Source: Candidatus Schekmanbacteria bacterium RIFCSPLOWO2_02_FULL_38_14
Lineage (GTDB): Bacteria; Schekmanbacteria; GWA2-38-11
Direction of reading: 5' to 3'
Assembly (NCBI GenBank): GCA_001790855.1
Contig: MGDH01000016.1
Location: forward strand, 2,044-66,043
Length of the DNA: 64,000 nt
Shown here: positions 1 to 64,000 of the stretch, in pieces
Numbering within the stretch: the first letter of the stretch is position 1
Layout: the number at the start of each line of letters is the position of its first letter
Made by a program: the position numbers and the translations under genes
The notes under the pieces: generated by a model
The model's database searches: none
The model's input: the letters and a program-made list of their open reading frames with translations, nothing else
Told to the model about the DNA's origin: nothing

Positions 1-1077
1 AAGTAAATCTTTTATAGCTTTGGTGTCTGTCATGCTGTGGACTTTTGTCCATGTTGTGCCTGAGCCAGACCATCTCCATATCTCAGCGCCCTGCTGGTTA
101 TTAGGGTCTGTCTGCCCATTGCCAAATATTGCTGCCTTGCTTGTTCCTGCATAAAGGGCACCGTTAAAGCCTGCCAGAGATGTGCCCCAGTTGTTATAGC
201 CAAAATTTAAATAATCTTCAGCGCCTCCGAAACCATCCGCATTAATCTGGGACCATGTTCCGCCTGTAGGCTCATACTCCCATACCTCGGCACCGGTAAT
301 TCCAGTTCCTGTTCCAATTCCACCAGGAAAGTCATTTTGTTTGCCTGTATCCCTTGCAGGATGAACCTGTTTGCCCATTGTAACATAGAGTTTACCATTA
401 AAGGCTGTCATTGAATCAATAAATATTTTGTCTCCCCTATCAGCATCAGCATTCTCCCATGCTGTAGATGCTATGCCGTCACCGGCTATCTGATGCCAGT
501 TGTCTGCATAGATATTGCCAGAGAAGCTAAAGTTAACTGCATCAGGGTCAGAAAATTTCCATGCAACCCTTGAACTCGATCCCCCTGAAGCAATATATTC
601 CGCATTTGGTGCGTGATTGAAATAAGGATTCCCATCAGGGTCATAGCCATATTCATTATTGACCGAGATGCCAGAAGTAACACTGCTGATTGTAACATAA
701 GTACCGTAAAGAGTATCTGATGAATTGTTAGTTAAGAGAACTGAGGCTGTAAAAATCTTATCTCCGGCATTCCAAAAAGAATTTACTCCATCAGTTGAAA
801 TTGTGATGTTTGGTGTAACACTAAGTTTTGATGAAACTCCTTTTTTTCTCTTGCCGTCAAGGTACTCAATCTTCATACTCCCTCTTGCAACATCAATATG
901 GGCAACAAAGCTCTGAATAGGCTTTTTGGAATTTTTTTTCAGAGAACCTTCAACTTCCCCATTACCTAAACCAAGTTTTCCGCCGCCTCCGCTATCACCT
1001 CCGCATCCTTGGAGGGTTAAGATCAAAAATGTTATTAATATAACTAAGTATAACCCCTTAGAAAAAACATTTTTCAT
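1..1077 (-). CDS. Secreted lipoprotein, first 359 codons only (3' end lies beyond position 1); distal part has beta-propeller/Kelch-like repeats
   Basis: My own minus-strand translation from ATG at 1077 (SD-like AAGGAGAAGGG just upstream) stays open to position 1. It reads MKNVFSKGLYLVILITFLILTLQGCGGDSGGGG..., a signal peptide plus lipobox LQGC. Later motifs recur: GKLYV, GALYAG, AEVWEY, AEIWRW. It is absent from the ORF track because there is no stop in the window. Plus-strand ORFs 725..916 and 926..1108 are antisense to it. Confidence 0.6.
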   Translation of the reverse strand, partial: MKNVFSKGLYLVILITFLILTLQGCGGDSGGGGKLGLGNGEVEGSLKKNSKKPIQSFVAHIDVARGSMKIEYLDGKRKKGVSSKLSVTPNITISTDGVNSFWNAGDKIFTASVLLTNNSSDTLYGTYVTISSVTSGISVNNEYGYDPDGNPYFNHAPNAEYIASGGSSSRVAWKFSDPDAVNFSFSGNIYADNWHQIAGDGIASTAWENADADRGDKIFIDSMTAFNGKLYVTMGKQVHPARDTGKQNDFPGGIGTGTGITGAEVWEYEPTGGTWSQINADGFGGAEDYLNFGYNNWGTSLAGFNGALYAGTSKAAIFGNGQTDPNNQQGAEIWRWSGSGTTWTKVHSMTDTKAIKDLL

Positions 1078-1114
1078 AATCCCTTCTCCTTATAAATTAC
1101 CTTTATAGACTATC

Positions 1115-3109
1115 CTATTTAATTTTTATTACAAATTGCTTACTCTTGGTCTTCTTTGCAGGACTGCTTGAGTCTGTTACAGTTATTTTGAATTTAAATG
1201 TTCCTCGTGTTGTAGGCTTACCTGAAATTGCTCCTGTTGATTTATTCAGTCTCAATCTGGGAGGCAGTTTCCCACTTGCCAGTTTCCATGTATATGGAGT
1301 AGTACCACCACTTGCCTCTATCTTGCCGGAATAGGCTTTTTTCAATTTTCCTGCTGGCAAAGGAGAAGTTGTGGTAATACTTAAATTAGTAACTGAAGCA
1401 GTACCGCTAAAATCCTGAGTCTCATCTTTGGAAAGGGCTGTGAAGTCTTTTTGGGTTGGTGTAAAGGCATATCCTGTCAAAGTCGGGGTGACTGTGTAAT
1501 CCTTGTCTCCTTCAAGCCCTGAGAAGGTATATTTCCCGTCACTTCCGGGATTGGTGGTTGCGCTATCTCCGCCGCTCAATGTAACTGTCACACCAATTAC
1601 ACTGCCGCTTCCTCCTGAAAGGCTAATCGTTCCAGATATGGTATATGTAGCTTCGGTAAAATCCTGCACCTCATCCTGAGAAAGGCTGGTAAAATCTGCT
1701 TTGGTCGGGTCAAAGATATAGCCTGGCAAGGTGGGAGTAACCGTATAATTCTTCCCTTGTTCAAGTCCCTCCTCAAAAGAATATATTCCATTATTAAGCC
1801 CGGGAGAAGTTACAGGATTTGTGGTAGCACTTTTATCTCCGCTCAGTGTAACTGTTACATCAGTTGCGCTTTTGCTTCCTCCTGAAAGAGCAATTTCACC
1901 TGTAATTGCATGGGGAAGCATATCTGCTGATTTGTCAGTAAAAACACCTGTCCCATCATTTATCAGAAGCCTATTATTACCGCCGAAATTGGTAACAAAT
2001 ATATCAGGTTTGTCATCCCCATTGGCATCACCTGTTGCCGCACCACTGCTGTAATCATCATCCACCGGCAAGGTTCCTTCTGTAAAATGGCCTGAACCAT
2101 TATTAATAAGCAGTTTGTCCTGCCCGTCATTTGCCACAAAAATGTCATAGTCACCATCATTATCTACATCAACAGCAACAGCACTCCAGCTTGAATCTGA
2201 AATCTGTGGCAAATTTGCAGTTTTATCTTCAAACTCTGATGTTCCTGAATTAAAGATATATAACCTGTTCTGCTGTCCTTTTGCATTAGTAACAAAAATA
2301 TCATTCTTGTTGTCACCGCTAAAATCCTTGATTATAACAGAAGAGCTGAAGTCTGTGTCTTGCGGAAAAAAACCAGTGCTTGCTGCGCTAAAACTCCCTG
2401 AACCATTATTAAGATACACTTTATTTACTACACCGCTATCTTTACCATTGGCTACAAATATGTCTACATCGCCGTCATTGTCCAAATCTCCAAAAGCTGC
2501 ATCAAAACTGTAATCATTAAAACTTGGCAGGTTTAAAGAGGTCTTATCTGCAAACTTACTTATTCCGGTATTATAAATGTATAACCTGTTCTGCTGTCCT
2601 CCGTCATTTGCAATATAAATATAATCAACCTTATTATCACTGTTAATATCAGCCACAGTTGCAGAAATGCTTGAATCCTCATCATTAGGAATTATAATAT
2701 TATTATATGTATCCCCTACCTTGCTTGAATCCTCAGTAAACTGCCCGCTACCGTTATTAAGGAGAAGTCTGTTTGCAACGCTAAGAGAATTAACAGCCAG
2801 AATATCCGGTTTTCCATCTTCATTAAAATCACCAACAACTACTTTTTCAGTAACAGTTGAGTTACTGCCAGTAATTCTTGTAGAGGTTTCATCTATAAAA
2901 TATAGATTGTTGTTATTTATTAATATTCTGATTGCATTGCTTGTAGAACCGTAGGAAGAGCTTGAAACAATCAAATCTTTGTCACCATCATTATCAATGT
3001 CTGTAAAAACAGCGCTTGTATAAGGACGGGGAATCTCACCGTAACAGAAATTTGCAAAAAGTAAAATCAAGAAAACGATTAGAGAAAATCTAGCAGATTT
3101 GAAATACAT
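1115..3109 (-). CDS. Secreted FG-GAP/VCBS-repeat protein with two carboxypeptidase-regulatory-like domains and a C-terminal Ig-like domain
   Basis: 664 aa with signal peptide MYFKSARFSLIVFLILLFANFCYG. Repeated D.D.DGD..D(I/L)(F/I)V.N Ca-binding FG-GAP-type motifs (DIDNDGDKDLIV, DLDNDGDVDIFV, DVDNDGDYDIFV, DANGDDKPDIFV). Two tandem ~85-aa domains (VTVTLSG..SATTNP...Y(S/T)F..L....(N/D)YTVTPTL.GY.F.PT). C-terminal ASGGTTPYTW Ig-like motif. SD GGAGGAATAA before the ATG. Confidence 0.8.
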   Translation of the reverse strand: MYFKSARFSLIVFLILLFANFCYGEIPRPYTSAVFTDIDNDGDKDLIVSSSSYGSTSNAIRILINNNNLYFIDETSTRITGSNSTVTEKVVVGDFNEDGKPDILAVNSLSVANRLLLNNGSGQFTEDSSKVGDTYNNIIIPNDEDSSISATVADINSDNKVDYIYIANDGGQQNRLYIYNTGISKFADKTSLNLPSFNDYSFDAAFGDLDNDGDVDIFVANGKDSGVVNKVYLNNGSGSFSAASTGFFPQDTDFSSSVIIKDFSGDNKNDIFVTNAKGQQNRLYIFNSGTSEFEDKTANLPQISDSSWSAVAVDVDNDGDYDIFVANDGQDKLLINNGSGHFTEGTLPVDDDYSSGAATGDANGDDKPDIFVTNFGGNNRLLINDGTGVFTDKSADMLPHAITGEIALSGGSKSATDVTVTLSGDKSATTNPVTSPGLNNGIYSFEEGLEQGKNYTVTPTLPGYIFDPTKADFTSLSQDEVQDFTEATYTISGTISLSGGSGSVIGVTVTLSGGDSATTNPGSDGKYTFSGLEGDKDYTVTPTLTGYAFTPTQKDFTALSKDETQDFSGTASVTNLSITTTSPLPAGKLKKAYSGKIEASGGTTPYTWKLASGKLPPRLRLNKSTGAISGKPTTRGTFKFKITVTDSSSPAKKTKSKQFVIKIK

Positions 3110-3372
3110 TTATTCCTCCTTTTGAGTAAAAGGTAAAAAAAATATCTAATTTCTTTCTAAGCTCAGGCAATTTTTTGCAGAACCACCCCTTTCTAATAAT
3201 TTAAATTTATACAAGATTTTAACTTACTTTATCCGTCATATTGCAGAAACAGACCTTATCTGAATTTTAAGACATTATAAAAAATATTTTAATTCATTTC
3301 TATAAAAAACACTATTTCTTATTAATTATCCTTAATTTATTGTCAACAAAAATTCAACTTCTACTTTTCCTC

Positions 3373-3401
3373 TTGACATCGCATAAACCTCCTTATATAT
3401 C
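3373..3401 (+). promoter_or_regulatory. Candidate sigma70-type promoter (TTGACA-17 nt-TATATC) about 260 nt upstream of ugd
   Basis: TTGACA at 3373-3378, a 17-nt spacer, TATATC at 3396-3401. It lies inside the 555-bp spacer 3110-3664. Confidence 0.3.
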
Positions 3402-3664
3402 TTATCACCTCGTAAATGGCAGAAAGCCATGATGAAGCACTATCCTAAATTCATTGCGGGAAGCAAAGCAATTGAGGATTTAACAGAAGATGTTGGCTGT
3501 CAGTCAACAGGTAAAAATTAAAAACAAAAAGGCTAAATCAGGTAGTCTTTTTTATTTATCTGCTAATAAGAGCAGGTATATTTCCCGAAAAACATAAAGC
3601 TTGCTGGGGTAAAGAAATCTGTTGCTTGGATAAAAAATCATAAAACTTATTTCGGAGGAAAAAA

Positions 3665-4963
3665 ATGAACATCTGCGTCATTGGCACAGGCTATGTCGGA
3701 CTTGTAACAGGCGCTGTATTTGCAGACCTTGGTAATGATGTGATATGCGTTGACAGCGATGAGAAAAAAATTGAAATGCTGAATAAAAACATAATGCCAA
3801 TCTACGAGCCCGGGCTTGAAGAAATGGTATCAAGAAATTTTTCTGACAAAAGACTTGTCTTTACCTCTAATCTGGAAATGGGAGTAAAAAGATCAGATGT
3901 GATTTTCATAGCTGTTGGAACGCCTCCGAAAGAAAACGGAGAAACTGATTTGACATATATAGAGGAAGCAGCAAGAGGAATAGCCAAATATATTGATAAA
4001 TACAAGGTCATAGTCAACAAATCTACTGTTCCTGTTGGCACCGGCGATTTTGTAAGAGAAATCATTGAAAAGAATAAAAAAACTAATGTTGATTTTGATG
4101 TTCTATCAAACCCTGAATTTTTAAGAGAAGGCTCGGCAATAAGAGACACGCTGCACCCGGACAGAATTGTAATAGGCGCGCCATCAAAACAGGTAGCAAT
4201 GGTTCTTCTTGAACTTTATGCTACCCTTGAAAGGCCAATGATTATAACTGACATTTACAGCGCTGAGATGATAAAGTATGCGTCAAACTCCTTCCTTGCA
4301 TTAAAAATTTCATTTATTAACTCAGTTGCTGACCTGTGTGAAAAAACAGGTGCAAATGTAACTGATGTTGCAAAAGGAATGGGGCTTGACTCAAGAATTG
4401 GCCAGAATTTTCTGGACCCGGGTCTTGGCTACGGGGGTTCGTGTTTCCCAAAAGATGTTGACTCGTTTATAAAAACTGCTGAAAGATTCTCTCATCAGTT
4501 TGAAATACTAAAGGCTGCTGTAGAAGTAAACAGGCAGAGATGCCCAAAGTTTATAAACAAGATGAAAAATGTGCTCGGAACATTAAAGGGGAAGACTATA
4601 GGGATTCTTGGGCTTTCATTTAAACCCAACACTGATGATATAAGGGAAGCAAAATCCCTTGAACTGATATCATTTTTAATAAATGAAGGAGCCAATATAA
4701 GAGCATACGACCCTGTGGCAATGGATAATACAAAAGCCCTGTTTCCCGGTATCACTTACTGCAGCAACCCATACGAATTGGCAGAAGGATGTGATGCCCT
4801 TGCAATTGTAACGGAATGGAGAGAATTCAGATTTTTAAATCTTGAAAAAATCAAGCAGGCTATGAAACGTCCTGTTATTTTTGACGGAAGGAACATTTAC
4901 GACCCTGCAAGAAAGAAAAAACTGGGATTTGAGTATTACAGCATAGGCAGACAAAAATGTTAA
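3665..4963 (+). CDS. ugd: UDP-glucose 6-dehydrogenase
   Basis: 432 aa. N-terminal Rossmann motif VIGTGYVGLVTG and catalytic-Cys motif GGSCFPKD. SD GGAGGAAAAAA before the ATG. Confidence 0.9.
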   Translation: MNICVIGTGYVGLVTGAVFADLGNDVICVDSDEKKIEMLNKNIMPIYEPGLEEMVSRNFSDKRLVFTSNLEMGVKRSDVIFIAVGTPPKENGETDLTYIEEAARGIAKYIDKYKVIVNKSTVPVGTGDFVREIIEKNKKTNVDFDVLSNPEFLREGSAIRDTLHPDRIVIGAPSKQVAMVLLELYATLERPMIITDIYSAEMIKYASNSFLALKISFINSVADLCEKTGANVTDVAKGMGLDSRIGQNFLDPGLGYGGSCFPKDVDSFIKTAERFSHQFEILKAAVEVNRQRCPKFINKMKNVLGTLKGKTIGILGLSFKPNTDDIREAKSLELISFLINEGANIRAYDPVAMDNTKALFPGITYCSNPYELAEGCDALAIVTEWREFRFLNLEKIKQAMKRPVIFDGRNIYDPARKKKLGFEYYSIGRQKC

Positions 4964-5838
4964 AAAGCATGACAGGATTCGGGCAGGGAGAAGCCAGCAG
5001 CAACCTGCATAAAATCAGAATTGAAATCCGCTCCGTCAATCACCGCTATCTTGAAATCTCCGCGAAACTTCCGGGAATATTAAAATCTTTTGAAAGAAAG
5101 GCTTTTGAAGAGCTTAAAAAAAATTTCTCCCGTGGAAAGTTTGAACTTTTTCTGAACCTTGATTCAAATACCAGCCAGCCTATCAAGGAAATAGAATTAG
5201 ACCTCAGGCTTGCAGAAAACTATATAAAAGTCTTGAAGGAGTTAAAGGATATTTATTCTCTTTCGGGAGAAATCACTGTATCAGATGTTGCAAAACTGAG
5301 GGATATTTTTATTCTAAAAGAATCACAGGATGATGAAAGCTGCATTGACAGGCTTTTTGAATCAGCTCTTTCTCAGGCAATAAGCGCAATCAGGGAAAGC
5401 CGGATTTCAGAAGGAATTATCATTGAAAAGGATATGAGAAAAAGAGTTCTGGATATCTTGAAATCTGTTCAGCAGATTGATGAAAAAAAAGAGTCGTTTC
5501 TTCTTGCATATAAAGACAAACTGCAGGAAAGGATAAAAAAAATATCTTCAGGAATTGAAATAGACCCTGCAAAAATAGAGGAACAGATAGTGCTTTTTGC
5601 TGAGAAAAGCGACATCACAGAAGAAGTTTTAAGGGCTAAAACCCATCTTGAAAATTTTTTAAAGCTTTTTAAAGAATGCGAACCTGTTGGAAGAAAAATG
5701 GATTTCTACATACAGGAAATTAACCGCGAAATAAACACAATGAGCTCCAAAAGCAGCAGCGTGATTGTCTCAGAAACAGCAGTCATAGTGAAGGCTGAAC
5801 TTGAAAAGATAAGAGAGCAGGTACAGAATGTTGAGTAG
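4957..5838 (+). CDS. yicC: YicC family stress-induced protein
   Basis: 293 aa. N-terminal SMTGFG signature and C-terminal QEINREINT motif. Overlaps the ugd stop by 7 nt. Confidence 0.85.
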   Translation: MLKSMTGFGQGEASSNLHKIRIEIRSVNHRYLEISAKLPGILKSFERKAFEELKKNFSRGKFELFLNLDSNTSQPIKEIELDLRLAENYIKVLKELKDIYSLSGEITVSDVAKLRDIFILKESQDDESCIDRLFESALSQAISAIRESRISEGIIIEKDMRKRVLDILKSVQQIDEKKESFLLAYKDKLQERIKKISSGIEIDPAKIEEQIVLFAEKSDITEEVLRAKTHLENFLKLFKECEPVGRKMDFYIQEINREINTMSSKSSSVIVSETAVIVKAELEKIREQVQNVE

Positions 5839-6442
5839 AAAAAACTTCCTTCTGATAGTTTCTGCGCCTTCAGGGGGAGGAAAAACCACTCTGTGCAAAA
5901 AACTAATTGAATCTCTCCCTGATATAAAACTCTCTGTTTCCTATACCACAAGAACGCCAAGAAGCGGTGAAATCAATGGAAATGATTATTTCTTCATCTC
6001 AGGCAAACGTTTCAGGGAAATGAAATCAAAGGGGGCTTTTGCCGAGTGGGCGCTGGTTCACGGGAATTATTATGGAACAACTTTAAAAAATGTAAAGGAA
6101 GCAATGGACAGGGGAAATGATCTGGTTTTAGCCATTGACACGCAGGGTGCCACAAAAGCAAGAAAGAAGTTCAAAAATTCGCTACTTGTCTTTGTAATCC
6201 CTTCTTCTTTAAAGGAACTTGAAAAAAGATTAAAAAGCAGGAATGCTGACTCCTTTGAGGAAATAGAGAAAAGGCTGAAAGCTGCCTTAAAGGAAATAAA
6301 ATGTATTCCCAGATATGATTACCTGATAATTAATGACAATATCCATTCAGCCTTATCAGAGTTAAAATCCATTGTCATTGCTGAAAGGATAAAAGTCTCA
6401 AGAATCAAGGAAAAGAAATTCAGCTTAAAAAACCTTCTCTGA
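5828..6442 (+). CDS. gmk: Guanylate kinase
   Basis: 204 aa. P-loop SAPSGGGKTT and TTRTPRSGEINGNDYFF motif. Confidence 0.92.
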   Translation: MLSRKNFLLIVSAPSGGGKTTLCKKLIESLPDIKLSVSYTTRTPRSGEINGNDYFFISGKRFREMKSKGAFAEWALVHGNYYGTTLKNVKEAMDRGNDLVLAIDTQGATKARKKFKNSLLVFVIPSSLKELEKRLKSRNADSFEEIEKRLKAALKEIKCIPRYDYLIINDNIHSALSELKSIVIAERIKVSRIKEKKFSLKNLL

Positions 6443-7020
6443 TGAACACACATATTATTTTAGCTTCATCCTCACCGAGAAAAAATTCTCTGCTAACTGA
6501 AACAGGACTAAAATTTAAAACTGTACCATCCAATGTTGATGAAAAAGCAAAAATTTCAGAAAGTGCAGAGGATTTTGCTTTAAGAACAGCAAAAGAAAAA
6601 GCCTTAAAGGCTTCATTGAAAGAGAAGGGAATAATCATAGCTGCTGATACAGTGATTAAGATTGATAGTTCAATTATCGGGAAACCGAAAGACGGAAAAG
6701 ATGCTGTAAGAATCCTCTCGCGTTTGAGCGGAAGAAAACATGCTGTGATAACAGGGCTTGCTGTTTATGATACTTCAACAAAAAGATTCTATACCAAATG
6801 TGTAAGGACATATGTGACAATGGATACACTGAGCCCTGAACAGATAAAATCCTATGTCAGAACAGGAGAACCGCTGGATAAAGCAGGCGGATATGCCATA
6901 CAGGGCAAAGGGAAATTTTTTATTCGCAAAATCGACGGATGCTATTTTAATGTTGTTGGACTTCCCCTGAATGCCCTGTCAAAGCTTTTAAATAAAGCAG
7001 GATGCAAAAAACTCTTTTAA
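6442..7020 (+). CDS. maf: Maf-like nucleoside triphosphate pyrophosphatase
   Basis: 192 aa. ILASSSPRK N-terminus, AADTV, KAGGYAIQG motifs. Shares 1 nt with the gmk stop. Confidence 0.9.
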   Translation: MNTHIILASSSPRKNSLLTETGLKFKTVPSNVDEKAKISESAEDFALRTAKEKALKASLKEKGIIIAADTVIKIDSSIIGKPKDGKDAVRILSRLSGRKHAVITGLAVYDTSTKRFYTKCVRTYVTMDTLSPEQIKSYVRTGEPLDKAGGYAIQGKGKFFIRKIDGCYFNVVGLPLNALSKLLNKAGCKKLF

Positions 7021-7265
7021 AAATAAAGGTTACTCCACGTTCTTCAAAAAATGAAGTAAAGGAACTTTCTGATGGCGTGCTAAGAATCCGCCTCACATCT
7101 CCTCCGACAGAAGGTAAGGCAAATGAGCATCTCGTAAAATTTCTGGCTGAAATTTTTAATATTAAAAAATCAGATATAAGAATTGTATCAGGTTTTAAAT
7201 CACGGGAAAAACTGGTAGAAATCTCTGCAAAATCCATTCAGATACCAACAATAAAAAAAGTTTAA
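7002..7265 (+). CDS. DUF167 (YggU-like) protein
   Basis: 87 aa. KVTPRSSKNEV and EGKANEHLVKFLAEIF motifs are typical of the YggU family. Overlaps the maf 3' end. Confidence 0.75.
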   Translation: MQKTLLKIKVTPRSSKNEVKELSDGVLRIRLTSPPTEGKANEHLVKFLAEIFNIKKSDIRIVSGFKSREKLVEISAKSIQIPTIKKV

Positions 7266-7452
7266 AATTTTTACGTTGATTTGAGATTTTGGATTTGATA
7301 TTTTATAATGCATAATTAAGGTAGATTTGTCCAAAATAAATTTGTGTCCAGTAAAATTAATGTCCTCTTGATTCCTGCTGGAGTTTACCATCATGAAAAT
7401 GGGGGTAGGAATCATCATGAGTCAAAGGCTCATAAAGGGGCATGAAAATAAT

Positions 7453-7487
7453 CAGGCGCCTGCCTGCCGGCAGGCAGGTCCCGCCTG
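7453..7487. repeat. GC-rich nested palindrome (REP-like), copy 1; core CCTGCCTGCCGGCAGGCAGG
   Basis: Perfect 20-nt palindrome at 7459-7478, extended by an outer stem CAGGCG (7453-7458) / CGCCTG (7482-7487) with a 3-nt bulge. The same 20-nt core recurs at 13411-13430. Flanked by 9-nt direct repeats CATGAAAAT (7441-7449, 7490-7498). Confidence 0.8.
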
Positions 7488-7556
7488 TCCATGAAAATTT
7501 TAGAGTCAATGACAATAATTAATTGGAACAGTAGTGCTTAATTTACTAAAATTCTT

Positions 7557-8624
7557 ATGAGGGAAGAAATGTTTAAGACCGTTGAATGGAAAAATAATTT
7601 TGTCAGATTAATTGACCAAATCAGGTTGCCTGACAAGGAGGTTTATGTTGACTGCAGAAACTATGAAGAAGTAGCTCAGGCAATAGAAAAAATGATAGTC
7701 AGGGGCGCTCCTGCAATCGGTGTGACAGCAGCTTTTGGAATCGCTCTCGGGGCAGTAAAATCAAAAGCAGACACTATAGGAAAATTTAAAGCAGAATTTG
7801 ATAAAATCTGTTATCGTTTAAGCATTACAAGACCAACCGCAGTTAACCTTTTCTGGGCAATTGACAGGATGAAGGAAGTTTTCATCAAAAACAGCAAATG
7901 CCCGCCTGATGAAATTAAAAGGCTTCTTCTCAAAGAAGCAAAAACTGTTTGTGAAGAAGATATAAAGATTAACAAATTAATCGGAATGCACGGCAGCAAG
8001 CTGATAAACAACGGAGACACTGTCCTGACTCACTGCAATGCAGGCGCGCTTGCAACAGCAGGCTTTGGAACAGCCCTTGGTGTTATAAGGGCATCTGTTA
8101 ATGACGGGAAAAAAATTGCGGTTATTGCTGATGAAACAAGACCGTTTTTGCAGGGAGCAAGGCTTACAGCATGGGAGCTTTTAAAGGATAAAATCCCTGT
8201 GACATTAATCTGCGATAATATGGCGGGTTATTTTATGAGCAAAGGAGAGATTTCAAAAGTCATTGTAGGAGCCGACAGGATAGCCTCAAACGGGGACGTA
8301 GCAAATAAAATAGGAACTTATACTGTGGCTGTTCTTGCAAAAGAACATAATATACCATTCTATGTGGCAGCACCAATATCAACCATTGACCCTAAAATGA
8401 AAAACGGAAAATTCATTCCGATTGAGGAAAGGAATCCTTTGGAGATAACTACAATCAAAGGAAAACCAATTGCACCTCAAAAGGTTAGAGTCAAAAACCC
8501 TGCCTTTGATGTTACTCCAAACTGCTATATCTCTGCAATCATAACTGAGAAAGGAATTTTAAGAAAACCGTATTCAGAAAGCATCAAAAAGGTTTTAACC
8601 CGCATAAGTTCTAAGAAGAAATAA
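7557..8624 (+). CDS. mtnA: S-methyl-5-thioribose-1-phosphate isomerase
   Basis: 355 aa, eIF-2B-related family. Motifs [37 protein letters not shown]. Confidence 0.88.
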
Positions 8625-8638
8625 AACCTTACAACCAA

Positions 8639-10039
8639 CTATCCCTTTCCGCTAACGCTCATCTCTTCAATCATCAGCGTTGGGGCACCAATCCTTCCAT
8701 AAAATCTTAAATCAGAGCCGACTTTTTTAACAGACCTGAATAAATCCATTATATTTCCTGAAATCACAACACCCCTTACAGGAAATGATATCTTCCCTCC
8801 TTTAATCCATAAACCTGAAACACCAAGAGAGAAATCCCCTGAAATCGGATTGGCAGTATGAACACCCATTGCCTCTCTTATAAGAAAACCATCATCAATT
8901 TCTGAAACAATTTCTTCCTGTGAAATGTTTCCCTTTTCTATATAAAAATTGGAAACGCTAACCCTTGGTGTATCTTTAAACCCTCCTCTGAATCCATTCC
9001 CTGTGGAAACTGTGTCGTCTTTTTTCGCTGTGTATATATCGTACAGAAAACCTCTCAGGACTCCGTTTTCAACCAGAACTGTCCTCTGCATCGGAACTCC
9101 TTCGCCATCAGCAGGCGCTGATGCTAATCCCTCAGGCAAAAGCCCGTTATCAACGATTGAAATCTGCTTTGCAGCAACACTTTCGCCTGTTTTTCCGGAA
9201 AGCATTGATTTCCCTTTCTGTACATTATCAGCAGACAATGAAGAAGCAAAAATGCTTAAAAATTCCATAGCCACATATGGGTCAAGAAGAACCGGAACCT
9301 TTTTTGTCTCCACAGAAGTTGCACCAAGCATCTCAACTGCCCTTCTTGCAGCCTCTCTTCCAACCATCTCAAAATCCAGATTTTTAAACCACCTTGATGA
9401 ATCAATTTCCCATCCCGTTTCCATCACATTGTTTTCCTGGGCAATCAGGGTTATGCTTGAGGAACAGTAAGTTCCCCTGTTGGTATATTCCAGTCCCTTT
9501 GTGTTTAAAATCGCAACCTCATACTGAGTATCATCGAATGAGCATTTTCTTACATTTATAATTCTTTTATCAAAATCTCTTCCTGTTTTTTCTGCAAATC
9601 TGGTTTTTTCTATTTTTTCCTCTATGGATATTTCGCTCAATTTTTCATCAAAGCAGTTGACCTGAGGATATCTTTCAACTGCCTCAGAAAAACCCCTGAA
9701 CTCGTCAGGAGTGCTATTCCTTGCGCTGCTGATTGCCTTGTCTATTAGTTTATTGATTGAATCGCTGTTAAAATCATTACAATAGGAAAAACCGCATGCT
9801 CCGTCAACCATAACTCTCAACCCAATTCCTCTGTCCTTGGCAAGTTCAAAAGAGTCAACCCTCTGGTCTTTTATCTCAATTGAAGTGGACTCAGAACTTG
9901 TCATATATACTTCTGCACCCTGAGCCTTTCTCCCTTTAGCTTTTTTCAAAATTTCTCTGCAAAGTTTTATTGCTTCCAATTCACTCTCCATATTTTCGGG
10001 ACATTCTTGTCCCGCTGACATTTCAATTTTCATTTTCAT
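8639..10039 (-). CDS. TldD/PmbA family metalloprotease
   Basis: 466 aa. Family-typical blocks GIGLRV..G..GFSY, GNGFRGGF, GDFSLGVSGLWIKGG. Confidence 0.85.
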   Translation of the reverse strand: MKMKIEMSAGQECPENMESELEAIKLCREILKKAKGRKAQGAEVYMTSSESTSIEIKDQRVDSFELAKDRGIGLRVMVDGACGFSYCNDFNSDSINKLIDKAISSARNSTPDEFRGFSEAVERYPQVNCFDEKLSEISIEEKIEKTRFAEKTGRDFDKRIINVRKCSFDDTQYEVAILNTKGLEYTNRGTYCSSSITLIAQENNVMETGWEIDSSRWFKNLDFEMVGREAARRAVEMLGATSVETKKVPVLLDPYVAMEFLSIFASSLSADNVQKGKSMLSGKTGESVAAKQISIVDNGLLPEGLASAPADGEGVPMQRTVLVENGVLRGFLYDIYTAKKDDTVSTGNGFRGGFKDTPRVSVSNFYIEKGNISQEEIVSEIDDGFLIREAMGVHTANPISGDFSLGVSGLWIKGGKISFPVRGVVISGNIMDLFRSVKKVGSDLRFYGRIGAPTLMIEEMSVSGKG

Positions 10040-10508
10040 CCAATTCCTTAATCAGAGCGACTTCATCACAGTGAGGAAATTTTATGCATTTCATACAGTC
10101 ATTCCAGATTTTCTGCGGCAGTTCTGATTTGTCAACTACAGTAAATCCTTTTTTCTTAAAAAACTCCGGTTCATAGGTTAAAGCGAAAACCTTTTTTATT
10201 TCAATTTTTCTTGCATCTGAAAGACATTTTTTTATAAGTTTTGAACCGATTCCCTTTCCAACAGCCTTTTTCTTAACAGCTAAAGAGCATATCTCTCCAA
10301 GATTACTCCAGAAAACTTTCAGGTTGCAGACACCAAGGATTTCATTCCCTTTCTCATACACTAAAAATCCCCTGATGCTTTCACATATTTCACTCAAAGA
10401 GCGGGGAATCATCTTCCCCTTTTTGGCATAAAAGTTGATTATTTCCTGTATTGTAGGAACATCGCTTATCCTTGCGCTCCTGATTTTCCCTTCAACCCTC
10501 TTTCCCAT
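10023..10508 (-). CDS. GNAT family N-acetyltransferase
   Basis: 161 aa. Acetyl-CoA-binding-type motif LAVKKKAVGKGIGSKLI and a C-terminal Cys cluster CMKCIKFPHC. Overlaps the downstream gene by 17 nt. Confidence 0.8.
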   Translation of the reverse strand: MGKRVEGKIRSARISDVPTIQEIINFYAKKGKMIPRSLSEICESIRGFLVYEKGNEILGVCNLKVFWSNLGEICSLAVKKKAVGKGIGSKLIKKCLSDARKIEIKKVFALTYEPEFFKKKGFTVVDKSELPQKIWNDCMKCIKFPHCDEVALIKELDENEN

Positions 10509-10670
10509 AATCTGTTTCCTTCAAATTTATTTAAAATGAAACTAATTTATGTATCAAGCCTTGTCAATTAAAAATAATTCTGTTGATTTGATTTCAATAA
10601 ATATGGTAACAATTTCAAAAAAGGTCGGCAAGCCTGCTTAATAAATGAAAAAATTGCAGGAATCGAATGA

Positions 10671-11144
10671 ATGAAAAATTCCAATAAGTCTGCAGAAGGC
10701 ATTAAAATTGTTTGCAGCAACAGAAAAGCATCACATGATTACCATATCATTGAAAAAATTGAAGCAGGCATAGTCTTAGCTGGAACAGAGGTAAAATCGC
10801 TGAGGGAAGGCAAGGCTAATCTGAAAGACAGCTATGCGCTGATAAAAGATGAAGAAATATACCTTTTGAACTGTCACATAAGCCCTTATTCTCCGGGGGC
10901 AAGGGAAAATCCTCCTCCAGCAAGGGCAAGGAAACTCCTTCTGCACAAAAAAGAGATACAGAGGCTGATAGGAAAAACCCGTGAAAAAGGATTCACTTTG
11001 GTTCCATTAAAGATTTATTTTAAAAAAGCACACGCCAAGGTTGAATTAGCGCTTGTAAAAGGGAAAAAGCTTTATGATAAAAGAAGGGCTTTAAAGGAAA
11101 AAGAATCAAAGCGTGAACTTGAAAGAGCAATGAAAAACAGATGA
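10671..11144 (+). CDS. smpB: SsrA-binding protein SmpB
   Basis: 157 aa. NRKASHDYHI..K(I)EAGIVL.GTEVKSLR and the basic C-terminal tail are typical of SmpB. Confidence 0.93.
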   Translation: MKNSNKSAEGIKIVCSNRKASHDYHIIEKIEAGIVLAGTEVKSLREGKANLKDSYALIKDEEIYLLNCHISPYSPGARENPPPARARKLLLHKKEIQRLIGKTREKGFTLVPLKIYFKKAHAKVELALVKGKKLYDKRRALKEKESKRELERAMKNR

Positions 11145-11926
11145 CAAAAAGTAAATATAAAATATATTTTTCTGTTTTATTCTTCCTGATTTTCTCAGAT
11201 TTGCTGTCTATTGAAGCGCTCTCAGTTCTAAAGGAGACTCAGGCAATCTCTCCTGCGGTTTCCAAAAAAAAGCTGGTAGCCATTGACCCGGGGCACGGAG
11301 GAAAAGACATTGGGTGTAAAAGCCCCAATGGTCTGACAGAAAAAGAAATTACCCTTAAGCTGGCTTTAATGGTTAAGGATATTCTTTCCAAAAACCCGGT
11401 TATGGATGTCTTCCTCGCAAGAAGCGAAGACATTGACCTGTCATCTGAAAAACGGGTATCTTTGGCAAACTCAAAAGGAGCTGATATTTTTTTAAGTCTC
11501 CACATAAACGCTTCATTTGATAAAAATCAAAAAGGAATTGAAATATACTATTACTCTGAGGATAATTTAGGTTTTTCCTATTCTCAATCTCAGACCCAGA
11601 GTTTAAACCCGGAAGCCAGTGATGAAGAAAATAAATCTCTGATTTTACCGTGGAACGAAGCGCAGAATATTTTTATACCAAAAAGTTTTGAAGCTGCATC
11701 CTTTCTTGAAGAAAGTTTTAAAAGTTCTCAGGAGATAGCATTCAGGTCAGTCAATCCCGCGCCGCTTCTTGTTCTGACAGGGACAGCAATGCCTGCTGTT
11801 CTCATAGAAGCTGGCTTCATCACTAACACTGAAGAAGAAACCGCTTTGTCAAGAGATGGATATCTAAAAGTTCTTGCTATAAAGATTGTAGAAGGAATAA
11901 CAAAATATTTTGAGGATAATGGGTAG
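11141..11926 (+). CDS. N-acetylmuramoyl-L-alanine amidase (Amidase_3 type)
   Basis: 261 aa. N-terminal hydrophobic signal, IDPGHGGKDIG and SLHINA motifs. 4-nt overlap with smpB. Confidence 0.85.
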   Translation: MTKSKYKIYFSVLFFLIFSDLLSIEALSVLKETQAISPAVSKKKLVAIDPGHGGKDIGCKSPNGLTEKEITLKLALMVKDILSKNPVMDVFLARSEDIDLSSEKRVSLANSKGADIFLSLHINASFDKNQKGIEIYYYSEDNLGFSYSQSQTQSLNPEASDEENKSLILPWNEAQNIFIPKSFEAASFLEESFKSSQEIAFRSVNPAPLLVLTGTAMPAVLIEAGFITNTEEETALSRDGYLKVLAIKIVEGITKYFEDNG

Positions 11927-11928
11927 AA

Positions 11929-12525
11929 ATGTCAAGCCCTGTAAAAAAATATAATTATCATTTGCGCAAGCTAACAGCCTTTACACTCTCAATCATTCTC
12001 TTTCTTTCATTATATCCGGGCTGTAGCAAAAAATCTTCAACAGAAAAAAAAACCCGTAGCGATGCAAATTCTGAAAATGAACCAAAAGAAAAAAAAGAAA
12101 TGGTAGTTAAAGTTTTTTTCCTTAACGGGTCAGAGCTTGCTTATGAAGAAAAGACAATATTTTTCAACAGCGGGAAACCCTCTGAAAAGATAAATGAGGC
12201 ATTAAATGCTCTTATTGAGGGTCCAAAACAAGGGATGACTCCGACTCTGTCAAACAAGATAAAGCTTCTGAATGCCTTTTTTGATGAAGACGGAACTGCT
12301 TATCTCAATTTCTCAAAGGATATTATAAAAAACAATCCCGGAGGAACTTTTGCAGAACTTTCAGCAATCAACTCCATAGTCCATACCCTTGTTGAAAATT
12401 TTGAGGAAATAACTGCTGTTCAGATTTTAATCAACGGAGAAGAAGTAAACACGCTATGGGGACACATAGATACCTCAAAGCCTTTTAAACTCAAAGAATT
12501 TTCTGAAGCATCTCTCAGGAAATAA
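11929..12525 (+). CDS. GerMN-domain lipoprotein
   Basis: 198 aa. Lipobox LYPGCS and GerM-like block ALNALIEGPKQG..PTLS. Sits directly after the amidase. Confidence 0.55.
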   Translation: MSSPVKKYNYHLRKLTAFTLSIILFLSLYPGCSKKSSTEKKTRSDANSENEPKEKKEMVVKVFFLNGSELAYEEKTIFFNSGKPSEKINEALNALIEGPKQGMTPTLSNKIKLLNAFFDEDGTAYLNFSKDIIKNNPGGTFAELSAINSIVHTLVENFEEITAVQILINGEEVNTLWGHIDTSKPFKLKEFSEASLRK

Positions 12526-12534
12526 TGAGGAAAA

Positions 12535-13344
12535 ATGAGCGCTAAGGATAGGAAAAAACCTATAGGAGTTTTTGACTCAGGAATTGGAGGGCTTACAGTC
12601 CTTAAACAGATAATGAGACTTTTGCCGAATGAAAATACTATTTATCTTGGGGACACAGCAAGAGTGCCTTATGGCACTAAGTCACAGGAAACAGTAAAAA
12701 AATATTCTTTTCAGAATATCCACTTCCTGCTTGAAAAAGGGGTAAAACTGCTGGTAATAGCCTGCAATACTGCCACTGCTTACAGTCTTGACACAGCCAG
12801 AGAAACTTTTAAAATTCCAATAATAGGAGTTATTGAGCCTGGCGCAATGGCAGCAGTAAGGGAAAGCAGTATTAAAAGAGTTGGTGTGATAGGAACACGA
12901 GGAACCATTGAAAGCTCTGTTTACAGAAAGGCAATCATGTCCCTTAACCCGGAATTTAGCGTGTTTGAAAAACCATGCCCCCTGTTTGTATCGCTTGCCG
13001 AGGAAGGACTAATCCATGACAATATAACTTTTATGATAGCTGACAAATATCTTGCATCTTTTAAAAGCAAAAGAATTGATACACTTGTGCTTGGGTGCAC
13101 CCACTATCCTTTGCTCAAAAACATAATTCAGAAATCAATGGGAAAATCTGTAAATCTCATAGACTCAAGCATTGAAACAGCAAAGGTGGTAAAAGATATT
13201 CTAAAGAAAAACACTCTGGAGAATAAAGTTGCAACCAAACCTTATCACCGATTCTTTGTAACTGACACTTCATCCCATTTTTTAAAAACTGCAAAGCTCT
13301 TCCTCGGAAAAGAAATAGAGCATTTTGTTCAGGTAGATTTGTAG
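12535..13344 (+). CDS. murI: Glutamate racemase
   Basis: 269 aa. FDSGIGGLTV, IACNTATA and LGCTHYP catalytic-Cys motifs. Confidence 0.92.
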   Translation: MSAKDRKKPIGVFDSGIGGLTVLKQIMRLLPNENTIYLGDTARVPYGTKSQETVKKYSFQNIHFLLEKGVKLLVIACNTATAYSLDTARETFKIPIIGVIEPGAMAAVRESSIKRVGVIGTRGTIESSVYRKAIMSLNPEFSVFEKPCPLFVSLAEEGLIHDNITFMIADKYLASFKSKRIDTLVLGCTHYPLLKNIIQKSMGKSVNLIDSSIETAKVVKDILKKNTLENKVATKPYHRFFVTDTSSHFLKTAKLFLGKEIEHFVQVDL

Positions 13345-13403
13345 AGAGTGGAGAAAAAATGTAACAAGGGTGGGGGCAAGACAATGCCTGTCTAAAAGTA
13401 GGG

Positions 13404-13437
13404 GCAGACACCTGCCTGCCGGCAGGCAGGTGTCTGC
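13404..13437. repeat. GC-rich perfect 34-nt palindrome (REP-like), copy 2 of the CCTGCCTGCCGGCAGGCAGG core
   Basis: GCAGACACCTGCCTGCC|GGCAGGCAGGTGTCTGC. Same 20-nt core as 7459-7478, but a different and still complementary outer stem. Lies in the murI-rph spacer. Confidence 0.85.
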
Positions 13438-13458
13438 TCAGAGAAAGAGGAGACAATC

Positions 13459-14175
13459 GTGAGACACGATGGACGCAAATATGACGAGATGAGAAAGGTA
13501 GAAATCAAAAGAAGGTTTTTAAAGAATCCTTCAGGCTCTGTGCTTATTTCCCTCGGAGAAACAAAAGTCCTCTGCACAGCAACAGTTGAAGAAAAAGTGC
13601 CGCAGTTTCTGGAAAATACAGGTACAGGATGGATAACAGCAGAGTATTCCCTTCTCCCGGGTTCAACACACACAAGGACAAGGCGTGAGGCTTCTGCAGG
13701 CAAAATCAGCGGAAGAACTCATGAGATACAGAGGCTGATTGGAAGGTCACTCCGTTCAATTGCAGACCTATCGCTCCTTGGAGAAAGGACAATATGGATT
13801 GACTGCGATGTGCTGCAGGCAGATGGCGGAACAAGGACAGCCTCAATAACAGGTGCCTATGTAGCGCTTGCTGATGCAATAGAGACATTGCTTTTAAAAA
13901 AAGCAATAAGCAGAAATCCTATAAAAGACCAGGTTGCCGGAATAAGTGTTGGTATAGTAAAAGGCAAAAAATGTCTGGATTTAAATTACAAGGAAGATTC
14001 AAATGCAGATGTTGACATGAATGTAATAATGACTCGGAGCGGAAAACTTGTTGAAGTTCAAGCAACCGCTGAAAAAAATGCTTTTTCCAAAAATGACCTT
14101 GATGACCTTTTGTCTTTAGCACGCAAGGGAATTTTTAATCTCTTTGATGCTCAGAAAAAAGCATTGAGTAAATAG
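13459..14175 (+). CDS. rph: Ribonuclease PH
   Basis: 238 aa. GTG start preceded by GAGGAG. Motifs R.DGR...E.R.V and [13 protein letters not shown]. Confidence 0.93.
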
Positions 14176-14260
14176 TTGATAAAGTTTCAAAAATGGTTCA
14201 GAGTTTTATAAATTATCTAAAAACTCCTTAACTCATAACTCTGTAACTACCTAAAAACTT

Positions 14261-14289
14261 CTTGACAATAATTCTGTTTCAACTGAATA
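14261..14289 (+). promoter_or_regulatory. Candidate promoter of leuS (TTGACA-17 nt-GAATAT)
   Basis: TTGACA at 14261-14266, 17-nt spacer, GAATAT at 14284-14289. The -10 ends only 10 nt before the leuS ATG (14300), and no SD is visible. Confidence 0.3.
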
Positions 14290-14299
14290 TTTTCAGGCT

Positions 14300-16789
14300 A
14301 TGAAATACGAACCAAAAAGCATAGAAGATAAATGGCAGAAAATTTGGGAAGAGGAAAAACTCTTTGCGGCAAAACCTGATAAAACCAGAAAAAAATATTA
14401 TGTCCTTGAAATGTTCCCCTACCCTTCGGGGAAAATCCACATGGGGCATGTGAGAAACTACGTAATTGGTGATGTGGTTGCAAGGTACAAGTGGAAAAAG
14501 GGGTACAATGTCCTCCATCCCATGGGATGGGATTCCTTCGGACTTCCTGCAGAAAATGCAGCAATAAAACATAAGATTCATCCGGCAAAATGGACTGAAG
14601 AAAATATAAGTTACATGAGAAAACAGCTCAAAAGCCTTGGATTGAGCTATGACTGGGACAGAGAGATTTCAACATGCAGAGAAGATTACTATAAATGGTG
14701 TCAGTGGTTTTTCCTTAAGTTTTATGAGAGAGGGCTTGCATACCAGAAGGAATCTCTGGTGAACTGGTGTGATTCCTGCACAACCGTGCTTGCAAATGAG
14801 CAGGTAGAAGACGGAAAATGCTGGAGATGTGAAACCGAAGTGACCCAGAAGGAAATGAAACAGTGGTTCTTCAAAATTACCCACTACGCTGAAGAACTTC
14901 TTTCAGAACTTGATAACCTTAAAGGCTGGCCTGAAAGAGTCCTCATTATGCAGAAAAACTGGATAGGGAAAAGCTATGGCGCTGAAATAATATTCCCTGT
15001 TGCTGATTCAAACCTTTCAGTCACAGTTTTCACTACAAGGCAGGACACAGTCTTTGGCGCCACATTTATGAGCATTGCGCCTGAAAACCCGGTTGTGAAA
15101 GAGCTTGTCAAAGGAACAGAGTATGAAAAACCTGTCAGCGATTTCATAGAGCAGGTTAAAAAACAGAGCAAAATCACAAGAACTGATATAACAAAAGAAA
15201 AAGAAGGAATTTTTACAGGAAGGTACTGCATAAATCCCTTGACCGGCTGGAAGATGCCAATATTTGTGGCAAATTTTGTGTTAATGGATTACGGAACTGG
15301 CGCAGTTATGGCTGTTCCTGCCCACGACCAGAGGGATTTTGATTTTGCAAAAAAATATAACCTTCCAATTAAAGTCGTTATCCAGCCCCCTGACAAGAGG
15401 CTTGATTCAGACACTTTGGAAGAAGCCTATACTGAGGAAGGTATTCTGGCAGATTCCGGAAAATTTTCAGGAATGAAAAATACTGAAGCAATGGGTTTGC
15501 TTATAGAATATTTTGAGAAAAAAGGTGTAGGGGAAAAAAGAGTGAACTACAGGCTCAAGGACTGGGGAATCTCTAGGCAGAGATATTGGGGAGCCCCGAT
15601 TCCAATAATCTATTGCAACTCATGCGGAACTGTCCCTGTTGCGGAAAAAGATCTGCCAGTGCTTCTTCCAATGGACCTGAACTTCGATATCATTGGAGAT
15701 TCACCTCTTAAAAAAAGCAATGAGTTTCTGAACACAACCTGCCCAAGATGCAGGGGTATAGCAAAACGGGAAACAGATACAATGGATACATTTGTTGATT
15801 CATCCTGGTATTTTTCAAGATATTGTACTCCTGACAGTGAAAGCCTGCCGCTTGAAAAACAGGATTTGAATTACTGGATGCCTGTTGACCAGTACATAGG
15901 CGGCATTGAGCACGCAGTACTCCATCTTCTCTATGCAAGATTTTTCACCAAAGTTACAAGAGACTTAGGGTTTTTAGATAAAGGCGAACCCTTCATAAAT
16001 CTTTTGACTCAGGGAATGGTCATAAAAGATGGGGCAAAGATGTCAAAATCAAAGGGGAATGTTGTTGACCCTGATGACCTTATAAAAAAATACGGTTCTG
16101 ATACAGTAAGGCTCTTTTGCCTCTTTGCTTCCCCTCCTGAAAAGGACCTTGACTGGAGCGATGAGGGAGTTGACGGGGCTTTCAGGTTTTTGAACAGGGT
16201 ATGGAGACTGGTTGAGCAGGAAGGGAAAAGCTTGCCTCTGTCTGAAAAAAAAATTCTGCCGGAAACAGACAAACTCTCTGATAGCGCCAAGCATATCCTG
16301 AAGAAATGCCATAAAACCATAAAAAAAGTATCTGTTGACATTGAAGACAGGTTCCACTTCAATACTGCAATTGCGGCAATAATGGAACTTGTTAACTCAA
16401 TCTATCTGATAGATGAGAAAGAGCTTGCAGGGAATGATGGACTGAAAAATTCATATATTTTTGCCATTGAAACTGTGCTCTTGCTTCTTTCTCCGTTTGC
16501 GCCCCATATCTGCGAAGAGCTTTGGCAAAGGCTTGGAAAATCAGGAAGTGTATTTGAACAACCATGGCTCTGTTATGATGAAAAAATGCTGACAGAAGAA
16601 AATGTAACCATCGTAATACAGATTAATGGAAAGGTGCGTGGGAAAATAACAGTTTCTGTTTCAGCTTCTGAAGAAGAAATAAAAGAGGCTGCAGTTAATA
16701 ATGAAAAAATTAAGGAATTTCTCAAAAACAAGAAAGTTGTAAAATCGATTCTGGTTCCAAAAAAGCTGATAAACATTGTAGTTGAATGA
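14300..16789 (+). CDS. leuS: Leucine--tRNA ligase
   Basis: 829 aa. HIGH-type motif [20 protein letters not shown] motif ([10 protein letters not shown]), and a CP1 editing-domain-sized insert. Confidence 0.97.
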
Positions 16790-16818
16790 TATAGAAGACT
16801 TAGGGTATAAGGTATTGA

Positions 16819-16924
16819 GTCATTGCAAGCAGCATAAGCAACAAAACAATCTTCCTTTTCTCCCCCTTTAGAAAAGGGGGAATAGAGGGGAATTTGAGAT
16901 TGCTTCGCTATCGCTCGCAATGAC
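16819..16924. repeat. Composite intergenic palindromic element (12-nt terminal inverted repeats enclosing a C5/G5 hairpin)
   Basis: GTCATTGCAAGC (16819-16830) against GCTCGCAATGAC (16913-16924) matches 11/12 as an inverted repeat. Inner hairpin CCCCCTTT-aga-AAAGGGGG at 16862-16880. It generates the spurious minus-strand ORF 16573..16926. Confidence 0.6.
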
Positions 16925-16947
16925 AAATCTGGAGAAACATTTTTAAG

Positions 16948-17463
16948 ATGCGAGCAATAATAATTTCTATAAGTATTCTTTCCTTATTTCTTTTTTCTTC
17001 CTGTTATTATCTGGTTGGTTCTGGCAGTTCAGAGGCAGGTAAGGAAATAGAAAGCCTTGCAATACCTGTTTTGAAAAATAAGACAGACGTTCCGGGAATT
17101 GAGATAACAATAACAGATGCAATGATAAAGGAATTCACAGCCTTTTCACCTAAAATGATTACTGATACTGAACACGCAAAAGCAATAATACATGGTAATG
17201 TTGTCTTTTATAATCTTGAAACAGTAACTGCTGATACAAGGGACAAAGTGTTTGAATACAGGCTAAGGATAAAGCTTGAAATAACCTTAAAGGATATTGA
17301 TGAAAGCAATATCCTCTATCAGAACAAAGATTTTGAATGGTTCATTGACTTTAAAGTACCAAGAGATTCAATCTCAAGAAAAAGAGAGGAAGAGTACGCC
17401 TGTGCAAGGCTTGCACAAAAACTTTCCAAAAAACTTGTAGGCGAGATTTTTGAAGGATTTTAG
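16948..17463 (+). CDS. lptE: LptE-like LPS-assembly lipoprotein
   Basis: 171 aa. Signal peptide plus lipobox LFSSC. Position immediately after leuS, as in the classical leuS-lptE arrangement. No strong sequence motif, so the call rests on synteny and size. Confidence 0.55.
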   Translation: MRAIIISISILSLFLFSSCYYLVGSGSSEAGKEIESLAIPVLKNKTDVPGIEITITDAMIKEFTAFSPKMITDTEHAKAIIHGNVVFYNLETVTADTRDKVFEYRLRIKLEITLKDIDESNILYQNKDFEWFIDFKVPRDSISRKREEEYACARLAQKLSKKLVGEIFEGF

Positions 17464-17511
17464 AATTAAATCCTTAAATCTTACGGACTTGCAAGCTTTC
17501 CGCCTAAAGCA

Positions 17512-17805
17512 TCAGCTTTTGACAGCAGCTTCTTTTTGTCTATTCAGCAGAGCATTAATCCTTCTTGTAATCCTTGAAATCTTTCTTGATGCAGTGTTCT
17601 TATGAAAAACCCTTTTTGCTGCTGCTTTATCAATAACCGGTATTGCCTTTTTCAGCAAGGCTTTTGCATTTTCTGAATCATTTGCTTCAACCGCAGACAG
17701 AATCTTTTTTACTGCAGTTTTTACACCGGATTTTACCATCCTGTTTCTTGTATTTCTTCTTATGCCCTGTCTGATTCTTTTTTCTGCTGACTTTGTATTT
17801 GCCAA
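17512..17805 (-). CDS. rpsT: 30S ribosomal protein S20
   Basis: 97 aa, highly basic. MANTKSAEKRIRQ N-terminus is typical of S20. Confidence 0.93.
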   Translation of the reverse strand: MANTKSAEKRIRQGIRRNTRNRMVKSGVKTAVKKILSAVEANDSENAKALLKKAIPVIDKAAAKRVFHKNTASRKISRITRRINALLNRQKEAAVKS

Positions 17806-17861
17806 ATTCCCGTCTCCTTAAAGATTAAAAAATTTTGAGCATTTTCAATTACCACAAGGAT

Positions 17862-18908
17862 TTATCTGCTGTCAAGAGAATTAACCTCTTTTTCAGCTTT
17901 TTTCATAAGCTCTCTCTTTCCCCTGAACTCCCTGACTGCCATAAGATGCTCAGTATAACTCTTTGAAAATTTGTGATACCCTTCATTTGTGGAAACAAAA
18001 TAAAGGTAATTTTCTCTGGCAGGATACATGGCTGCAAGGATTGCTTCCTTTCCCGGGTTTGCAATTGGACCCGGAGGCAACCCTCTGTATTTGTATGTAT
18101 TATACGGTGAATCAATCTGTAACGAACTGTTTTTAAGAACTCCGTCAAAGCTGTCTTCAATCACATAAATAATTGTGGGGTCGCATTGGAGAGGCATATT
18201 TTTTCTTAACCTGTTGTGCAGCACAGCAGAAACAAGCCCTTTTTCTTCCGCAGATTTTGCCTCTTTTTCAACGATTGAAGCAAGAATTACAACTTCATGT
18301 ATGCTTAATTTCATCTCATCAGTTTTCCTTTTGAAAGCGTCAGTAAAAACCTCATGAAAACGGCTTACCATTTTTGTAAGAATAAACCCCTCGCCACTTC
18401 CTTTGGTAAACTCATATGTATCAGGGAAAAGATACCCCTCAAGAGATAATGCGCCTATACCAAGTGATTTTATGAATTCCCTGTCATGGGCAAGTTTTAA
18501 AAATTTTTTCTTGTCAATAAGCTGCTCTTTAAGGAGAAGTTTCGCAATCTGGTTTAAGGTAAATCCCTCAGGAATAGTAACATAATGCTTCCTGTATGCC
18601 CCTTTCTCAAGGGTCTGATAAATCTCAAGCGGCGCCATAGTAGCTCTGAGTTCATATTCTCCTGCCTTAATCACAGGAGATTTGCTGTTAATCCTGCACA
18701 TCAGGGTAAAAAACATTGGGTGTGAAATGATTTCCTCTTTTACAAGAATATAGGCTGCCTCCTTTATTCCCGTGCCTTTGGGAATCTCAATTACCTTTGT
18801 TCTCTGGTCATTGTTAAGAGGAGTATAAGGATAATCCCACAACACTCTGACAAAAGTAAAAACCGCAAGTATAAGAAAGACTAAAACAAGTGCTATATAT
18901 TTTCCCAA
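17862..18908 (-). CDS. mltG: Endolytic murein transglycosylase MltG (YceG family)
   Basis: 348 aa. N-terminal TM helix and motifs LASIVEKEA, CDPTIIY, SPYNTYKYRGLPPGPIANPG. Confidence 0.9.
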   Translation of the reverse strand: MGKYIALVLVFLILAVFTFVRVLWDYPYTPLNNDQRTKVIEIPKGTGIKEAAYILVKEEIISHPMFFTLMCRINSKSPVIKAGEYELRATMAPLEIYQTLEKGAYRKHYVTIPEGFTLNQIAKLLLKEQLIDKKKFLKLAHDREFIKSLGIGALSLEGYLFPDTYEFTKGSGEGFILTKMVSRFHEVFTDAFKRKTDEMKLSIHEVVILASIVEKEAKSAEEKGLVSAVLHNRLRKNMPLQCDPTIIYVIEDSFDGVLKNSSLQIDSPYNTYKYRGLPPGPIANPGKEAILAAMYPARENYLYFVSTNEGYHKFSKSYTEHLMAVREFRGKRELMKKAEKEVNSLDSR

Positions 18909-18992
18909 AACCAGGGCTCTCCTTTAAAAGAATTACATAGATTAAAGACAGATTACACAGATTATCTTATCTATTTAGTTATAAGTTATAAG

Positions 18993-19433
18993 TCACAGGT
19001 TATAAGTTTTTTTTGAATCCAGATATCCCTGAAGTATCAAAACTGCTGAAAGCCTGTCTCTCATTTGCTTTCTTTTTTCCCTTCTTATCCCTTTTTCAAT
19101 AAGAACTCTTTCAGCCTCTTTTGATGTAAACCTTTCATCCCATGGGTTCATTTGAATATCTATAGATTTTTTAAGGTGCTCTATGAATTTTAATGTTTTT
19201 TCTCCCTGCTCTCCTATCCCGCCGTAAAGGTTCTTAGGAATCCCGTAAACAATCTCCTTTACTTCATGCTTATCTATGAGTTCTTTTAACTTTCTTGAAT
19301 CCTCTTCTATCCTTGTCCTCTTTATGGTTTCAAGCCCTGAGGCAATAATTCCTGATTCATCACTTAAAGCCACACCTATAAACCTGTCCCCAATATCAAG
19401 TCCAAGAATTCTCATGTTTTCAAGAATTAGCAA
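18993..19433 (-). CDS. ruvX: Holliday-junction-resolvase-like nuclease RuvX (YqgF)
   Basis: 146 aa. ILGLDIGDRFIGVALSD N-terminus and DERFTS motif. Confidence 0.9.
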   Translation of the reverse strand: MLILENMRILGLDIGDRFIGVALSDESGIIASGLETIKRTRIEEDSRKLKELIDKHEVKEIVYGIPKNLYGGIGEQGEKTLKFIEHLKKSIDIQMNPWDERFTSKEAERVLIEKGIRREKRKQMRDRLSAVLILQGYLDSKKTYNL

Positions 19434-19462
19434 AGAAACCCAAATTTATCAAGGAATTTGAA

Positions 19463-19491
19463 TTGACAAACCCCCTCTCAGCTTCTAATAT
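19463..19491 (+). promoter_or_regulatory. Candidate promoter of the MNT/HEPN operon (TTGACA-17 nt-TAATAT)
   Basis: TTGACA at 19463-19468, 17-nt spacer, TAATAT at 19486-19491. Confidence 0.45.
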
Positions 19492-19543
19492 AAAATTCTA
19501 AGCTTGGTGAAAAACTATGCTTGAAATTAGCAAAACCTGTAGA

Positions 19544-19563
19544 AATAGACCTTTAGGTCTATT
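19544..19563. promoter_or_regulatory. Perfect 9+9 palindrome AATAGACCT-tt-AGGTCTATT, candidate TA operator
   Basis: Lies between the candidate promoter and the mntA ATG (19575). Toxin-antitoxin operons are typically autoregulated through such palindromes. Confidence 0.35.
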
Positions 19564-19574
19564 ATTAAAACTAT

Positions 19575-19982
19575 ATGGAACTACCTATAAAATTTGACAA
19601 TAAAAAGCTTAATCATCTGGTCAAAAAATACAATATTTCCTTAATTGTTTTATTTGGCTCTTATACAAAAGGAATCAGAAATAAAAATAGCGATATTGAT
19701 ATTGGTATTTATTTAAAAAATCTTATTAATGATAGTAAAGAGTTTCAGCTTTTGACTGATCTTATAAAAATATTTAAAAATGATTCTTTAGATGTGGCTA
19801 TATTAAATTATGCATCACCTTTGCTTTTATTTGAAGTAGCAAAAAAAGGTAAGCTAATTGCTGAGAGAAAAAAAGGTGATTTTTTAAAGTTTAAGATTAT
19901 GGCATTTAAAAAATACTGGGAAACAAAAAAATTCCGCACTTTAAGAAAAACCTTCCTCAACAATACAATTTCAAGGAGCTAA
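19575..19982 (+). CDS. mntA: Minimal nucleotidyltransferase (MNT) antitoxin
   Basis: 135 aa. GS-x10-DxD motif: LFGSYTKGIRNKNSDIDIGIY. Confidence 0.8.
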   Translation: MELPIKFDNKKLNHLVKKYNISLIVLFGSYTKGIRNKNSDIDIGIYLKNLINDSKEFQLLTDLIKIFKNDSLDVAILNYASPLLLFEVAKKGKLIAERKKGDFLKFKIMAFKKYWETKKFRTLRKTFLNNTISRS

Positions 19983-19984
19983 GA

Positions 19985-20422
19985 TTGATTGCTTCCAGTG
20001 ATTTAGGAGTCATAACTGAAAAATTGATTCTATTGAGACAATACCTTGGAGAACTTTCAGAAATTAAAGATATAACCTTCAATTACTACATGGGAAATAA
20101 AATTGTTAAAAGAGGAGCAGAAAGACTCCTTCAGCTCTTGGTGGAAGTTGCAAGCGATATAAATGGAGCTCTCCTAACAATGGGGGATAAAACTCCCCCA
20201 GAAAGTTATTACGAGTCATTTATCAAGGCAGGCAAGGCTGGATTAATACCGGATCAGTTGGCTAAAAGGCTTGCTCCAAGTTCTGGGCTTCGAAATAGAA
20301 TAGTTCATGAATATGGTGAATATAAAGATAGCATTGTTTATAAAAATATTAAAAGTATACACAAAAATTATAGCGATTATTTAAGATCCATAAACAATTA
20401 TCTTCAGAAAAAGAAAATATAA
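19985..20422 (+). CDS. hepT: HEPN (DUF86) toxin HepT
   Basis: 145 aa. R-x4-H HEPN motif (RNRIVHEY). TTG start 6 nt after AAGGAG and 2 nt after the mntA stop. Confidence 0.8.
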   Translation: MIASSDLGVITEKLILLRQYLGELSEIKDITFNYYMGNKIVKRGAERLLQLLVEVASDINGALLTMGDKTPPESYYESFIKAGKAGLIPDQLAKRLAPSSGLRNRIVHEYGEYKDSIVYKNIKSIHKNYSDYLRSINNYLQKKKI

Positions 20423-20463
20423 AAGCAAATCTTCCTCAGAATCTCTAACTCAACTAAATATTT

Positions 20464-21543
20464 ATGAAAGATAAAGAGTTATCTCCTGAAAACCAGTTAA
20501 TCCTGAATTGTGCCACAACGGCTATGGATGAAAATGTTTGTGCATCAAACCTTGATATGATAAAAAAAGGCTTGAACTGGGAGCATATCTATGAAACAGC
20601 AAAAAACCACAATGTCGCCCCCCTGATGTATCCAAACCTGAAGGAACTCAACAACAACCATCCAATACCTCAGAATATCCTTTTCAAGTTCAGAAAATCC
20701 TATCACAGCAACGGCATTCGCAACACAAGGCTCTATAACGAGCTTGCAATATTGCTAAAAGAGTTCAAAGAAAATGGAATTGAGGTAATGTTTATTAAAG
20801 GCGCTGCCCTTGCAATTCTTGTTTACAAAAACATCGCCCTCCGTCCAATGAGTGATGTGGATATTTTGATTAAAAAAGAGGATGCTGAAAAGGTTGAAGA
20901 GATTTTAGTTAAGAATGGTTATAAAGAAGATATCCCTTTGCGAAGAAAATATTTTTCTGAACTTTTTCCCTATTTGTCTCCCTATGTAAAAACAAATATC
21001 TTAACCGTAGAAATTAAATGGGGACTCTTTGGCTACTGGCCAAATGGGTTTAAACCTGGCTTTAATGATTTTTCCAAAAGTTCAAAATTTATTATAATAA
21101 ATAATTTAACAGTTCTAATTCCTTCAATAGAAAATATGGTAGAATTAGTTTGGCGTCATGCTAAAAAACATAAAATCGTTGGCGAGCAACAATTACTGTC
21201 GTATTGTGATTTAGCTGAGCTTGAGAGGAGCTACGGGAAGGAGATTAAGCATAAGTTTAAATATATTCTTACTCCTGAAGAAATTTTAGAGGATGAGAAA
21301 AATAATTCTAAGGATTTATATTTTATCCCAGGCGTATATGACAGGATTAAATCAATAAATGGGATATATAATAAATTACTTTATATTTTTGGATCTCTCT
21401 TCCCAAATAGAGAATTTATAATTAAGCGTTATAAGATAAGGAATAAAAAATCAGTTTATTTATATTTTTTATTAAGGCCTTCTATATTAATTTTAAACAT
21501 GCTAAAAAGCCTTTTATTTAAAATAAAAAAATCCCTTTTTTAA
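20464..21543 (+). CDS. Stand-alone nucleotidyltransferase-fold protein (resembles the 'uncharacterised nucleotidyltransferase' family)
   Basis: 359 aa. Block ALRPMSDVDILIKKEDAEKVEEILVKNGY (D.D in a pol-beta-like NTase context). The family assignment is from memory only. Confidence 0.55.
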   Translation: MKDKELSPENQLILNCATTAMDENVCASNLDMIKKGLNWEHIYETAKNHNVAPLMYPNLKELNNNHPIPQNILFKFRKSYHSNGIRNTRLYNELAILLKEFKENGIEVMFIKGAALAILVYKNIALRPMSDVDILIKKEDAEKVEEILVKNGYKEDIPLRRKYFSELFPYLSPYVKTNILTVEIKWGLFGYWPNGFKPGFNDFSKSSKFIIINNLTVLIPSIENMVELVWRHAKKHKIVGEQQLLSYCDLAELERSYGKEIKHKFKYILTPEEILEDEKNNSKDLYFIPGVYDRIKSINGIYNKLLYIFGSLFPNREFIIKRYKIRNKKSVYLYFLLRPSILILNMLKSLLFKIKKSLF

Positions 21544-21667
21544 CTATGATGCATAAACTTTTCTTGAGAAAACTATACTAACCAATAACTTACCCATTCT
21601 GCAAATCTTTGGTGTAAAGAATAGAACAATTATTTTCTAAATTGGAGAAGTGGTTCGTCATAGCATT

Positions 21668-22438
21668 TTATGATTTGCTTTTTACTTGCTTAAACATTGC
21701 TATTAAAACATGTCCCAAGAACATAGGTGATGAAACAAAATTTCGTTTCCACAATCGCCAAGGCTCTAGCATTAACCTTGGTAACCATTCTAATCCAAGA
21801 TGTTGTAACCATACAGGTGCTCGCTTTTTTGTACCAGCAAAATAATCGAATGCTGCTCCAACTGCACCAATAAATGAAACGTTAAGCTTATCTTTATTAT
21901 GATATATCCATTTTTCCTGTTTTGGAGCAGTCATGCCCACCCAAAGCACATCAGGTTTTGCATTGTTGATTGCCTCAATCATAAAGCTATTATCTTCTTT
22001 GCTAAAGTCTTCCTTAAAAGGGGGAGAATATGTCCCTGCAATTTTTATGTTTGGAAAAACAACCTTCATCCTATCTTTTATTTTTTCAAGAGTTTTCTCT
22101 GTTGAACCAAGAAAAAAATAACTATATTTTCTTTTTTTATTCAAAACATTACTGAGACCTATAAAAACATCACTTCCTGTAATCCGATCATAAATATTCC
22201 CTCCTAATATTTTTGAAGCGATCACAATCCCAACTCCATCTGGTGTTACAAGGTCAGCATTTTCTATTGCCGCACTAAAATCAGAGTCATTTCTTGCAAG
22301 TTCCAATGAATGCGGATTAGCACAAATAAAATACTTGTGCTTTTCTATGTTTTCAAGCCATCTAAGAATTGTAGAAATGCATTCTGTTTTCGATAGCGTG
22401 GTAATATTATAATCAAGTATTGACTCATGTGTTTTCAT
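21668..22438 (-). CDS. WecB/TagA/CpsF family glycosyltransferase (GT26)
   Basis: 256 aa. Motifs PDGVGIV, VGMTAPKQEKWI, GLEWLPRLMLEPWRLWKR. Confidence 0.85.
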   Translation of the reverse strand: MKTHESILDYNITTLSKTECISTILRWLENIEKHKYFICANPHSLELARNDSDFSAAIENADLVTPDGVGIVIASKILGGNIYDRITGSDVFIGLSNVLNKKRKYSYFFLGSTEKTLEKIKDRMKVVFPNIKIAGTYSPPFKEDFSKEDNSFMIEAINNAKPDVLWVGMTAPKQEKWIYHNKDKLNVSFIGAVGAAFDYFAGTKKRAPVWLQHLGLEWLPRLMLEPWRLWKRNFVSSPMFLGHVLIAMFKQVKSKS

Positions 22439-22447
22439 TTTTTCTCT

Positions 22448-23638
22448 CTATCTATTATTTTCAATTGCTTTTTGATAAATGCCTATTAATATTTCAAAAT
22501 TTTTCTCAAATGTATATTTCGCCTCAAACTCTGCACGAGCATTCTTACCCATCTCTATAGATGCATTAGTATTGTCTAACATCCATTTTATCTTTAAAGC
22601 AAGGTCATCAGGATTACCTGGTTCAAAAAAAAGTCCAGTTTTTCCATCCTCTACAATTTCCTCCATTACACCAAGTCGTGAGGCAATAATAGGCTTACCA
22701 CATGCAAAAGCTTCAATAACTGGTTTGCCAAAAGTCTCATAACATTCTGAAGTAAAAAATAAAAACATAGAATTCTTTATATTTTCTATAACTTCTTCCC
22801 AAGGAAGATAACCACATATTTTAACATTTTCCAATTTATGTTTAATAATAAATTCTTCTATATCCTTTTTCAAAGAACCATCTCCTATTATTTTCAATAC
22901 AATACCTTTTGAATCTATTTTCTTCCATGATTTCAATAGTGTCATTACTCCTTTTTCAGAAGTAAGTCTTCCAACAAAAAGTACAAATTTTTTAAAATTA
23001 AAATGAGGTTCTAAATTATTTTTGATAAAATTTGGTTTTACAAATATTTTCTCCGCTGGCAGGCTAGCCTTTATAAATTTTGATTTAGAAAACTCTGTTA
23101 AAATAATGAATGCATCTATTTTGGTATTCCATGTTCCTATAATTCTATGAAGATATTCCATAAAAGCCATCACTAGTGAAGAAGTTCTAGAATTTCTATA
23201 ACAACCATTTAGAAAGGCATTATAAGGTATTCTCCCTATACAATCCTCACATGTCTTACCATTTCTGAAAAGAAGACCATTCACACAAAATATTCTATAG
23301 TTGTGTAAAGTTTGAACTACAGGAATTCCAGCATCTTTACAGGCATAATAGGCCGATGGTGAGATTGTGTAAAAAATGTTATGAAAATGACATAAATCTG
23401 GTTTTTCTTTTTTTATTATAGACTTAAGTTCTTTATAACTCTTTAAAGACCATACAATATTGATTGGTAATTGTAATTTATTTTTAAACCTATAAGATAA
23501 AATTTCGTCATTATATTTTGTATATGTTATTACTTCTATCCCTTTTTTTTTCAAAAGTTCTAATTCATCTTTAAAGACAATATCTTCACCGCTTGGAGCT
23601 GTGGAAATATAGAAATTATGCACAAACAGTATTTTCAT
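22448..23638 (-). CDS. GT4 family glycosyltransferase
   Basis: 396 aa. GT-B layout, C-terminal E.FG.PVIEAFACGKPIIAS motif. Confidence 0.85.
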   Translation of the reverse strand: MKILFVHNFYISTAPSGEDIVFKDELELLKKKGIEVITYTKYNDEILSYRFKNKLQLPINIVWSLKSYKELKSIIKKEKPDLCHFHNIFYTISPSAYYACKDAGIPVVQTLHNYRIFCVNGLLFRNGKTCEDCIGRIPYNAFLNGCYRNSRTSSLVMAFMEYLHRIIGTWNTKIDAFIILTEFSKSKFIKASLPAEKIFVKPNFIKNNLEPHFNFKKFVLFVGRLTSEKGVMTLLKSWKKIDSKGIVLKIIGDGSLKKDIEEFIIKHKLENVKICGYLPWEEVIENIKNSMFLFFTSECYETFGKPVIEAFACGKPIIASRLGVMEEIVEDGKTGLFFEPGNPDDLALKIKWMLDNTNASIEMGKNARAEFEAKYTFEKNFEILIGIYQKAIENNR

Positions 23639-25004
23639 TTGTTGACCTTTTCACAAATGTTTTGGAATACAAATTTTTTCTATATTTTGCAAAATATGTA
23701 AAATAAGTATACAGAACACCCAAATAATACCAGAATACCACACTAGTTGCTCGACTGTCGAGCGTAGGATTAAACAATGAATCAAAAATTATAAGCATCA
23801 AAATAAGTATCACAATATTGAGAGAAACATTTTTTTTGCCATTGCTTTTTTCTATGCTCTTGTTCAAAAAATGAATCTTGAATATTCCATAAACAATTGT
23901 AAGATATGCTATCATAAGAAGCATACCACCTTGTAATAAAAACGAAATAATTTGACTTTCACTGCCAGGGTTTAAACCGCCGAGGGAGGCAGCACTGGTA
24001 TAAGCTCCCAAACCATCACCTTGAAAAAGGTGTTCTGGAATCATTTCACCCCAGAACATAACCCTTGCCCCTAACGACGCTGAAAAAAGCATTCTGCGCA
24101 AATAGCTGCTTTTTACCCCACCCATCATAAACTCATCTAGTTCATTTAATAAAACAGGATTAAAATATATAAGAAAAAATATGCACAAAATGACACCCGT
24201 CAACACCATCAAACGTTTTTTGTTTATAATATACTTTATTACAATAATTGCTATCATTAATCCCACCAATGACCCTCTCGAACCTACCAGTATAAGTGCT
24301 CCTATCAAACAAACATATATTATCCATTTAATAGGCACTTTGAGAAATGTACCGTTGTAGTAATATACGAAAAATATCCCAATAATAAAATATATCGCCG
24401 CTTCCCTGAGACCAGAAAAAATCGATATATATCTGTAAACACCCATATCAGCAAAATAGTTACCTCCTATAGTTGCATAACCACTACTTAGCCATGCCTT
24501 CTCAAAAGAGAAATAATTGTTCACCCGCTGAAGAAAAATATAAACAGTCCCAATAATAACAACTAAAAATATAAAATTGGAAAATTTATCTTTAAAAAAA
24601 TCATAGTCATAATTGTTTTTCAGGACTGTTTCTTTACCAAAAAAGTAGAAAAAAATATAAATTACAAATATCTTAATATAAGCTATTGAAACCAATACAT
24701 TTGACAGAAAAATTACGCCTGAAACAAATAATGAAAATAAAAAAAAGAATATTTTCTTATTTATAAAAAACAGGTGTTTACTTTTACATATTATATAAAA
24801 CAGCAAGAAAAAATCTGGAATTAGAAGCAAAGTATTATATAGAATACCCGGATCGCCACCAATAAACAAAAACCTTTTAAAGAAATTTGACAATATTATT
24901 AATGCCGCAAGGAAAATCAAATAGCTTCTAAAAAGAATGCCAAATAAAGATGCAATAGACATATACAAACTAAAAATCAAAAAAAACATTGGAGTGCCCC
25001 CCAT
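23616..25004 (-). CDS. O-antigen ligase/polymerase-like (Wzy-type) membrane protein
   Basis: 462 aa, at least 10 hydrophobic segments and extremely AT-rich. Central loop GSRGSLVGL is typical of the Wzy_C-type domain. The start is uncertain (M1 at 25004 or M6), because an IS remnant abuts it. Confidence 0.6.
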   Translation of the reverse strand: MGGTPMFFLIFSLYMSIASLFGILFRSYLIFLAALIILSNFFKRFLFIGGDPGILYNTLLLIPDFFLLFYIICKSKHLFFINKKIFFFLFSLFVSGVIFLSNVLVSIAYIKIFVIYIFFYFFGKETVLKNNYDYDFFKDKFSNFIFLVVIIGTVYIFLQRVNNYFSFEKAWLSSGYATIGGNYFADMGVYRYISIFSGLREAAIYFIIGIFFVYYYNGTFLKVPIKWIIYVCLIGALILVGSRGSLVGLMIAIIVIKYIINKKRLMVLTGVILCIFFLIYFNPVLLNELDEFMMGGVKSSYLRRMLFSASLGARVMFWGEMIPEHLFQGDGLGAYTSAASLGGLNPGSESQIISFLLQGGMLLMIAYLTIVYGIFKIHFLNKSIEKSNGKKNVSLNIVILILMLIIFDSLFNPTLDSRATSVVFWYYLGVLYTYFTYFAKYRKNLYSKTFVKRSTNENTVCA

Positions 25005-25083
25005 CGGTTAGACACAAAGAACCTCTGAGGATAGTAGGGTTTGACGAGTTCTATTTTTTATCTTTGCCACCAAGGATTCGTAT

Positions 25084-25263
25084 TCATTTGGTGGTTGGTG
25101 GACAATCTCCCAAGGCTGAATACAGCATCTTCTCATTGTACACTTCTTCGATAAAATAGGGAATGCGTTCCTTCACATCCTCAAAGGTTCTGTAGCCCCA
25201 AAAGGTATACTCCTCGTCCTTAAGGGTTTTGATAAAGCTTTCCGCAGTCCAGCTGCTTTGAGA
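25084..25263 (-). pseudogene. IS3-family transposase remnant (last ~59 codons of the integrase-core ORF)
   Basis: My own translation of the minus strand gives SQSSWTAESFIKTLKDEEYTFWGYRTFEDVKERIPYFIEEVYNEKMLYSALGDCPPTTK*. This matches the conserved C-terminal block of IS3 OrfB (AESF.KTLK.E......F.........IE.YN..R.HSALGY). An in-frame stop lies immediately upstream (25264-25266), and no remaining transposase body is present. Confidence 0.7.
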
Positions 25264-25289
25264 TCATCTACGTATTAACGAATGGCAAT

Positions 25290-26345
25290 TTACATACGAG
25301 CGCCGACAACTATAAACTCTTCCATTTGTTTATCCCCCAATCCCCAATTATCACCATTATAAACATATGAACGCCGACCTTCCACCATATCGATGATTAA
25401 ATTTTTAACATAATCCTTCTGTGTATAAACAATATTGGCTTTATCCAAATAGCTTTTTGATGGGATAAACTTACACCCCACTCCAGCCAAAATCTCCACT
25501 AAATGGTATGGTAGTTTTAACTTATTAAGAACTTTTTTCAAAAACACATATGAAGGCTTTTTCCATTTTGAATCATGATCAATATGATACAAACTTAAAG
25601 GCTTCTTAAAAACATACTGCTTTGCGCCTGATAAATGTGCCATGTATAGGAGCAGATCATCTGCTCCAGGGCTTATCCCTTCAGGAAAACCATGGATTAA
25701 ATGCCACCTCTCCCTAGAAAACAGCATAAAATCACCTGGAGCCTTGTCATGAAGAATGGGAATTTTTCTCTTTAACAAAAATTCAAATGGACCTGGAGTA
25801 TACATATCAATAATGTTTTGTTCACAGTATTTTAACTGCTCATCAATCGTTGTGATATCTAAAACCCTTCTATTCACATCACATCGATCTATACGATACA
25901 TTTTATCTTTTTCGAGTTTTTTGTTCGCAAAAAAATCAACTAGTTCTTCTGACAATAAAATGTCTATTACCGTAGACAGTATAAACTCACCTCTTGCCCT
26001 TCTGATTCCAACATTCCATGGAGTCAAATCGCGAATACTATAATCTTCAGACCAGTCATAGTTCCCAACTGTAGATGAAGGAACAACAACTGTGCGAACC
26101 CTACAATAACCTAATTTAGAAGGCCATGAATATATATCCTTTATTAAGGGCCTACCATTAGGAGGAATCCATTCTACAAGTATCAATTCAGATGATATTT
26201 TCTTTCTCTCCATTTGAGAAATAATGCCATCTATGCACACCTGCATCCTACGATACATATTAGCACTATGATTGTCGTTTCTAGATACAATTACGATACT
26301 TAAATAAGGATTGTCCTGTAATTGATTCTTTTCCGCTCCATGCAT
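25290..26345 (-). CDS. GT2-like glycosyltransferase
   Basis: 351 aa. N-terminal LSIVIVSRND, NVGIRRARGEFIL and GDFMLFSRERW blocks resemble GT-A/GT2 enzymes. Confidence 0.5.
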   Translation of the reverse strand: MHGAEKNQLQDNPYLSIVIVSRNDNHSANMYRRMQVCIDGIISQMERKKISSELILVEWIPPNGRPLIKDIYSWPSKLGYCRVRTVVVPSSTVGNYDWSEDYSIRDLTPWNVGIRRARGEFILSTVIDILLSEELVDFFANKKLEKDKMYRIDRCDVNRRVLDITTIDEQLKYCEQNIIDMYTPGPFEFLLKRKIPILHDKAPGDFMLFSRERWHLIHGFPEGISPGADDLLLYMAHLSGAKQYVFKKPLSLYHIDHDSKWKKPSYVFLKKVLNKLKLPYHLVEILAGVGCKFIPSKSYLDKANIVYTQKDYVKNLIIDMVEGRRSYVYNGDNWGLGDKQMEEFIVVGARM

Positions 26346-26349
26346 AAAT

Positions 26350-27063
26350 TCACTTCTTACATATAGAATGTGTTTCTAAAAAATCTTTTGCTTGTTTATA
26401 CCTTTTTGGGGTGCCTATATCAATCAATCTCTCTCTGGTATAAAAACCATAGATACACTGCCCTACAAGTTTAGGGAAAATATCATTTTCAAGCGAACAC
26501 TTTATACCTGAAGGTATTGCAGATAGAATACTCCTGTCAAAGAGATAAATGCCAGCACTAACCAGCTTCCCGCTGCCGTCCATTTTTTCATTAAATTTGA
26601 CAATTCTACCCAAATCATCAAGAACTATAGATCCAAAATCTCTCGCGTTTTGAATTTCGGTAACCACTATGGATAAATGGGACTTCTTTTTTATATGAAA
26701 ATCAACAAAATTTGCCAGATCAACATGACAAAAGGAGTCTCCATTTATAATCAAAAATGGACTAGATCTTATAAATTTATCAGCATTTTTTATTGCACCC
26801 GCAGTACCAAGAGGTGTCTTTTCTTCTGAAAAAACCAATTCAAATGAATGCTCTTTATCATTGTAATAATCTTTTACATAATCTGTCATATAGCCGGTGC
26901 AAAGGATGAAACGCTTAAAACCATAGGAGGATATATATTCAACTAATATATCAAGTAAAGGTCTGCCATTAATCTCAGCCATCGGTTTAGGTCTATCGTT
27001 TACAACTTTTTTTAAACGTGTACCCTCACCACCAATTAAAATCAAAGCGTCAATGTCTTTCAT
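26350..27063 (-). CDS. Sugar-1-phosphate nucleotidyltransferase (HddC-like, D-glycero-D-manno-heptose-1-P guanylyltransferase type)
   Basis: 237 aa. ILIGGEGTRLK..V.DRPKPM signature. Adjacent to an HddA-like kinase. Confidence 0.8.
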   Translation of the reverse strand: MKDIDALILIGGEGTRLKKVVNDRPKPMAEINGRPLLDILVEYISSYGFKRFILCTGYMTDYVKDYYNDKEHSFELVFSEEKTPLGTAGAIKNADKFIRSSPFLIINGDSFCHVDLANFVDFHIKKKSHLSIVVTEIQNARDFGSIVLDDLGRIVKFNEKMDGSGKLVSAGIYLFDRSILSAIPSGIKCSLENDIFPKLVGQCIYGFYTRERLIDIGTPKRYKQAKDFLETHSICKK

Positions 27064-27070
27064 GTGTAAA

Positions 27071-28069
27071 TTAATAGAAATCTTGTGTGGAATATAAAAC
27101 CACTTGGCTCCCTAACTTTTCAAAACCTAAAGGAACATATATAAGATTTTTTAATTTTTCCTTTATATGGTTGTGATATTCAGGCTTGGCAAATAAAAGT
27201 ATAAAACCACCGCCTCCAGCACCAAGCAGTTTACCACCTAAGGCACCTGCTTTTATTGAAACCTCATAAATTTCATCTATCCTGCCGTTAGTTATTAAAC
27301 TGGTAAGATTTTTCTTTATAATCCATGATTCATGAAGTAGTTTGCCAAAATCAGTGAGATCATTTGAATCACGGTCAAGAATACTAATGGCTTCACCCAC
27401 CATTTGCTTCATTGCACTTAATTCAGATATTTTGTTGTTGAGTTGTTTTATCTGTTCGACAGCAATGTTAGATGCATTCCTTGAAAATCCAGTAAAGAAT
27501 AATAGGAGATGAGATTGAAGTATATCTATTTTTTCCTGTTGAATAGTAATGGGATAAACATAAAATTCCTCTTCTCCGCCAAATTCAATTTTGTTAAAGC
27601 CCCCGAACGTCGTAGCCACCTGATCCTGTGAACCCACATTTTCTTTGATTAATTTTTGCTCCACATGAATCGCATCTGAAGCCAACTGTCTTTTGGTTAT
27701 AATTTTTCCTTTTAGAGCGTAGAGCGCGTTTAGCAATCCCACAGTAAAAGATGAGCTGGAACCTATTCCTGAACGTGCAGGGACATCGCTTGTATGTACT
27801 ATTTCCACGCCTCTATCAATCCCCATAAATCTCAAACACTCACGAACCGCAGGATGTTTTATTTCGTCAATACTTTGAGTCTCCTCACGTATTCTATACC
27901 TGATTAAATTTTTATAATCGAAAAAAGGTGGAAGATATCTACAACTAATGTAGCAGTATTTATTAAATGTCGTGCTAAGAACAACACCTCCATGTCCTTT
28001 ATACCAACCTGGATAATCCGTCCCACCACCAAAAAATGAAATACGAAACGGCGTTCTTGTAATAATCAT
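27071..28069 (-). CDS. GHMP sugar kinase (HddA-like heptose-7-phosphate kinase)
   Basis: 332 aa. TRTPFRISFFGGGTDYP N-terminus, GHMP motif PARSGIGSSSSF, C-terminal GAGGGGF. Confidence 0.82.
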   Translation of the reverse strand: MIITRTPFRISFFGGGTDYPGWYKGHGGVVLSTTFNKYCYISCRYLPPFFDYKNLIRYRIREETQSIDEIKHPAVRECLRFMGIDRGVEIVHTSDVPARSGIGSSSSFTVGLLNALYALKGKIITKRQLASDAIHVEQKLIKENVGSQDQVATTFGGFNKIEFGGEEEFYVYPITIQQEKIDILQSHLLLFFTGFSRNASNIAVEQIKQLNNKISELSAMKQMVGEAISILDRDSNDLTDFGKLLHESWIIKKNLTSLITNGRIDEIYEVSIKAGALGGKLLGAGGGGFILLFAKPEYHNHIKEKLKNLIYVPLGFEKLGSQVVLYSTQDFY

Positions 28070-28087
28070 ATAAGAAACCTCTTGTAA

Positions 28088-29014
28088 TCAATAATTAGTT
28101 GCATCAGCTTGCCTTAAATGCCACTTCGAAAAATTATAAATATAATTGAATTCAGGTTTTAAAACCTTAACACAAAAATAAGATTCATATTCACCTTCTC
28201 TAAAACCGATTTCTTCGACCACTTTACGAACCATCGTTCCCGGAACGGCCCATGTTGTAATTTTATTTGCTCCCAGTTCTTTCAGATGCCAACATGCCCC
28301 AATAAAAAGCCTCTTTAATTTCCTGCTATCTTTCAACGAGCATTCAAAATCAACAATATCTCCGTAAGACGTCTTTGTAACAGGGTCTACGAACTTTTTT
28401 ATAATTGCAAACTCACCAGTATCAATCGTGACAATTGAATATGAATACATTGGATTTAGAGCATAACGCCAAAAACGATATTTTTGCGAATCTTGAAAAA
28501 TTATTATGCTATCCTGCTGCTTTTTGATCTCCGGGAAAACAGTCTTCTTTGTCACAGATTCGCATTTTGTTCCATTATTTACAATATCAGCCAAATAATC
28601 AAGAATTAATATTCGCAATGCACCGATTGTTTTAAAACCAAATGAGCGTTCACAGGGCAATTTTGCCCTCTTATTGGCAAAAATACACAATACGTCCAAA
28701 TCATTGAAGTTGCCGATTGCTGCTTGCCCTAATCTAGTAAAATGGCCTTTTTCTCTCCAACGTGGTGCAATATTTAAGTGGTTTGCCTGCCCGCATATTA
28801 AATTATGCGTCAGTTTCCTTTTTTGTATCCCAAATATACCCACCAGCTCATTACCGCAAAAACCACACATCAAAACTACAGGAATCACTGTTTCAAAACA
28901 TTGCCAAGTCCAAAATTCCTTTGGCCTTTTAATTTTATACATTGTACTGAGCAATGAATATATTACTGGAATATCTTCAGGTGTCGCTCGTCTGTAAATT
29001 ATATTATCACTCAT
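28088..29014 (-). CDS. Two-domain GNAT-like acyltransferase
   Basis: 308 aa. N-terminal IYRRATPEDIPVIYSL is GNAT-like; no strong further motif. Confidence 0.45.
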   Translation of the reverse strand: MSDNIIYRRATPEDIPVIYSLLSTMYKIKRPKEFWTWQCFETVIPVVLMCGFCGNELVGIFGIQKRKLTHNLICGQANHLNIAPRWREKGHFTRLGQAAIGNFNDLDVLCIFANKRAKLPCERSFGFKTIGALRILILDYLADIVNNGTKCESVTKKTVFPEIKKQQDSIIIFQDSQKYRFWRYALNPMYSYSIVTIDTGEFAIIKKFVDPVTKTSYGDIVDFECSLKDSRKLKRLFIGACWHLKELGANKITTWAVPGTMVRKVVEEIGFREGEYESYFCVKVLKPEFNYIYNFSKWHLRQADATNY

Positions 29015-29529
29015 TTAACGAAATCACCACGCTCATCTCGCATAGACAATATAGGATTTTTGATAGGCCACCAAATGTTAAATCTTGGATCATTCCATTT
29101 GATTGTAAATTGTCTTGATGGATCATAATAATGAGACTGTTTATAATGAAAAATGGACTTTTCACTCAAACAGAGATGACCATTGCCATGTTTGGGTGGC
29201 ACAAGTACCTGATGTTTATTAACATCAGACAATACAAAAGACTGCCATTTACCATAATTATTTGAAAATTCATCATAGTTGATGACCATTAAATAAAATT
29301 TGCCATGCAGACATGAAATTAGCTTCCACGTTCGGTCATCCCCATGCACGCCCTTTAATACTCCTCTTGTAGCAATCGAGATGTCATCTTCAACAAAGTC
29401 TATATCTATCCCTTTAGATTTGTACAATTCTTTACTATATATCTCAAAATATTCCCCCCTATGATCTTCAAAAAAAGTAGGTTTAATTAACAAAACACCA
29501 CTTAGATATGTCTCGCACACTTCAATCAT
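29011..29529 (-). CDS. RmlC-like NDP-4-keto-6-deoxysugar 3,5-epimerase (cupin)
   Basis: 172 aa. F.D.RG.F.E and RG.LKG.H blocks, GHL(C), HYKQSHYY. ATGA overlaps on both sides. Confidence 0.85.
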   Translation of the reverse strand: MIEVCETYLSGVLLIKPTFFEDHRGEYFEIYSKELYKSKGIDIDFVEDDISIATRGVLKGVHGDDRTWKLISCLHGKFYLMVINYDEFSNNYGKWQSFVLSDVNKHQVLVPPKHGNGHLCLSEKSIFHYKQSHYYDPSRQFTIKWNDPRFNIWWPIKNPILSMRDERGDFVK

Positions 29530-30524
29530 TGATTAATCTCCTCAATAAAATAATTTTTCTTGTTCAAATACTCGTTTTGATTATTCACAAACCAATCCCA
29601 CGTCTCTTTCAAACCATCTCGCAGTGGCGTTGTAGGGTTATAACCAATTAATTCTTGGGCAAGAGTAATATCCATAACCCTTTTACGATATCCAGTTGGC
29701 TTAGTAGCATCAAACTCATAATTAAAATCAATAAAACTCCTCAATGCCTCAACCAATTCCCTAATGGAATAGCCTTTTCCACTACCTAAGTTGACAAAGC
29801 TTGATTTAGTTTCATAGTGTATCGCCTGTATAATACCTTCTGCAACATCCCTGCTATAAACAAAATCCCTTATGGAACTGCCGTCTCCCCATATAATTAC
29901 AGGATTTTCTTTCTTGTAGATTCGGCACATGATGGAAGGAATCACCATAGCATTATCTGGATCAAAATTGTCGCCCGGTCCGTAAACATTTGAAGGTCTC
30001 ACAACTGCAAAATTGTTAAGATTATACTGTACTTTATAAGCATGGACTTGAAGTTCTGCCATTCTTTTTGCCCAACCAGCAAAATCCATCGGCATACTGT
30101 CCAATTTATAATTAGACTCTTTAAAAACATCTGTGCTTGCATATGCACCGATTGAACTTGTATAGACAACTCTGCCCACTTTATTAACTCTGCATGCCTC
30201 CAAAACATTCGTGTTCATCATAACTGTTGGCACAAAATGACTTGCCAACTTATTTTCAGAAACAGCGGCTGACCCTTTAATACCTGCAAGATGAAAAACA
30301 AAGTTCATGCCTTTTGTTGCATCTTTGCAAAATTCAAAACTCGTTAGATCACCCAACACATGTTGGGCTTTGTTATTTACTTTAACTTTATCAAGAGATA
30401 CTATTTTTACACATGCACCACAGTCACATAATATATTCACCACCTGCCTTCCAATCAAACCTGTTCCTCCTGTCACCAACACATTTTTACCAATAAAGCT
30501 TCCTAGTATTATATTGTCTATCAC
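29526..30524 (-). CDS. Extended SDR (epimerase/reductase, GDP-fucose-synthase-like), non-canonical active-site motif
   Basis: 332 aa. VLVTGGTGLIGRQV, TSSIGAY, RPSNVYGPGDNFD. Has FAGWAKR where YGWxK/YxxxK is expected. Confidence 0.75.
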   Translation of the reverse strand: MIDNIILGSFIGKNVLVTGGTGLIGRQVVNILCDCGACVKIVSLDKVKVNNKAQHVLGDLTSFEFCKDATKGMNFVFHLAGIKGSAAVSENKLASHFVPTVMMNTNVLEACRVNKVGRVVYTSSIGAYASTDVFKESNYKLDSMPMDFAGWAKRMAELQVHAYKVQYNLNNFAVVRPSNVYGPGDNFDPDNAMVIPSIMCRIYKKENPVIIWGDGSSIRDFVYSRDVAEGIIQAIHYETKSSFVNLGSGKGYSIRELVEALRSFIDFNYEFDATKPTGYRKRVMDITLAQELIGYNPTTPLRDGLKETWDWFVNNQNEYLNKKNYFIEEINQ

Positions 30525-30576
30525 CCCATTCCTCCCTCCTAAATTTGGTTAACCCACAACTGGCATACCCATTGAA

Positions 30577-31755
30577 CTACGCAATGTTTAACCTGCGAAA
30601 TCTATCTATACTAAGCCCACTATCATCTGTGTTGCAAATAATGCCAGCTGCTGTTATGCGTGACTTTGCGGCTTGTAATCGTTCACGCATTGTCAGTTCG
30701 GTGACCTTATTAGAAAGATTGTATGACTCCATTCCATGTGTTTCCATATAACAACTTGCCAGCACATATTTAGGCTTATGCTTCAGAATAAATTCAACAG
30801 TTTCATTAATATCGTCTTTAGTTTCTCCGGGAAATCCAATAATAATATGGGTATCAAATTCTACATAACAAATCTCGTTGAGAAGTCCAAAAATTTTGTC
30901 AAGATCACTTCTGCTATACGGCCTGTTCATCAATTTCAAAATTCGATCTGATGCTGATTGAATTGGCAGATTTAGATGACGAATATTTCCTTTTGCCAAA
31001 AAATTGCTAATTTCTTCATAAAACAAAACAAAGCCCTCGGGGTTAAAATTATTTAAAGCAATCTTCAATTTAGGGTTAATTTTCAGCAAATTGTGCATCA
31101 AAGATGGAAGATTTGTTCCAATATCGCAACCATAATCACCAAGGCTATCAGATATTAAAATGATTTCATAACAACCTGTTTTTTCAACCATGCGTCGACA
31201 AGCCTCAACTATCTCATTTTCAGGAAAACTACGATAAGGAGGAAACGCCAATTTCTCAGAACAATATGTACATTTATAGTTACATCCTTCAGATACTAAT
31301 ATTTTTATGAATTGATCATGGAATGTTACGTCCTTGTTCGGATTCTCCTTTCTAAATTTATCTACATCTTCACAAACATTTTCTTGAATGAATACAGAAC
31401 AAACATTATCGAAATTAACCACCCCGCGCCCAAAATATTCTTCCATTTTCTTTTTATCATCGCGCCAGTTAATAACGTATCCGCTAAATCCTTCTGCAAG
31501 TTCTTGTGGTACTATATCTGGCAAACAACCTGCTACTATCAATTTTGCATTATATTCATTTTGATATCGTTTAACTTCGGCTAATGAATTATCTTTATGA
31601 TCTCTTCTAAAACCACAAGTCCAAAGCAAAATAACTTCACTATCTTGGGGCTTGCCTACTATTTCATGACCATTTTTAACAAGAAAAGAACGATATTGTT
31701 CCAACTCCGCCTTGCGCGTAGCACAAGCACTAAGCCATTTAATAAATACTTTCAT
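30577..31755 (-). CDS. Methylthiotransferase-like radical SAM enzyme (UPF0004 N-domain + rSAM core, no TRAM domain)
   Basis: 392 aa. Three spaced N-domain Cys (LSACAT, LWTCGF, VAGCLP) as in MiaB/RimO N-domains, and rSAM CNYKCTYC. The protein ends about 60-70 aa earlier than TRAM-containing MTTases. Confidence 0.7.
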   Translation of the reverse strand: MKVFIKWLSACATRKAELEQYRSFLVKNGHEIVGKPQDSEVILLWTCGFRRDHKDNSLAEVKRYQNEYNAKLIVAGCLPDIVPQELAEGFSGYVINWRDDKKKMEEYFGRGVVNFDNVCSVFIQENVCEDVDKFRKENPNKDVTFHDQFIKILVSEGCNYKCTYCSEKLAFPPYRSFPENEIVEACRRMVEKTGCYEIILISDSLGDYGCDIGTNLPSLMHNLLKINPKLKIALNNFNPEGFVLFYEEISNFLAKGNIRHLNLPIQSASDRILKLMNRPYSRSDLDKIFGLLNEICYVEFDTHIIIGFPGETKDDINETVEFILKHKPKYVLASCYMETHGMESYNLSNKVTELTMRERLQAAKSRITAAGIICNTDDSGLSIDRFRRLNIA

Positions 31756-31819
31756 ATAAGATTATTAGTTACAAACCTTTGATACTATTTTTATAGTTGC
31801 ACCGGCATTATAAAGAAAC

Positions 31820-32332
31820 TTAAACTTCTATTATAAAATCAACATCGTTATTGGATTTATATTTATCAATAAACTTCTTTGCTAACAAATAAGTTTTGGA
31901 TGGATTAGTTCTATCGTCTTCCAATAAACAATTTAAAGAATTTTCAATTGTCTTTGATTGAATAGCAGCCATCGATAAAACCAAATCTCTAATGTGTCCA
32001 CTATCAGTCTTGTCAGTGTAATAACATTCAACAATCTCCAGCGCAAAATCATAAAAATATGTCAGAATTGCTGTAAGCAACAACACTTCTATATTCCTTT
32101 TAAAAAAGTTTCTATTTTTATTTGCTGGATCAAAAGGATCTTTAAAATACAATGCATCTGCAGCGGGTTCGAAACAGGCATAATGCATTAAAGAAGCGAC
32201 TGGAGAAATCAACGAATGCACACCTCCTAACGCACCAATATCAATAAATCCCAATGGGCATTCAGAAAAAGAAGCGTGAAGACTAGACTGCTTAAAATAA
32301 GGATTATTTACTATAGAATTCAATAGTAACAT
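31820..32332 (-). CDS. Hypothetical protein (N-terminus has an FkbM-methyltransferase-like GFIDIGALGG...FEP block)
   Basis: 170 aa ORF in the operon orientation. Only the first ~60 aa look methyltransferase-like, so it may be a degenerate fragment. Confidence 0.4.
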   Translation of the reverse strand: MLLLNSIVNNPYFKQSSLHASFSECPLGFIDIGALGGVHSLISPVASLMHYACFEPAADALYFKDPFDPANKNRNFFKRNIEVLLLTAILTYFYDFALEIVECYYTDKTDSGHIRDLVLSMAAIQSKTIENSLNCLLEDDRTNPSKTYLLAKKFIDKYKSNNDVDFIIEV

Positions 32333-32358
32333 AATCGTCTACTTCCAACATCTTAATT

Positions 32359-33318
32359 TTAGGAATGATAAAGTGCGCTTCTGTACCAATCAATCGTTTT
32401 TTTAAGTCCAACCCTAATAGGAGTCTCGGCCTTAAAACCAAGCATTTTCTCTATTTTTGAAGGGTCAATCAGTCTTTTAGGAATCATTGTTGGTTTTGAA
32501 GTATCATAAATAATTTCAGCATTCTTATATCCATCAATATCAATTATGATTTCGAGCAAATCTCTTAGAACATATTGATTACCGCTAGCGATGTTTATTA
32601 CATCAAAATTTTCAATTTTTTCCATTGCCAATAAAAGTCCATCAATATAATCATCAATATAAATAAAATCCTTAATATCACTTCCATCACCCCAAATTTT
32701 CATTGGATTCTGTCGCTCGACTACCCTTCTAATCAAAGCTGGAAGGACGTGAGAGGTTTCCTGATCAAAATTATCGAAAGGGCCATACAAATTAGCAGGT
32801 CTTATTATTAACGTCTGCATAGGTTTTTTTATTTTTGTCGAATACATTTCACACATTATTTCGCAAAAACGTTTCATCCAACCTGCTATAAAATATTTTT
32901 CAAAAAAATTATTTGAAGTGTCTTCTTCTTTAACAGGATAATCCGTTACTGGATAAACTGTATTACTACTAATGAAAGCAAATTTTTTTACCCCGGTTTC
33001 ATAAGCAGCTTCTAAAATTTGGGCATTCATTATAAGATTAGGAGTTAAAAGGAATAACGGCTTTTTTTCTATCATTGCAGCTCCAGCTGTAACAGCAGCA
33101 CAATGTATAACATAATCCATGTCTTTACAGACAATAGAACAATCTTCAGATCTTCTCAAATCAACCTTTATATATTCAATACGTTTATCTTTAATGACGA
33201 CGTCTTTTTTATACAGCGTAGCTCTGATATTTGCACCATGGTCAAGCAATCGTTTTATCAAATTCACGCCGGTAAATCCAGCCCCTCCAGTTACTAAAAT
33301 ATTTTTCTCTTTAAACAT
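32359..33318 (-). CDS. Extended SDR epimerase/dehydratase family protein, non-canonical active-site motif
   Basis: 319 aa. ILVTGGAGFTGVNL, ISSNTVY, RPANLYGPFDNFD. Has IAGWMKR in place of YGWxK. Confidence 0.78.
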   Translation of the reverse strand: MFKEKNILVTGGAGFTGVNLIKRLLDHGANIRATLYKKDVVIKDKRIEYIKVDLRRSEDCSIVCKDMDYVIHCAAVTAGAAMIEKKPLFLLTPNLIMNAQILEAAYETGVKKFAFISSNTVYPVTDYPVKEEDTSNNFFEKYFIAGWMKRFCEIMCEMYSTKIKKPMQTLIIRPANLYGPFDNFDQETSHVLPALIRRVVERQNPMKIWGDGSDIKDFIYIDDYIDGLLLAMEKIENFDVINIASGNQYVLRDLLEIIIDIDGYKNAEIIYDTSKPTMIPKRLIDPSKIEKMLGFKAETPIRVGLKKTIDWYRSALYHS

Positions 33319-33341
33319 AAAAACTCCTTATTAGTTGTGTA

Positions 33342-34889
33342 TCAGTTGTCAAATTCATAAAATACATCGACATTGTTGTAAATAATTTTCCCATATAAAC
33401 TTTTAAGACGCCTTCCTTGGATTGCGTATATCGCATCGATCGGGTATTTGAAAAATCGCTTCTTGACTCTCCATTTGGCGATTTTTTTGAGAATAAAATT
33501 ATCGAAAAAAATACTACAAAACAAATCGAGCGATTTGCCCCATAATGACGTATCTGTTGGTGCACTATTTAGAGTGCCGGAATAAGGGAAATAATAAAAA
33601 TAAAAATATTTTACCTGATTTCTATATGATTTTTTAAACCACGGGGCTTTAAATTTTCTCAAAGTATGATCAGACCACGCCTCAAGACTTTCGGGTTCTT
33701 TAAATCCATGTTTAATAGCCTCCCCATAAAGACTGGTGGAGGGATAAGGGGTATAATAAAAAAGTCGAAAATCGAAATCAGGATTAATCTCTCTGCACTT
33801 CAATATCATGTCCATGGTTTCGAAGACTTCAGATTCAGGTACTCCGTGGACACCAACCATTGAAGAGAAGGATGCCCTGATGCCAATTTTCTTCATCTTA
33901 TTTACAAATTCATACGTTTGTTCAACCGTTGCTTTTTTATTCAATCTTTCAAGAGTTAAATTTGATCCAGATTCAGCCCCGATGTATAGTTGTTTACAAC
34001 CTGATTTTTTTACCAACTTTAAGGTTTCATCATCATATTTTGCAAGAATAAGATTAACACTAACACCTGCGTCCCATGAAATTTTGTAGGGTCTTTTATT
34101 CAATTCCTCGCAAAATTGTACAACTCTTTTCCTTGAAACAAAGAAATTATCATCATCTATTGTTATTCCGGTAATCTTGTATTTCGATACCAAAAACTCG
34201 ATTTCTTCCAATATATTATCCATGTTTCTAAAGAAAATGTGCCTTTTGTAAACACTGGCAACTTCACAAAAAGCACAATTGTTAGGACAACCTAAACTCG
34301 TAATTATGCCTATCGATCTATCAGATCTATCAGCAAAAGGCTTTTTATAAATATATTTCTCAACATCAACAGCCTCAAAAGGCATTTTAACCTCTTCAAT
34401 TAAAGACAATAGTTCTCTGCAAGGATTGTGGTATATCTTTCCTTGCTTCTTGAAAGAGATTCCTTTTATGTTTGACAAATCTCTATCACAGGAAAGTGCA
34501 ACAGCCAGTTCTTTTAAAGTGACTTCTCCTTGTCCTCTGACTACAATATCTACAAACGGATGTCGAAGTGTTTGTTCGGGCATGCTGGTTGGATGCCACC
34601 CTCCCCAAACAATTGGAACTTCTGGATGGAATTCTTTTATTTTTTTTGAAATTTCAAGTCCTCCTTTTATTTGAACACCTGTAAATGAACTTATACCAAA
34701 GCATAATATGTTTTTTTTAAACTTCTTGATCGTTGCGTCTAAGTCAACTTCTGTTCTTTGATCAATTATTTTTACTTTGATATCAGCATTTTTAAGATAG
34801 CTATATAAAAACATTAAAGAATAAGGCAATCTCCCGCTCATGGTTGTTCCAGGCCATGGTCTGGGATAAAACAAAACTATTTCATTCAT
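33342..34889 (-). CDS. Cobalamin-binding-domain (class B) radical SAM enzyme
   Basis: 515 aa. N-terminal B12-type Rossmann region (LFYPRPW...PYSLMFLYSYLK, GISSFTG), rSAM CPNNCAFC. Confidence 0.82.
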   Translation of the reverse strand: MNEIVLFYPRPWPGTTMSGRLPYSLMFLYSYLKNADIKVKIIDQRTEVDLDATIKKFKKNILCFGISSFTGVQIKGGLEISKKIKEFHPEVPIVWGGWHPTSMPEQTLRHPFVDIVVRGQGEVTLKELAVALSCDRDLSNIKGISFKKQGKIYHNPCRELLSLIEEVKMPFEAVDVEKYIYKKPFADRSDRSIGIITSLGCPNNCAFCEVASVYKRHIFFRNMDNILEEIEFLVSKYKITGITIDDDNFFVSRKRVVQFCEELNKRPYKISWDAGVSVNLILAKYDDETLKLVKKSGCKQLYIGAESGSNLTLERLNKKATVEQTYEFVNKMKKIGIRASFSSMVGVHGVPESEVFETMDMILKCREINPDFDFRLFYYTPYPSTSLYGEAIKHGFKEPESLEAWSDHTLRKFKAPWFKKSYRNQVKYFYFYYFPYSGTLNSAPTDTSLWGKSLDLFCSIFFDNFILKKIAKWRVKKRFFKYPIDAIYAIQGRRLKSLYGKIIYNNVDVFYEFDN

Positions 34890-34997
34890 TATGTTATTGA
34901 CTCTTGCATAAATAATGCAATGACGGGTATCTAAAGGGATATCCGCTATATGTCCAAAAGGTTCTGCAAATTTGGTCGTGTACCACCTTGCCCCGCA

Positions 34998-35888
34998 TCA
35001 CCCAGATAACTCTATATGTTTTACAACTACATTTCTAATCCCCGCAGGATCCAGACCCACATGACGCCGAACCTCGTTCAATGTACCATACCAGCAACAG
35101 AAGTCGTCCGGCAGCAGGCCATGATAGGCCGTCTGAAGGTTGGGCACTTCGTTAACAGCCTCGTAGAGACCAAGCGCATCGTGCACTACAAGGATCTTCG
35201 TCTTAGAAAATTCAGTGAGGATCTCCTTGTCGATTGGTTTTATGGTGTGAAAATAAATAAGGTTCACATTCAAATCCTTGCATGCTTCAAGTACATTGAC
35301 CAAAATCGGACCCGCGGTCATCACCGTCACGTTTGAACAGGCTCTCTTTAGAACCACACCCTTGCCAAATTCCACGGAATAATCATTAATTAAGTGGGGA
35401 TGATCCGAAAGCCTTATGTAGGATGGCTTTCCTCTCCGGTATTGGCTCCGCAACAAAATATTAAGTTCTCTTGTCGAGCCGGGTTGAATAACTTCCATAC
35501 CAGGCAGGAGCCGCAAAATCGCCAAATCCGTATATGAGTGGTGGGATGCCCCGTCCCAAGCATAATCGAACGTCGCCCCACATGAAACAATATTGACACC
35601 GAAGCGGTTATAACACACATCCAGCTTTATCTGCTCATAGCTCCTCTCTGTTATAAATGGCGCTATTGTATGAACAAAAGGGAAAAAACCTTGCGAGCTC
35701 AAACCAGCAGAAACACTTATAAGCGTGTTCTCACAAATACCCATATTGTAAAATCTATCAGGATATCTGTCCTTAAAATCCTTGAAGAGATAAACACTCA
35801 CATCTCCTAGTATCAAAACCACTCTATCATCTTGCCTGGCCAAATCTAAAACTGTTTCTTTAAATTGTTTCCTCACACAGCTCTCCAA
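34998..35888 (-). CDS. Transketolase, C-terminal (pyrimidine-binding) subunit, copy 1
   Basis: 296 aa. NMGICENTLISVSAGLS and FVHTIAPFITERSYEQIKLD blocks. TTG start in the track (a GTG at 35876 is also possible). Markedly GC-rich relative to its neighbours. Confidence 0.83.
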   Translation of the reverse strand: MESCVRKQFKETVLDLARQDDRVVLILGDVSVYLFKDFKDRYPDRFYNMGICENTLISVSAGLSSQGFFPFVHTIAPFITERSYEQIKLDVCYNRFGVNIVSCGATFDYAWDGASHHSYTDLAILRLLPGMEVIQPGSTRELNILLRSQYRRGKPSYIRLSDHPHLINDYSVEFGKGVVLKRACSNVTVMTAGPILVNVLEACKDLNVNLIYFHTIKPIDKEILTEFSKTKILVVHDALGLYEAVNEVPNLQTAYHGLLPDDFCCWYGTLNEVRRHVGLDPAGIRNVVVKHIELSG

Positions 35889-36642
35889 TTAAATTTTCAA
35901 GCTCTTGATCATTTGGCGACCTTCTATGCCATTCATATTGATTCTCGATTAGCGTTCTGCAACCAAAACCCTTTTTAGTATCAGCAACAATAACTCTGAC
36001 CGTGTCGCTTTTCTTTGTTATTTCTTTTTTTAATTTGTCTATATCGTGACCGTTAACTTCAACAACTTCACAACCAAAACTTTTAAATCTTTCGGCAGGA
36101 TTGGTTATTTGCAGTCCCCTACTGTGAGACATGTTATTGTCATATATAATAGTAAGGTTATCGAGTTTCAGATGAGAGGCAACCATAACCGCCTCCCATA
36201 CAGATCCTTCATTAGATTCACCATCGCCGATAAGTACAAACACCTTCCTATTTTCACCTTTTATTCTAATTGCAAGCGCTATCCCAACAGCAATACCTAT
36301 TCCATGTCCCAAAGAACCTGTTGATGCCTCTATGCCTGGCACTTTAAGCCTATCTGCATGACATCCTAAATCCGACATGAAAGATCCGAAAGTCTCCACC
36401 CTCTTTTTATCAAAGTAACCGAATTCTGCCAAAACACAATAATGAGCAAGTGCCGCGTGCCCCTTGCTTAAAATAAATATATCTCTTTCTTTCCACGACG
36501 GATTTTTAGGATCGTGTTTTATCGTACTATAAATCGTATATAGTATCTCTATAATAGAGAAACAGGTAGGGATGTGCCCATGACCACTTAATTGAGCAAT
36601 TCTCAAAATATCTTTTCTGATTTTTTTACAAATAGGCTTCAT
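35860..36642 (-). CDS. Transketolase, N-terminal (ThDP-binding) subunit, copy 1
   Basis: 260 aa. GHIPTCFS, LSKGHAALA, ASTGSLGHG, GDGESNEGSVWEA (ThDP GDG...N motif). Confidence 0.88.
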   Translation of the reverse strand: MKPICKKIRKDILRIAQLSGHGHIPTCFSIIEILYTIYSTIKHDPKNPSWKERDIFILSKGHAALAHYCVLAEFGYFDKKRVETFGSFMSDLGCHADRLKVPGIEASTGSLGHGIGIAVGIALAIRIKGENRKVFVLIGDGESNEGSVWEAVMVASHLKLDNLTIIYDNNMSHSRGLQITNPAERFKSFGCEVVEVNGHDIDKLKKEITKKSDTVRVIVADTKKGFGCRTLIENQYEWHRRSPNDQELENLIGELCEETI

Positions 36643-37406
36643 TCTATTTTCAAGTACGATACTCTTGAAGTCATTGGAAGTCTTTGAATTCTCACGTTAT
36701 TTAATCCTAACACCTCTTTAAGTGCTATTGTCTCTCCAGGAAAGATATCATCACATAATTCATCAAACACAAGAATGCTCCCTTTGCACAAATAGGGTTT
36801 AATGGCTTCCAATGCAACTTTGGTAGGTGCATAGATATCAAAGTCCAGAACGGCCAAAGAAATGATAGTTTCCGGGTGTTTCTTAAAATATTCTGGTAGA
36901 GTTTCTCTAATATCTCCCTTTACAATTTCATATCTCTTTAAATGAGACATCGGGTTCAACTGTTCTTGCATGTATAAAACTTTACCGAGGTAATCTTCAT
37001 AACCATGCGCTACCGAAAAAGAACCGTCCTTACATTTGCAAAGTTCACCATCCTTTTCAGACATTCCTCTAAAACCCTCAAATGTATCAAAACCCACAAT
37101 TTTCCTATGCCTGTTAAATGGCTCGAACACCCCCCTCAAAGCAGACATGATTGATAATGTCTGACCCCATCTGACTCCAAATTCTACAACTATACCATGA
37201 GTATGGATAATCTTTTTATAAATTTCATAAAAGAATAGTATTCTTGACAGATTCTTAGATGTCAGAAACAATCCCAGGTTAGGCAACAGTTCATCATCAG
37301 GAAGCGGAGCAGACTTAAGTTGTTCTACAAACTGTTTTAAAACTGCCTTCTCATCCGAGTTGGATAAAATTATTGCATCGTGTTTTTCTGTTTTCATTTG
37401 TTCCAC
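36639..37406 (-). CDS. TylF/MycF-like sugar O-methyltransferase
   Basis: 255 aa. VEFGVRWGQT, FDTFEGF, LAVLDFDIYAPT and ILVFDE blocks are typical of macrocin-O-methyltransferase-like enzymes. Confidence 0.72.
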   Translation of the reverse strand: MEQMKTEKHDAIILSNSDEKAVLKQFVEQLKSAPLPDDELLPNLGLFLTSKNLSRILFFYEIYKKIIHTHGIVVEFGVRWGQTLSIMSALRGVFEPFNRHRKIVGFDTFEGFRGMSEKDGELCKCKDGSFSVAHGYEDYLGKVLYMQEQLNPMSHLKRYEIVKGDIRETLPEYFKKHPETIISLAVLDFDIYAPTKVALEAIKPYLCKGSILVFDELCDDIFPGETIALKEVLGLNNVRIQRLPMTSRVSYLKIE

Positions 37407-38413
37407 CTTCCTTTATTTTCAAACCACCATTCGGTGGTTTTCCTTATTCCCTCCTCGACAGTATTTTGTGCCTGCCAACCAAGAGTGTTTTTTATCTTTG
37501 TACAATCAAGCGCCCTGAAATTCATAGTTGTGGGTTTGTCTTGAATGTATTTTACTTCTTTTGGTGTATGTCCTGCATATTTCAAAGCCAGATTAACAAC
37601 CTCACCAACCGAGACTTTTACTCCAGAGCCAACATTGAAAACATCGAATTTAACATTACCATTGTCTAACATCATTACAATCGCTCTTGCAAAATCATCT
37701 GAATAAATAACATCCCTGATGACATCAGGACTTCCCCATACTTCGAAAGGGTCCATCTTATCAATGGCTTTACGAATAATTGCTGGAATAAAATTAGAGG
37801 TCTTCGGGTCAAATTTAGCATAAGGACCAAAAATATTTGCTACCCGGGCCACAACTATTTCCATACCATTTTGCTCATATAAAAATTTGCATAGTTTTTC
37901 GATAAACCTAACTACCCATCCAAATCCCAGATAAGCCTGATTGGGATCCTTGTTCAAATCAAGTTCATCCTCTTTTATACTCCCTTCGAACTCCTGATAT
38001 AAAGTTGCAGAACCAATATAAATTACCCGTTTAATATTTTCCAGCTGAAATGCTTCTATCATCTGTGTATTCATCAATAAATTTTCTTTAATATGCCTCC
38101 ACGGGAATGATCTTATTATGCCTGCCCCACCTGTATATGCGGCTGCCATAACTGCACAATCACATCCACTAGCCATCCTCTTGCAATCCTCTAGAGAAGT
38201 TAGATCACCATCCACATAATCCACACGCTCATTTTTAATAAAAGGTCTCGTATTCTTATAATATGAGGCACGGACTTTGGCTCCAGGATAATTATTAAGG
38301 ATATGCACCAAAATGCTGGTGCCCGCCATCCCAGTCGCACCTGCCAAAAAAATTAATTTCTCATTTAACGTAGATCTGTTTTTTTGCAATTTCACAAGAT
38401 TGCTATTTTTCAA
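37394..38413 (-). CDS. Extended SDR epimerase/reductase, non-canonical active-site motif
   Basis: 339 aa. FLAGATGMAGTSI, IGSATLY, ARVANIFGPYAKFD. Has FGWVVR in place of YGWxK. Confidence 0.75.
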   Translation of the reverse strand: MKNSNLVKLQKNRSTLNEKLIFLAGATGMAGTSILVHILNNYPGAKVRASYYKNTRPFIKNERVDYVDGDLTSLEDCKRMASGCDCAVMAAAYTGGAGIIRSFPWRHIKENLLMNTQMIEAFQLENIKRVIYIGSATLYQEFEGSIKEDELDLNKDPNQAYLGFGWVVRFIEKLCKFLYEQNGMEIVVARVANIFGPYAKFDPKTSNFIPAIIRKAIDKMDPFEVWGSPDVIRDVIYSDDFARAIVMMLDNGNVKFDVFNVGSGVKVSVGEVVNLALKYAGHTPKEVKYIQDKPTTMNFRALDCTKIKNTLGWQAQNTVEEGIRKTTEWWFENKGRWNK

Positions 38414-39395
38414 TCGTTAGTGCTTTCCATGGACAACGAGACAACTCCTCTTTCCAATACACCAACATATCTTGGAGGGTTTTTTCAAAAGGTATTTCCG
38501 GCTTCCATCCTGTTTCATTTTTGAATTTGTCTATACAAGGTATCTGCAATGTCACATCAGAAGGCCTCAACAGTTTGGAGTTAACCTTAACCTCAATCCT
38601 TACCTTAGAAAGTGACAATAAAATATCCAAAGCCTCCCCAATCATCATTGTCCTATCACCGCCTATATTATAGACCTCACCGGGCTTACACCTGTTTATT
38701 AAAATCCAATATGCCCTCACCGCATCTCTCACGTCACAGAAAGTTCTCACGGATTTTAAGTTCCCAACATATACAACCGGTTTGCTAAGTCCTAATTCAG
38801 CAGCTGCAACCTGCTTGGCAAATGACGACATGGCAAAAACATCACCTCTCCTTGGCCCTGTATGAGTAAACATTCTAGTGCGTATATTTTTAATTCCGTA
38901 AGATACAAAGTACTGAAAGGCTATCATATCTTCTCCGACTTTGCTTACTGCATATGGCGAAGCCGGCTTAAACGGGCATGTTTCTTTAATTGGAACATCT
39001 GCCTCATTTACCTGGCCATAGACTTCTGAAGACGAACATATATGAACAACTGGATTAATTTCCGTTATCCTAACGGCCTCGAGCAGATTTGTTGTCCCTA
39101 TAACGTTCACCCATAGAGTGTGAACAGGAGAGTTAAAACTGGTCAAAACATAACTCTGCGCCGCTAAATGAAAAATAACCTCAGGTTGAACAACCTTAAG
39201 ATGTCGAATCAGAGCGCCCAAATCACAAAGATCAGCCTCAAGTGGAGTTACTTTATTGTATATTTTTTCAAGATTATCCTTTGGGCTTCTCCACCTGCAT
39301 AATCCATAGACTTCATGATTTTCATTTAGATTAAGTATATATTCTGCAAGATGACTCCCCACAAAACCTGTTATTCCTGTAATCAATATTTTCAT
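38403..39395 (-). CDS. GDP-mannose 4,6-dehydratase / GDP-4-keto-6-deoxymannose reductase family SDR
   Basis: 330 aa. ILITGITGFVGSHL, SSSEVYG, SPYAVSKVGED (canonical YxxxK), RMFTHTGPRRG. Confidence 0.8.
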   Translation of the reverse strand: MKILITGITGFVGSHLAEYILNLNENHEVYGLCRWRSPKDNLEKIYNKVTPLEADLCDLGALIRHLKVVQPEVIFHLAAQSYVLTSFNSPVHTLWVNVIGTTNLLEAVRITEINPVVHICSSSEVYGQVNEADVPIKETCPFKPASPYAVSKVGEDMIAFQYFVSYGIKNIRTRMFTHTGPRRGDVFAMSSFAKQVAAAELGLSKPVVYVGNLKSVRTFCDVRDAVRAYWILINRCKPGEVYNIGGDRTMMIGEALDILLSLSKVRIEVKVNSKLLRPSDVTLQIPCIDKFKNETGWKPEIPFEKTLQDMLVYWKEELSRCPWKALTIEK

Positions 39396-39443
39396 ATAAT
39401 AAATCTCATTCTCTATGCTGTTAATGATTTAACTTTGTATAGA

Positions 39444-40574
39444 TTATAACACGCTTTCTCGTTGATTAACCTTAATATTATGAAAATCATCTACAAAACG
39501 TTTATACTCCTTAAGTAGTAATTGATTGGCAGAATTAGAATTCACTTCCGATAAAATCGGGGAAGCACCTAACCACCAATACGAATAGATTAATGATGAT
39601 GAATACGAACCCCATAAAGTGGGCATATTCAACATTACCATCAACAATTCAACAGGGAGAAACCGATTAATTTCATATTTCATAGTAAATACTTTGCAAT
39701 CATATTTTTTAAAATATCCCAAATAATTATTCAAATCCAAAGGATGGTTTTTTATTAAAACACAAGAATCATTTAACGAAACATCCTTAATCTGGTGCTC
39801 AAGATAATTATTATATTCATTTGGTGGCACCTCTGCTGTAGGCAGATATACATACCTGTTTTTGAAACGATTCATCTGAGCATTTATATCAACAATCTCC
39901 CCATATTCTTTTGGAAACATTTTTTGATATTCTTTCTCCACATGCTTAAATATTTTTGGTATTAAATCACTCGCATTAACAGATACCAGAGACACATTTT
40001 TCTCTAATTGCTTTTTTTTTATTAAATGACACCGTCCACCATCCAAGAAAACAAACCGTGAGGGGATAGTGCCGCGGCTCATAAATCGATACCCTACAAA
40101 ATAATCAAAACATCGTCTAAAAAGGGTTATTGGACTGTACCTATTTCTCATAGAATAAAACAAATTATATTCCTGTATGCTATGCTCAATAATATTAAGC
40201 TTAGCAGTTCTATCTTTGATCAAAGACCACAGCATAGATGGCATGGGTGCATAAATCTGATCAATTCCACCAAATTCAGTAAGGTTTTTATTAAGATGTT
40301 TTTTAAATGACTTATAATATTTTACCGCTTTGTAATATCTAATGATCCTCCTTTTCAACAAACCCACATGTTCCATCCGATCAATGTAAATAACCTTTCC
40401 CCATGGAAAATAACTCTCAATCATGCTGTTCAATTTGAAATAATTTTCTTTAAAAACATTAGTAGCCCTCTCAACGCAAAGAATATTAATATCTGTTGCA
40501 TGCAGTTTTTCTGCAACCACACTAGCTGCAATGGTACTCATTAATCCATTTGTAAAAAAAACATTGGTAACCAT
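39444..40574 (-). CDS. Hypothetical glycosyltransferase, sialyltransferase-like (D/E-D/E-G-like and HP motifs)
   Basis: 376 aa from the ATG at 40574, which is preceded by AGGAGGG; the track start 40592 is probably upstream of the true start. FVFLDGG and LIKNHPLD blocks resemble the two motifs shared by GT38/GT52/GT80 enzymes. Weak, motif-level only. Confidence 0.4.
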   Translation of the reverse strand: MVTNVFFTNGLMSTIAASVVAEKLHATDINILCVERATNVFKENYFKLNSMIESYFPWGKVIYIDRMEHVGLLKRRIIRYYKAVKYYKSFKKHLNKNLTEFGGIDQIYAPMPSMLWSLIKDRTAKLNIIEHSIQEYNLFYSMRNRYSPITLFRRCFDYFVGYRFMSRGTIPSRFVFLDGGRCHLIKKKQLEKNVSLVSVNASDLIPKIFKHVEKEYQKMFPKEYGEIVDINAQMNRFKNRYVYLPTAEVPPNEYNNYLEHQIKDVSLNDSCVLIKNHPLDLNNYLGYFKKYDCKVFTMKYEINRFLPVELLMVMLNMPTLWGSYSSSLIYSYWWLGASPILSEVNSNSANQLLLKEYKRFVDDFHNIKVNQRESVL

Positions 40575-40650
40575 CTTAAACACCCTCCTCATCTGTTGTT
40601 TTTTTTATGTCTCCAAGAATAGTTAACAGATGATCCCCAGCTTTATACTC

Positions 40651-42228
40651 TTACGAAGATAACTGGCCAACATTAAACTTTCGCCAATAAATAGTCGCTT
40701 TTGGATAACTTGCATTATCGAATGATAATCTTTTTACTACCTCAACAATATTTTCCGAACAACCTGAATTTCCATCGCATACAATGAATACCCAAGTCGG
40801 TTTTGAAAAAAATGTCTCCTTGTTTAGAACTTGATCATATCGAACACTATAGCTTGAAATTCCTTGTTGTTGAAATAACAAATTATACTTAGCGTCTCCG
40901 GCAATCACTACGACAGACGCTTCTGTATCAGCAGATCTAATAGATTGTATTCCATTTAAAACAACTGACTTAACACGGCAATCTAATCTATTTTCATACT
41001 CCTTATACGCAGAATAACTCCACGCTCCTGCCATACCAACAACCACAACCAAAATAGTAAAAATTCGAGCACCGCGTTGGCTCATGATAGAAAATAAAAA
41101 TTCTACCACAAACATTATAATAATGGGGCTAATAAAATAGTAATATCGACACTCACTAAAGAATTTAAAGCTCGTGCCATTCCAGAAACAAAGCGTAAGA
41201 AAACCAAGGAATAGTATTAACGACATAAACGATAAAATAAACCATGATGTCAAAACGTTGAAACGGCCTATGCGATATAATTTATACAACACACAGCCCA
41301 TTGTGAACATAACACCTGCTGCCAAAATACGGACTACCATTACTAATTGTCCACCTATATTCAACTTGTTTACAATAAAAATCAAGAGTCCTGGAGGCAT
41401 AAAAACGTACAATATCGCCTCAAATATTTCCAGTAAATTAAAATTCAAGTGTAAGTGTTTATTGATAACAGCGCCTATTGTTCCAACACTACCTGCGTAC
41501 AAAACGTTTGTATAAAAAATAATAACGGCAGTTACAATAGGCAACAAAACAACTAATGAACTATTAATTACCACTTCTTTGTAATTTTTTCGATGCATAA
41601 ATACTACCCATACAAAGCATATTATTAACATAACCAAGCCTAAATATTTCACAAGAATCGCAATAGAAACCAGTAGGCTTGTAGCAAGAATAAACACACT
41701 TTGCTTTTTAATGTTCTTCTCTCGAGCAGGGAGCTGTTTGACAGACAACATTAACCAGGTTAGTAAAGGAAATATCGCCCAAAGAATTAAGTCAGTGCAA
41801 GAAGATGCAAATCGCAATGACAGTGGGCACAATAGAGAAACGTACAAAATTTTAGCCATTGTTCTTTCGATATAAAAGTCAGACAACTTAAACCACAGCC
41901 ATATACCAGAGATGAGAACAACGCTTTTAAAAAGCTTTGCAGAAAACCCTATGCTAAAACCAATTTTCAACAATAAAGAGATGAAAAAAGAATATCCTAT
42001 TGGCCACCCTTTTAAATAACTATAGTTGGCAATGGACAAATCCTTTTGGGGAATCAATGTGGCTGTATATCCACGGCCATCAGCCAACCTCATCGCAGCT
42101 TGAAGTTGAAAAGCTTCATCTGTATTAGAGAAATAGGGGTTTACGAAAAGCACATATAAAAAGGGAATAACCAATAGAAAAATTAGAATGAAAACTAAGT
42201 TTTTATTGTAGCTCGTGTACATTCGCAA
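40651..42228 (-). CDS. GT-C fold (ArnT/PMT-like) polytopic membrane glycosyltransferase
   Basis: 525 aa, at least 11 hydrophobic segments. First-loop acidic motif SNTDEAFQL..A..LA.G.GY and a soluble C-terminal ~110 aa. Confidence 0.6.
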   Translation of the reverse strand: MRMYTSYNKNLVFILIFLLVIPFLYVLFVNPYFSNTDEAFQLQAAMRLADGRGYTATLIPQKDLSIANYSYLKGWPIGYSFFISLLLKIGFSIGFSAKLFKSVVLISGIWLWFKLSDFYIERTMAKILYVSLLCPLSLRFASSCTDLILWAIFPLLTWLMLSVKQLPAREKNIKKQSVFILATSLLVSIAILVKYLGLVMLIICFVWVVFMHRKNYKEVVINSSLVVLLPIVTAVIIFYTNVLYAGSVGTIGAVINKHLHLNFNLLEIFEAILYVFMPPGLLIFIVNKLNIGGQLVMVVRILAAGVMFTMGCVLYKLYRIGRFNVLTSWFILSFMSLILFLGFLTLCFWNGTSFKFFSECRYYYFISPIIIMFVVEFLFSIMSQRGARIFTILVVVVGMAGAWSYSAYKEYENRLDCRVKSVVLNGIQSIRSADTEASVVVIAGDAKYNLLFQQQGISSYSVRYDQVLNKETFFSKPTWVFIVCDGNSGCSENIVEVVKRLSFDNASYPKATIYWRKFNVGQLSS

Positions 42229-42244
42229 TAAAAAAATCCAATAG

Positions 42245-42967
42245 CTAGTAAACTCGGACGGGTTTTTTATTATACAAAGAACGCTGTGTTAAAAATATTT
42301 CTATAATTAACATAAAAAAAGTATTAATAACTTCTACTAAGTTTTTTATCTTTATTGCGCTACTATTCTGTTTTTTAGCCTGGGCATACCCTGGAATTTC
42401 GAAAAATGAGCATCCTTGCCTCAAAAGTTTTACTGTTATTTCAGCAATAACACTAAATCTCTGTGCTCGAATTGGTAAGCCTCTCAATTTCCAAGTTGGA
42501 TATATGCATGGTGAATTGATATATTGAATGTAAATATCAAATAAAACTGTATAAATTAAGTTATAAAAATTTGACAAAACTATTCTCCTGCGACATCTCA
42601 CTTTTTTATTCAAATAAAAACCAAAAACCAATTCCGCCTTATTTTTATATCTAAACAGCTCTCTTAATAAATTTATACTCATGTCATTACTTCCGCCAAT
42701 AATAGTAAATTTTTCATACTTTGCTATTTTTATTGCTTTTTTTAAGCTTTCTCCAATCCCTATATTTGTTTTATTAAAAATGCCGCGAATAAAATTATAT
42801 TTTCTGGTCAATTCAGAAATTAGAAAACCTGTCTTATCAGTACTTCCATCGTCCACTATTATTATATCTAACTGGGTCTCTGTCTCATTTGCAACTTGAA
42901 TTATATCAGAAACAGTATTTTCTAAATTATTTTCTTCATTCAGACAGGGTATCATAATTGACAACAT
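42245..42967 (-). CDS. GT2 polyprenyl-phosphate glycosyltransferase (ArnC/GtrB/DPM1-like)
   Basis: 240 aa. IMIPCLNEE.N, IIIVDDGSTDKT. Directly upstream of the GT-C protein. Confidence 0.78.
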   Translation of the reverse strand: MLSIMIPCLNEENNLENTVSDIIQVANETETQLDIIIVDDGSTDKTGFLISELTRKYNFIRGIFNKTNIGIGESLKKAIKIAKYEKFTIIGGSNDMSINLLRELFRYKNKAELVFGFYLNKKVRCRRRIVLSNFYNLIYTVLFDIYIQYINSPCIYPTWKLRGLPIRAQRFSVIAEITVKLLRQGCSFFEIPGYAQAKKQNSSAIKIKNLVEVINTFFMLIIEIFLTQRSLYNKKPVRVY

Positions 42968-42991
42968 CTTTATTGATTTAATTTGCAGAAA

Positions 42992-44380
42992 TCAGGTTTG
43001 TCGAAAACCTCTAAACGACGCATCGCATTCAAAATACAATTTTTTCGCATTTTCGATCGCATTACATTTTTGATACAGAAAGTAGTTTTCTATTAACACT
43101 TTATTTGCCTCGTAGAGAAGCATATAAAATTCATCATCACTTAGGTTTGTAAAATTAACTGACAATAAATCTGAATTAATATGTTTATTCTCATAAAAAT
43201 CTTCACAATCTTTCAGCAAACCTTTCTCTATAGCATAATAATATAGTGGGGAGCCTGGATATGGTGTAACAGGTCTTATTGTTCTCATTTGAGCATGGTC
43301 ATCATACTTAAGCAGGAAATCAACACCAAGTTTTAACGATTCTGCGGTTTCTCCAATATTGCCGAATATAATATTAAACCCTGGGCTTATACCAGCAGCT
43401 AAAGTATTTTCTATGCTACTGATGATTTGCTTAACCATAAGCCCCTTTTTCATTGTATGAAGGGCTTTTTCATCCAGCGACTCAATACCATAATTAATGA
43501 AAACACATCCTGCTTCTTTCATTAATCTAAGAACATCAGGTCTTGCATAATTTAATCTGCCGTTACAAAACCATTTAAATTTAAGTTTTGACTTAATAAA
43601 ACTTTCACATAATTCAACTGTTCTCTGAACGGAGCTCATTAAAAGCTCGTCCTGGAAATCAATATAAGAAATATGATAGTCTTTCTTCAAAATTTGTATT
43701 TCTTCTATAATGCTATCTGTGGACCGGACTCTATGGCCTTTATCCATCCTGTAACAAAAATTACATTTAAAAGTACACCCTCTCCCTGATAATAGAAGCA
43801 TACAACGTTCGCTGTTTTTAATATTGGCTTCTCTTAACAAAGCATAATGATCAATAGGAAATAAATCCCATGCGGGAAAAGGAATTTCATCAATATTTGG
43901 TATAAGTGCACGTCTTGGTGTCTGAATACATTTTCCATTTTTCAAAAATGCAATGCCATGAACAGAACACAATTCTTTTTTTTCTTTTAAAGTTTCTAAT
44001 AGTTCTATTATTGTAATTTCGCCTTCTCCGATTACTACTACATCAGCTCGTGTTTTTTTTAAGAAATACTCAGGTTCTGGCGATGGACCATGCCCTCCTA
44101 TTATAAAAAAGGGCCTATTTTTTGCTTTATTAATAGCTTCTGATATTTTTAATAACTTTCTGTATTGATAATAGCCTCCTATAACACCTACGCCGATTAC
44201 ATCAAAATACTCCCTGTTCAATAAATTAAGTAAATGTGATTCTGGCCAATGATAAACATCTTGGTTATAAATTTTAACTTCATGCCCTGCATTTCTGCAT
44301 ACGGACGCAATGTATGCTAATCCAAGGGGAAAAACTGAAATATAAGAATCATTATCATATGCTACTAACAGAATTCGCAT
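42992..44380 (-). CDS. Cobalamin-binding-domain (class B) radical SAM enzyme
   Basis: 462 aa. MRILLVAYDNDSY..FPLGLAYIASV, IIGGHGPS, rSAM CTFKCNFC. Confidence 0.85.
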   Translation of the reverse strand: MRILLVAYDNDSYISVFPLGLAYIASVCRNAGHEVKIYNQDVYHWPESHLLNLLNREYFDVIGVGVIGGYYQYRKLLKISEAINKAKNRPFFIIGGHGPSPEPEYFLKKTRADVVVIGEGEITIIELLETLKEKKELCSVHGIAFLKNGKCIQTPRRALIPNIDEIPFPAWDLFPIDHYALLREANIKNSERCMLLLSGRGCTFKCNFCYRMDKGHRVRSTDSIIEEIQILKKDYHISYIDFQDELLMSSVQRTVELCESFIKSKLKFKWFCNGRLNYARPDVLRLMKEAGCVFINYGIESLDEKALHTMKKGLMVKQIISSIENTLAAGISPGFNIIFGNIGETAESLKLGVDFLLKYDDHAQMRTIRPVTPYPGSPLYYYAIEKGLLKDCEDFYENKHINSDLLSVNFTNLSDDEFYMLLYEANKVLIENYFLYQKCNAIENAKKLYFECDASFRGFRQT

Positions 44381-44474
44381 TTGAATACCTTCAACCCATA
44401 ATTTATTTTCTTATCCTGATTACCAGCATGTCCTTCCGAAAACTCCATTTTGCTCATTTATCTATATTTACCTA

Positions 44475-44502
44475 AATATGTTATTGCCTGCGGTCATGTC
44501 AA
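44475..44502 (-). promoter_or_regulatory. Candidate internal promoter (TTGACA-16 nt-CATATT) in the 163-nt spacer upstream of rSAM 42992..44380
   Basis: Minus-strand TTGACA at 44502-44497 and CATATT at 44480-44475. This is one of the few spacers over 100 nt in the locus. Confidence 0.3.
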
Positions 44503-44543
44503 TAATCGGGCAGTAGTAAGCGAAATTATATCCTCACACAAAA

Positions 44544-45773
44544 CTAATTTTTACTATTCATCTTAACCCTAGCTGATGGATGCCCATATTTATTACGAGC
44601 TTTTTCTAAAACTGTACTGCACCACTTATTCCGATCAAGTTTGGAATAAAGTGCCTTAAACTCATTTAACAAGAGTTCTGGTGTTACCAAAATCTGGGTA
44701 CTAAACATTTTTTGTCTATCTGTTGCAAACGAAAAATTTTCCCCAGATTTCAATTCAAGTCTATGTAAACACCATTCTGGGAATTTGAATATCAAATAAG
44801 GAAGGTCACTAAACTGCGCAATAGTATTAACCCCAGATGATGTACCCATATACATTAAAGATGTGCGAATCAAAGCAAGGTCTTCTATTATAGATGTCCC
44901 AAAATCTTTTGCGATAATTACATTCGACCTTTTTCTCAGGCCATCAAAAGTTTCCTCCCGTAATCCAACAAATACAAAAACAACTTCCGGAAAATCTATT
45001 TTACACTGATCTATGAATGACAACCAAACCACAGGATTAGTGTTCCGTTCAGAAGCATGCGATGTTTGTTTTAAAGATAATGTTACAGGTACTGTATTCT
45101 CTGGCAAATAATTCAGGTAGAACCAATGTGCCCAAAATCCATCCCTATCACCAATTCTAAGATATGGTATATATCCATGCGAATTATAAAAATCTTGTAC
45201 CTCATTAAAGTTGGGGAATCCATAATCAGCATAATTATATGTTTCGCCTAAGTGATGAGCCAACGGTGGGAACATGTCATAGCGTTCAACATTACTTTTC
45301 AAGAAATGATAAAATTCTTTACGAGAATTAAATTGGAAAATTGATCCAAGATATGGACATGTACTAAACAATGGAAGGAATTCAAGCATATAGTCTTGCG
45401 CATTATCAGATGTAATATTATTATCTTCGGCTTTTTTACGGTTGCCAATTGGGTTATCACTATCATATATAACACAAATATCAACTTCTTCTGCATTATA
45501 TTTAATTTTCAAAATGCTTAATCTTTCAATGAAAAGTAAGGGATCTCCAACTGACCATGGAAGGGCTTTGAAGTCCCAAACTCCCAAAATACGTTTCTTT
45601 TGAAAGTTTGGTGCGAAAATTAGTTTCATCAAATTATAATAAAACCTGACTTTTATTGGCCATAGACCCAGCCTCAACCAAAAACTATATAATTTATCAG
45701 TTATTATCTTACATGTAGTAAGAACACCGTGCTTACGAATTTTGCGATATATATCTATACCCTTTTGAAACAT
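44544..45773 (-). CDS. Uncharacterised GT-B-like protein, paralogue A
   Basis: 409 aa. Shares blocks with 53545..54600: RILGVW, IPYL, (A/K)(R/K)DFG(S/T), DLALI, MG(T/M)(S/T)SG, FSD.PY.I(F/Y)K, SFAT. The DLALI...G.SG block recalls the donor-binding C-domain of GT9-type enzymes. Confidence 0.5.
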   Translation of the reverse strand: MFQKGIDIYRKIRKHGVLTTCKIITDKLYSFWLRLGLWPIKVRFYYNLMKLIFAPNFQKKRILGVWDFKALPWSVGDPLLFIERLSILKIKYNAEEVDICVIYDSDNPIGNRKKAEDNNITSDNAQDYMLEFLPLFSTCPYLGSIFQFNSRKEFYHFLKSNVERYDMFPPLAHHLGETYNYADYGFPNFNEVQDFYNSHGYIPYLRIGDRDGFWAHWFYLNYLPENTVPVTLSLKQTSHASERNTNPVVWLSFIDQCKIDFPEVVFVFVGLREETFDGLRKRSNVIIAKDFGTSIIEDLALIRTSLMYMGTSSGVNTIAQFSDLPYLIFKFPEWCLHRLELKSGENFSFATDRQKMFSTQILVTPELLLNEFKALYSKLDRNKWCSTVLEKARNKYGHPSARVKMNSKN

Positions 45774-45830
45774 TTTATTTCCTATTTATACATTATATTT
45801 CTAATAATCAATTTAGTACTGACTAAACTT

Positions 45831-47273
45831 TCAATAGTACCGACTTACCTTACCATCTAAGCCAACAATAGTTTTACCATCACCATGCCAAATACCTTTG
45901 AGACGATACCATTGCCATGCTACCAAGGGGATTACAATTAATAGTGATATCATGTATCCGACTGCCATTCCCATGGCAGAAAAATAACGTCCAAGGAAAA
46001 CATTGCTGCATGTGATTAAAATTGCAGCCAGAACACTAATGAGCAATAATGGTTCTTGCTTATGGGCTCTCAGATACCCTGCCATAGGAACTGATATGGC
46101 TTGAAATATTTGTGCAAAGGCAAATATTCCCATAGGCAATGGTGGCAAAAGACGAGCCGCAAAAGGATGCTGTAAGACATTGAGTATGTATACTATAAGC
46201 CAGCCGCTGAATGATATGAAACCTGAAACCACTATCGTTATTTTCATGAGTCGCCAAAATAGTCTATCTAGTTCCTCATATTCTCTCCGTGCAATCAGCA
46301 TACCAAATTGTGGAATTTTAGGAGCAATCCATGCAGTAGGAATTGAAGGTATGAGTCCGACTACACTCCATGTCATACCCATCTGTCCTGCAACTACAGC
46401 ACCATGATATTTAAAAAGTATCGGTATAAAAAAGTAATGGACAAAATAACCACATAAACAGCTTAGGCCTATCTTCCATTGCATTGGCCAAATATCATTA
46501 GACCAATGCAATTTTTCTTTAACTTTAAATGAGAATATTAAAGTTTTAGAAAATACCTTATATTTTCTTAAAATAAGCGTAATAATGCATATTATACTTG
46601 CTATATTAGAAAAAGTTAAAACCCATAAATTTGTGTGTAATAATATTGTTAACCAAAGAGTTATTTTGACAAATAATGCTTGGTAAAACGAGTAGGTATA
46701 TAAATTAGATACTTGATTGCATCCCTCTAATATAGAAGTAATTGGAAGCAATAAAACCGCAATACTAGTGATAAAACAAAGTGAAAACCAGGGCATTTCC
46801 CAGTCAATCGAAGGATCTGGGGATCTGGAAAAAAACAGATATCCCCCTACACCTAAACCAATAAGTACGAAGATGGCGGCAATTCCATACCATTTTAAAA
46901 CAAAACGTGTCAAACTAGCCAGTCTCGAAAGAGCTACATTATCGCCAATTATATTGCCATCATTATCTAAACTTAAACTAGACCATTCATGTGCGGCAAA
47001 TTGGAGAATTACAATACTTAGTCCCAATTCAGCAAAAGTTTGTAATGCAACCAAACTTTGAAAAGTATAATAATAACCCTGCAATTTTGCAGTAAAAACG
47101 CTAATCATTAAAATTCCAGTAATTGGCCCAGTAATTAGATTGAATACTCGAGTTAAAAGTCCAAAAAATACAGGTCTATCTATAGAAGCCCTTTGCATAA
47201 AAAGGTGCATTGTGTCTTTTATAATCATCATTTTACAAGGTGCCTCCAGTTGATTTTTCTCGGGTCTGTCCAT
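45831..47273 (-). CDS. Wzx-like oligosaccharide flippase (MOP superfamily)
   Basis: 480 aa, about 12 hydrophobic segments, located inside the glycan locus. Confidence 0.65.
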   Translation of the reverse strand: MDRPEKNQLEAPCKMMIIKDTMHLFMQRASIDRPVFFGLLTRVFNLITGPITGILMISVFTAKLQGYYYTFQSLVALQTFAELGLSIVILQFAAHEWSSLSLDNDGNIIGDNVALSRLASLTRFVLKWYGIAAIFVLIGLGVGGYLFFSRSPDPSIDWEMPWFSLCFITSIAVLLLPITSILEGCNQVSNLYTYSFYQALFVKITLWLTILLHTNLWVLTFSNIASIICIITLILRKYKVFSKTLIFSFKVKEKLHWSNDIWPMQWKIGLSCLCGYFVHYFFIPILFKYHGAVVAGQMGMTWSVVGLIPSIPTAWIAPKIPQFGMLIARREYEELDRLFWRLMKITIVVSGFISFSGWLIVYILNVLQHPFAARLLPPLPMGIFAFAQIFQAISVPMAGYLRAHKQEPLLLISVLAAILITCSNVFLGRYFSAMGMAVGYMISLLIVIPLVAWQWYRLKGIWHGDGKTIVGLDGKVSRYY

Positions 47274-47323
47274 TAATCCAGAGCAATGTCATAATGTTTC
47301 TCTCGCAAGCTTATTTTTCTGTT

Positions 47324-49423
47324 CTATAAGCTTTTCTGTTTCCAAAGAATATACTTCAAGTACAACTCCTTTGTAAAAGTAGCACCAAATAGCCGTCTCA
47401 ACACTCGTTTTGATATCTGTTTTAATGTAGGTTCTATTTTTAGAAACAATGCCCCAAATCTTAATAGCTTTATAACTAAGCCCCAAATTATACGATCAAA
47501 AGCTCCTCTATGACCTTTCCCTGTAGTAAATTTACTTACGTAACGTGTTATTTTTAAACTAAATCTTTTATTATCAGGCACTAAGTGTAAAATTTTAGGA
47601 GCGTTCGTTCCATTTTTTGAATAAAACATTTTTATCATTAATTCTGCATCTCCAGTTGGATCATCAGCTATTAGAATCTTATCCGGTGCTATACTTAGGA
47701 GCTTTTCTATTTGTAATATTGGCATATGAGCAAATAGCGGACTCGAATCTTTCTTTCTTTCAAGTTCAAGAAATCCTTTTATCCTTTCATAGTTTAATCC
47801 AAAATGGTCATAACGTAATATATTCATCGCTTGCAATTGTGTGCCGGCAATAACCAATTTTTCTGCACTCCTTAATTCTTCACATAACATATCATAGTGT
47901 CTAAAAAAATCTTCTAGTTTATAATAATTTATATGTAAAGGAATGTAACACTTTGGGCAATATGTTAACTGCCCTAATAAATTATAATCTGATAACACTT
48001 TAACAGTACTGCCACACTCTGAACATATACCGTTTACACTTATTGTTCCCAATAACCAATTCCTTTTATATTTAACATCTAAGACCTTAAATCTATTAAA
48101 TAAAAATGTATAAAAACACCTAAGCTCGCTGAAAACAACACTCCAAAAACGATCATTGGAAATCGCGCTAATATTTAAATATCTTTCTCGATTTCTCCAT
48201 AATAAATCATAAGGACCGGGGGTCAGATGTATGTTTTTGTAATAGTCTTTTTCATCGTTGATTAAACCTCTTTTTAAAGCACTTTTATAAATTTGCGTTC
48301 CTGGATATGCATCTACTAAACTTACATCAGCATTCATTTCCTCATTAATTACCATATCAATTGTTTCTTTTAAATCTTCCTTAGTTTCTCCTTCATTCCC
48401 CACCATAAAAGTACCAAGACACGGTATTTTTGCTTCTTTTGCTGCTCTATAGAACTTTATAATTTCTTCCTTAGTCGTTTGTTTTTTCATTATTTTTAAT
48501 ATTTTATTTGAACTACTTTCTATACCAGCTCCTGTTAAAACACATCCAGCCTCTTTCATTGCAACAAAAGTATCAACATCGATATTCTTTACATCTACAC
48601 GCATCCCACACATCCATGGTTTTTTCGTTTTCAATCTCTTGTATTCTTCACAAAACCGCAAAATGTCTTCCTTGGTTTGGTAAAACATTTCATTAACGAA
48701 ATTAAGTATGTCAAAATTATACTTAGAAAGTAAAAATTCTATTTCTTCCATAATATGTTCAAGGGGACGTTTTCTAAATGCCCCGATGGTCGGGGAGCAA
48801 AAGGTACATACTCCAACACATCCCCTGCCAGTCAGTACCGGTAAAACTACCTGATTATGCATATAGGACGCTTCAGCATATTTGTAATAATTTATATTAA
48901 TGTGATGCCAGGCGGGCAAAATATTAATATCTTGCAAATCCAATCTTTTAGGATGATTTTTAATTACTTCACTGCTAGACCTGTCTTTAAAAAGTAGTCC
49001 TGGCACTTCTTTAAAATCATCTGAGCCATTACTTAACTCATCAATAAGGCAAGGGAGCGAGGTTTCAGCTTCACCAATAATCCCGAAATCAATTCCCATC
49101 ATTTCACTATCAAAAAGAAAACGAGGATTAACGTCTTTGGTGATATTACCACCTATTATAATCGGCAAACCAGGTTTGATCGAACGAATTGTATGAATGG
49201 TTTGTGATATAAAATTAAAGTTGGAAATTAGCCCTCCAGTTGCAAATGCTAAATAATCATTTTTTTTAAGCAGTTTACTATAATCTGGATTGGTAAGTGT
49301 TGTATCAATAAAATCAAATGGTATATTATTCCGTTCCAAACATGAAAGGACATAAGCCATTCCCAGTGGGCTATGCTTATAAGGAGGTTTTACTATTAAT
49401 AATTTCCTACTATCTTTTTGCAT
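47324..49423 (-). CDS. Cobalamin-binding-domain (class B) radical SAM enzyme with Cys4 ribbon and ~230-aa C-terminal extension
   Basis: 699 aa. KLLIVKPPYKHSPLGMAYVLS, IIGGN, rSAM CVGVCTFC. Then CSECG-x21-CPKC, followed by an unassigned C-terminal region. Confidence 0.8.
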   Translation of the reverse strand: MQKDSRKLLIVKPPYKHSPLGMAYVLSCLERNNIPFDFIDTTLTNPDYSKLLKKNDYLAFATGGLISNFNFISQTIHTIRSIKPGLPIIIGGNITKDVNPRFLFDSEMMGIDFGIIGEAETSLPCLIDELSNGSDDFKEVPGLLFKDRSSSEVIKNHPKRLDLQDINILPAWHHININYYKYAEASYMHNQVVLPVLTGRGCVGVCTFCSPTIGAFRKRPLEHIMEEIEFLLSKYNFDILNFVNEMFYQTKEDILRFCEEYKRLKTKKPWMCGMRVDVKNIDVDTFVAMKEAGCVLTGAGIESSSNKILKIMKKQTTKEEIIKFYRAAKEAKIPCLGTFMVGNEGETKEDLKETIDMVINEEMNADVSLVDAYPGTQIYKSALKRGLINDEKDYYKNIHLTPGPYDLLWRNRERYLNISAISNDRFWSVVFSELRCFYTFLFNRFKVLDVKYKRNWLLGTISVNGICSECGSTVKVLSDYNLLGQLTYCPKCYIPLHINYYKLEDFFRHYDMLCEELRSAEKLVIAGTQLQAMNILRYDHFGLNYERIKGFLELERKKDSSPLFAHMPILQIEKLLSIAPDKILIADDPTGDAELMIKMFYSKNGTNAPKILHLVPDNKRFSLKITRYVSKFTTGKGHRGAFDRIIWGLVIKLLRFGALFLKIEPTLKQISKRVLRRLFGATFTKELYLKYILWKQKSL

Positions 49424-49492
49424 TTGATAACCCTCCTATTGATTTCAAAAAACATGTTTTTATGTAAAATCTCCCCACCTCTCCCAAAAACC

Positions 49493-50539
49493 TTATTCTC
49501 CAGACATATTAATCAATGCCCTTCCTGCCTTACCCTGCTCCAAATCATCAAAGGCACTATTTATATCTTCCAACCTATACTCATTAGTATTGAGAGCATC
49601 GAGTCTAAGCTTGCCAGCAAGATACATGTTGACATACAATGGAATATCTCGATCCATTTGAGTCTCCCCTCCCCATGTTCCAATAATTTTCTTGCCTTTG
49701 ATAAGATCAAATGGATCAATTAATATCTTTTCACCCAGTGGTAGATTGCCAGCCAGAACACACAGACCGCCATTATTGCGAACTGATCGAAAAGCAGTTT
49801 CCATGGACTCCTTCTTACCAGCAGACTCAATCGCATAATCAATACCACGATTACCTGTAATGTCCATTATTCCTGATAAGACATCCTGATTTCTTGCATT
49901 AATTATATGTGTTGCTCCCAACTGAATAGCCTGTTCAAGTTTATGATCAAGTACATCTATGGCAATAATTAAGGAAGCATTTGCTATTTTAGCTGCTAAT
50001 AAAGCACTTAAACCAATACCACCAACTCCAAATACAGCAACACTAGTACTAGGTTTTACACGTGCTGTATTCATAACAATTCCTGCACCTGTAGGAATAG
50101 CACAACCAAGAAGAGCAGCTTCACGTAAAGGCATTTTATCAGGAATTTTTACAACACGATTTTCTGAAATAACAGCCTTTGTCAGAAATGTAGATATCGC
50201 ACCGGAATTTACTATTGAGCCATTGCTTCTCTTGTATAAAGCAGACGGAACATCAGCACCCATGCCTTTTATCCATGTCAGCACAACATGGTCTCCCGGC
50301 TTTACCTTTTTAACACTGCTCCCAACATTTTCAACAACCCCTGAACCTTCATGTCCTAAGGTATGGGGAAGAAATTTGTCTTCACCTTTTAACCCATGAA
50401 CCTCATTAAGTTGAGAGTGACATACTCCACTATAAGCAATCTTAACTAGAACCTGTCCTGCTTTGAGTTCAGGAATTGTAAGCTCTTCAATCTGTAAGGG
50501 ATTATTAATTTTGTTCAAAACTGCTGCTAAGGTTTTCAT
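49493..50539 (-). CDS. Zinc-dependent medium-chain alcohol dehydrogenase
   Basis: 348 aa. GVCHSQ, GHEGSGVVE.VG, GVGGIGL Rossmann motif. Confidence 0.88.
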   Translation of the reverse strand: MKTLAAVLNKINNPLQIEELTIPELKAGQVLVKIAYSGVCHSQLNEVHGLKGEDKFLPHTLGHEGSGVVENVGSSVKKVKPGDHVVLTWIKGMGADVPSALYKRSNGSIVNSGAISTFLTKAVISENRVVKIPDKMPLREAALLGCAIPTGAGIVMNTARVKPSTSVAVFGVGGIGLSALLAAKIANASLIIAIDVLDHKLEQAIQLGATHIINARNQDVLSGIMDITGNRGIDYAIESAGKKESMETAFRSVRNNGGLCVLAGNLPLGEKILIDPFDLIKGKKIIGTWGGETQMDRDIPLYVNMYLAGKLRLDALNTNEYRLEDINSAFDDLEQGKAGRALINMSGE

Positions 50540-50588
50540 AATGTTCTTTCAGATAGAGCATAGTGAAGAGGTAAAATATCGAAGGCTA

Positions 50589-51035
50589 TTATTCTTTGAT
50601 TCTCTGTCCAACAATCTTTGTTCCCTTATGAAAATTTTCTATTGTTTGGCGCATTACAGATGGCATATCTAAGAATGAAAGCTGTTCAAACTTAAACACA
50701 CCTACATCCTGTCCCTCCATCAGTTTATGCTTATTCCAGACCGAGCTGATATCAGAAACAAAGAACCATGTACGAGTCTTGGCCTTTTCAAAGTTTGAAT
50801 AGTAATCCGTAAACCACAAAAACCTATATTCTGCAGGTTTTATAGAAAGTTCCTCTAATACTTCTCTATTTATAGATTGAAGCGGTGTCTCTTCGTTATT
50901 TATCACCCCTCCAAAAAGAGACCATTGGCCTGTTGCTGCTATAGTTGGCTTGTTGTCACGCAATTGCAAAACATAGTTACCAGAGACCAGCAAAATAGCA
51001 TGAGAACTCTGGATTTCAGGAATGTTCCTATTCAA
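50589..51035 (-). CDS. NUDIX hydrolase
   Basis: 148 aa. Nudix box GGVINNEETPLQSINREVLEELSI. Confidence 0.8.
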   Translation of the reverse strand: MNRNIPEIQSSHAILLVSGNYVLQLRDNKPTIAATGQWSLFGGVINNEETPLQSINREVLEELSIKPAEYRFLWFTDYYSNFEKAKTRTWFFVSDISSVWNKHKLMEGQDVGVFKFEQLSFLDMPSVMRQTIENFHKGTKIVGQRIKE

Positions 51036-51080
51036 ATATTCCTCCGAACTTCTACTCTATGCTCTATGCCATTTGCCTTT

Positions 51081-51737
51081 TTAATCCGCTATGAACCACC
51101 AATAATCTCCAGTGTATCCCACCTCATCAAATAATTTTTTCCAGTCATCAACATGCATCATAGTCTCAGCAGTAAGCACCCATTTGAAAAGATTCTCCCG
51201 CTCGGTCTCATTTCGCCATGCATCAACAGTAATATAGCTATTGCCTCTGCAAACACGCTGGATTTCACGAAGTGCCTCTTTAAGGCGCTGAAGAGGAAGG
51301 TTATGGATAGAGTTAATGGAGATGACTAAATCAAAGCTCTTATCAGGATAAGGTAATTTTTCTGCACTCCAGATTTTCAGAAACGGTTTAACTGAAGGCA
51401 TTGCATTCTCAATAGCATAAGAACTTACATCTATTCCAGCAACAATACAGCCAGGTATCAACTCTTTGAAGTCATGCAACATAAAGCCTTTTCCACACCC
51501 AATATCCAGAATAGCGGCATTCTCAGGCAAATTATAATAATCCTTCATACGCTTTACAACAGACTTCCATCTGCCGTCGTATTTATATCCCCCATAACCG
51601 CATTTCCGGTCACCATCAAAAAAATCCTTTCCAAACTGTTTAGCAATGCGGACAATCTCAGGAGTTTTCTCCTGTGCACGCTTATCATAATCCCGTACAG
51701 TTTTTGGATGCGTATCAAGCAAATTAATCTCTTTCAT
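51081..51737 (-). CDS. Class I SAM-dependent methyltransferase
   Basis: 218 aa. Motif I ILDIGCGKGFML and post-I acidic residue. Confidence 0.8.
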   Translation of the reverse strand: MKEINLLDTHPKTVRDYDKRAQEKTPEIVRIAKQFGKDFFDGDRKCGYGGYKYDGRWKSVVKRMKDYYNLPENAAILDIGCGKGFMLHDFKELIPGCIVAGIDVSSYAIENAMPSVKPFLKIWSAEKLPYPDKSFDLVISINSIHNLPLQRLKEALREIQRVCRGNSYITVDAWRNETERENLFKWVLTAETMMHVDDWKKLFDEVGYTGDYWWFIAD

Positions 51738-51757
51738 AAGATTCCCCTAACTATTAC

Positions 51758-52561
51758 CTATAAAATTGTGTACAATTTGCCACCATTAACATGAAAACAT
51801 GAGCCAGTTATCCATGACGCTTTATTAGAAGATAGAAATGTTACCAATTCAGCCACATCTTTCCCCTCACCAACACGTCCTAAAGGTATCTTAACAGATT
51901 CTTCTGTATCTATCTTTACCCTTGCCTCTTCTATCGAGATATTGTGGATATCAGCTAATCGTTGGACATTTCTATCCCAAGAATCGCTATGCACTGGTCC
52001 AGGACAAACTACATTCACCAGTATATTGTCCTTCACAAGTTGATTAGACAAATATTTGCTAAGATTTATTACTGCTGCTTTGGTAATTGTATAATGAGGA
52101 TTATAAGAACCAGGCTGCAACCCTGAAATAGATGAGATATTAATTATTCGTGGTGCAGTAGACTTACGGAGCCAGGGAATTGAATATTGGACAAAGTAAA
52201 CTATTGTCATAACATTCAGCTCAAAAGCCATTTTCCAATCATCATGTTTTAATTCAAAAAAATCTCCAAATTTATCTGTCCCTCCTAAATTATTAATTAG
52301 AATATCTATCTGCCCAAATTTTTCAACCACACTATTAATTAAATTCTGCACAGATTCAGGTTTCGTTGCTTCTACAGGAATTGCATAAATACTACCACCA
52401 GAATCTGCAATTTCTTTTTGCACTGAAAGCAATGACTCTCTTCCTCTTGCACAAATGACTACATTTACACCTTCTTCAGCAAGAGATTTTGCAATAGCTT
52501 TGCCAATACCTTTGCTACCACCTGTGACTATTGCAACACGGTCTTTTAAACCTAGCTCCAT
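51758..52561 (-). CDS. Classical SDR oxidoreductase (FabG-like)
   Basis: 267 aa. TGGSKGIGKA, NNLG, YTITK (YxxxK). Confidence 0.9.
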   Translation of the reverse strand: MELGLKDRVAIVTGGSKGIGKAIAKSLAEEGVNVVICARGRESLLSVQKEIADSGGSIYAIPVEATKPESVQNLINSVVEKFGQIDILINNLGGTDKFGDFFELKHDDWKMAFELNVMTIVYFVQYSIPWLRKSTAPRIINISSISGLQPGSYNPHYTITKAAVINLSKYLSNQLVKDNILVNVVCPGPVHSDSWDRNVQRLADIHNISIEEARVKIDTEESVKIPLGRVGEGKDVAELVTFLSSNKASWITGSCFHVNGGKLYTIL

Positions 52562-52757
52562 TCCTTATCTCCTTACCCCTTGTTGGTGGTAAACTCCACA
52601 TTTCAATATAGTCTGGTTTCTATATTGATTAAGTTCTTCGATTGTTGCATCCATTGACGTTTGTTATCCCAACGGCTATTTGGTATAAACAATAGTATTT
52701 CAACAGAAAAATTATTCATACATAATTTTCTTTTTTGCTATATCAATTACATTATTC

Positions 52758-53570
52758 TTATTCTTTTTTTTCAAACCGAAAAACAAGGCTGCTTTGTTCC
52801 TGCAATGTAAGACCCCCATCAATTATTATACACTGTCCATTAATAAAAGATGACTCTGAAGAACAGAGGAATAATACCAAATTTGCAACATCATCAGAAC
52901 AACCTATATGTCCCGATGGGTGAATAAAATTAACCATTTCTCTATAGTTCTTATTATTATCTTGGTCATAACGAGCTTTATGTTCATCCCGTACGATAAA
53001 GCCAGGCAAAATTGTATTTACACGAACCCCAAATTTGCCTGTATGCATAGCAAGGTAACGCGTCATTTGCAGCATCCCTGCCTTTGCAATATGATATACA
53101 GGTGATTCATGACAAGCTAATAATGCTGCAACGGAACTAATGTTAATGATATTCCCTCCTCCTTTTTCTGACATAACTCGGCATGCTTCTTGAGAAGCAA
53201 AAAATGCTGCTCTCAATGTAACAGATATTCCTTTTTCCCAAGAATTTTCATCCTCTTCAAAGAAAGATGTGCGCTGTCCTGAACGTGCATTATTTACTAA
53301 AATATCCAATTTACCATATCGCTGAACAACTTGTCGTACCATATCATAAGGAGCTCCTTTTAGACTTAAATCAACATGAAAAAAACTTGCCGATATTTTT
53401 CTGTCAATAAGTTCCATTTCAGTTTTTTTCCCGTTTTCCAAGTCAATATCGCAAATTGCAACATGTGCACCTTCCTGTCCAAATGCTCGTGCTATATTTT
53501 TCCCAATTCCTGTTGCACTACCAGTAATTAGCGCTACTTTATTTTCAAAACGTTTTTTTCCCATACTCAT
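52758..53570 (-). CDS. Classical SDR oxidoreductase
   Basis: Start moved to M25 of the track ORF (MSMGKKRFENKVALITGSATGIGK). The longer form, 53642, would overlap the upstream gene by 98 nt. YHIAK (YxxxK). Confidence 0.85.
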   Translation of the reverse strand: MSMGKKRFENKVALITGSATGIGKNIARAFGQEGAHVAICDIDLENGKKTEMELIDRKISASFFHVDLSLKGAPYDMVRQVVQRYGKLDILVNNARSGQRTSFFEEDENSWEKGISVTLRAAFFASQEACRVMSEKGGGNIINISSVAALLACHESPVYHIAKAGMLQMTRYLAMHTGKFGVRVNTILPGFIVRDEHKARYDQDNNKNYREMVNFIHPSGHIGCSDDVANLVLFLCSSESSFINGQCIIIDGGLTLQEQSSLVFRFEKKE

Positions 53571-54600
53571 TTTTATGTAACTGCAATTTTTCTTGCTTCG
53601 TCTCCCAATAATGTTCATTAACATTATTATATAAAAAATCAAAATTAGATAAAATGTTCTCCTGAGTCTCTATAGCTCTCAAAACTTTCTGCAATGAAGT
53701 TGCAAAAGAATATCTATCTTCCCTCCCCAGTTCTAAATGCATTTTTTCAGCATGATGATCCGGATTTTTATAAATAATATATGGGACATCGCTGAATAGT
53801 GCCATCTGACAAGGCCCACTTGTCATTCCCATGAAAATGCAAGCTGTTTGAATTAAAGCCAAATCCCGAGAAAGGTTGCTTCCAAAATCTCTTGCCAATA
53901 ATACGTTAGGAATATTGTGTATTCTCTTATCTATTTTTTCGTTGCCAATAAGGATAAACTTGGCATTATAACGTACATTACAGGTTTCAAAAAAAGCAAT
54001 CCAGGCATCAAAATTTGCATTACTGCAATTTTGTTCTTCCGGATTATTTTTCAAATGAATGACTACCGGTATACTTGGAAACACATTGCTTTGCAAAAAA
54101 TTAATCGCCCAATCTAAAAGTCCTATCCTGCAGGAAAGGTAGGGTATAAATGAATAATTTTGGAAAAACTTCTGTACAGTAAAGGTATTGTCACAATTAT
54201 AGTTCAGTATCTCTTGTTCATTCGCTGAAGGCCATAAAATATACTCACATGATGCATCAGAAATAAAATTCTGCAAAATTCTAAAAGAATCGCACTGATA
54301 ATATAAATTTATATTGTCTATATCAAGGAGTGTGGTTATTATTATAGATTTATTACAACACTCTTTGCCCAATACTCTAAGCAAACCATCCTTTCCGCAT
54401 ACTTCATTCCCAGATAATATTTTAGATCCATCTCCTATAAAACACAAATCAATGTATTCAGCCTTATGAATTAGCTGCTGTATTCTTAGTTCTTCAAGAA
54501 AAATCAGCAAACATCCCAAACTGAGTCTATCCCCTCGAAGATTCCAAACCCCTAAAATTCTTCTTTGCATGTCTGTTTTAACAATCTTATTAGTAATCAT
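53545..54600 (-). CDS. Uncharacterised GT-B-like protein, paralogue B
   Basis: 351 aa. Conserved blocks shared with 44544..45773 are listed under that entry. Confidence 0.5.
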   Translation of the reverse strand: MITNKIVKTDMQRRILGVWNLRGDRLSLGCLLIFLEELRIQQLIHKAEYIDLCFIGDGSKILSGNEVCGKDGLLRVLGKECCNKSIIITTLLDIDNINLYYQCDSFRILQNFISDASCEYILWPSANEQEILNYNCDNTFTVQKFFQNYSFIPYLSCRIGLLDWAINFLQSNVFPSIPVVIHLKNNPEEQNCSNANFDAWIAFFETCNVRYNAKFILIGNEKIDKRIHNIPNVLLARDFGSNLSRDLALIQTACIFMGMTSGPCQMALFSDVPYIIYKNPDHHAEKMHLELGREDRYSFATSLQKVLRAIETQENILSNFDFLYNNVNEHYWETKQEKLQLHKNEYGKKTF

Positions 54601-54611
54601 CGTGAATGGGG

Positions 54612-55292
54612 CTACCCTTTGTTCCCTACTCCAATAGCCAATAAATAGTGGGCCATTGGGAAGAATCCAGTATGCACAACTTCATCATTCATAGAAAAAA
54701 TAAAAACATTTTCAAAAAATGATGCCATTAACTTTTTAAGACTTTCTCCACTCTTTAAGTTTATGTGACCAATAGCACTTTCTGAAGAAGCATATTGCTG
54801 AGAATTAATATTGGGAGTACCAATAATAAAAATGGCATCTGGTTTTAATGAATCACTAATATTTGTCATAAACTTTTGCTCAAGATTAGGCGGGATGTGT
54901 TCAATAACATCCAAAGCAAAAGCACCATCATATTTTTTTTTCAATGGTCTTGTCGTAATATCTAAAACCTCATAAGTACAATTCGCTCCATATTCTACTC
55001 TTTTGACATTATCTTCAATTACAAGAGGTTCAATATCAATACCATGTACACTACCGACAGTTTGCAATACAATAGCAGTTCCCAAAGAATCCCCGCAACC
55101 GACCTCTAACACTTCCTCTTTGCCTGCTAATATTTTTGCACAAAACTTATAACGTGAAAGTAAAAAACACAAATGTCTTGGATCATTTCTCCATATATGA
55201 CTGGTATATGGTCCTAAGACAACACCACCTTTGTTATAATATGTATCAAATTGAATTTGGTTTTGAGGTTCATTGGCTATTCTTCCTGACAT
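54612..55292 (-). CDS. Class I SAM-dependent methyltransferase
   Basis: 226 aa. Motif I VLEVGCGDSLGT, then ALDVIEHI. Confidence 0.8.
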   Translation of the reverse strand: MSGRIANEPQNQIQFDTYYNKGGVVLGPYTSHIWRNDPRHLCFLLSRYKFCAKILAGKEEVLEVGCGDSLGTAIVLQTVGSVHGIDIEPLVIEDNVKRVEYGANCTYEVLDITTRPLKKKYDGAFALDVIEHIPPNLEQKFMTNISDSLKPDAIFIIGTPNINSQQYASSESAIGHINLKSGESLKKLMASFFENVFIFSMNDEVVHTGFFPMAHYLLAIGVGNKG

Positions 55293-55302
55293 AAAATTTT
55301 CC

Positions 55303-56235
55303 TCACATATGTTTTTTAAAATTATTTTGTATAACTCTTATTATCCCATCTGATGAAAGACCCGCCTGTGAACAGAGTTCCTCGTAAGTGCCATAGTCAT
55401 GCATAAACGAATCAATGGCAATTGAGCTAAACTGCATACCTTTAATATTATAAACTCCCTGTAAAATATCATGCCCCAATCCACCAAAACGATTGTGCTC
55501 CTCTACTACAAGAACTTTTTTAGTCTTCTCAACACTTTCATATATTAATGGTAAGTCCAAAGGCAATATAGTATGAACATAAATTATCTCAACATCCCAT
55601 CCCTTGCCTGAAAGTTTATTTCTTGCTTCTATAGCATTTTTAAGCTGTGGCCCTGTAGCAACAAGAGTAATATCTTTTCCTTCAGTAATTTTAATAGCCT
55701 TGCCAAATTTTATTAAAAAAGGATCTATTAATTGCTCATGCTGAACCTCAGGTATTCTAAACAAGGTTAAATAGCTGTTGTTGTATGTTTGCTTGAAAAG
55801 TATATCAAATTCAGCACATGAGCTAGGATATACAACCTGTGTATTAGGAAGAGATTTAATCAATGCAAAATCATCATAACAATGATGTGTACATCCGAGG
55901 TTTGAATAATCAAATGCACTCCCAACTGATATAAGATTTCCGTTCAGCTTTTGATAACAAAAATCTAACTTAATTTGCTCAAATGATCTCTCAAGAATAA
56001 ATGGCGCAATTGTATGCACAACAGGATAAAAACCGGTTTTTGCAAGTCCGGCTGCCATACTGACAATAGTTGGTTCACATATTCCCACATTATAAAATCT
56101 GCCGGGGCAAGCTTTTGCAAATGGCTGTAAAATAAAATGGCTAATATCACCTATCAAAACTACCAAGTTGGGATCGCTTTGCCCTACTTCCAACATTGTA
56201 TCTGCAAACTGTTGCCGTATTTTTTTTAGCTTCAA
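55303..56235 (-). CDS. Transketolase, C-terminal subunit, copy 2
   Basis: 310 aa. NVGICEPTIVSMAAGLA, VVHTIAPFILERSFEQIKLD. ATGA overlap with its N-subunit gene. Confidence 0.88.
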   Translation of the reverse strand: MKLKKIRQQFADTMLEVGQSDPNLVVLIGDISHFILQPFAKACPGRFYNVGICEPTIVSMAAGLAKTGFYPVVHTIAPFILERSFEQIKLDFCYQKLNGNLISVGSAFDYSNLGCTHHCYDDFALIKSLPNTQVVYPSSCAEFDILFKQTYNNSYLTLFRIPEVQHEQLIDPFLIKFGKAIKITEGKDITLVATGPQLKNAIEARNKLSGKGWDVEIIYVHTILPLDLPLIYESVEKTKKVLVVEEHNRFGGLGHDILQGVYNIKGMQFSSIAIDSFMHDYGTYEELCSQAGLSSDGIIRVIQNNFKKHM

Positions 56236-57005
56236 GAGAGTGCCTCCATAATTATTTTATATTCATCTTCATTTGGAATCTTGTGGTGCCATATCCCATG
56301 CCCTTCAAGCATAGGAACACCCTTTCCCTTAATGGTCTTTGCAATTATCACGATTGGTGCACCATTAACACAAAAATTTATATTTGATAAGGCAGATTTG
56401 ATCTCTGCTTCCGAATGCCCATCTATTACAATTGTGGTCCAGCCAAATGCCTTCCATTTCGAAGGAAAATCATCACGAGGCATTAACTGTGCGGCAGAAC
56501 CGTTCCAGTCCACCATAACACATAGATTTCCTAACTGAAGATTATTTGCAACATTAGCAGCTTCCCAAATAGTGCCTTCATGACACTCTCCATCTCCAAC
56601 AAGAACAAACACTCTGTTAGATTTGCCACGAATACGAAGTCCTAAAGCAATGCCAACAGCAAAAGAAAAACCGTGGCCAAGAGAACCTGTAGATGCCTCG
56701 ATTCCCGGAATTTTGGTGCAATCAGGATGCTCACCCAATATCCCTCCTGGTTTGCAAAACATATTAAGGTCATCTTCTGTAATAAACCCACAACTTTTAA
56801 GGACTACATACAGAGCAAGACACCCATGACCTTTACTTAAAATAAAATAATCACGATCTTCCCAATCAGGATTTTCAGGATCAAATCTAAGATAGTTTTT
56901 GTATAAAATGGCTATTATATCAACAATAGAAAATGCACTTGGAATATGACCATCCTTTCCCTTTCTAACCATTTCAACAATCCGTTTGCGATATTCCTCA
57001 TGCAT
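56232..57005 (-). CDS. Transketolase, N-terminal subunit, copy 2
   Basis: 257 aa. GHIPSAFS, LSKGHGCLA, ASTGSLGHG, GDGECHEGTIWEA. Confidence 0.9.
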   Translation of the reverse strand: MHEEYRKRIVEMVRKGKDGHIPSAFSIVDIIAILYKNYLRFDPENPDWEDRDYFILSKGHGCLALYVVLKSCGFITEDDLNMFCKPGGILGEHPDCTKIPGIEASTGSLGHGFSFAVGIALGLRIRGKSNRVFVLVGDGECHEGTIWEAANVANNLQLGNLCVMVDWNGSAAQLMPRDDFPSKWKAFGWTTIVIDGHSEAEIKSALSNINFCVNGAPIVIIAKTIKGKGVPMLEGHGIWHHKIPNEDEYKIIMEALS

Positions 57006-57034
57006 CTATCTTCCCCCTTGCAAGTTTAATTAAG

Positions 57035-57811
57035 CTATTGCCCAAAATAACCTCTTCCCTGTCCTCCATCTATAGGAATAATGCTTCCCGTATTAAAAGA
57101 AGCTAATTCAGAACAAAGAAATGTGACAAAGTTTCCAATTTCTTCAGGTTGACCAAAACGCCCAATGCGCTGCCTTTCAGTCAGAAATTTTTTGACATGT
57201 TCAGGATTTTCTTTTAAGGTTATATCCCAATATCCCTTCTCTGTGAAAACCGCACCTGGAAGCACGGCAGAAACTACGACTCCATCTGGAGCAACGACAC
57301 CGCCAAAACTTCTTGTATACGCTGTCAAGGCAGCTTTTATTGCACAATAAGTTACAGGGCCATGGTTTTCCATCGAAGAAATAGAAGAAATGTGAACTAC
57401 ACGCCCCCACTTCTTTTTTTGCATATTTGGAACAAGAAGTATGTTTAATTCTACTGCAACTTCAAAATTGAAACGATATATACGTCTCCAATCCTGAATA
57501 GAACAAAAAGGATCCTTTATATCAAGTGTACCACCAAGATTATGTACCAATATAGATGGCTTTCCAAAGTCCTTATTAAGTATTTTAACAAGTTCTGCAG
57601 GACCGGTATCATCGGTCAGGTCAAGTGTTATTCCTAAATGTCCCTTAACTTTTCCACCTATTTCATCTATCAAGCTTTCTACATCAGCAGAAGTCCTTGA
57701 AACAACGGCAACACGCGATCCTTCCCTTGCAAGACATTGTGCTATAGCCCGCCCAATACCACGACCTCCGCCAGTTACTAAAGCTAACCGGCCAAAAATT
57801 CCTAAATTCAA
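57035..57811 (-). CDS. Classical SDR oxidoreductase
   Basis: 258 aa. TGGGRGIGRA, YCAIK (YxxxK). Confidence 0.88.
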   Translation of the reverse strand: MNLGIFGRLALVTGGGRGIGRAIAQCLAREGSRVAVVSRTSADVESLIDEIGGKVKGHLGITLDLTDDTGPAELVKILNKDFGKPSILVHNLGGTLDIKDPFCSIQDWRRIYRFNFEVAVELNILLVPNMQKKKWGRVVHISSISSMENHGPVTYCAIKAALTAYTRSFGGVVAPDGVVVSAVLPGAVFTEKGYWDITLKENPEHVKKFLTERQRIGRFGQPEEIGNFVTFLCSELASFNTGSIIPIDGGQGRGYFGQ

Positions 57812-57827
57812 AATAATCTCCTTAATA

Positions 57828-59030
57828 TCAAATTATATGTAAAGGATAGATAATATGCTTAGGTCTGAATGCAAATAGTTTAGTCATTATAGGTTTAATA
57901 TTATCAATCGCAGTAACAAAAATAGTTAACCCATTAGTATTTTCAATTTTATTTGAATGTTGAACTTGAACCGGAAGGTTAGCATAAAACAAATCATCTT
58001 TTTCTTTGTCATCATCAATGACTGCTTTCAAAAACGAAAGGTCAGTTTTTAAATGATATGCTAAAACCGGAAGCATCAGAGCAGCACCATACCCGTATAT
58101 ATGGGTGTTCTTGAATTCAAATAATATTTTTCTCGTATTATCCATTTGGCTGAAAAACAGGTTTCTCTTGCGTTCAATATCTTCTTTTGCAAAAGGGAAT
58201 TTAAAGCGTTTTTGTTTTGAAGTCTTTTTTCTAAAAGCAACAATTAAAGCACCCCAATTGTGATAATTTTCAGTAAAACCTATTAACTCAGCTCCGCATT
58301 TTTCTAAAAGAACACTGAGCGAGCTTAAACTAAAGTATTGTAAATGTTCATGAAAAACCTGATCAAACCTTCCTTTTGTTATCAAAGATTCAAATCCTGG
58401 CATTTCAAAAAGGAAAAGTGTATTTGCGGTGGAACAATCAATCAGTTTTTTTAAAACAGTTTGAGGGTCAAAAATATGTTCAAGAGTATGCCTGCACACA
58501 ATTAGATCAGGCTTACAGGGAAGGGCTTTTTCTAAATCAATGTCTTCAAGTGCCCCTCCTATAACGTGTAAATTTTGGTCATCATTATCTGGTTTTTTTG
58601 AAGTCCATATAGGATCAATTCCTATCCTTGTCTTTCCAAAGGATTTCATTTTATTTAGTAAATATAAATCATTACATCCCACATCAATAATGCACTCAAT
58701 TTTTTTGTTTGGAATAAGAGTTTTTAAATAATCAAGAAATATTTCAGTCCCATGTTGCGCGGTTGTACTTAAAGAAGTTCTGAAAGTATATTTCTGAGAA
58801 TCATAAAGTATTTCAGGATTAATCTGATTTCGAAGTTGACCATGTCCGCATTCCGGACACCATAACAAAGCTTGATCAAACCCTTCTGAAAAATCAGCAT
58901 GCTTTTTTTTTGAAAACAAACCAGTAATTGGCAATTCCGGCATACTCATAATCTCAATGAGATTTTCATTATTGCAAACTGCACACCACGATCTTTTACA
59001 TACAATTATATCTTCATGCTTTATGGACAT
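57828..59030 (-). CDS. NDP-hexose C-methyltransferase (TylCIII/EvaC-type architecture)
   Basis: Start moved to MSIKHEDIIVC (ATG 59030). N-terminal Cys4 Zn motif (CAVC...CPECG), SAM motif IIDVGCNDLYLL, C-terminal domain. The track start 59234 would overlap the upstream gene by 221 nt. Confidence 0.75.
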   Translation of the reverse strand: MSIKHEDIIVCKRSWCAVCNNENLIEIMSMPELPITGLFSKKKHADFSEGFDQALLWCPECGHGQLRNQINPEILYDSQKYTFRTSLSTTAQHGTEIFLDYLKTLIPNKKIECIIDVGCNDLYLLNKMKSFGKTRIGIDPIWTSKKPDNDDQNLHVIGGALEDIDLEKALPCKPDLIVCRHTLEHIFDPQTVLKKLIDCSTANTLFLFEMPGFESLITKGRFDQVFHEHLQYFSLSSLSVLLEKCGAELIGFTENYHNWGALIVAFRKKTSKQKRFKFPFAKEDIERKRNLFFSQMDNTRKILFEFKNTHIYGYGAALMLPVLAYHLKTDLSFLKAVIDDDKEKDDLFYANLPVQVQHSNKIENTNGLTIFVTAIDNIKPIMTKLFAFRPKHIIYPLHII

Positions 59031-60012
59031 AATCGAGCGGCTCCTTTTTAATCTGCTCCCAATCATTCTCAACCCATTTGACAACGCCAGCCAAACCCTC
59101 TTCCATAGAGATAGTTGGTTTCCATTCAAATTCTTTTCTCGCTTTACCAGAATCAATAACATAGGCAGCATCCTGCCCAAGCCTCTCAGCAACTGTTTTT
59201 GTTGCCTTATTAAAATCGAGTCCCATTTTTTCACAAATAATACGCACTACATCCCTTACAGCAATCCCTTGATCCGGAGACAGGTGGTAGATTTCACCTG
59301 TTCTTCCTTTTTCCATCGCAGCAAGTTCCCCGATTGAAATATCTCTTATATGGATATAAGACTTGACTGCTTTGCCACCACCGTGAAGCTCAATAATCTT
59401 TCCTAACTTTAAATAAATTGCTGACCTTGGAATAATTTTAAATAATTGCTGGTGCGCACCATATACATTGGTAGAACGGATCATTACCATTGGAAATCCA
59501 AAGTTCTTCACAAAAGTAAAAAGTGACAAATCCCCTGCAGCCTTAGATGCTGCATAAGGAGTACTGGAATTTAGCGGAGCGTCTTCTTTTACAATTCCTA
59601 CGCAGGTGCCATATACTTCAGGAGAAGAAATATGAACATACCGTCTAAGAAATTTACGGTCTTTTAAAGCGTGTGCTAATTCAGTAATTGAAACTGCATT
59701 TGTTTGAAACCACTGGCCAGGATTTTCCCAACTCGGAGCTACCTCGCTTTGTGCAGCAAAATTCACTACAAAGTCGGGTTTAAAAGAATCAACCAGATTG
59801 ATAACCTGAGACATACCTTTATTCAAATCCATCTTATAAAATTTAAAGTCCGGGTTCTTGCTCTTCTTGTAAGGTAAAAACAAAGCACTTTTCTCCGGTG
59901 ACCTGCTGATACCTGCAACCGAGTATCCTCCCTTTTCCAGCAACAAATCTATAAAATCGCTACCCGAAAAAGAGTTACTGCCTATTACTATAACTTTCTG
60001 TTTACTTTGCAT
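59014..60012 (-). CDS. NDP-hexose 4,6-dehydratase family SDR
   Basis: 332 aa. VIGSNSFSGSDF, ISSPEVYG, TPYAASKAAGD. Confidence 0.78.
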   Translation of the reverse strand: MQSKQKVIVIGSNSFSGSDFIDLLLEKGGYSVAGISRSPEKSALFLPYKKSKNPDFKFYKMDLNKGMSQVINLVDSFKPDFVVNFAAQSEVAPSWENPGQWFQTNAVSITELAHALKDRKFLRRYVHISSPEVYGTCVGIVKEDAPLNSSTPYAASKAAGDLSLFTFVKNFGFPMVMIRSTNVYGAHQQLFKIIPRSAIYLKLGKIIELHGGGKAVKSYIHIRDISIGELAAMEKGRTGEIYHLSPDQGIAVRDVVRIICEKMGLDFNKATKTVAERLGQDAAYVIDSGKARKEFEWKPTISMEEGLAGVVKWVENDWEQIKKEPLDYVHKA

Positions 60013-60039
60013 TATTCACCTTGGTACTCTTGAACATTA

Positions 60040-60090
60040 GAAGTGAGGTAATAAGAAATGGGAACCCATTTCTCACTTCCCATTACCTCA
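60040..60090 (-). other. Nested intercistronic stem-loop (no U-tract)
   Basis: On the minus strand: GAGGTAAT-gggaagtg-AGAAATGGG-tt-CCCATTTCT-t-ATTACCTC. Lies between the E1-beta stop and the dehydratase start. Confidence 0.3.
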
Positions 60091-60118
60091 TTTCAATATA
60101 GCCTATATGGAGCATTTT

Positions 60119-61177
60119 TTAAAAAGGACCGGTAAATGATCTGTCCGGAACATCCAGAGGGGTATCATGAAAAATTCCGAGTTCTTCTTCACTCCGCAAG
60201 GGAAGTCCAAACATCTTTCCGGCTGCATTGACAATATCAACAGATTTAGGATAATAATGATTTGCCAGTGCCCAACTTGTTGGAGTTGGAACGTCCGGAA
60301 ATGTCACACGGGAAGGAGCAGATTTCAGATAGCTATGCGCCTTTTCACATACAAATGCTATTATTTCGGCAGAAACACCAAAGCTGCGCCATGCACCATC
60401 TACTACCAAAAGATGGCCAGTTCTCCTAACAGAGTCTAAAATTAATTCTTCGTCCATGGGTTTAATCGTTCTCAAATCTATAACGTCGGAGTTGATTCCG
60501 CCTTTGGCAAGAATATCTGCTGCTTTTAATGCCTCTAAAGACATGTACGATGAAGCAACGATTGTTATTGAATTCCCTTCTCGCATTTTTTTTGCTTTGC
60601 CTATAGGAACGCGATACATCTCCTCTGGAACATGACCAAATATATTATGCAACCAGCGGTGTTCGAGATAAATAACCGGGTTATCATCTTCAATTGCTGC
60701 TATCAATAAACCTTTAGCATCATATGGCGTAGTCGGCATCACAACCTTCAACCCGGGAATATGCGCAAAAATAGACTGCAGGCTCTGCGAGTGCTGTGGC
60801 CCCTGACCCCAACCCCTCCCAATAATCAAACGGATTACCAAAGGTACTTTCATCTTTCCACCAAACATATAGTGCCATTTTGCTGCATTATTGATGATTT
60901 GATCCAATGATAAGAGCATAAAATCAATACGCTGGTGGGTAATAATTGGCCGCATCCCTACCAGAGATGAACCTATCGCAACCCCTGTCATTCCATTCTC
61001 TGCAACGGGCATATCCATTACCCTTTTACTGCCAAACTTTTTTTCAAGACCAATGGTGGTTCCAAATATTCCTTTGGGATCAGTAACACCAAGGCCCATA
61101 ATATAGACAGAAGGGGCATTTTCCAGACACTGGCTTGTGGCCTCAAGAATTGCCTGTGCGTAATTAAGTTCCCGCAT
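60119..61177 (-). CDS. ThDP-dependent 2-oxoacid dehydrogenase E1 component, beta subunit-like
   Basis: 352 aa. DMPVAENGMTGVAIG, GRGWGQGPQHSQS and a C-terminal transketolase-C-like domain. Confidence 0.88.
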   Translation of the reverse strand: MRELNYAQAILEATSQCLENAPSVYIMGLGVTDPKGIFGTTIGLEKKFGSKRVMDMPVAENGMTGVAIGSSLVGMRPIITHQRIDFMLLSLDQIINNAAKWHYMFGGKMKVPLVIRLIIGRGWGQGPQHSQSLQSIFAHIPGLKVVMPTTPYDAKGLLIAAIEDDNPVIYLEHRWLHNIFGHVPEEMYRVPIGKAKKMREGNSITIVASSYMSLEALKAADILAKGGINSDVIDLRTIKPMDEELILDSVRRTGHLLVVDGAWRSFGVSAEIIAFVCEKAHSYLKSAPSRVTFPDVPTPTSWALANHYYPKSVDIVNAAGKMFGLPLRSEEELGIFHDTPLDVPDRSFTGPF

Positions 61178-62160
61178 TATCTTAATTCGTCCCCAGCATA
61201 AACATCAGAATAAATTTGATTAATCTCAGGGAAAGGGCTCTCCTTAGCAAAATTAATCGCCGCATCAATTTCCGATCTAATCTTTTGCCTGAACTCTTTA
61301 ATCTGCTGCTGAAGAAGAATTCCCTCCTGAAGTAAACGCTTTTCAAAGTTTTCCACAGGGCATTTCTGGTACCATTCCATAAACTCTTCTTCCGACCGAT
61401 AGCCCAAATTATTATCATAATTAGGTCCGCAGTGCTCGCGAAACCTATATGTATCAAACTCAATAAAGGAGGGCCCTAAACATTTGCGGGCATGTTCAAT
61501 GGCTTTCCCAGCAATATGATCTACTACCTCTACATCATTACCATCCCCCTTTTCACTGTATATACCAAATGCCCTTGCAATAGATAAATTATCACGTTCT
61601 TCTGGCTGACGAACTGAAAGCGGCGAATATACAGAATAAAAGTTGTTCTCACAAACAAAAACAACCGGCAATTTTTTCAAGGCAGCAAAGTTTAAACTCT
61701 CACAAAACACCCCTTCCTCTGTAGCGGCGTCTCCCAAAAAAACAACTGTAACTCTATTTTCTCCTTTCATAACTGTTCCAAAAGCAACTCCTACAGCAAC
61801 CGGAATAATTCCTCCTACTATAGGGGTCGATCCCAAATAATTTACTTCAAGATCTACAAGATGCATAGAACCTCCTTTGCCTTTTGTACAACCAGTGGCT
61901 TTGCCTAATATTTCCGCCATCATCGCTCTAAGACTGCCTCCTTTGGCAAGAAAGTGGCCATGACTCCTGTGGTTACTCATTACATAGTCTTCTTTTCTAA
62001 GATTTGCACAGACACCCGCGGCTATGGCTTCCTGGCCTGAGCAGAGATGGACTGGACAACGCATCTGTTGTTCAGGATATAACTCTACAATGGTTTCCTC
62101 CACCATGCGGATTTTTAACATATTATAATAAAGCTCTAACTTTTTTTCTTTAATAATCAT
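61177..62160 (-). CDS. ThDP-dependent 2-oxoacid dehydrogenase E1 component, alpha subunit-like
   Basis: 327 aa. GQEAIAAG, HRSHGH, GGSMH, ThDP motif GDAATEEG...CENN. 1-nt overlap with the beta gene. Confidence 0.88.
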   Translation of the reverse strand: MIIKEKKLELYYNMLKIRMVEETIVELYPEQQMRCPVHLCSGQEAIAAGVCANLRKEDYVMSNHRSHGHFLAKGGSLRAMMAEILGKATGCTKGKGGSMHLVDLEVNYLGSTPIVGGIIPVAVGVAFGTVMKGENRVTVVFLGDAATEEGVFCESLNFAALKKLPVVFVCENNFYSVYSPLSVRQPEERDNLSIARAFGIYSEKGDGNDVEVVDHIAGKAIEHARKCLGPSFIEFDTYRFREHCGPNYDNNLGYRSEEEFMEWYQKCPVENFEKRLLQEGILLQQQIKEFRQKIRSEIDAAINFAKESPFPEINQIYSDVYAGDELR

Positions 62161-62169
62161 TTTTAAAAA

Positions 62170-63183
62170 TTATTTTAGGTTAATTGCCTGCATGGTTTTA
62201 ATGTTGTAATATTTCTTATCCTCCATAGGATTAGGAATCTTACCCGCATTAAATGCAGCACAGAGATCTCTTGCAGCCTGCTCAACTGTTCTCTTGGCTA
62301 CAAATCCCAGCTCTCTTTTGATTTTTTCCGAAGAAACATGATAAGAACGGTTGTCATCTGTAGGCGTTGTAACAACCTCTATCCTGTCATTATTCATCTC
62401 CCTGGAAACTACTTTCCGCACCACTTGTGCAATTTCTTTGATTTTCATGTTGTCATATCCTGCATTAAAAATTTTACCATCAATTTTATCATCCGGATAC
62501 TCAAGCGTTTTTGCGTACAAGTCAGTCATGTCTCCGATATGAATATTAGGCCTTTTCTGCTCACCGCCAAAAACCATAATCCTGCCTTTATTCACTGCAT
62601 GATTAGTAAGAATATTAACCGAAAGGTCCAAACGTAGCCTCGGTGAATATCCGCAAACCGTGGCAGGCCTCAGCACCAAAACAACAAAGCCTGGGGTACG
62701 TTGCTCCATTAGATAAGTCTCACATAATGCCTTATACTTTGAATAATCAGTCAGAGGTTCTAATGGCAAATCTTCAGTAACATTCTCCTCTTCTTTTATA
62801 CCATAAACACTGGAACTTGAAGCATAAATGAATCTTTTCACTCCAACCTTTTTGGCGATATCAACCAAAGAGATAAAAGCATCATAATTAATGGACTTAC
62901 CCAACTCTGGATTGAGTTCATAACTGGGATCATTGGATATACAGGCAAGATGGATAACTGCATCTACACCTTGAAGTTCCCGCCAAAGTAAACTATCATC
63001 TCTAATATCTCCCTTAATCTGTTTCAAATTGGGATTGTCTTTTACTGAATCTAAAACATCATCACCATAAATATATAAATCAATTACTTTAACACAATAG
63101 CCTTTGTTCAGCAGTTTTGGCACTAATACAGCACCAACATAACCTGCGCCACCTGTTACCAAAACTTTTTTTGAACTACTCAT
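62170..63183 (-). CDS. Extended SDR NAD-dependent sugar epimerase
   Basis: Start moved to MSSSKKVLVTGGAGYVG (ATG 63183, preceded by GGAGGAAAG). ASSSSVYG, YSKYK (YxxxK). Confidence 0.85.
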   Translation of the reverse strand: MSSSKKVLVTGGAGYVGAVLVPKLLNKGYCVKVIDLYIYGDDVLDSVKDNPNLKQIKGDIRDDSLLWRELQGVDAVIHLACISNDPSYELNPELGKSINYDAFISLVDIAKKVGVKRFIYASSSSVYGIKEEENVTEDLPLEPLTDYSKYKALCETYLMEQRTPGFVVLVLRPATVCGYSPRLRLDLSVNILTNHAVNKGRIMVFGGEQKRPNIHIGDMTDLYAKTLEYPDDKIDGKIFNAGYDNMKIKEIAQVVRKVVSREMNNDRIEVVTTPTDDNRSYHVSSEKIKRELGFVAKRTVEQAARDLCAAFNAGKIPNPMEDKKYYNIKTMQAINLK

Positions 63184-63210
63184 ATAAAACTTTCCTCCAA
63201 AGGGTTCCAA

Positions 63211-64000
63211 CTATTTTAATAGTGCATGGATAAACTCAAGGACTTCATATTTCTCAACTGGTTTTTTATTGCATACAATCTGAACTGCTAAAGCTCCTGC
63301 TGCATTTCCAATAAAGGAAACTAAATCCAAAGGTATACCTTTGGCAATGCATGGAGCGGTATAAGCAAAGAACGCATCTCCGGCACCAACTGTATCAATT
63401 ACCTTAGTTGAAAATACAGGCGTTCGATTTATCTCACCATTGCTATTTACAGCTATTGAGCCGTGTTTACCTCTTGTTACCATAAAATAGTCGCTATCAA
63501 TGGCTCGAGCAATGTTCTTAGCGACATCTTCAATATTGGCATATTTTTCCTGAGCTGTGAGCCTGACCTCGGTTTCATCCAGGCAGACATAGGTTGGCTT
63601 ATAATATTTCGTAACCATATTGTAACCTGCATTTGCGGCATTTGTCTGGGTATTAACTGCAAATTTCTTTGCAAATTTTTCAATGACTTTGATTATTTTA
63701 TTGGTAATAAAGCCATGGCCAAAATCTGATATCAAAACTATATCATAGGAAGGTATTACAGTTTTTAAATACTTGATGACCTGTGACTCAAGGTCATCAT
63801 TAATATAGCTATCACTTAAATAGTTAACTTCAAATAATTTTTGATTAAAATACTGGTTAATATATCTCTTTTTAACAATAGTTGGGCCATCTACTCTGTA
63901 GAAAAAATTTGTCTTTATGTTAGGCTTAAGATTGGCCTTAATAAAATCTTCTCTTGAATCCTCTCTGCCAAGTAAAGAAACTAACAGCAAATCGTTACAT
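63211..64000 (-). CDS. PfkB-family carbohydrate kinase (N-terminus beyond window)
   Basis: The frame is open to position 64000, and the track's TTG at 63990 is probably internal. C-terminal PfkB signature DTVGAGDAF. Confidence 0.8.
   Translation of the reverse strand, partial: CNDLLLVSLLGREDSREDFIKANLKPNIKTNFFYRVDGPTIVKKRYINQYFNQKLFEVNYLSDSYINDDLESQVIKYLKTVIPSYDIVLISDFGHGFITNKIIKVIEKFAKKFAVNTQTNAANAGYNMVTKYYKPTYVCLDETEVRLTAQEKYANIEDVAKNIARAIDSDYFMVTRGKHGSIAVNSNGEINRTPVFSTKVIDTVGAGDAFFAYTAPCIAKGIPLDLVSFIGNAAGALAVQIVCNKKPVEKYEVLEFIHALLK

Follow-up and report, generated by a model that had tools for sequence, protein, structure and literature searches.

Sixty-two genes that all lie on one strand and span ~64.4 kb in Candidatus Schekmanbacteria, an uncultivated groundwater bacterium represented by MAGs from the Rifle aquifer, probably form one Wzx/Wzy-dependent capsule or O-antigen-like locus that is read through with the help of a cis-encoded RfaH/ops anti-termination system. 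Its downstream two-thirds are contained as a 42-kb run in the window, i.e. the whole stretch of 64,000 nucleotides that was analysed and to which all positions refer. The locus is a large instance of a kind of system already known; unusual are its size and its odd sugar-tailoring enzymes. If true, read-through by RfaH/ops would account for the expression of a long one-strand array with short spacers.

Extent, borders and frame of the locus

Between 21668 and 63990, 41 ORFs of 100 aa or more (g1-g41) follow one another on the minus strand of the window, all plus-strand ORFs of this region being nested in them. The region is 96% coding, and 33 of the 40 junctions overlap or are at most 60 nt long, in line with the preliminary description, which had placed every CDS up to the window edge on the minus strand, with most gaps below 60 nt or overlapping. 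The 1-nt overlap at 61177 and the five spacers of more than 100 nt that it listed (25005-25289, 34890-34997, 44381-44543, 52562-52757 and 60013-60118, i.e. 285, 108, 163, 196 and 106 nt) are all present; of its four ATGA overlaps those at 29011-29014, 29526-29529 and 36639-36642 stand, and the one at 56232-56235 is TTGA, using a TTG start. The flank 1-21543 comprises 21 genes with six strand switches.

The run had been taken for a 42-kb, 41-gene locus still open at the window edge. It is indeed open, its last ORF (from 63211) being cut, and the full locus comprises ~64 kb and 62 genes, with the upstream end ~22 kb further out. Extension of the contig was provided by a 96.7-kb contig, which carries ~22 kb more of same-strand glycan genes past position 64000 and covers the locus as far as the gene preceding Gmd#1. 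Window positions 64000-51177 correspond to 8161-20984 of contig L001 (99.96% identity), and L001 1-6507 is identical (100%) to 14454-20960 of L092, both being parts of one contig. The contig is not chimeric, since the window aligns collinearly, at 99.9-100% identity, with more than 20 assemblies obtained independently; over 16350-64000, contigs from ENA, JGI, three NCBI MAGs and Logan agree at 99.91-100% without rearrangement. A chimeric assembly of unrelated loci, against which the preliminary description had cautioned, is ruled out by these contigs together with the 96.7-kb contig and deserves virtually no credence. Breaks 5-7 kb upstream of g39 in several assemblies are probably due to co-existing variants.

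The locus opens with genes for a GDP-mannose dehydratase (Gmd), an O-carbamoyltransferase and an SxtJ-like protein, followed in order by those for a Wza-like outer-membrane exporter of 958 aa, a co-polymerase of the Wzz type and the RfaH-like protein, a NusG paralog. A 288-nt leader with an exact ops element comes next. The ~56 kb behind it encode the synthesis and tailoring of nucleotide sugars, including GDP-6-deoxyhexose, CMP-ulosonic-acid and heptose sets, with the flippase (Wzx-like), the GT2/GT-C pair and further transferases scattered among these genes; Wzy-like, GT4 and GT26 genes form the tail. Neither an initiating phosphoglycosyl transferase nor a Wzc-type kinase was found in the 64-kb locus. 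Beyond the upstream end lie PabB/PabC, a Mut7-C gene on the opposite strand, POR and SucCD. On the downstream side a converging gene (20464-21543, plus strand) is followed by a toxin-antitoxin pair and housekeeping genes including LptE, which implies a diderm with LPS.

Assembly, transfer and tailoring genes

All genes described in this section lie on the minus strand. The last gene of the locus, g1 (21668-22438), encodes a WecG/TagA-type GT26 glycosyltransferase (PF03808, E 2e-60), preceded by g2 (22448-23638), a GT4 (GT-B) enzyme (Glycos_transf_1, E 7e-37, plus Glyco_transf_4), and g3 (23616-24962), a Wzy/O-antigen-ligase-like polytopic membrane protein with ~12 TM segments and a weak Wzy_C match (E 1.2e-4, below cut-off). 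A relative, L085, possesses a small textbook cluster (Wza, Wzz, PGT, flippase, GT4, Wzy, GT4, GT26) whose frame is the same as here; g3 occupies the position of the Wzy_C gene in this cluster, which weakly suggests that g3 is Wzy. The flippase candidate g24 (45831-47273) matches NCBIfam WZX_like over nearly the whole profile (positions 2-423 of 429, E 6e-18), albeit below the curated cut-off, at least nine TM segments are predicted, and one member of its cluster carries the UniRef name Polysacc_synt_C. The GT2 enzyme g21 (42245-42955; PF00535, E 2e-15) adjoins g20 (40651-42222), which lacks any HMM match but is predicted to adopt a GT-C fold and thus to be a membrane glycosyltransferase: its AF2 model (pLDDT 90.7) yields ArnT (5ezm/5f15, TM 0.56), AglB, AftA/B, PglB and PMT as best Foldseek matches, and an N-terminal D35-E motif is conserved. 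The g20 family is tiny, with 146 representatives among 1.84 billion proteins. By analogy to GtrB/ArnC, g21 is likely a polyprenyl-phosphate sugar synthase and the partner of g20. The Wzx-like, Wzy/ligase-like, GT2, GT4, GT26 and GT-C functions had been anticipated in the preliminary description, and the assignments hold, with clear Pfam matches for g1, g2 and g21.

The four proposed radical SAM enzymes are likewise present, all with a CxxxCxxC motif: g10 (30577-31755) belongs to the MiaB/RimO family (UPF0004 and radical SAM, no TRAM; CNYKCTYC; TIGR00089 194 bits, cut-off 251), and g13 (33342-34889; PF02310 and PF04055), g22 (42992-44380) and g25 (47324-49423, with a 300-aa C-terminal extension) are B12-binding according to their profile matches. 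Orthologues of g22 (65-71%) adjoin a CMP-sugar cassette in other phyla. The three ThDP pairs are also borne out: g14/g15 (34998-36642; Transket_pyr, Transketolase_N E 2e-33, GDG...NN in g15) and g33/g34 (55303-57005; 38-40% identical to the former) are split transketolase-like enzymes, and g38/g39 (60119-62160) is an E1 beta/alpha pair (NF006667 317 bits, cut-off 321; E1_dh E 9e-65). Four of five claimed methyltransferases are backed by HMMs, namely g28, g32 (54612-55292), g36 (57828-59030; sugar C-methyltransferase type, with Zn-binding Methyltransf_13, MT_23 and weak MT_14) and, weakly, the class I, TylF-like g16 (36639-37397; PF13578 E 3e-5 and PF05711 E 1e-3, both below cut-off); the fifth has no support. 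g28 is part of a block (49493-52561, HMM assignments) with the Zn-ADH (MDR) g26, the NUDIX protein g27 and the classical SDR g29. Similarly, nine of ten SDRs are retained, the tenth being the zinc-ADH (MDR).

The remaining SDRs comprise the extended types g9, which is paired with the RmlC-like cupin 3,5-epimerase g8 (29011-30524; PF01370 E 2e-41 and PF00908 E 3e-44, respectively), g12 (32359-33318; PF01370 E 3e-46), g17 and g40 (62170-63183, HMM), the classical types g30 (52758-53570, start as called on other contigs) and g35 (57035-57811, HMM), the NDP-hexose 4,6-dehydratase-like g37 (59014-60012; TIGR01181 190 bits, cut-off 365) and the Gmd-like NDP-sugar 4,6-dehydratase g18, adjacent to g17 (37394-39395; PF16363 E 5e-74; TIGR01472 171 bits, cut-off 415). 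A sugar-1-P nucleotidylyltransferase (g5) and a GHMP kinase (g6) resemble HddC and HddA of the GDP-heptose type (26350-28069; NCBIfam and Pfam), with 144 and 148 bits, both below the equivalog cut-offs. g41 (63211-64000) is HldE-like with reversed domains, i.e. cytidylyl/adenylyltransferase plus PfkB kinase; the window contains only its C-terminal 263 aa, the PfkB match beginning at profile position 55, and longer contigs give a full gene of 510 aa. None of the nucleotide-sugar enzymes reaches an equivalog cut-off, so the sugars named here are analogies only.

Seven proteins (g4, g7, g11, g16, g19, g23 and g31) have a weak or no family assignment. g4 (25290-26345, 351 aa), g7 (28088-29014, 308 aa), g23 (44544-45773) and g31 (53545-54600) gave no match in Pfam, NCBIfam or PDB, and g11 (31820-32332, 170 aa) none in Pfam or NCBIfam. 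The N-terminus of g4 may be GT2-like, and the orphan families g23 and g31 are paralogues (29% identity, E 3e-39). g19 (39444-40574) belongs to a rare family with weak similarity to bacterial polysialyltransferases (GT38; PF07388 E 4e-4); only five homologues were found, one of which matches PF07388, and the HP motif is invariant. HMM searches placed no ORF of the run in primary metabolism, in agreement with its description as a surface-glycan locus.

The RfaH-like protein, the ops element and the spacers

In E. coli and Klebsiella, RfaH suppresses polarity by reading ops (GGCGGTAGnnTG) in the non-template leader strand. An exact E. coli-type element, GGCGGTAGCTTG, is located on the coding strand 47 nt past the stop codon of the RfaH-like gene. 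The 64.9-kb composite locus contains this single exact match (0.027 expected, 1.2e-4 in the leader), and none was found on either strand of 770 kb of unrelated loci. The relative L087 (87% identical) has kept element and leader, and the relative L086 (67%) has an ops variant with two mismatches. Rfam JUMPstart gave no match at the locus. The RfaH-like protein scores best with the NCBIfam RfaH model (111.7 bits, below its cut-off), followed by UpxY (80.7) and NusG (34.6), and among PDB entries E. coli RfaH matches it best (E 4e-15; NusG 7e-7). Of the residues that contact ops in E. coli, K10 and R73 are kept and H20, R23, Q24 and H65 are absent; the CTD is a beta-barrel in the AF2 model. On these sequence grounds, the RfaH-like factor and ops probably let RNA polymerase read through the locus, whose operon structure and RfaH dependence we infer.

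The 285-nt spacer contains a relic (25084-25263, minus strand; its translation includes AESFIKTLKDEEYTFWGYRTFEDVKERIPYFIEEVYNEKMLYSALG) that, going by its motif, is presumably the C-terminus of an IS3-type transposase, and a frameshifted oxidoreductase relic likewise lies in a spacer. A hairpin with a 17-bp stem and without U tract (60044-60090, minus strand) lies in the 106-nt spacer, the folding energy of which is -30 kcal/mol (RNAfold). Counts from promoter and terminator scans equal the shuffle expectation, and the scans revealed no strong terminator in any spacer. The five spacers of 106-285 nt, the IS relic and the strong hairpin could indicate separate transcription units.

Proposed mechanism, alternatives and known systems

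We propose that repeat units would be started on undecaprenyl phosphate by an initiating transferase encoded elsewhere, after which GT26, GT4 and further transferases would lengthen them from several unusual sugar donors. Candidates include GDP-6-deoxyhexose(s) and a CMP-activated amino-ulosonic acid. A GDP- or ADP-heptose may also serve after dehydration, epimerisation, reduction and O-methylation, and the dehydratase, the C-methyltransferase and the E1 alpha/beta pair may together supply a 6-deoxyhexose that is C-methylated or C-branched. Units would be flipped by Wzx and polymerised by the Wzy-like protein under the control of Wzz, the GT-C enzyme may add periplasmic decorations from a GT2-made polyprenyl-phosphate sugar, and the polymer would leave via the Wza-like channel. 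The RfaH-like protein, made in cis, would be recruited when RNA polymerase reaches ops in the leader, and a polymerase carrying it would resist termination and polarity over the remaining 56 kb.

The locus might instead be of the LPS O-antigen (rfb) type, the polymer being ligated to lipid A-core and exported by Lpt, with g3 as a WaaL-type ligase. The Wzy_C domain is common to ligases and polymerases, the Wzz-type PCP lacks a kinase domain, LptE in the flank shows that the organism makes LPS, and, much as in Leptospira rfb, a conserved 3' assembly part stands next to variable tailoring genes. However, the 958-aa Wza-like OPX exporter at the head is not needed for O-antigen export and Wzi also occurs in the cluster of a relative, so that we regard this reading as rather unlikely. 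We are similarly doubtful about a head-to-tail mosaic of at least two glycan systems with own promoters, e.g. a capsule, a mobile CMP-sugar cassette and a separate branch in which the GT-C enzyme serves LPS or protein glycosylation, instead of one functional unit. The five long spacers and the IS3-transposase and oxidoreductase relics in spacers fit such a mosaic, as do a recombination breakpoint after gmhA, where a co-occurring variant falls from 100% to 70-80% identity, the RfaH/ops leader of L087, which directly abuts genes lying 13 kb further down here, the occurrence of the CMP-sugar cassette alone in many phyla, and the oligosaccharyltransferases among the matches of the g20 fold. On the other hand, Wzx-like and Wzy-like genes occur once each, the locus has its only OPX/PCP pair near the start and ends with the assembly transferases, just as in the frame of L085, the array is densely coding with many stop/start codon overlaps, and its spacers lack a strong terminator.

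B12-radical SAM enzymes, a sugar C-methyltransferase, E1 alpha/beta, a carbamoyltransferase, a class III aminotransferase and NUDIX, i.e. a set typical of antibiotic sugar tailoring, would also suit a cluster for a secondary metabolite, namely an extensively tailored glycoside of aminoglycoside- or orthosomycin-like type. Yet the locus contains no PKS, NRPS, cyclitol or aglycone genes but does contain Wzx-like, Wzy-like, GT-C, Wzz and Wza genes, making this explanation highly improbable.

The favoured reading, a single Wzx/Wzy-dependent locus under RfaH/ops control, has counterparts in the group 1 capsule and colanic-acid loci of E. coli and Klebsiella, which are Wzx/Wzy-dependent and carry a Wza-type OPX and a PCP at the head. 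Shared features are this head, Wzx/Wzy genes, an ops leader and a NUDIX gene (WcaH). In contrast, those loci have ~20 genes in ~20 kb, the Schekmanbacteria locus being three times longer, they include a PCP tyrosine kinase with a Wzb phosphatase as well as the initiating transferase, whereas neither a kinase nor an initiating transferase was found here, they have JUMPStart/ops, whereas here Rfam JUMPstart is unmatched, and their rfaH is unlinked and acts in trans, whereas here an rfaH-like gene lies inside the locus. Capsular polysaccharide loci of Bacteroides are long one-strand operons whose first part encodes, in cis, a NusG paralog specific to the locus, UpxY. The cis paralog and the match to the UpxY model are common to both, but here the RfaH model scores higher and ops is present; neither UpxZ nor an invertible promoter was seen at the Schekmanbacteria locus.

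The pairing of g21 with the GT-C-fold g20, for which ArnT is the best structural match, recalls ArnC/ArnT and GtrB/GtrC, although g20 and ArnT share only 11-12% identity and the g20 family is so small; no GtrA-type flippase was seen at the locus. The heptose pathway of the C. jejuni capsule employs GmhA, HddA, HddC, a 4,6-dehydratase, cupin epimerases, reductases and an O-methyltransferase, which are paralleled here by GmhA, g6, g5, g18, g8, the SDRs g9/g12/g17 and the methyltransferase g16, the matches all being below equivalog cut-offs. GmhB phosphatase was not identified at the locus, and the C. jejuni capsule depends on an ABC transporter (Kps), unlike the Wzx/Wzy type proposed here.

Proteobacteria account for about 95% of RfaH proteins (PMC7593976), whereas this one is from Schekmanbacteria. 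Monomorphic (beta-CTD), cis-acting RfaH homologues are reported to adjoin long LPS operons and to act largely independently of ops (PMC13015549, 2026 preprint). The Schekmanbacteria protein resembles them in its predicted beta-barrel CTD and in the position of its gene in or beside a long LPS-type operon, its presumed target, but differs by the perfect ops 47 nt downstream, which is kept in relatives. The preliminary description had judged the extent of tailoring to be well beyond textbook loci, which holds in comparison with E. coli-type loci but not with the rfb locus of Leptospira interrogans serovar Lai, which encodes 88 proteins (PMC10958091). Leptospira rfb starts with a MarR regulator instead of an RfaH/ops pair, lacks an OPX exporter and differs in organism and enzyme set, but is, as here, a very large glycan locus with Wzy-pathway and transferase genes at a conserved 3' end.

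Extent and continuity of the locus

From 21668 to the edge of the window the minus strand carries 41 consecutive ORFs (g1 to g41, g1 being the last gene of the locus), as listed in the ORF table, with a coding density of 96% and a GC content of 35.4% as compared to 37.5% in the flank. The junctions are mostly short, 33 of the 40 being overlaps or spacers of at most 60 nt, and the five spacers above 100 nt are exactly those given in the preliminary description and measure 285, 108, 163, 196 and 106 nt. Three of its four ATGA overlaps were read correctly, the fourth, at 56232-56235, being TTGA. As had been stated, g41 is open at the edge: its PfkB match starts at profile position 55, and the complete gene on longer contigs encodes 510 aa.

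The upstream end had likewise been placed beyond the window, and an upstream walk through exact-sequence cluster look-ups agrees. L001 and L092 are pieces of one 96.7-kb contig; their overlap is 100% identical and L001 is 99.96% identical to the window (window-equivalent coordinates are 86614 minus the L092 coordinate). As the genes further upstream belong to primary metabolism, the glycan locus is bounded at ~86.1 kb window-equivalent and, down to 21668, comprises about 64.4 kb and 62 genes. An uncultivated candidate-phylum groundwater bacterium with a genome of 2.5-2.7 Mb thus spends ~2.4% of it on one surface polymer.

The preliminary description had named a contig joined from unrelated loci as a finding that would refute it. 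Exact-protein look-ups found the window on many groundwater-metagenome contigs, and twenty loci from independent assemblies are collinear with window 16350-64000 at 99.91-100%; therefore, and given the 100% overlap of L001 and L092, we reject a chimeric assembly. The gene content also led us to reject a secondary-metabolite cluster. Apart from small corrections of counts, both the original observation and its interpretation as a surface-glycan locus are supported. Two local differences between assemblies, i.e. ~50 nt inside g40 (window 62798-62847) absent from some of them (L005 and L006, the latter from MAG GWA2_38_9) and ~113 nt of g28 (window 51722-51834) that do not align in the GWA2_38_9 contig, are strain variants or scaffold gaps.

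Reading back from g41, all on the same strand, the first genes encode a small cytidylyl/adenylyltransferase and a protein resembling deoxyhypusine synthase. Next come an oxidoreductase relic with a frameshift, two SDRs of the classical type, a TIM-barrel protein (AP_endonuc_2), an isomerase of the GmhA type, a methyltransferase and a glyoxalase/VOC protein. These are followed by a class III aminotransferase, a cytidylyltransferase of the CMP type, a NeuB-like synthase and a HAD enzyme similar to KDN-9-P phosphatase, and then by a GDP-mannose dehydratase (Gmd#2) and two extended SDRs. Beyond a leader of 288 nt lie the genes for an RfaH-like NusG paralog (166 aa), a Wzz/GNVR co-polymerase (403 aa), a Wza-like exporter (958 aa; FN3, Poly_export and six SLBB domains), an SxtJ-like protein, a carbamoyltransferase (616 aa) and a second GDP-mannose dehydratase (Gmd#1). 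On the far side of Gmd#1 the contig has an unknown of 382 aa, PabB/PabC-like genes, a Mut7-C gene on the opposite strand, 2-oxoacid:ferredoxin oxidoreductase and succinyl-CoA synthetase.

The left flank comprises 21 genes with six strand changes, among them housekeeping genes (LeuRS, MurI, MltG, SmpB), LptE and an MNT/HepT pair; LptE and the housekeeping content mark the organism as an LPS-making diderm. The MNT (Polbeta nucleotidyltransferase)/HepT toxin-antitoxin pair, at 19575-20422, lies directly beside the locus end; after it comes an NTP_transf_5 gene (20464-21543), uncharacterised and convergent with g1. At 1115-3109 on the minus strand a 664-aa protein weakly resembles T9SS-dependent M6-like metalloproteases (E 2e-11, far under the cut-off).

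Assembly functions and the predicted RfaH/ops pair

Judged by its sequence, the locus is probably of the Wzx/Wzy-dependent surface polysaccharide kind, with an OPX/PCP head and predicted RfaH/ops control. The proposed Wzx-like flippase is g24, which has at least nine TM segments and matches NCBIfam WZX_like over profile positions 2-423 of 429 (E 6e-18; 65 bits, curated cut-off 300), Polysacc_synt_C being the UniRef name of one member of its cluster. The Wzy/ligase-like protein corresponds to g3, with ~12 TM segments, a weak Wzy_C match (E 1.2e-4; 22 bits, cut-off 31.7) and synteny with the Wzy_C gene of the relative L085; Wzy-type polymerase and WaaL-type ligase are indistinguishable here. The PCP (Wzz + GNVR) and the OPX exporter lie on the same contig outside the window. 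The transferases g1 (GT26), g2 (GT4) and g21 (GT2) were assigned correctly, all with clear Pfam matches. None of the 62 locus proteins has a Bac_transf or Glycos_transf_4 domain as in initiating phosphoglycosyl transferases of the WbaP or WecA/MraY type, and no tyrosine kinase was found among the genes of the ~64.4 kb; the initiating transferase is presumably encoded elsewhere in the genome. In L085 Bac_transf directly follows Wzz.

The suggested GT-C transferase is g20, which has no HMM match in Pfam or NCBIfam and belongs to a tiny family (146 representatives at E<1e-3 in 1.84 billion proteins). Its AlphaFold (AF2) model (pLDDT 90.7, pTM 0.91), compared with the PDB by Foldseek, has only GT-C enzymes among the top 25 matches, including AglB/PglB, AftA/AftB, PMT and, in first place, ArnT (TM 0.56, probability 1.00). 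Moreover, the first extracytoplasmic loop has an acidic (DE/DxD) motif: at least 90% of 42 family members keep D35, next to which g20 has E36. Thus, both fold and conserved N-terminal D-E motif identify g20 as a GT-C enzyme; PMT_2 is weakly matched by three of the 42 family members. By its adjacency, the GT2 g21 suggests that the donor may be a polyprenyl-phosphate-linked sugar.

The NusG paralog is closest to RfaH, both in NCBIfam (TIGR01955 RfaH 111.7 bits, cut-off 144.5; UpxY 80.7; NusG 34.6) and in the PDB, where E. coli RfaH is the best match over residues 1-160 (E 4e-15, NusG 7e-7). On the coding (non-template) strand, 47 nt past its stop codon, lies GGCGGTAGCTTG, which matches the E. 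coli ops consensus GGCGGTAGnnTG exactly (L092 8731-8742, corresponding to L020 4276-4287). This is the single match in the 64.9-kb composite locus, with 0.027 expected there and 1.2e-4 in the leader, and the element has no match in the window or, on both strands, in 770 kb of unrelated loci. The relative L087, with an RfaH-like protein of 87% identity, has the same leader with ops at the same offset. In L086, a relative at 67%, the short leader after the RfaH-like gene (L086 6101-6179) contains a variant with two mismatches, GTCTGTAGCTTG, and behind it a tandem array with four to five copies of the 8-mer AGCTTGNN.

In E. coli RfaH we take K10, H20, R23, Q24, H65 and R73 to be the ops-contacting residues; in the phmmer alignment K10 and R73 are kept in the NusG paralog, and the other positions are replaced (H20 by N, R23 by N, Q24 by M, H65 by P). 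The AF2 model of P0121, a 98%-identical protein, predicts CTD residues 118-165 as beta strands forming a barrel (pLDDT 81-87) and not as the autoinhibited alpha-helical CTD of a fold switch; as the alignment of 13 sequences is shallow, the prediction is not decisive. By analogy with E. coli, the RfaH-like protein probably acts by anti-termination.

RfaH has been found in 23 of 117 phyla, 95% of RfaH proteins being proteobacterial (PMC7593976), and a preprint of 2026 reports a 'monomorphic' class with a beta CTD, encoded beside long LPS operons and proposed to act in cis (PMC13015549). The NusG paralog would fit this class by its predicted beta CTD, but differs in that a perfect ops element is present. 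The E. coli answer to long glycan operons, i.e. an RfaH-like factor plus ops, is seen here outside Proteobacteria, with ops identical to the letter and the factor encoded in cis. The locus is therefore naturally suited to testing the 'monomorphic, cis-acting RfaH' stage recently proposed in RfaH evolution.

A search for RNA-seq runs containing the locus found none. Scans for sigma-70 promoters and intrinsic terminators gave the same counts as shuffled sequence in every region, so we claim no promoter. Rfam searches returned nothing at gathering thresholds in the window, and in the ops leader neither JUMPstart nor another family was matched, even when E values as high as 10 were allowed. Between g38 and g37 a 17-bp near-perfect hairpin (window 60044-60090) without a following U tract, in a spacer of -30 kcal/mol, might serve in RNA processing, in RNA stability or as a pause site.

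Tailoring enzymes and a putative CMP-sugar cassette

The large tailoring set is borne out with minor changes. The four radical SAM enzymes are g10 (MiaB/RimO-like), g13, g22 and g25, all with CxxxCxxC. The latter three combine a B12-binding domain (PF02310) with the radical SAM domain (PF04055), the motif lying at residues 201-202; none reaches an NCBIfam equivalog level, and our literature search for capsule clusters with radical SAM enzymes of the cobalamin type found nothing. The three ThDP pairs are present as split transketolases (g14/15, g33/34) and an E1 beta/alpha pair (g38/39). Nine of the ten claimed SDRs stand, the tenth being a zinc-ADH, and of five claimed methyltransferases four are retained, i.e. 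g36 (sugar C-methyltransferase type), g28 and g32 (generic) and g16 (weak). Other clear domain matches in Pfam and NCBIfam are g5/g6 (HddC/HddA-like), g8 (RmlC-like) and g27 (NUDIX). The nucleotide-sugar enzymes of the window all score below the NCBIfam equivalog cut-offs, so none can be assigned to a specific sugar. In the paralogous extended SDRs g9 (29526-30524), g12 (32359-33318) and g17 (37394-38395) a simple pattern search found no YxxxK near residue ~150, and these enzymes may use a variant catalytic motif.

Several proteins are orphans: Pfam and NCBIfam gave no family assignment for g4, g7, g11, g23 and g31, and PDB sequence and profile searches found nothing for g4, g7, g19, g23 and g31, all annotated as hypothetical by NCBI. 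The paralogues g23 (44544-45773) and g31 (53545-54600), 29% identical (E 3e-39), form a family without Pfam, NCBIfam or PDB match whose 90% clusters have members from this population only. By motif they may be GT9-like heptosyltransferases, and g4, g7 and g11 perhaps a GT2, a GNAT and an FkbM-type methyltransferase, respectively. For g19 only five homologues and a weak polysialyltransferase match were found.

Beyond the window, at L092 12168-17487 of the 96.7-kb contig, the genes for the GmhA-like isomerase, NeuB-like synthase, HAD phosphatase, CMP-transferase, class III aminotransferase, VOC protein and methyltransferase form a cassette. With the aminotransferase as anchor, 47 non-redundant loci were found in other organisms, including Planctomycetota, Candidatus Methanoperedens, CPR Wildermuth- and Staskawiczbacteria, Omnitrophota, Acidimicrobiaceae, Fluctibacter and Bryobacter. 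A scan of genome contigs with the upstream aminotransferase gave relatives at 32-71%, and in loci L007-L067 the cassette is kept beside 50-73%-identical aminotransferases in archaea, CPR, Planctomycetota, Omnitrophota, Actinobacteria and a gammaproteobacterium. Among the 19 anchored loci of at least 12 kb, the aminotransferase has nearby a CMP-transferase in 15, a NeuB-like synthase in 14, a VOC protein in 11, a GmhA-like isomerase in nine, a methyltransferase in seven, a g22-like B12-radical SAM enzyme in five (two of them at 65-71% identity) and a split transketolase in two. No paper or pathway describing the cassette was found in the literature search. We read it as a putative route to a CMP-activated amino-ulosonic acid. 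Being common to archaea, CPR and several other phyla, it points to uncharacterised nucleotide-sugar pathways that are testable by enzyme reconstitution.

We regard it as possible, if rather doubtful, that the CMP-sugar cassette and the anaerobic tailoring enzymes together encode sugar chemistry undescribed for any bacterial polysaccharide. In that case the CMP-activated amino-ulosonic acid made by the cassette, which often also includes a split transketolase and a B12-radical SAM enzyme like g22, would be new and perhaps, with a heptose phosphate as its base, longer than nine carbons. Under anoxia, C-methyl, two-carbon or even thiomethyl branches would be put on sugars by the three ThDP pairs together with the MiaB-like and the three B12-radical SAM enzymes.

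Relation to known loci and mosaic growth

Enterobacterial group 1 capsule and colanic-acid loci, with Wzx/Wzy, an OPX/PCP head and RfaH/ops control, are of the kind predicted here, and the Leptospira rfb locus, with 88 proteins (PMC10958091), is similar in size and layout, i.e. a conserved assembly end and a variable tailoring block. The Schekmanbacteria locus differs in its length, the cis-encoded RfaH-like gene, the lack of an initiating transferase or kinase, the pairing of GT2 with GT-C and, among the tailoring enzymes, the three ThDP pairs, the MiaB-like enzyme and the three radical SAM enzymes with B12-binding domains.

L085 has a textbook cluster of nine genes (Wza, Wzz, Bac_transf, flippase, GT4, Wzy, GT4, GT26 and Wzi), and an L085-type frame is kept at both ends of the Schekmanbacteria locus, with ~50 tailoring genes in between. 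In L087 the RfaH/ops leader directly abuts the deoxyhypusine-synthase-like gene, hence the first 13 kb after ops are missing there at that position. The co-occurring variant L020 is 100% identical through the end of gmhA and then 70-80%, the recombination breakpoint just past gmhA being sharp (L020 ~13050, L001 ~3050), and several assemblies break 5-7 kb upstream of g39. As the paralogues of the locus are old, with at most 40% identity except Gmd#1/Gmd#2 (55%), it has grown by acquisition and not by recent duplication.

Two spacers contain traces of former genes. In the 285-nt g4/g3 spacer ~59 residues in coding-strand frame 1 (window 25084-25263) resemble, by motif, the C-terminus of an IS3-family transposase and look like an insertion-sequence relic. 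Additionally, a 344-nt spacer (L001 5555-5898) contains two out-of-frame fragments similar to the C-terminus of an FAD-dependent oxidoreductase (GLINLVTIESPGLTASPSIG) and looks like a decayed gene.

Follow-up and report, generated by a model that had tools for sequence, protein, structure and literature searches.

What are three B12-type radical SAM genes doing in a surface-glycan locus? The question is raised by a 64-kb stretch of DNA (the window) from a metagenome-assembled genome of Candidatus Schekmanbacteria, an uncultured groundwater bacterium. Here, a co-directional surface-glycan locus of ~45 kb on the minus strand holds the following ORFs:

33342-34889, minus: R1, 515 aa
42992-44380, minus: R2, 462 aa
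47324-49423, minus: R3, 699 aa

A preliminary description had reported the three ORFs, each with a B12-binding region and a CxxxCxxC motif, interleaved with glycosyltransferase (GT) and flippase genes. Pfam and motif searches recovered both features at these coordinates, the peptides it had quoted were exact, and the interleaving was evident from a GT2 gene (42245-42967) and a Wzx-like gene (45831-47273). The array is tightly packed, with GT, Wzx-like and Wzy-like genes alongside R1, R2 and R3. Beyond two gene modules described below, Pfam analysis assigned these features:

42245-42967, minus: GT2, directly downstream of R2
40651-42228, minus: 525-aa polytopic membrane protein without family match, downstream of R2
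39444-40592, minus: 382-aa protein with a weak polysialyltransferase match (PF07388), downstream of R2
21668-26345, minus: distal end of the glycan locus, comprising the next four genes
25290-26345, minus: putative GT, 351 aa
23616-25004, minus: Wzy_C-like membrane protein
22448-23638, minus: GT1
21668-22438, minus: WecG/TagA-family GT

The GT2, GT1 and WecG-family proteins are clear family matches. The Wzx-like protein scored 65 bits against an NF041503 cut-off of 300, the Wzy_C match (E = 1.2e-4) lies below threshold, and the 382-aa protein had no sequence match in the PDB. No initiating phosphoglycosyl transferase was identified in the glycan locus, which also contains six or more genes resembling conventional SAM methyltransferases.

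Both diagnostic domains exceeded their Pfam gathering cut-offs in all three proteins and are not chance matches: B12-binding (PF02310) scored 54.4, 64.2 and 44.3 bits for R1, R2 and R3 (cut-off 32.1), and Radical_SAM (PF04055) 80.3, 65.8 and 60.4 bits (cut-off 29.5). In R1, the B12-binding domain spans residues 25-128 and the radical SAM domain residues 195-362 (Pfam). The cluster motifs occupy almost the same residues:

34266-34289, minus: CPNNCAFC, R1 residues 201-208
43754-43777, minus: CTFKCNFC, R2 residues 202-209
48797-48820, minus: CVGVCTFC, R3 residues 202-209

Pairwise identity among the three proteins is only 26-29%. AlphaFold2 models of R2 (pLDDT 90.5) and R3 (pLDDT 93.1) retrieved MgmA, TsrM, AprD4, CysS, OxsB and TokK as top Foldseek matches (E values of 1e-15 to 1e-22), with TsrM, OxsB, TokK, CysS and MgmA matched across both domains, so that the B12 fold anticipated in the preliminary description was confirmed for these two proteins. 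The N-terminal domains also align in sequence to the cobalamin binders OxsB, TokK, MgmA, CysS and TsrM. R1, R2 and R3 are, thus, class-B-architecture radical SAM proteins, with the fold modeled for R2 and R3. They share their domain order with the solved class B methyltransferases TokK, CysS, TsrM and MgmA (PDB 7kdx, 9n1b, 6wte and 9ccb): a Rossmann B12-binding domain at the N terminus and, behind it, a radical SAM partial TIM barrel containing CxxxCxxC. Sequence alignments span both domains, although at identities of only 16-22%. The substrates of those enzymes (carbapenem, cystobactamid, tryptophan and an MCR glutamine) do not include a glycan. Class B C-methyltransferases acting on unactivated carbons of sugar-like substrates do exist, namely, GenK and GenD1 in gentamicin and Fom3 in fosfomycin biosynthesis. 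R1, R2 and R3 belong to the same enzyme class, and the methylation proposed for them would likewise target an unactivated carbon of a sugar or nucleotide-linked substrate; GenK, GenD1 and Fom3 are actinobacterial secondary-metabolite enzymes, whereas the proteins studied here are encoded by anaerobes, in Wzx-type glycan loci and in loci for flagellin or nonulosonic-acid glycosylation.

None of the three proteins reached a curated NCBIfam cut-off. The best scores for BchE (TIGR02026; 165 bits, R1; cut-off 481), HpnJ (TIGR03471; 141 bits, R1; cut-off 578) and the ladderane-type lipid radical SAM family (TIGR04072; 129 bits, R2; cut-off 360) fell short, as did all scores for rSAM_ocin_1 (TIGR03975; 60-92 bits, cut-off 282), ApyD (NF050148; 104-122 bits, cut-off 750), PhpK (TIGR04479; 95-115 bits, cut-off 600) and the Sden_1168 P-methyltransferase (NF038361; 82-102 bits, cut-off 575); the HpnR cut-off (TIGR04367; 650) was likewise not reached, and the glycan locus showed no PEP mutase gene. 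With 57.2, 77.6 and 69.6 bits for R1, R2 and R3 against a cut-off of 500, they are also non-members of the AprD4 family (NF033070). The same holds for the 'B12_rSAM_oligo' family TIGR04295 (53-77 bits, cut-off 400), a hypothetical-equivalog B12-binding radical SAM family as uncharacterized as R1, R2 and R3, which we take to be linked to a predicted oligosaccharide cassette.

Because BchE, HpnJ, the ladderane-lipid enzymes and ApyD are the best partial matches, and the JGI automatic annotation of many homologs reads 'anaerobic Mg-protoporphyrin IX monomethyl ester cyclase', one could view R1, R2 and R3 as lipid, tetrapyrrole or RiPP pathway genes lying in a glycan neighborhood by accident. We consider this highly improbable. 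The scores in question are all three- to sevenfold under the curated cut-offs, and among the genes of the glycan locus, none for tetrapyrroles, hopanoids or peptide maturation was found. A motif search revealed no SPASM-type Cys cluster in any of the three proteins and small-ORF inspection no plausible precursor peptide, in line with the earlier judgment that a RiPP role is unlikely. Sugar-pathway synteny, moreover, is kept across dozens of unrelated genomes. We, therefore, reject a role in tetrapyrrole, RiPP or dedicated lipid pathways.

Synteny, the principal new finding here, differs for each protein. R1, whose orthologs share 44-65% identity, lies mid-way among NDP-sugar enzymes and moves with a GDP-sugar cassette of ~13 genes, including a split transketolase and a MiaB-like radical SAM enzyme (Pfam, NCBIfam):

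26350-39395, minus: module A, the R1 cassette
38403-39395, minus: GMD-like 4,6-dehydratase
minus: four SDR epimerase/reductases
36639-37406, minus: TylF-like protein, 255 aa
35860-36642 and 34998-35888, minus: split transketolase
33342-34889, minus: R1
30577-31755, minus: MiaB-like gene, the fourth radical SAM gene of the array
29011-29529, minus: RmlC-like cupin
minus: 308-aa protein without assigned function
27071-28069, minus: HddA-like GHMP kinase
26350-27063, minus: HddC-like nucleotidyltransferase

The nearest relatives of these enzymes are HddA, HddC, GMD, Fcl and RmlC. Module A genes recur in near-identical order and at 48-72% identity in two other loci (L088 and L090), in both of which R1 co-occurs with the split transketolase, as the preliminary description had proposed to check.

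R3 travels with a second module that leads into R2 (Pfam):

44544-62160, minus: module B
61177-62160 and 60119-61177, minus: E1 alpha/beta
57828-about 59030, minus: TylC3-like C-methyltransferase
minus: SDRs
56232-57005 and 55303-56235, minus: second split transketolase
54612-55292 and 51081-51737, minus: methyltransferases
53545-54600, minus: 351-aa protein without assigned function
minus: NUDIX
49493-50539, minus: Zn-ADH
47324-49423, minus: R3
45831-47273, minus: Wzx-like gene
44544-45773, minus: unknown 409-aa protein

Module B is syntenic in L091 (53-83% identity) and in L174 and L175 (59-88% identity). The series R3, Wzx, 409-aa protein and R2 is kept in the latter two, where R3 and R2 also co-occur with a split transketolase and GTs, and partly in L091; R3 and R2 recur in other organisms with the methyltransferase, Zn-ADH, Wzx and 409-aa protein module. 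The canonical TylC3-type sugar C-methyltransferase gene shows, at the level of predicted function, that C-branched sugars are made by this glycan locus. R3 itself carries a family-specific C-terminal extension with an invariant CxxC...CxxC Zn-ribbon (47948-48025; family alignment), an alpha/beta domain up to approximately residue 620 and then a poorly conserved tail of ~60 residues forming basic, amphipathic helices (family alignment, model). The Zn-ribbon and alpha/beta domain, not seen in the TokK, CysS, TsrM and MgmA matches, probably hold the substrate.

R2 belongs to a strongly conserved family of 462-aa proteins whose members, from over 15 bacterial phyla as well as Archaea, are 63-85% identical (73-85% in 120 database clusters and 63-81% in 80 genomes). 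Cultured hosts include Desulfoscipio geothermicus DSM 3669 and Wukongibacter baidiensis. Neighboring genes were tallied for the 66 loci of the R2 family that offered 8 kb or more of flanking sequence. In 56 of them, a NeuB, NeuC or CMP-synthetase gene lay no further than 10 kb away; Maf genes were present in 17, flagellin genes in nine and the acetimidoyl genes PseA/HisH/HisF in 19. PtmE and CMP-synthetase, which are soluble nucleotide-sugar enzymes, were the commonest family-assigned immediate neighbors, and minimal cassettes (L001 and L007) consisted only of core legionaminic-acid enzymes and a Maf transferase. Median pairwise identity was 66% for R2 versus 36-46% for its nonulosonic-acid neighbors. 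The usual context of the family, thus, is legionaminic-acid-type nonulosonic-acid cassettes, which are absent around R2 here: no NeuA, NeuB or NeuC homolog was found in the 64-kb window and no NeuB, NeuC or CMP-synthetase gene in the ~9 kb further upstream. This embedding of the R2 family is the most informative fact of the analysis and is invisible to a sequence-only reading of the window.

Because sugar-pathway neighbors are retained in unrelated genomes, R1, R2 and R3 appear dedicated to glycan or sugar-nucleotide metabolism, and a predicted sugar-tailoring role is well supported. The conserved neighborhoods are sugar pathways rather than lipid, tetrapyrrole or peptide pathways. On balance, we favor a reading in which the three proteins serve a Wzx-type surface-glycan pathway as cytoplasmic, most likely C-methylating, radical tailoring enzymes, with cobalamin use and substrates deduced from architecture and context. 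In each, a [4Fe-4S] cluster and SAM would generate a 5'-deoxyadenosyl radical. Prior to sugar transfer and flipping, this radical would remove hydrogen at an unactivated carbon, located either in a nucleotide-activated sugar or in the N-acyl group that it bears. The likeliest outcome would be transfer of a methyl group from methylcobalamin, that is, C-methylation. R1 would act in a cassette of GDP-(6-deoxy)heptose/hexose type and R3 in the second cassette with its methyltransferase, Zn-ADH and Wzx, while the usual substrate context of the R2 family would be legionaminic-acid-type nonulosonic-acid biosynthesis. Of the undescribed radical sugar chemistry suggested in the preliminary description, the dedication to sugar pathways, therefore, stood, whereas methylation became just one option, given that the nearest structure to R2 is AprD4.

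AprD4 (PDB 6fd2; about 455 aa, compared with 462 aa for R2) is the best full-length structural match of the R2 model (TM 0.73-0.77, rmsd 3.6-4.1 Å) and the top PDB sequence match for R2 and for the R3 profile. It is the radical SAM 1,2-diol dehydratase of apramycin biosynthesis, an antibiotic rather than a surface-glycan pathway, and acts on an aminosugar according to its PDB title. AprD4 has no bound cobalamin, and the architecture can, thus, exist cobalamin-free; OxsB, also matched, is a non-methylating class B enzyme that acts on a nucleoside sugar. One or more of the proteins, R2 above all, might similarly be cobalamin-independent with a vestigial B12-like domain and perform dehydration or deoxygenation, epimerization or skeleton rearrangement, and the many adjoining SDR and Zn-ADH reductases could complete a dehydratase reaction. 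We regard this possibility as real but unlikely: the sequence alignment to AprD4 is limited to the radical SAM core, whereas the N-terminal domains align to cobalamin binders, PF02310 scores of 44-64 bits are well over threshold, and those for NF033070 (57-78 bits) remain far from 500. Counting against our favored reading, in turn, are the NCBIfam scores below every curated cut-off, the cobalamin-free diol dehydratase AprD4 as closest full-length structure of R2, the missing nonulosonic-acid context of R2 and the conventional methyltransferase-like genes already present in the locus.

The site of action was weighed in the same way. The basic amphipathic tail helices of R3 could bind a membrane, the genes are interleaved with those for Wzx, GTs and polytopic membrane proteins, and the best partial NCBIfam matches include the lipid enzymes HpnJ and ladderane-type radical SAM proteins. 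The substrate could, therefore, be a membrane-located glycan, whether undecaprenyl-linked or finished, or, as the acetimidoyl genes in 19 of 66 R2 loci might suggest, a non-sugar substituent (N-acyl, acetimidoyl or lipid anchor). This seems rather improbable, considering that R2 orthologs occur in the minimal cassettes of core legionaminic-acid enzymes and Maf, that the commonest neighbors of R2 are soluble nucleotide-sugar enzymes and that R1 is surrounded by NDP-sugar enzymes. Tailoring of nucleotide-activated sugars in the cytoplasm, thus, remains our preferred reading.

As add-ons inside legionaminic or pseudaminic acid clusters, R2-family proteins resemble PtmG/PseA and the N-methyltransferase PtmH/ORF8 of Campylobacter and Legionella, which diversify the nonulosonic acid. 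PtmG/PseA is described as an amidotransferase and PtmH/ORF8 as a methyltransferase, ORF 8 only putatively so, and some L. pneumophila LPS loci contain a radical SAM ORF, 13-c, without assigned function (PMC3766260). In the literature searched, we found no description of PtmG/PseA or PtmH/ORF8 as radical SAM enzymes and, in agreement with the preliminary description, none of a surface-glycan pathway with B12-type radical SAM enzymes. The window does not, however, hold a singular system: anaerobe metagenomes commonly contain glycan loci with multiple B12-type radical SAM genes, at up to ~7 per 21 kb. The pattern is widespread and not unique to the window.

To our knowledge, nearly all work on class B radical SAM enzymes has concerned antibiotic, cofactor, lipid and RiPP pathways. 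Here, three uncharacterized subfamilies are fixed parts of conserved sugar-nucleotide cassettes; automatic annotations of the type 'Mg-protoporphyrin cyclase' and 'YgiQ' are misleading and are corrected by the present analysis. R2, which is more conserved than the adjoining core nonulosonic-acid enzymes and is present in both bacteria and archaea, offers glycobiologists a testable lead: the sialic-acid-like sugars of flagella, S-layers and LPS may involve new chemistry. We tentatively propose that the R2 family may be cobalamin-dependent and modify nonulosonic acids of the legionaminic-acid type, or the nucleotide sugars from which they are made, in a way that has escaped detection, in the simplest case by adding a C-methyl group. 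The data also give reason to re-examine glycans whose methyl groups were assigned as O-methyl solely from their mass, such as the Kuenenia S-layer glycan. If the proposal is true, C-alkylated sialic-acid-like sugars would form a new class of residues on the flagellins, S-layers and LPS of anaerobes, among them Clostridia, anammox bacteria, CPR bacteria, methanogens and DPANN/Asgard archaea. R1 and R3 would then represent parallel radical tailoring of branched sugars derived from GDP-heptose/hexose, and radical SAM chemistry would be a general source of surface-glycan diversity in anoxic habitats that has so far gone unnoticed.

The preliminary description had placed three B12-type radical SAM enzymes in a glycan-related region, and the three ORFs were found at the positions assigned to them. 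Each carries PF02310 (B12-binding) and PF04055 (Radical_SAM) above Pfam gathering thresholds:

33342-34889, minus strand: R1, 515 aa, PF02310 and PF04055
42992-44380, minus strand: R2, 462 aa, PF02310 and PF04055
47324-49423, minus strand: R3, 699 aa, PF02310 and PF04055

A single CxxxCxxC motif is present in each protein at about residues 201-209. AlphaFold2 models built from family alignments for R2 (pLDDT 90.5, pTM 0.88) and R3 (pLDDT 93.1, pTM 0.90) confirmed the expected fold, with the solved enzymes MgmA, TsrM, AprD4, CysS, OxsB and TokK, which share this architecture, as top PDB matches in Foldseek. Pairwise identities of only 26-29% identify R1, R2 and R3 as old paralogues, not recent duplicates. 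None belongs to a curated NCBIfam family: the best partial matches (BchE, HpnJ, a ladderane-type lipid radical SAM family, ApyD, PhpK, HpnR, MgmA-type, BzaD, AprD4 and TIGR04295) all scored three- to ten-fold under the cut-offs, and PDB sequence searches returned weak matches only (E-values 1e-9 to 1e-26).

Exact sequence matches assign the window to Candidatus Schekmanbacteria MAGs recovered from groundwater metagenomes (for example OGL41494, 'Candidatus Schekmanbacteria bacterium GWA2_38_9'). All three genes lie in a large surface-glycan locus, in line with the setting first proposed. From ~21.7 kb to the window end, essentially all genes share the minus strand and are separated by spacers that are short or negative, and longer contigs show the same array running ~9 kb further upstream through SIS/GmhA-like, HldE-like, aminotransferase and methyltransferase genes. 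The array combines glycosyltransferases (GT2, GT1 and WecG-family) with a Wzx-like flippase, a Wzy_C-like membrane protein, many NDP-sugar enzymes and at least six methyltransferase-like genes in addition to the TylC3-type enzyme listed here with the thiamine-diphosphate systems:

35860-36642 and 34998-35888, minus strand: split transketolase 1
56232-57005 and 55303-56235, minus strand: split transketolase 2
61177-62160 and 60119-61177, minus strand: E1 alpha/beta pair
57828-about 59030, minus strand: TylC3-type sugar C-methyltransferase

Three thiamine-diphosphate systems within a single glycan locus, together with the TylC3-type enzyme, point to two-carbon-branched or chain-extended sugars. 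The mechanical ORF of the TylC3-like gene (57828-59234, minus strand) overlaps the upstream gene (59014-60012, minus strand) by 221 nt; as the gene is called at 400 aa on longer contigs (L085 13131-14333), its real start is probably near 59030.

Database homologues of R2 are all 462 aa long, with identities of 73-85% among the 120 protein clusters listed and 63-81% among 80 species-representative genomes. Their bacterial range covers Bacillota, Thermodesulfobacteriota, Nitrospirota, Planctomycetota (Kuenenia, Brocadiaceae, Phycisphaerae), Omnitrophota, Elusimicrobiota, Pseudomonadota, Bacteroidota, Gemmatimonadota, Chloroflexota, Deferribacterota, Synergistota, Actinomycetota, Margulisbacteria, Wallbacteria and CPR (Wolfebacteria, Minisyncoccia, Parcubacteria); archaeal members come from Woesearchaeota (81%), Methanomicrobiaceae and Promethearchaeota. 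ORFs were called in 80 loci and clustered, and gene orders were compared. R2 is embedded in nonulosonic-acid cassettes encoding a CMP-sugar synthetase, a NeuB-like synthase, a NeuC-like hydrolysing 2-epimerase, a PtmE-like CBS-nucleotidyltransferase, a DegT aminotransferase, a PglD-like acetyltransferase and a 4,6-dehydratase, a gene set that together is a legionaminic-acid (Leg)-type route. NeuB, NeuC or CMP-synthetase occurs no more than 10 kb from R2, the distance used for these three genes, in 56 of the 66 loci whose flank extends for 8 kb or more. The same 66 loci include 19 with PseA/HisH/HisF acetimidoyl genes, 17 with a Maf-type flagellin glycosyltransferase and nine with flagellins; the order in Desulfoscipio geothermicus DSM 3669 is flagellins, Maf, R2 and a complete Leg pathway. 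PtmE and CMP-synthetase are the commonest immediate neighbours among those assigned to families, and the 'singleton' neighbours concealed no conserved partner. Over the same locus pairs, median identity is 66% for R2 versus 36-46% for NeuB, NeuC, CMP-synthetase, PtmE and DegT next to it. More conserved than its neighbours and lacking a hidden partner, R2 is therefore an addition to a core sugar pathway that is self-sufficient and under strong constraint.

These neighbourhoods bear on the substrate. A second rival to a soluble nucleotide sugar is that the enzymes act on a glycan already linked to lipid, or else on an N-acyl or acetimidoyl substituent; the frequent acetimidoyl genes near R2 and the amphipathic tail of R3 fit this proposal. 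The minimal Leg-only R2 cassettes and the nucleotide-sugar enzymes beside R2 instead favour soluble substrates.

NeuA, NeuB and NeuC were sought in the window and none was found, which places it, like the Kuenenia locus, in the minority of R2 loci devoid of them; either another part of the genome carries these genes, or the R2 substrate differs here. Three genes downstream of R2, a 382-aa protein (39444-40592, minus strand) has a weak, sub-threshold match (E = 3.8e-4) to PF07388, the alpha-2,8-polysialyltransferase family. If this match holds, the glycan may contain nonulosonic acid despite the lack of a nearby NeuB or NeuA gene.

R2 orthologues with 64-81% identity were also present in CPR bacteria with small genomes and in DPANN/Asgard archaea (loci L005, L037, L038, L040, L081 and L082), all of which would presumably need to scavenge cobalamin; this distribution implies repeated horizontal transfer of the cassette. 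A plasmid collection held no close R2 orthologue, only relatives with at most 30% identity, among them a Rhizobium match in a non-glycan, SPASM-type setting. Campylobacter PtmH/Cj1325, considered as an R2 relative, was dropped on the basis of published descriptions, which call it simply a methyltransferase, and ORF 8 a putative one.

Members of the R3 family are 680-700 aa long and share 35-69% identity. Their conserved C-terminal extension contains an invariant CxxC...CxxC (C467/C470/C489/C492), followed by an alpha/beta domain to about residue 620 and a poorly conserved helical tail. The C-terminal domain of R3 was considered as a possible TylC3/TcaB9-type NDP-sugar-binding domain (PF08484). 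A distant member, P0404, has a true match to PF08484, located in an additional domain. For R3 itself, a profile search of the PDB yielded no match of this type, and an hhalign comparison of the R3 profile with the TylC3-like protein encoded in the window reached only E = 0.11 (probability 0.5). The R3 neighbours are kept in an Elusimicrobiota contig (L091) and in loci L174/L175: a 218-aa methyltransferase (83-88% identity), Zn-ADH (60-71%), Wzx (53-70%) and a 409-aa protein (59-64%). Upstream of the module are E1 alpha/beta in L091 and an SDR (64-74%) with a split transketolase in L174. In L174/L175 an R2 orthologue (78% identity) lies ~9 kb downstream of R3, and after it come a further split transketolase, an SDR, one more B12-type radical SAM gene and a GHMP kinase; in all, ~27 kb contains five radical SAM genes of the B12 type and two of the SPASM type. 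In L091, a CTP-transferase comes after the R3 module, then a SPASM radical SAM gene, NeuB and finally a B12-type radical SAM gene 37% identical to R2.

The 409-aa protein (44544-45773, minus strand) forms a paralogous pair with a 351-aa protein (53545-54600, minus strand). Neither matched Pfam, NCBIfam or the PDB, where a sequence search with the 382-aa protein was equally empty, and both are unrelated to the neighbour families F19 and F37 of the R2 loci. Both are kept beside Wzx and R3 (64% and 42% identity in L091, 59% in L174). They may represent a glycosyltransferase family that has yet to be described.

R1 orthologues are rarer than those of R2 and 44-65% identical. The ~13-gene R1 cassette recurs in almost the same order in two unrelated metagenome contigs, L088 and L090. 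It comprises a GMD-like dehydratase, an SDR and a TylF-like 255-aa protein (69-72%); the N and C parts of a split transketolase (65-70%) and R1 (61%); an SDR, a MiaB-like radical SAM protein (48-54%), a second SDR (61-70%) and an RmlC-like cupin; and a ~308-aa protein of no named family, a GHMP kinase (53-70%) and a nucleotidyltransferase, the last present in L090 and truncated by the contig end in L088. The co-occurrence with split transketolases and glycosyltransferases that was asked about at the outset was found for R3 together with R2 and, separately, for R1. The nearest NCBIfam families of the cassette proteins (HddA, HddC, GMD, GDP-fucose synthase and RmlC, all sub-equivalog) point, at the level of sequence, to a putative GDP-linked 6-deoxy-heptose or -hexose route, to which a thiamine-dependent C2 transfer and a pair of radical SAM reactions would be added. 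The second radical SAM gene of the cassette is the window's fourth:

30577-31755, minus strand: MiaB/RimO-type methylthiotransferase-like gene, N-terminal UPF0004 and Radical_SAM

Its product retains three N-terminal cysteines (C11, C47 and C77), and a search for a TRAM domain gave no match. Retention of the gene within the cassette in L088 and L090 suggests that the enzyme may methylthiolate a sugar by a radical route, or alter it through sulfur chemistry of another kind. A 170-aa ORF (31820-32332, minus strand) has no Pfam match and aligns only with the C-terminal third (44.5%) of a 340-aa FkbM-type Methyltransf_21 gene found at the corresponding position in L090, of which it is probably a cut-down remnant.

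The conserved gene orders commit R1-R3 to sugar pathways. A tetrapyrrole, RiPP or dedicated-lipid role, despite the partial matches to families such as BchE and HpnJ, is effectively excluded by family thresholds, motifs and synteny; neither a SPASM-type cluster nor a plausible precursor-peptide ORF was found, in agreement with the earlier doubt about a RiPP function. That the three enzymes tailor a sugar or glycan is likely, while cobalamin-dependent C-methylation, taken enzyme by enzyme, has a chance just short of even. In such a reaction, SAM would be reductively cleaved at the [4Fe-4S] cluster of each enzyme, and the 5'-deoxyadenosyl radical would strip an unactivated carbon of a hydrogen, either on a nucleotide-activated sugar or on its substituent. 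This would happen in the cytoplasm, ahead of sugar transfer and flipping; methylcobalamin would then supply the methyl group. The main rival is that the enzymes dehydrate their substrate without cobalamin, in the manner of AprD4, or carry out some other radical reaction that does not methylate: AprD4 gave the best superposition for the R2 model (TM 0.73-0.77), and reductases are plentiful in the locus. Alignment of R1-R3 with AprD4 is, however, confined to the radical SAM core, whereas their N-terminal domains align with the genuine cobalamin binders OxsB, TokK, MgmA, CysS and TsrM, and this is mild evidence from sequence that the B12 domain is functional.

The enzyme superfamily and its radical chemistry on sugars are already known from GenK, GenD1, Fom3, AprD4 and OxsB. 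The R1, R2 and R3 subfamilies themselves appear undescribed, as do the fixed position they occupy in cassettes for surface glycans and flagellin glycosylation and, in particular, the association of R2 with nonulosonate genes. In the full-text literature searched, which lies mostly outside subscription journals, no description of such enzymes in these pathways was found; the sole adjacent mention is a radical SAM ORF (13-c), given no function, in some Legionella pneumophila LPS loci (PMC3766260).

Related arrangements extend beyond these subfamilies. An R1-like clade from metagenomes (29-40% identity) occurs mostly among glycosyltransferases, DegT aminotransferases and methyltransferases, where B12-type radical SAM genes often number between two and about seven per ~21 kb (L135, L122 and L156). 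In these three loci and L161, four to about seven such genes per 15-21 kb are interleaved with GT2/GT4 and, in some, methyltransferase genes, a density far above that of the window. Plasmid 1 of the pig pathogen Lawsonia intracellularis (L172, NC_008012.1; 27 kb) is largely a glycan locus, with GT2s, GalE, a SIS gene, five class I methyltransferases, a HAD hydrolase, a GHMP kinase and two radical SAM genes, one matching R2 at 29.6% across the B12 and radical SAM regions; it is a cultured example of the general pattern. Loci L003/L004 of Candidatus Kuenenia stuttgartiensis hold four B12-type radical SAM genes, one 83% identical to R2, and one more radical SAM gene, together with a YfhO-like protein, a PF27859 (LIC12162) protein, glycosyltransferases, DegT and methyltransferases. 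The S-layer O-glycan of Kuenenia is reported to be unusually heavily methylated, bearing as many as five methyls at positions inferred from mass only (PMC5088730), a suggestive link to this locus. The association of B12-type radical SAM enzymes with glycan pathways is not unique to the window: it is a real, widespread and experimentally tractable pattern.

What the first reader, a model, noticed from the sequence alone, without database searches (positions are those of the whole stretch)
34998..62160. Three separate two-subunit thiamine-diphosphate enzymes in one glycan locus
There are two split transketolases (35860..36642 + 34998..35888, and 56232..57005 + 55303..56235) whose N subunits look like diverged paralogues by eye. 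There is also one E1 alpha/beta pair (61177..62160 + 60119..61177). All show GDG/GDA...N(N) ThDP motifs. No E2 lipoyl-acyltransferase or E3 gene accompanies the E1 pair in this window, and no pentose-phosphate genes accompany the transketolases. ThDP-dependent transfer of two-carbon units onto keto-sugars is established for YerE (yersiniose A). It was also proposed for the E1-like AviB1/AviB2 pair in avilamycin biosynthesis. Three such enzymes suggest two-carbon branching or chain extension of NDP-ketosugars, giving higher-carbon or branched sugars.
Basis: partly seen in the sequence, partly recalled or inferred. Interest (0 to 1): 0.72.

Follow-up and report, generated by a model that had tools for sequence, protein, structure and literature searches.

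The report
Thiamine enzymes in heptose-glycan cassettes
Three two-subunit thiamine-diphosphate enzymes in this surface-polysaccharide locus belong to two gene cassettes for modified seven-carbon sugars that recur in hundreds of bacterial and archaeal species, and they most likely attach two-carbon units to activated sugars, a role I found no published report of for transketolase-type enzymes.

Summary
Two split transketolase-like pairs (TK1, TK2) and one E1 alpha/beta pair are intact genes in a single minus-strand, Wzx/Wzy-type glycan operon of a Candidatus Schekmanbacteria MAG. No E2 or E3 gene lies in the window or in the 10 kb upstream.

They are not three loose genes. E1 and TK2 belong to one conserved cassette: GmhA-like isomerase, HldE-like kinase/nucleotidyltransferase, dTDP-glucose-4,6-dehydratase-like enzyme, TylC3-like C-methyltransferase, SDR, methyltransferases and a Zn-ADH. 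TK2-type hits occur in 276 of 185,579 species genomes, bacterial and archaeal; E1-beta accompanies TK2 in 39 of 45 fully flanked loci. TK1 belongs to a second cassette whose neighbours most resemble Campylobacter GDP-heptose 4,6-dehydratase and 3,5-epimerases and the NDP-sugar O-methyltransferase CalS11.

Both TK C subunits keep the catalytic residues. They lack three of the four residues that bind the substrate phosphate in canonical transketolases; the histidine is glycine in all 240 relatives checked. This argues against pentose-phosphate chemistry.

Best reading: ThDP-dependent two-carbon transfer onto NDP-heptose keto or aldehyde intermediates. Branching versus chain extension is unresolved, and nothing is biochemically shown. 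I found no literature on such transketolases. I rate it a new variant of a known kind.

The parts
61177..62160 (-). E1 alpha-like subunit (327 aa), ThDP-binding
   Evidence: Pfam E1_dh 9e-65. TIGR03182 scores 315 bits, below its 393.85 cut-off. The best PDB match is human PDH E1 alpha, 3.9e-50. The GDA...ENN motif is present.
60119..61177 (-). E1 beta-like subunit (352 aa)
   Evidence: Pfam Transket_pyr plus Transketolase_C. PRK09212 scores 316.8 bits against a 321 cut-off. It overlaps the E1 alpha gene by 1 nt. It is present in 39 of 45 fully flanked TK2 loci.
56232..57005 (-). TK2 N subunit (257 aa), ThDP/PP domain
   Evidence: Pfam Transketolase_N 6.2e-42. The best PDB match is the 6YAK split transketolase N chain, 2.7e-64. 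The equivalents of human TK His37, His77, His110 and His258 are kept.
55303..56235 (-). TK2 C subunit (310 aa), Pyr plus C domains
   Evidence: Pfam hits and a 6YAJ match at 1.5e-42. Its residues at the seven substrate-site positions read R-F-E-G-L-H-E, against canonical R-S-E-H-D-H-R.
35860..36642 (-). TK1 N subunit (260 aa)
   Evidence: Pfam Transketolase_N 1.7e-33. 40% identical to TK2N. Overlaps the upstream CalS11-like methyltransferase gene by 4 nt.
34998..35876 (-). TK1 C subunit (292 aa; the ORF as listed starts at 35888)
   Evidence: Pfam Transket_pyr 3.4e-25; the C-terminal domain is degenerate. All 120 listed family members are of similar size, 279-311 aa. The residue pattern R-Y-E-G-D-H-D holds in every family member with a complete N-terminus.
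57035..57811 (-). Classical SDR (258 aa), partner of TK2
   Evidence: adh_short. Present in 36 of 45 full loci. It lies directly upstream of TK2N in 47 of the 61 loci that carry it.
57828..59030 (-). NDP-sugar C-methyltransferase-like protein (400 aa)
   Evidence: Methyltransf_13 and Methyltransf_23. The PDB hits are TylC3 (D-mycarose 3-C-methyltransferase), TcaB9 and another sugar 3-C-methyltransferase. Present in 33 of 45 loci.
59014..60012 (-). dTDP-glucose 4,6-dehydratase-like protein (332 aa)
   Evidence: TIGR01181 scores 190 bits, below its cut-off. PDB 6BI4 matches at 7.4e-42. Present in 34 of 45 loci.
62170..63183 (-). Extended-SDR epimerase/reductase (337 aa)
   Evidence: Epimerase and GDP_Man_Dehyd. 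Present in 28 of 45 loci.
63211..64000 (-). C-terminal (PfkB kinase) part of an HldE-like bifunctional protein; the gene runs off the window
   Evidence: PfkB. The full 510-aa protein in L001 hits HldE, rfaE_dom_I and rfaE_dom_II, with the two domains in swapped order. Present in 32 of 45 loci.
49493..50539 (-). Zn-dependent alcohol dehydrogenase (348 aa)
   Evidence: ADH_N and ADH_zinc_N. Class III ADH-like in PDB. Present in 34 of 45 loci. A Zn-ADH also lies next to a distant TK-like pair in L092.
51081..51737 (-). SAM methyltransferase (218 aa) of cassette A
   Evidence: Methyltransf_11 and Methyltransf_25. Present in 37 of 45 loci.
54612..55292 (-). SAM methyltransferase (226 aa) directly downstream of TK2C
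   Evidence: Present in 16 of 45 loci.
36639..37406 (-). CalS11-like NDP-sugar O-methyltransferase (255 aa), partner of TK1
   Evidence: PDB CalS11 (TDP-rhamnose 3'-O-methyltransferase) at 3.4e-59. Present in 13 of 17 TK1 loci.
38403..39395 (-). GDP-heptose 4,6-dehydratase-like protein (330 aa)
   Evidence: The best PDB hit is 7US5, GDP-D-glycero-D-manno-heptose 4,6-dehydratase, at 6.9e-79. Present in 15 of 17 TK1 loci.
29011..29529 (-). RmlC-fold 3,5-epimerase (172 aa)
   Evidence: Several of the best PDB hits are named GDP-D-glycero-4-keto-D-lyxo-heptose 3- or 3,5-epimerases. Present in 15 of 17 TK1 loci.
26350..28069 (-). GHMP kinase (27071-28069) and sugar-1-phosphate nucleotidyltransferase (26350-27063)
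   Evidence: The kinase's best NCBIfam hit is HddA; the nucleotidyltransferase's second-best hit is HddC, behind a mannose-1-phosphate guanylyltransferase model. All are below cut-off. Present in 14 and 12 of 17 TK1 loci.
29526..33318 (-). Two extended-SDR genes of cassette B (29526-30524 and 32359-33318). A MiaB-like radical SAM gene and a 170-aa ORF are inserted between them.
   Evidence: 29526-30524 is GDP-fucose-synthase-like. Co-occurrence with TK1 is 11 and 15 of 17 loci.

Best explanation
The three enzymes are dedicated nucleotide-sugar tailoring enzymes, not central-metabolism enzymes. The locus makes two elaborate heptose-derived sugars for a Wzx/Wzy-type polysaccharide.

Cassette A (about 49.5-64.7 kb):
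- A GmhA-like isomerase and an HldE-like kinase/nucleotidyltransferase make an NDP-heptose.
- A dTDP-glucose-4,6-dehydratase-like enzyme makes a 6-deoxy-4-keto intermediate.
- The E1 alpha/beta pair decarboxylates a 2-oxo acid (probably pyruvate) and adds the resulting acyl carbanion to a sugar carbonyl. This is AviB1/AviB2- or YerE-like branching.
- TK2 forms dihydroxyethyl-ThDP and transfers this glycolaldehyde unit to a carbonyl of the NDP-sugar. The carbonyl is either the 4-ketone (giving a branch) or an aldehyde made from the terminal CH2OH by the conserved Zn-ADH (giving a two-carbon chain extension).
- The adjacent SDR reduces the new ketone.
- C- and O-methyltransferases finish the sugar.

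Cassette B (about 26.3-39.4 kb) is a Campylobacter-like GDP-heptose pathway: kinase, guanylyltransferase, 4,6-dehydratase, 3,5-epimerase and reductases. Here TK1 and a CalS11-like O-methyltransferase add a further step of the same kind.

What is shown: gene content, conservation of the cassettes, and retention or loss of active-site residues.

What is inferred: substrates, donors, the order of steps and the products.
For: 1. Context. The whole 21.6-64 kb stretch is one co-directional glycan operon with Wzx-like, Wzy-like, GT1, GT2 and WecG genes.

2. No E2 or E3. None is in the window or the 10 kb upstream. No credible ORF carries the E2 catalytic motif DHRxxDG in 2.3 Mb of window plus related loci.

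3. Cassette A is conserved.
- A scan of 185,579 species genomes gave 276 species with a relative.
- In the 45 loci with at least 9 kb on both sides, TK2 is accompanied by E1b in 87%, E1a in 80%, MT218 in 82%, SDR258 in 80%, Zn-ADH in 76%, the 4,6-dehydratase-like gene in 76%, the C-methyltransferase in 73%, the HldE-like gene in 71% and the GmhA-like gene in 51%.
- Hosts span more than 15 bacterial phyla and four archaeal lineages.

4. Cassette B is conserved. In 17 metagenomic loci, TK1 is accompanied by the dehydratase, the epimerase and EPI319 in 88% each, the GHMP kinase in 82% and the CalS11-like methyltransferase in 76%.

5. The neighbours' closest solved relatives all act on NDP-sugars. 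These are GDP-heptose 4,6-dehydratase 7US5 (6.9e-79), GDP-heptose 3,5-epimerases, CalS11 (3.4e-59), TylC3/TcaB9 and dTDP-glucose 4,6-dehydratase.

6. Catalytic residues are kept. Both N subunits keep the ThDP motif and four His residues. Both C subunits keep the cofactor-activating Glu and the His equivalent to E. coli His473.

7. Three of the four phosphate-binding residues of canonical transketolase are replaced. Using human TK numbering, with roles taken from the transketolase structural literature:
- S345 becomes F or Y.
- H416 becomes G, in all 240 family members checked.
- R474 becomes E/A/G in TK2C relatives and D in TK1C relatives.
- The bona fide split TK 6YAJ keeps all of them.

8. 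The Asp that binds the acceptor's 2-OH is Leu in the TK2C family. From my own knowledge, engineered E. coli TK variants at this position (D469) gain activity on non-hydroxylated aldehydes.

9. In an NJ tree of 50%-identity representatives, the Gly-type proteins form a large radiation, and the canonical R-S-E-H-D-H-R proteins sit near the root. Two distant Gly-type members also lie between NDP-sugar SDR genes.

10. Precedents: YerE is established, and AviB1/AviB2 and Pau11/Pau12 are proposed (PMC4753412). The split transketolase DesAB is hypothesised to act on a non-phosphorylated ketol and sits next to a Zn-dependent dehydrogenase (PMC3735941).
Against: - No biochemical or glycan-structure data exist for any member.
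- Both cassettes also carry the genes that start from a ketose phosphate (GmhA-like, kinases). A role for the TKs at the sugar-phosphate stage is therefore not excluded by context alone.
- One phosphate-binding Arg (human R318) is retained. DXS-type enzymes bind phosphate with different residues, so loss of the canonical site is suggestive rather than conclusive.
- Natural transketolases use aldehyde acceptors. Transfer onto a ketone would be unusual for this fold.
- The E1 pair keeps both His residues used for reductive acylation of lipoamide (alpha ...REHC..., beta ...PQHSQ...). An E2 encoded elsewhere cannot be ruled out from sequence.
- The residue mapping rests on sequence alignment only; no structure was modelled.
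Confidence: 0.6

Rival explanations
1. Precursor building at the sugar-phosphate stage. The TK-like pairs make the ketose phosphate that feeds the cassette. This could be extra sedoheptulose-7-P, or an octulose or nonulose phosphate. It would then be isomerised by the GmhA-like enzyme, phosphorylated and nucleotide-activated. This would parallel the transaldolase LmbR at the start of the GDP-octose pathway of lincomycin (my own knowledge).
For: Both cassettes contain GmhA-like, kinase and nucleotidyltransferase genes. The TK fold, the ThDP motif and the catalytic His residues are canonical.
Against: Three of the four canonical phosphate-binding residues are replaced in every family member. The TK genes sit between late-acting NDP-sugar enzymes and are translationally coupled to a CalS11-like NDP-sugar methyltransferase. 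A distant family member lies in a locus with extended SDRs and a glycosyltransferase but no Pfam-recognisable kinase or isomerase (L093). Two different TK-like pairs in one locus are hard to explain as precursor supply.
Confidence: 0.15
2. Ketol cleavage rather than addition. The TK-like enzymes remove a HOCH2-CO two-carbon unit from an NDP-sugar side chain or branch, as proposed for DesAB on cortisol. This would shorten or remodel the sugar. The Zn-ADH or SDR would set up the ketol or dispose of the glycolaldehyde.
For: DesAB is a split transketolase hypothesised to cleave a non-phosphorylated ketol, and it is encoded next to a Zn-dependent dehydrogenase (PMC3735941). The same TK plus dehydrogenase pairing is conserved here. 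The His residues equivalent to E. coli His26 and His261, which bind the donor's C1-OH (my own knowledge), are kept.
Against: In a pyranose heptose, the carbon next to a 6-keto group carries the ring oxygen rather than a free OH, so the standard cleavage is chemically blocked (inference). Transketolase reactions are reversible, so this differs from the best explanation mainly in direction.
Confidence: 0.15
3. The E1 pair is an ordinary pyruvate or acetoin dehydrogenase E1 that happens to lie in the locus and works with E2/E3 encoded elsewhere.
For: It scores close to the PDH E1 models: beta 316.8 against a 321 cut-off, alpha 315 against 393.85. The catalytic His residues are present.
Against: There is no E2 or E3 in the window, in the 10 kb upstream, or in related loci. 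The pair is embedded between an epimerase and a 4,6-dehydratase. It travels with TK2 in 36 of 45 loci across phyla, archaea included. That is not expected for a housekeeping complex.
Confidence: 0.05
4. Acyl-donor supply. The ThDP enzymes generate activated acetyl or glycolyl units that are used to O- or N-acylate the sugars. This would resemble the transketolase-like NapB/NapD and QncN/QncL systems that load a glycolyl unit onto a carrier protein (my own knowledge).
For: ThDP enzymes can oxidise the enamine intermediate to an acyl group. The E1 pair could in principle do this.
Against: Pfam found no lipoyl or E2-like protein, acyl carrier protein or CoA-transferase in the cassette genes. No acyltransferase gene is among the genes that recur with either cassette.
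Confidence: 0.05

Closest known systems
AviB1/AviB2 (avilamycin) and Pau11/Pau12 (paulomycin): E1-like pairs proposed to install a C-4 acetyl branch on NDP-sugars from pyruvate (PMC4753412)
   Same: An E1 alpha/beta pair without E2 or E3, inside a sugar-tailoring cluster and next to a 4,6-dehydratase that provides a 4-keto acceptor.
   Different: Those are in actinomycete antibiotic clusters and act on 6-deoxyhexoses. Here the pair is in a cell-surface glycan locus, on a heptose pathway, and always paired with a transketolase-like enzyme. Sequence orthology was not testable. Even the AviB function is only proposed.
YerE and relatives (ErwE, MMAR_2332, MyGE): ThDP-dependent carboligases (YerE is a ThDP flavoprotein) that branch NDP-4-keto sugars in LPS biosynthesis (PMC4753412, PMC9306805)
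   Same: ThDP-dependent addition of an acyl unit to a nucleotide-sugar carbonyl in a glycan locus, followed by ketoreduction.
   Different: YerE is a single-chain enzyme of the acetolactate-synthase/pyruvate-oxidase fold (my own knowledge). The enzymes here are two-subunit transketolase-fold and E1-fold proteins.
Split-chain transketolase of Carboxydothermus hydrogenoformans (PDB 6YAK/6YAJ) and canonical transketolases
   Same: The same two-gene architecture and fold, the ThDP motif, the catalytic His residues and the activating Glu.
   Different: Three of the four phosphate-binding residues and, in TK2, the 2-OH-binding Asp are replaced. Scores are below the equivalog cut-offs. There is no pentose-phosphate context.
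DesAB, putative steroid-17,20-desmolase of Clostridium scindens (PMC3735941)
   Same: A diverged split transketolase thought to act on a non-phosphorylated HOCH2-CO-C(OH) ketol, encoded next to a Zn-dependent dehydrogenase.
   Different: Steroid catabolism, not glycan synthesis, and cleavage rather than synthesis. Sequence relationship not tested (sequence unavailable).
Campylobacter jejuni GDP-heptose modification pathways: 4,6-dehydratase, C3/C5 epimerases, C4 reductases (PMC7949155; PDB 7US5, 7M14, 8DB5)
   Same: The dehydratase and epimerase of cassette B have these proteins as their best solved relatives, and one reductase-like SDR is GDP-fucose-synthase-like. The HddA- and HddC-like activation genes also match.
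   Different: To my knowledge the Campylobacter pathways contain no ThDP enzyme. The TK1 plus CalS11-like pair is an added step.

Membership tests
Canonical transketolase (EC 2.2.1.1), including split-chain forms | PP-domain ThDP motif (GDG...N) and Transketolase_N / Transket_pyr domains | tested here: met
Canonical transketolase (EC 2.2.1.1), including split-chain forms | Catalytic His residues (human His37, His77, His110, His258) and cofactor-activating Glu (human E366) | tested here: met
   Alignments; Glu column.
Canonical transketolase (EC 2.2.1.1), including split-chain forms | Substrate-phosphate binding residues (human R318, S345, H416, R474; E. coli R358, S385, H461, R520) | tested here: not met
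   Only the R318 equivalent is kept. S becomes F or Y; H becomes G (240 of 240); R becomes E/A/G or D. 6YAJ keeps all four.
Canonical transketolase (EC 2.2.1.1), including split-chain forms | Asp binding the acceptor's 2-OH (human D424, E. coli D469) | tested here: inconclusive
   It is Leu in the TK2C family and Asp in the TK1C family.
Canonical transketolase (EC 2.2.1.1), including split-chain forms | Score above the curated equivalog cut-off | tested here: not met
   Best scores are 241 and 147 bits (TK2N, TK2C) and 211 and 111 bits (TK1N, TK1C) against a 488 cut-off for the full-length model. Because the genes are split, half-length scores are expected to be lower, so this test is weak.
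2-oxo acid dehydrogenase E1 (heterotetrameric PDH / acetoin DH / BCKDH type) | E1_dh alpha subunit plus Transket_pyr/Transketolase_C beta subunit, ThDP motif, and catalytic alpha-His and beta-His | tested here: met
   The alpha subunit has ...FREHC... aligned to human YHGHS; the beta subunit has ...PQHSQ..., read by eye.
2-oxo acid dehydrogenase E1 (heterotetrameric PDH / acetoin DH / BCKDH type) | Partner E2 lipoyl-acyltransferase and E3 genes in the same operon | tested here: not met
   None is in the window or the 10 kb upstream. None is in the Pfam-annotated homologous loci L007-L009. No credible DHRxxDG ORF occurs in 2.3 Mb of loci.
2-oxo acid dehydrogenase E1 (heterotetrameric PDH / acetoin DH / BCKDH type) | Score above the curated NCBIfam cut-off | tested here: not met
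   Alpha 315.3 against 393.85. Beta 316.8 against 321, which is marginal.
AviB1/AviB2-type E1-like NDP-sugar branching enzymes | E1 pair without E2/E3 inside a sugar-tailoring cluster with a 4,6-dehydratase | tested here: met
AviB1/AviB2-type E1-like NDP-sugar branching enzymes | Sequence orthology to AviB1/AviB2 or Pau11/Pau12 | not testable with these tools
AviB1/AviB2-type E1-like NDP-sugar branching enzymes | Pyruvate-dependent acetyl transfer to an NDP-4-keto sugar | not testable with these tools
   This needs an enzyme assay. It is only proposed even for AviB1/AviB2 (PMC4753412).
YerE-type ThDP carboligases | Single-chain TPP_enzyme_N/M/C (acetolactate-synthase-like) architecture | tested here: not met
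   Among the 46 window ORFs scanned with Pfam, only a weak partial TPP_enzyme_C hit appears, on TK1N. No such protein was found among them.
GDP-heptose modification pathway (Campylobacter type), for cassette B | GDP-heptose 4,6-dehydratase, RmlC-fold C3/C5 epimerase, C4 reductase, and HddA/HddC-like activation | tested here: met
   7US5 at 6.9e-79. GDP-heptose epimerases are among the top hits. A GDP-fucose-synthase-like SDR is present. HddA is the best NCBIfam hit for the kinase and HddC the second-best for the nucleotidyltransferase, all below the equivalog cut-offs.

The most novel reading that the evidence does not exclude
A large, previously unrecognised clade of two-subunit transketolase-like enzymes has traded the sugar-phosphate site for a nucleotide-sugar site. 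These enzymes carry out two-carbon ketol transfer on NDP-heptoses. Together with an E1-like partner, they form a mobile cassette that builds nine-carbon-or-larger, branched and methylated sugars on cell surfaces. The hosts range from SAR11 and Pseudoalteromonas to Chlamydiae, Planctomycetes, Omnitrophota and DPANN or methanogenic archaea.
Probability: 0.4. Interest if true: 0.85.

Novelty: new variant of a known kind. Interest (0 to 1): 0.72.

Why it matters

If the reading here is right, it adds three things:
- A third enzyme fold, transketolase, doing this chemistry.
- Evidence that the E1-like solution is not confined to actinomycete antibiotics.
- Two compact cassettes that predict still-undescribed higher-carbon or branched heptose derivatives in the envelopes of many uncultured and some culturable microbes.

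Such sugars would be new antigens and possible phage-receptor determinants. The enzymes would be attractive carboligases for biocatalysis, because they appear to have evolved to accept non-phosphorylated, bulky acceptors.

Pseudoalteromonas luteoviolacea strains carry cassette A, so the hypothesis can be tested directly.

Tried and rejected
- **Literature.** Ten full-text searches combined transketolase with heptose, capsule, O-antigen, rfb, nucleotide sugar, branched sugar, higher-carbon sugar, bradyrhizose, caryose or Pseudoalteromonas. None found a paper on transketolase-like enzymes in nucleotide-sugar or glycan biosynthesis. They yielded only the YerE/AviB literature, DesAB and AniP. The library lacks most subscription journals, so absence is not proof.
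- **Phosphonate or sulfonate chemistry.** I considered phosphonopyruvate or sulfopyruvate decarboxylase and rejected it. The fold is wrong: only a 21-bit hit to sulfopyruvate decarboxylase beta. No PEP mutase domain turned up in the Pfam scans.
- **DXS-like function.** Rejected. The DXS models score far below the TK models, and the His residues that bind the donor's hydroxyl are retained.
- **Reference sequences.** AviB1/AviB2, Pau11/12, DesAB and SqwGH sequences could not be obtained, so there is no phylogeny against them.
- **Alignment artefact.** A first family-wide alignment misplaced human His416 in a singleton column. This was fixed by anchoring on the 6YAJ histidine.
- **Genome scan ranking.** The top 80 loci of the genome scan were all TK2-type, so TK1 context had to come from the metagenome scan.
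- **E2 motif scan.** The scan is crude: it uses one motif only.
- **Not run.** No structure prediction was done. The third homology search was not spent on E1.

Full report
**Observation**

The window's right two-thirds (about 21.6-64 kb) is a single minus-strand operon, seen in the ORF list and in the uniformly negative GC skew.
- Transketolase_N: 35860-36642 and 56232-57005.
- Transket_pyr, with or without Transketolase_C: 34998-35888 and 55303-56235.
- E1_dh: 61177-62160.
- Transket_pyr plus Transketolase_C: 60119-61177.

The ThDP motifs are present in the translations. The two transketolase-like pairs are diverged paralogues, 40% and 38% identical. Subunit genes overlap by 1-17 nt. TK1C probably starts at 35876, because the database copy is 292 aa. 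All six proteins fall below NCBIfam's curated cut-offs for transketolase or PDH E1.

The organism is a Candidatus Schekmanbacteria MAG from groundwater. The name comes from a member of a 90% cluster; the contigs are listed.

**Surroundings**

The operon encodes the following:
- Wzx-like and Wzy-like proteins, and GT1, GT2 and WecG-family transferases.
- Many extended and classical SDRs, and several methyltransferases.
- A NUDIX hydrolase and a Zn-ADH.
- Three B12-binding radical SAM proteins and a MiaB-like radical SAM protein.

It could be run because the same contig is public. The next 10 kb (L001) hold an HldE-like bifunctional protein, a cytidylyltransferase-like protein, two SDRs, an AP_endonuc_2 isomerase-like protein, a GmhA-like SIS protein, a methyltransferase, a glyoxalase and an aminotransferase. 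There is no E2 or E3.

**The genes belong to two conserved cassettes**

The closest relatives of TK2C are 62-81% identical and occur in Methylococcaceae, Omnitrophota and Chloroflexota. Their loci repeat the window's gene order.

A scan of one genome per species (185,579 species) found 276 species with a relative. I mapped all window proteins onto the 80 best loci with tblastn. In the 45 loci with at least 9 kb on each side, TK2 is accompanied by the following:

| Partner gene | Share of 45 loci |
|---|---|
| E1 beta | 87% |
| MT218 | 82% |
| E1 alpha | 80% |
| SDR258 | 80% |
| Zn-ADH | 76% |
| dTDP-glucose-4,6-dehydratase-like gene | 76% |
| C-methyltransferase | 73% |
| HldE-like gene | 71% |
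| Second epimerase | 62% |
| GmhA-like gene | 51% |

SDR258 lies directly upstream of TK2N in 47 of the 61 loci that carry it.

Hosts include Omnitrophota, Planctomycetota, Chlamydiota, Desulfobacterota, Nitrospirota, Chloroflexota, Bacillota, Verrucomicrobiota, Lentisphaerota, SAR11, SAR116 and SAR324. They also include cultured Pseudoalteromonas luteoviolacea strains, and archaea (Woesearchaeota, Nanoarchaeota, Methanomicrobia, Methanosarcinales). The E1 pair and TK2 are therefore two steps of one pathway.

TK1C has its own tight family, about 70% identical across the best 120 hits. In two long contigs and in 80 metagenomic loci, TK1 sits in a second cassette:
- GmhA-like gene
- GDP-mannose-dehydratase-like gene
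- SDR
- 255-aa methyltransferase
- TK1N and TK1C
- Two SDRs
- RmlC-like gene
- GHMP kinase
- Nucleotidyltransferase

In the 17 loci with at least 6 kb on each side, the dehydratase, the epimerase and one SDR each co-occur in 88%. The kinase co-occurs in 82% and the methyltransferase in 76%. The window's copy has two radical SAM genes inserted.

**What the neighbours are**

| Gene | Closest characterised relative |
|---|---|
| Cassette B dehydratase | GDP-D-glycero-D-manno-heptose 4,6-dehydratase, PDB 7US5, 6.9e-79 |
| Cassette B RmlC-like protein | GDP-D-glycero-4-keto-D-lyxo-heptose 3- or 3,5-epimerases |
| One cassette B SDR | GDP-fucose synthase |
| Cassette B kinase | HddA is the best NCBIfam hit (below cut-off) |
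| Cassette B nucleotidyltransferase | HddC is the second-best NCBIfam hit, after a mannose-1-phosphate guanylyltransferase model (below cut-off) |
| Methyltransferase coupled to TK1N | CalS11, a TDP-rhamnose 3'-O-methyltransferase, 3.4e-59 |
| Cassette A dehydratase | dTDP-glucose 4,6-dehydratases |
| Cassette A C-methyltransferase | NDP-4-keto-sugar 3-C-methyltransferases TylC3 and TcaB9 |
| Zn-ADH | Class III alcohol dehydrogenases |
| Upstream protein (L001) | HldE with its two domains in swapped order |

Every assignable neighbour acts on nucleotide sugars or makes NDP-heptose.

**Active sites**

Against human transketolase and the bona fide split transketolase 6YAK/6YAJ, both N subunits keep the four catalytic or donor-binding histidines. 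Both C subunits keep the cofactor-activating Glu and the His equivalent to E. coli His473.

Of the four residues that hold the substrate phosphate in canonical transketolases, only the first is retained. These are human R318, S345, H416 and R474; their roles are taken from the transketolase structural literature, which is my own knowledge.
- Ser is Phe (TK2C) or Tyr (TK1C).
- His is Gly in all 240 family members examined.
- Arg is Glu/Ala/Gly in the TK2C family and Asp in the TK1C family.
- 6YAJ keeps all four.

The Asp that binds the acceptor's 2-hydroxyl is Leu in the TK2C family and is retained in TK1C.

An exhaustive search of 1.84 billion representatives gave 570 clusters at E<=1e-30. Most of the best 150 share the Gly substitution. 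In an NJ tree they form a large radiation, while the canonical R-S-E-H-D-H-R proteins group near the root with 6YAJ. Two distant Gly-type members (34% and 41% identical) also lie between NDP-sugar SDR genes. One of them has an HldE-like gene and a Zn-ADH alongside.

**E1 pair**

It is a complete E1 by sequence, including the alpha and beta histidines, so sequence alone cannot exclude lipoyl chemistry. Three observations argue for an AviB1/AviB2-like role.
- There is no E2 or E3 nearby.
- A motif scan of 2.3 Mb of window plus related loci found no credible E2.
- The pair is linked to TK2 and a 4,6-dehydratase across phyla and domains.

The AviB-type role itself is only proposed in the literature (PMC4753412).

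**Mechanism proposed (inference)**

In cassette A:
1. NDP-heptose is made by the GmhA-like and HldE-like enzymes.
2. It is 4,6-dehydrated.
3. E1 adds a pyruvate-derived acyl unit to a sugar carbonyl.
4. TK2 transfers a glycolaldehyde unit. The acceptor is either the ketone or an aldehyde that the Zn-ADH makes from the terminal CH2OH.
5. SDR258 reduces the new ketone.
6. C- and O-methyltransferases finish the sugar.

The Asp-to-Leu change fits an acceptor that lacks a 2-OH, such as the CH2 next to C-7 in a 6-deoxyheptose. From my own knowledge, engineered E. coli D469 variants behave this way.

In cassette B, TK1 does a related step on a GDP-6-deoxy-4-keto-heptose-type intermediate. Products would be branched and/or C9-or-larger sugars.

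Higher-carbon and branched sugars exist in LPS, and the biosynthesis of some is unknown. Examples are caryose and caryophyllose (PMC9092360) and the YerE-type products (PMC9306805).

**Rivals**

- Precursor building at the sugar-phosphate level, analogous to the LmbR transaldolase route (my own knowledge). This is the main rival. The loss of the phosphate site and the position of the TK genes among late NDP-sugar enzymes weaken it.
- DesAB-like ketol cleavage (PMC3735941). This differs mainly in direction.
- Ordinary PDH or acetoin E1.
- Acyl-donor supply.

The last two have little support.

**Novelty and verdict**

I found no literature on transketolase-type enzymes in nucleotide-sugar tailoring (ten searches). 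I classify it as a new variant of a known kind, with interest 0.72.

Noticed in passing
window 33342-34889, 42992-44380, 47324-49423 (all minus strand): Three B12-binding radical SAM proteins (515, 462 and 699 aa) lie inside the glycan operon. Weakly similar genes recur in some TK1 and TK2 loci. They might C-methylate sugars at unactivated carbons.
   Followed up: partly
window 30577-31755 and 31820-32332 (minus strand): A MiaB-like radical SAM/UPF0004 protein and a 170-aa ORF with no Pfam hit are inserted into cassette B. One or the other recurs inside several TK1 cassettes elsewhere: the MiaB-like gene in L118, L152, L153 and L155, and the 170-aa ORF in L011, L107 and L165. This hints at an unusual sugar modification, possibly methylthio.
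   Followed up: partly
window 63211-64000; full gene in L001 7418-8950: The HldE-like bifunctional protein has the adenylyltransferase domain at the N-terminus and the PfkB kinase domain at the C-terminus. This is the reverse of canonical HldE. Proteins with both domains recur in the Pfam-annotated related loci (L007, L008, L092).
   Followed up: partly
window 53545-54600, 52758-53570, 51758-52561 (minus strand): A 351-aa protein with no Pfam or NCBIfam hit, followed by two classical SDRs, forms a three-gene module. The module recurs in many TK2 loci (for example L008, L012, L017, L027, L040, L057).
   Followed up: no
L001 1-2463 (upstream of the window) and L011 1-2181: A trio of class III aminotransferase, glyoxalase-fold protein and methyltransferase lies upstream of cassette A here. 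It also lies next to a TK1 cassette in a Deltaproteobacteria MAG.
   Followed up: no
window 50589-51035; L010 16483-17064; L011 7049-7627: NUDIX hydrolase genes recur in both cassettes, next to the nucleotide-activation genes. They may edit the NDP-sugars or exchange their nucleotide.
   Followed up: no
L022, L046, L084 (genome loci): Some TK2 loci carry a second, more distant transketolase-like pair, as this window does. Multiple TK-like enzymes per glycan locus are therefore not unique to this organism.
   Followed up: no
window 39444-40592 and 40651-42228 (minus strand): A 382-aa protein has only a weak, below-threshold polysialyltransferase-family hit. Next to it is a 525-aa protein with no family hit. 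They lie between the two cassettes and may be novel glycosyltransferases or polymerases.
   Followed up: no
window 1115-3109 (minus strand): A large FG-GAP repeat protein with a C-terminal Ig-like domain lies at the left end of the window. A similar FG-GAP protein lies near the TK1 cassette in L010.
   Followed up: no
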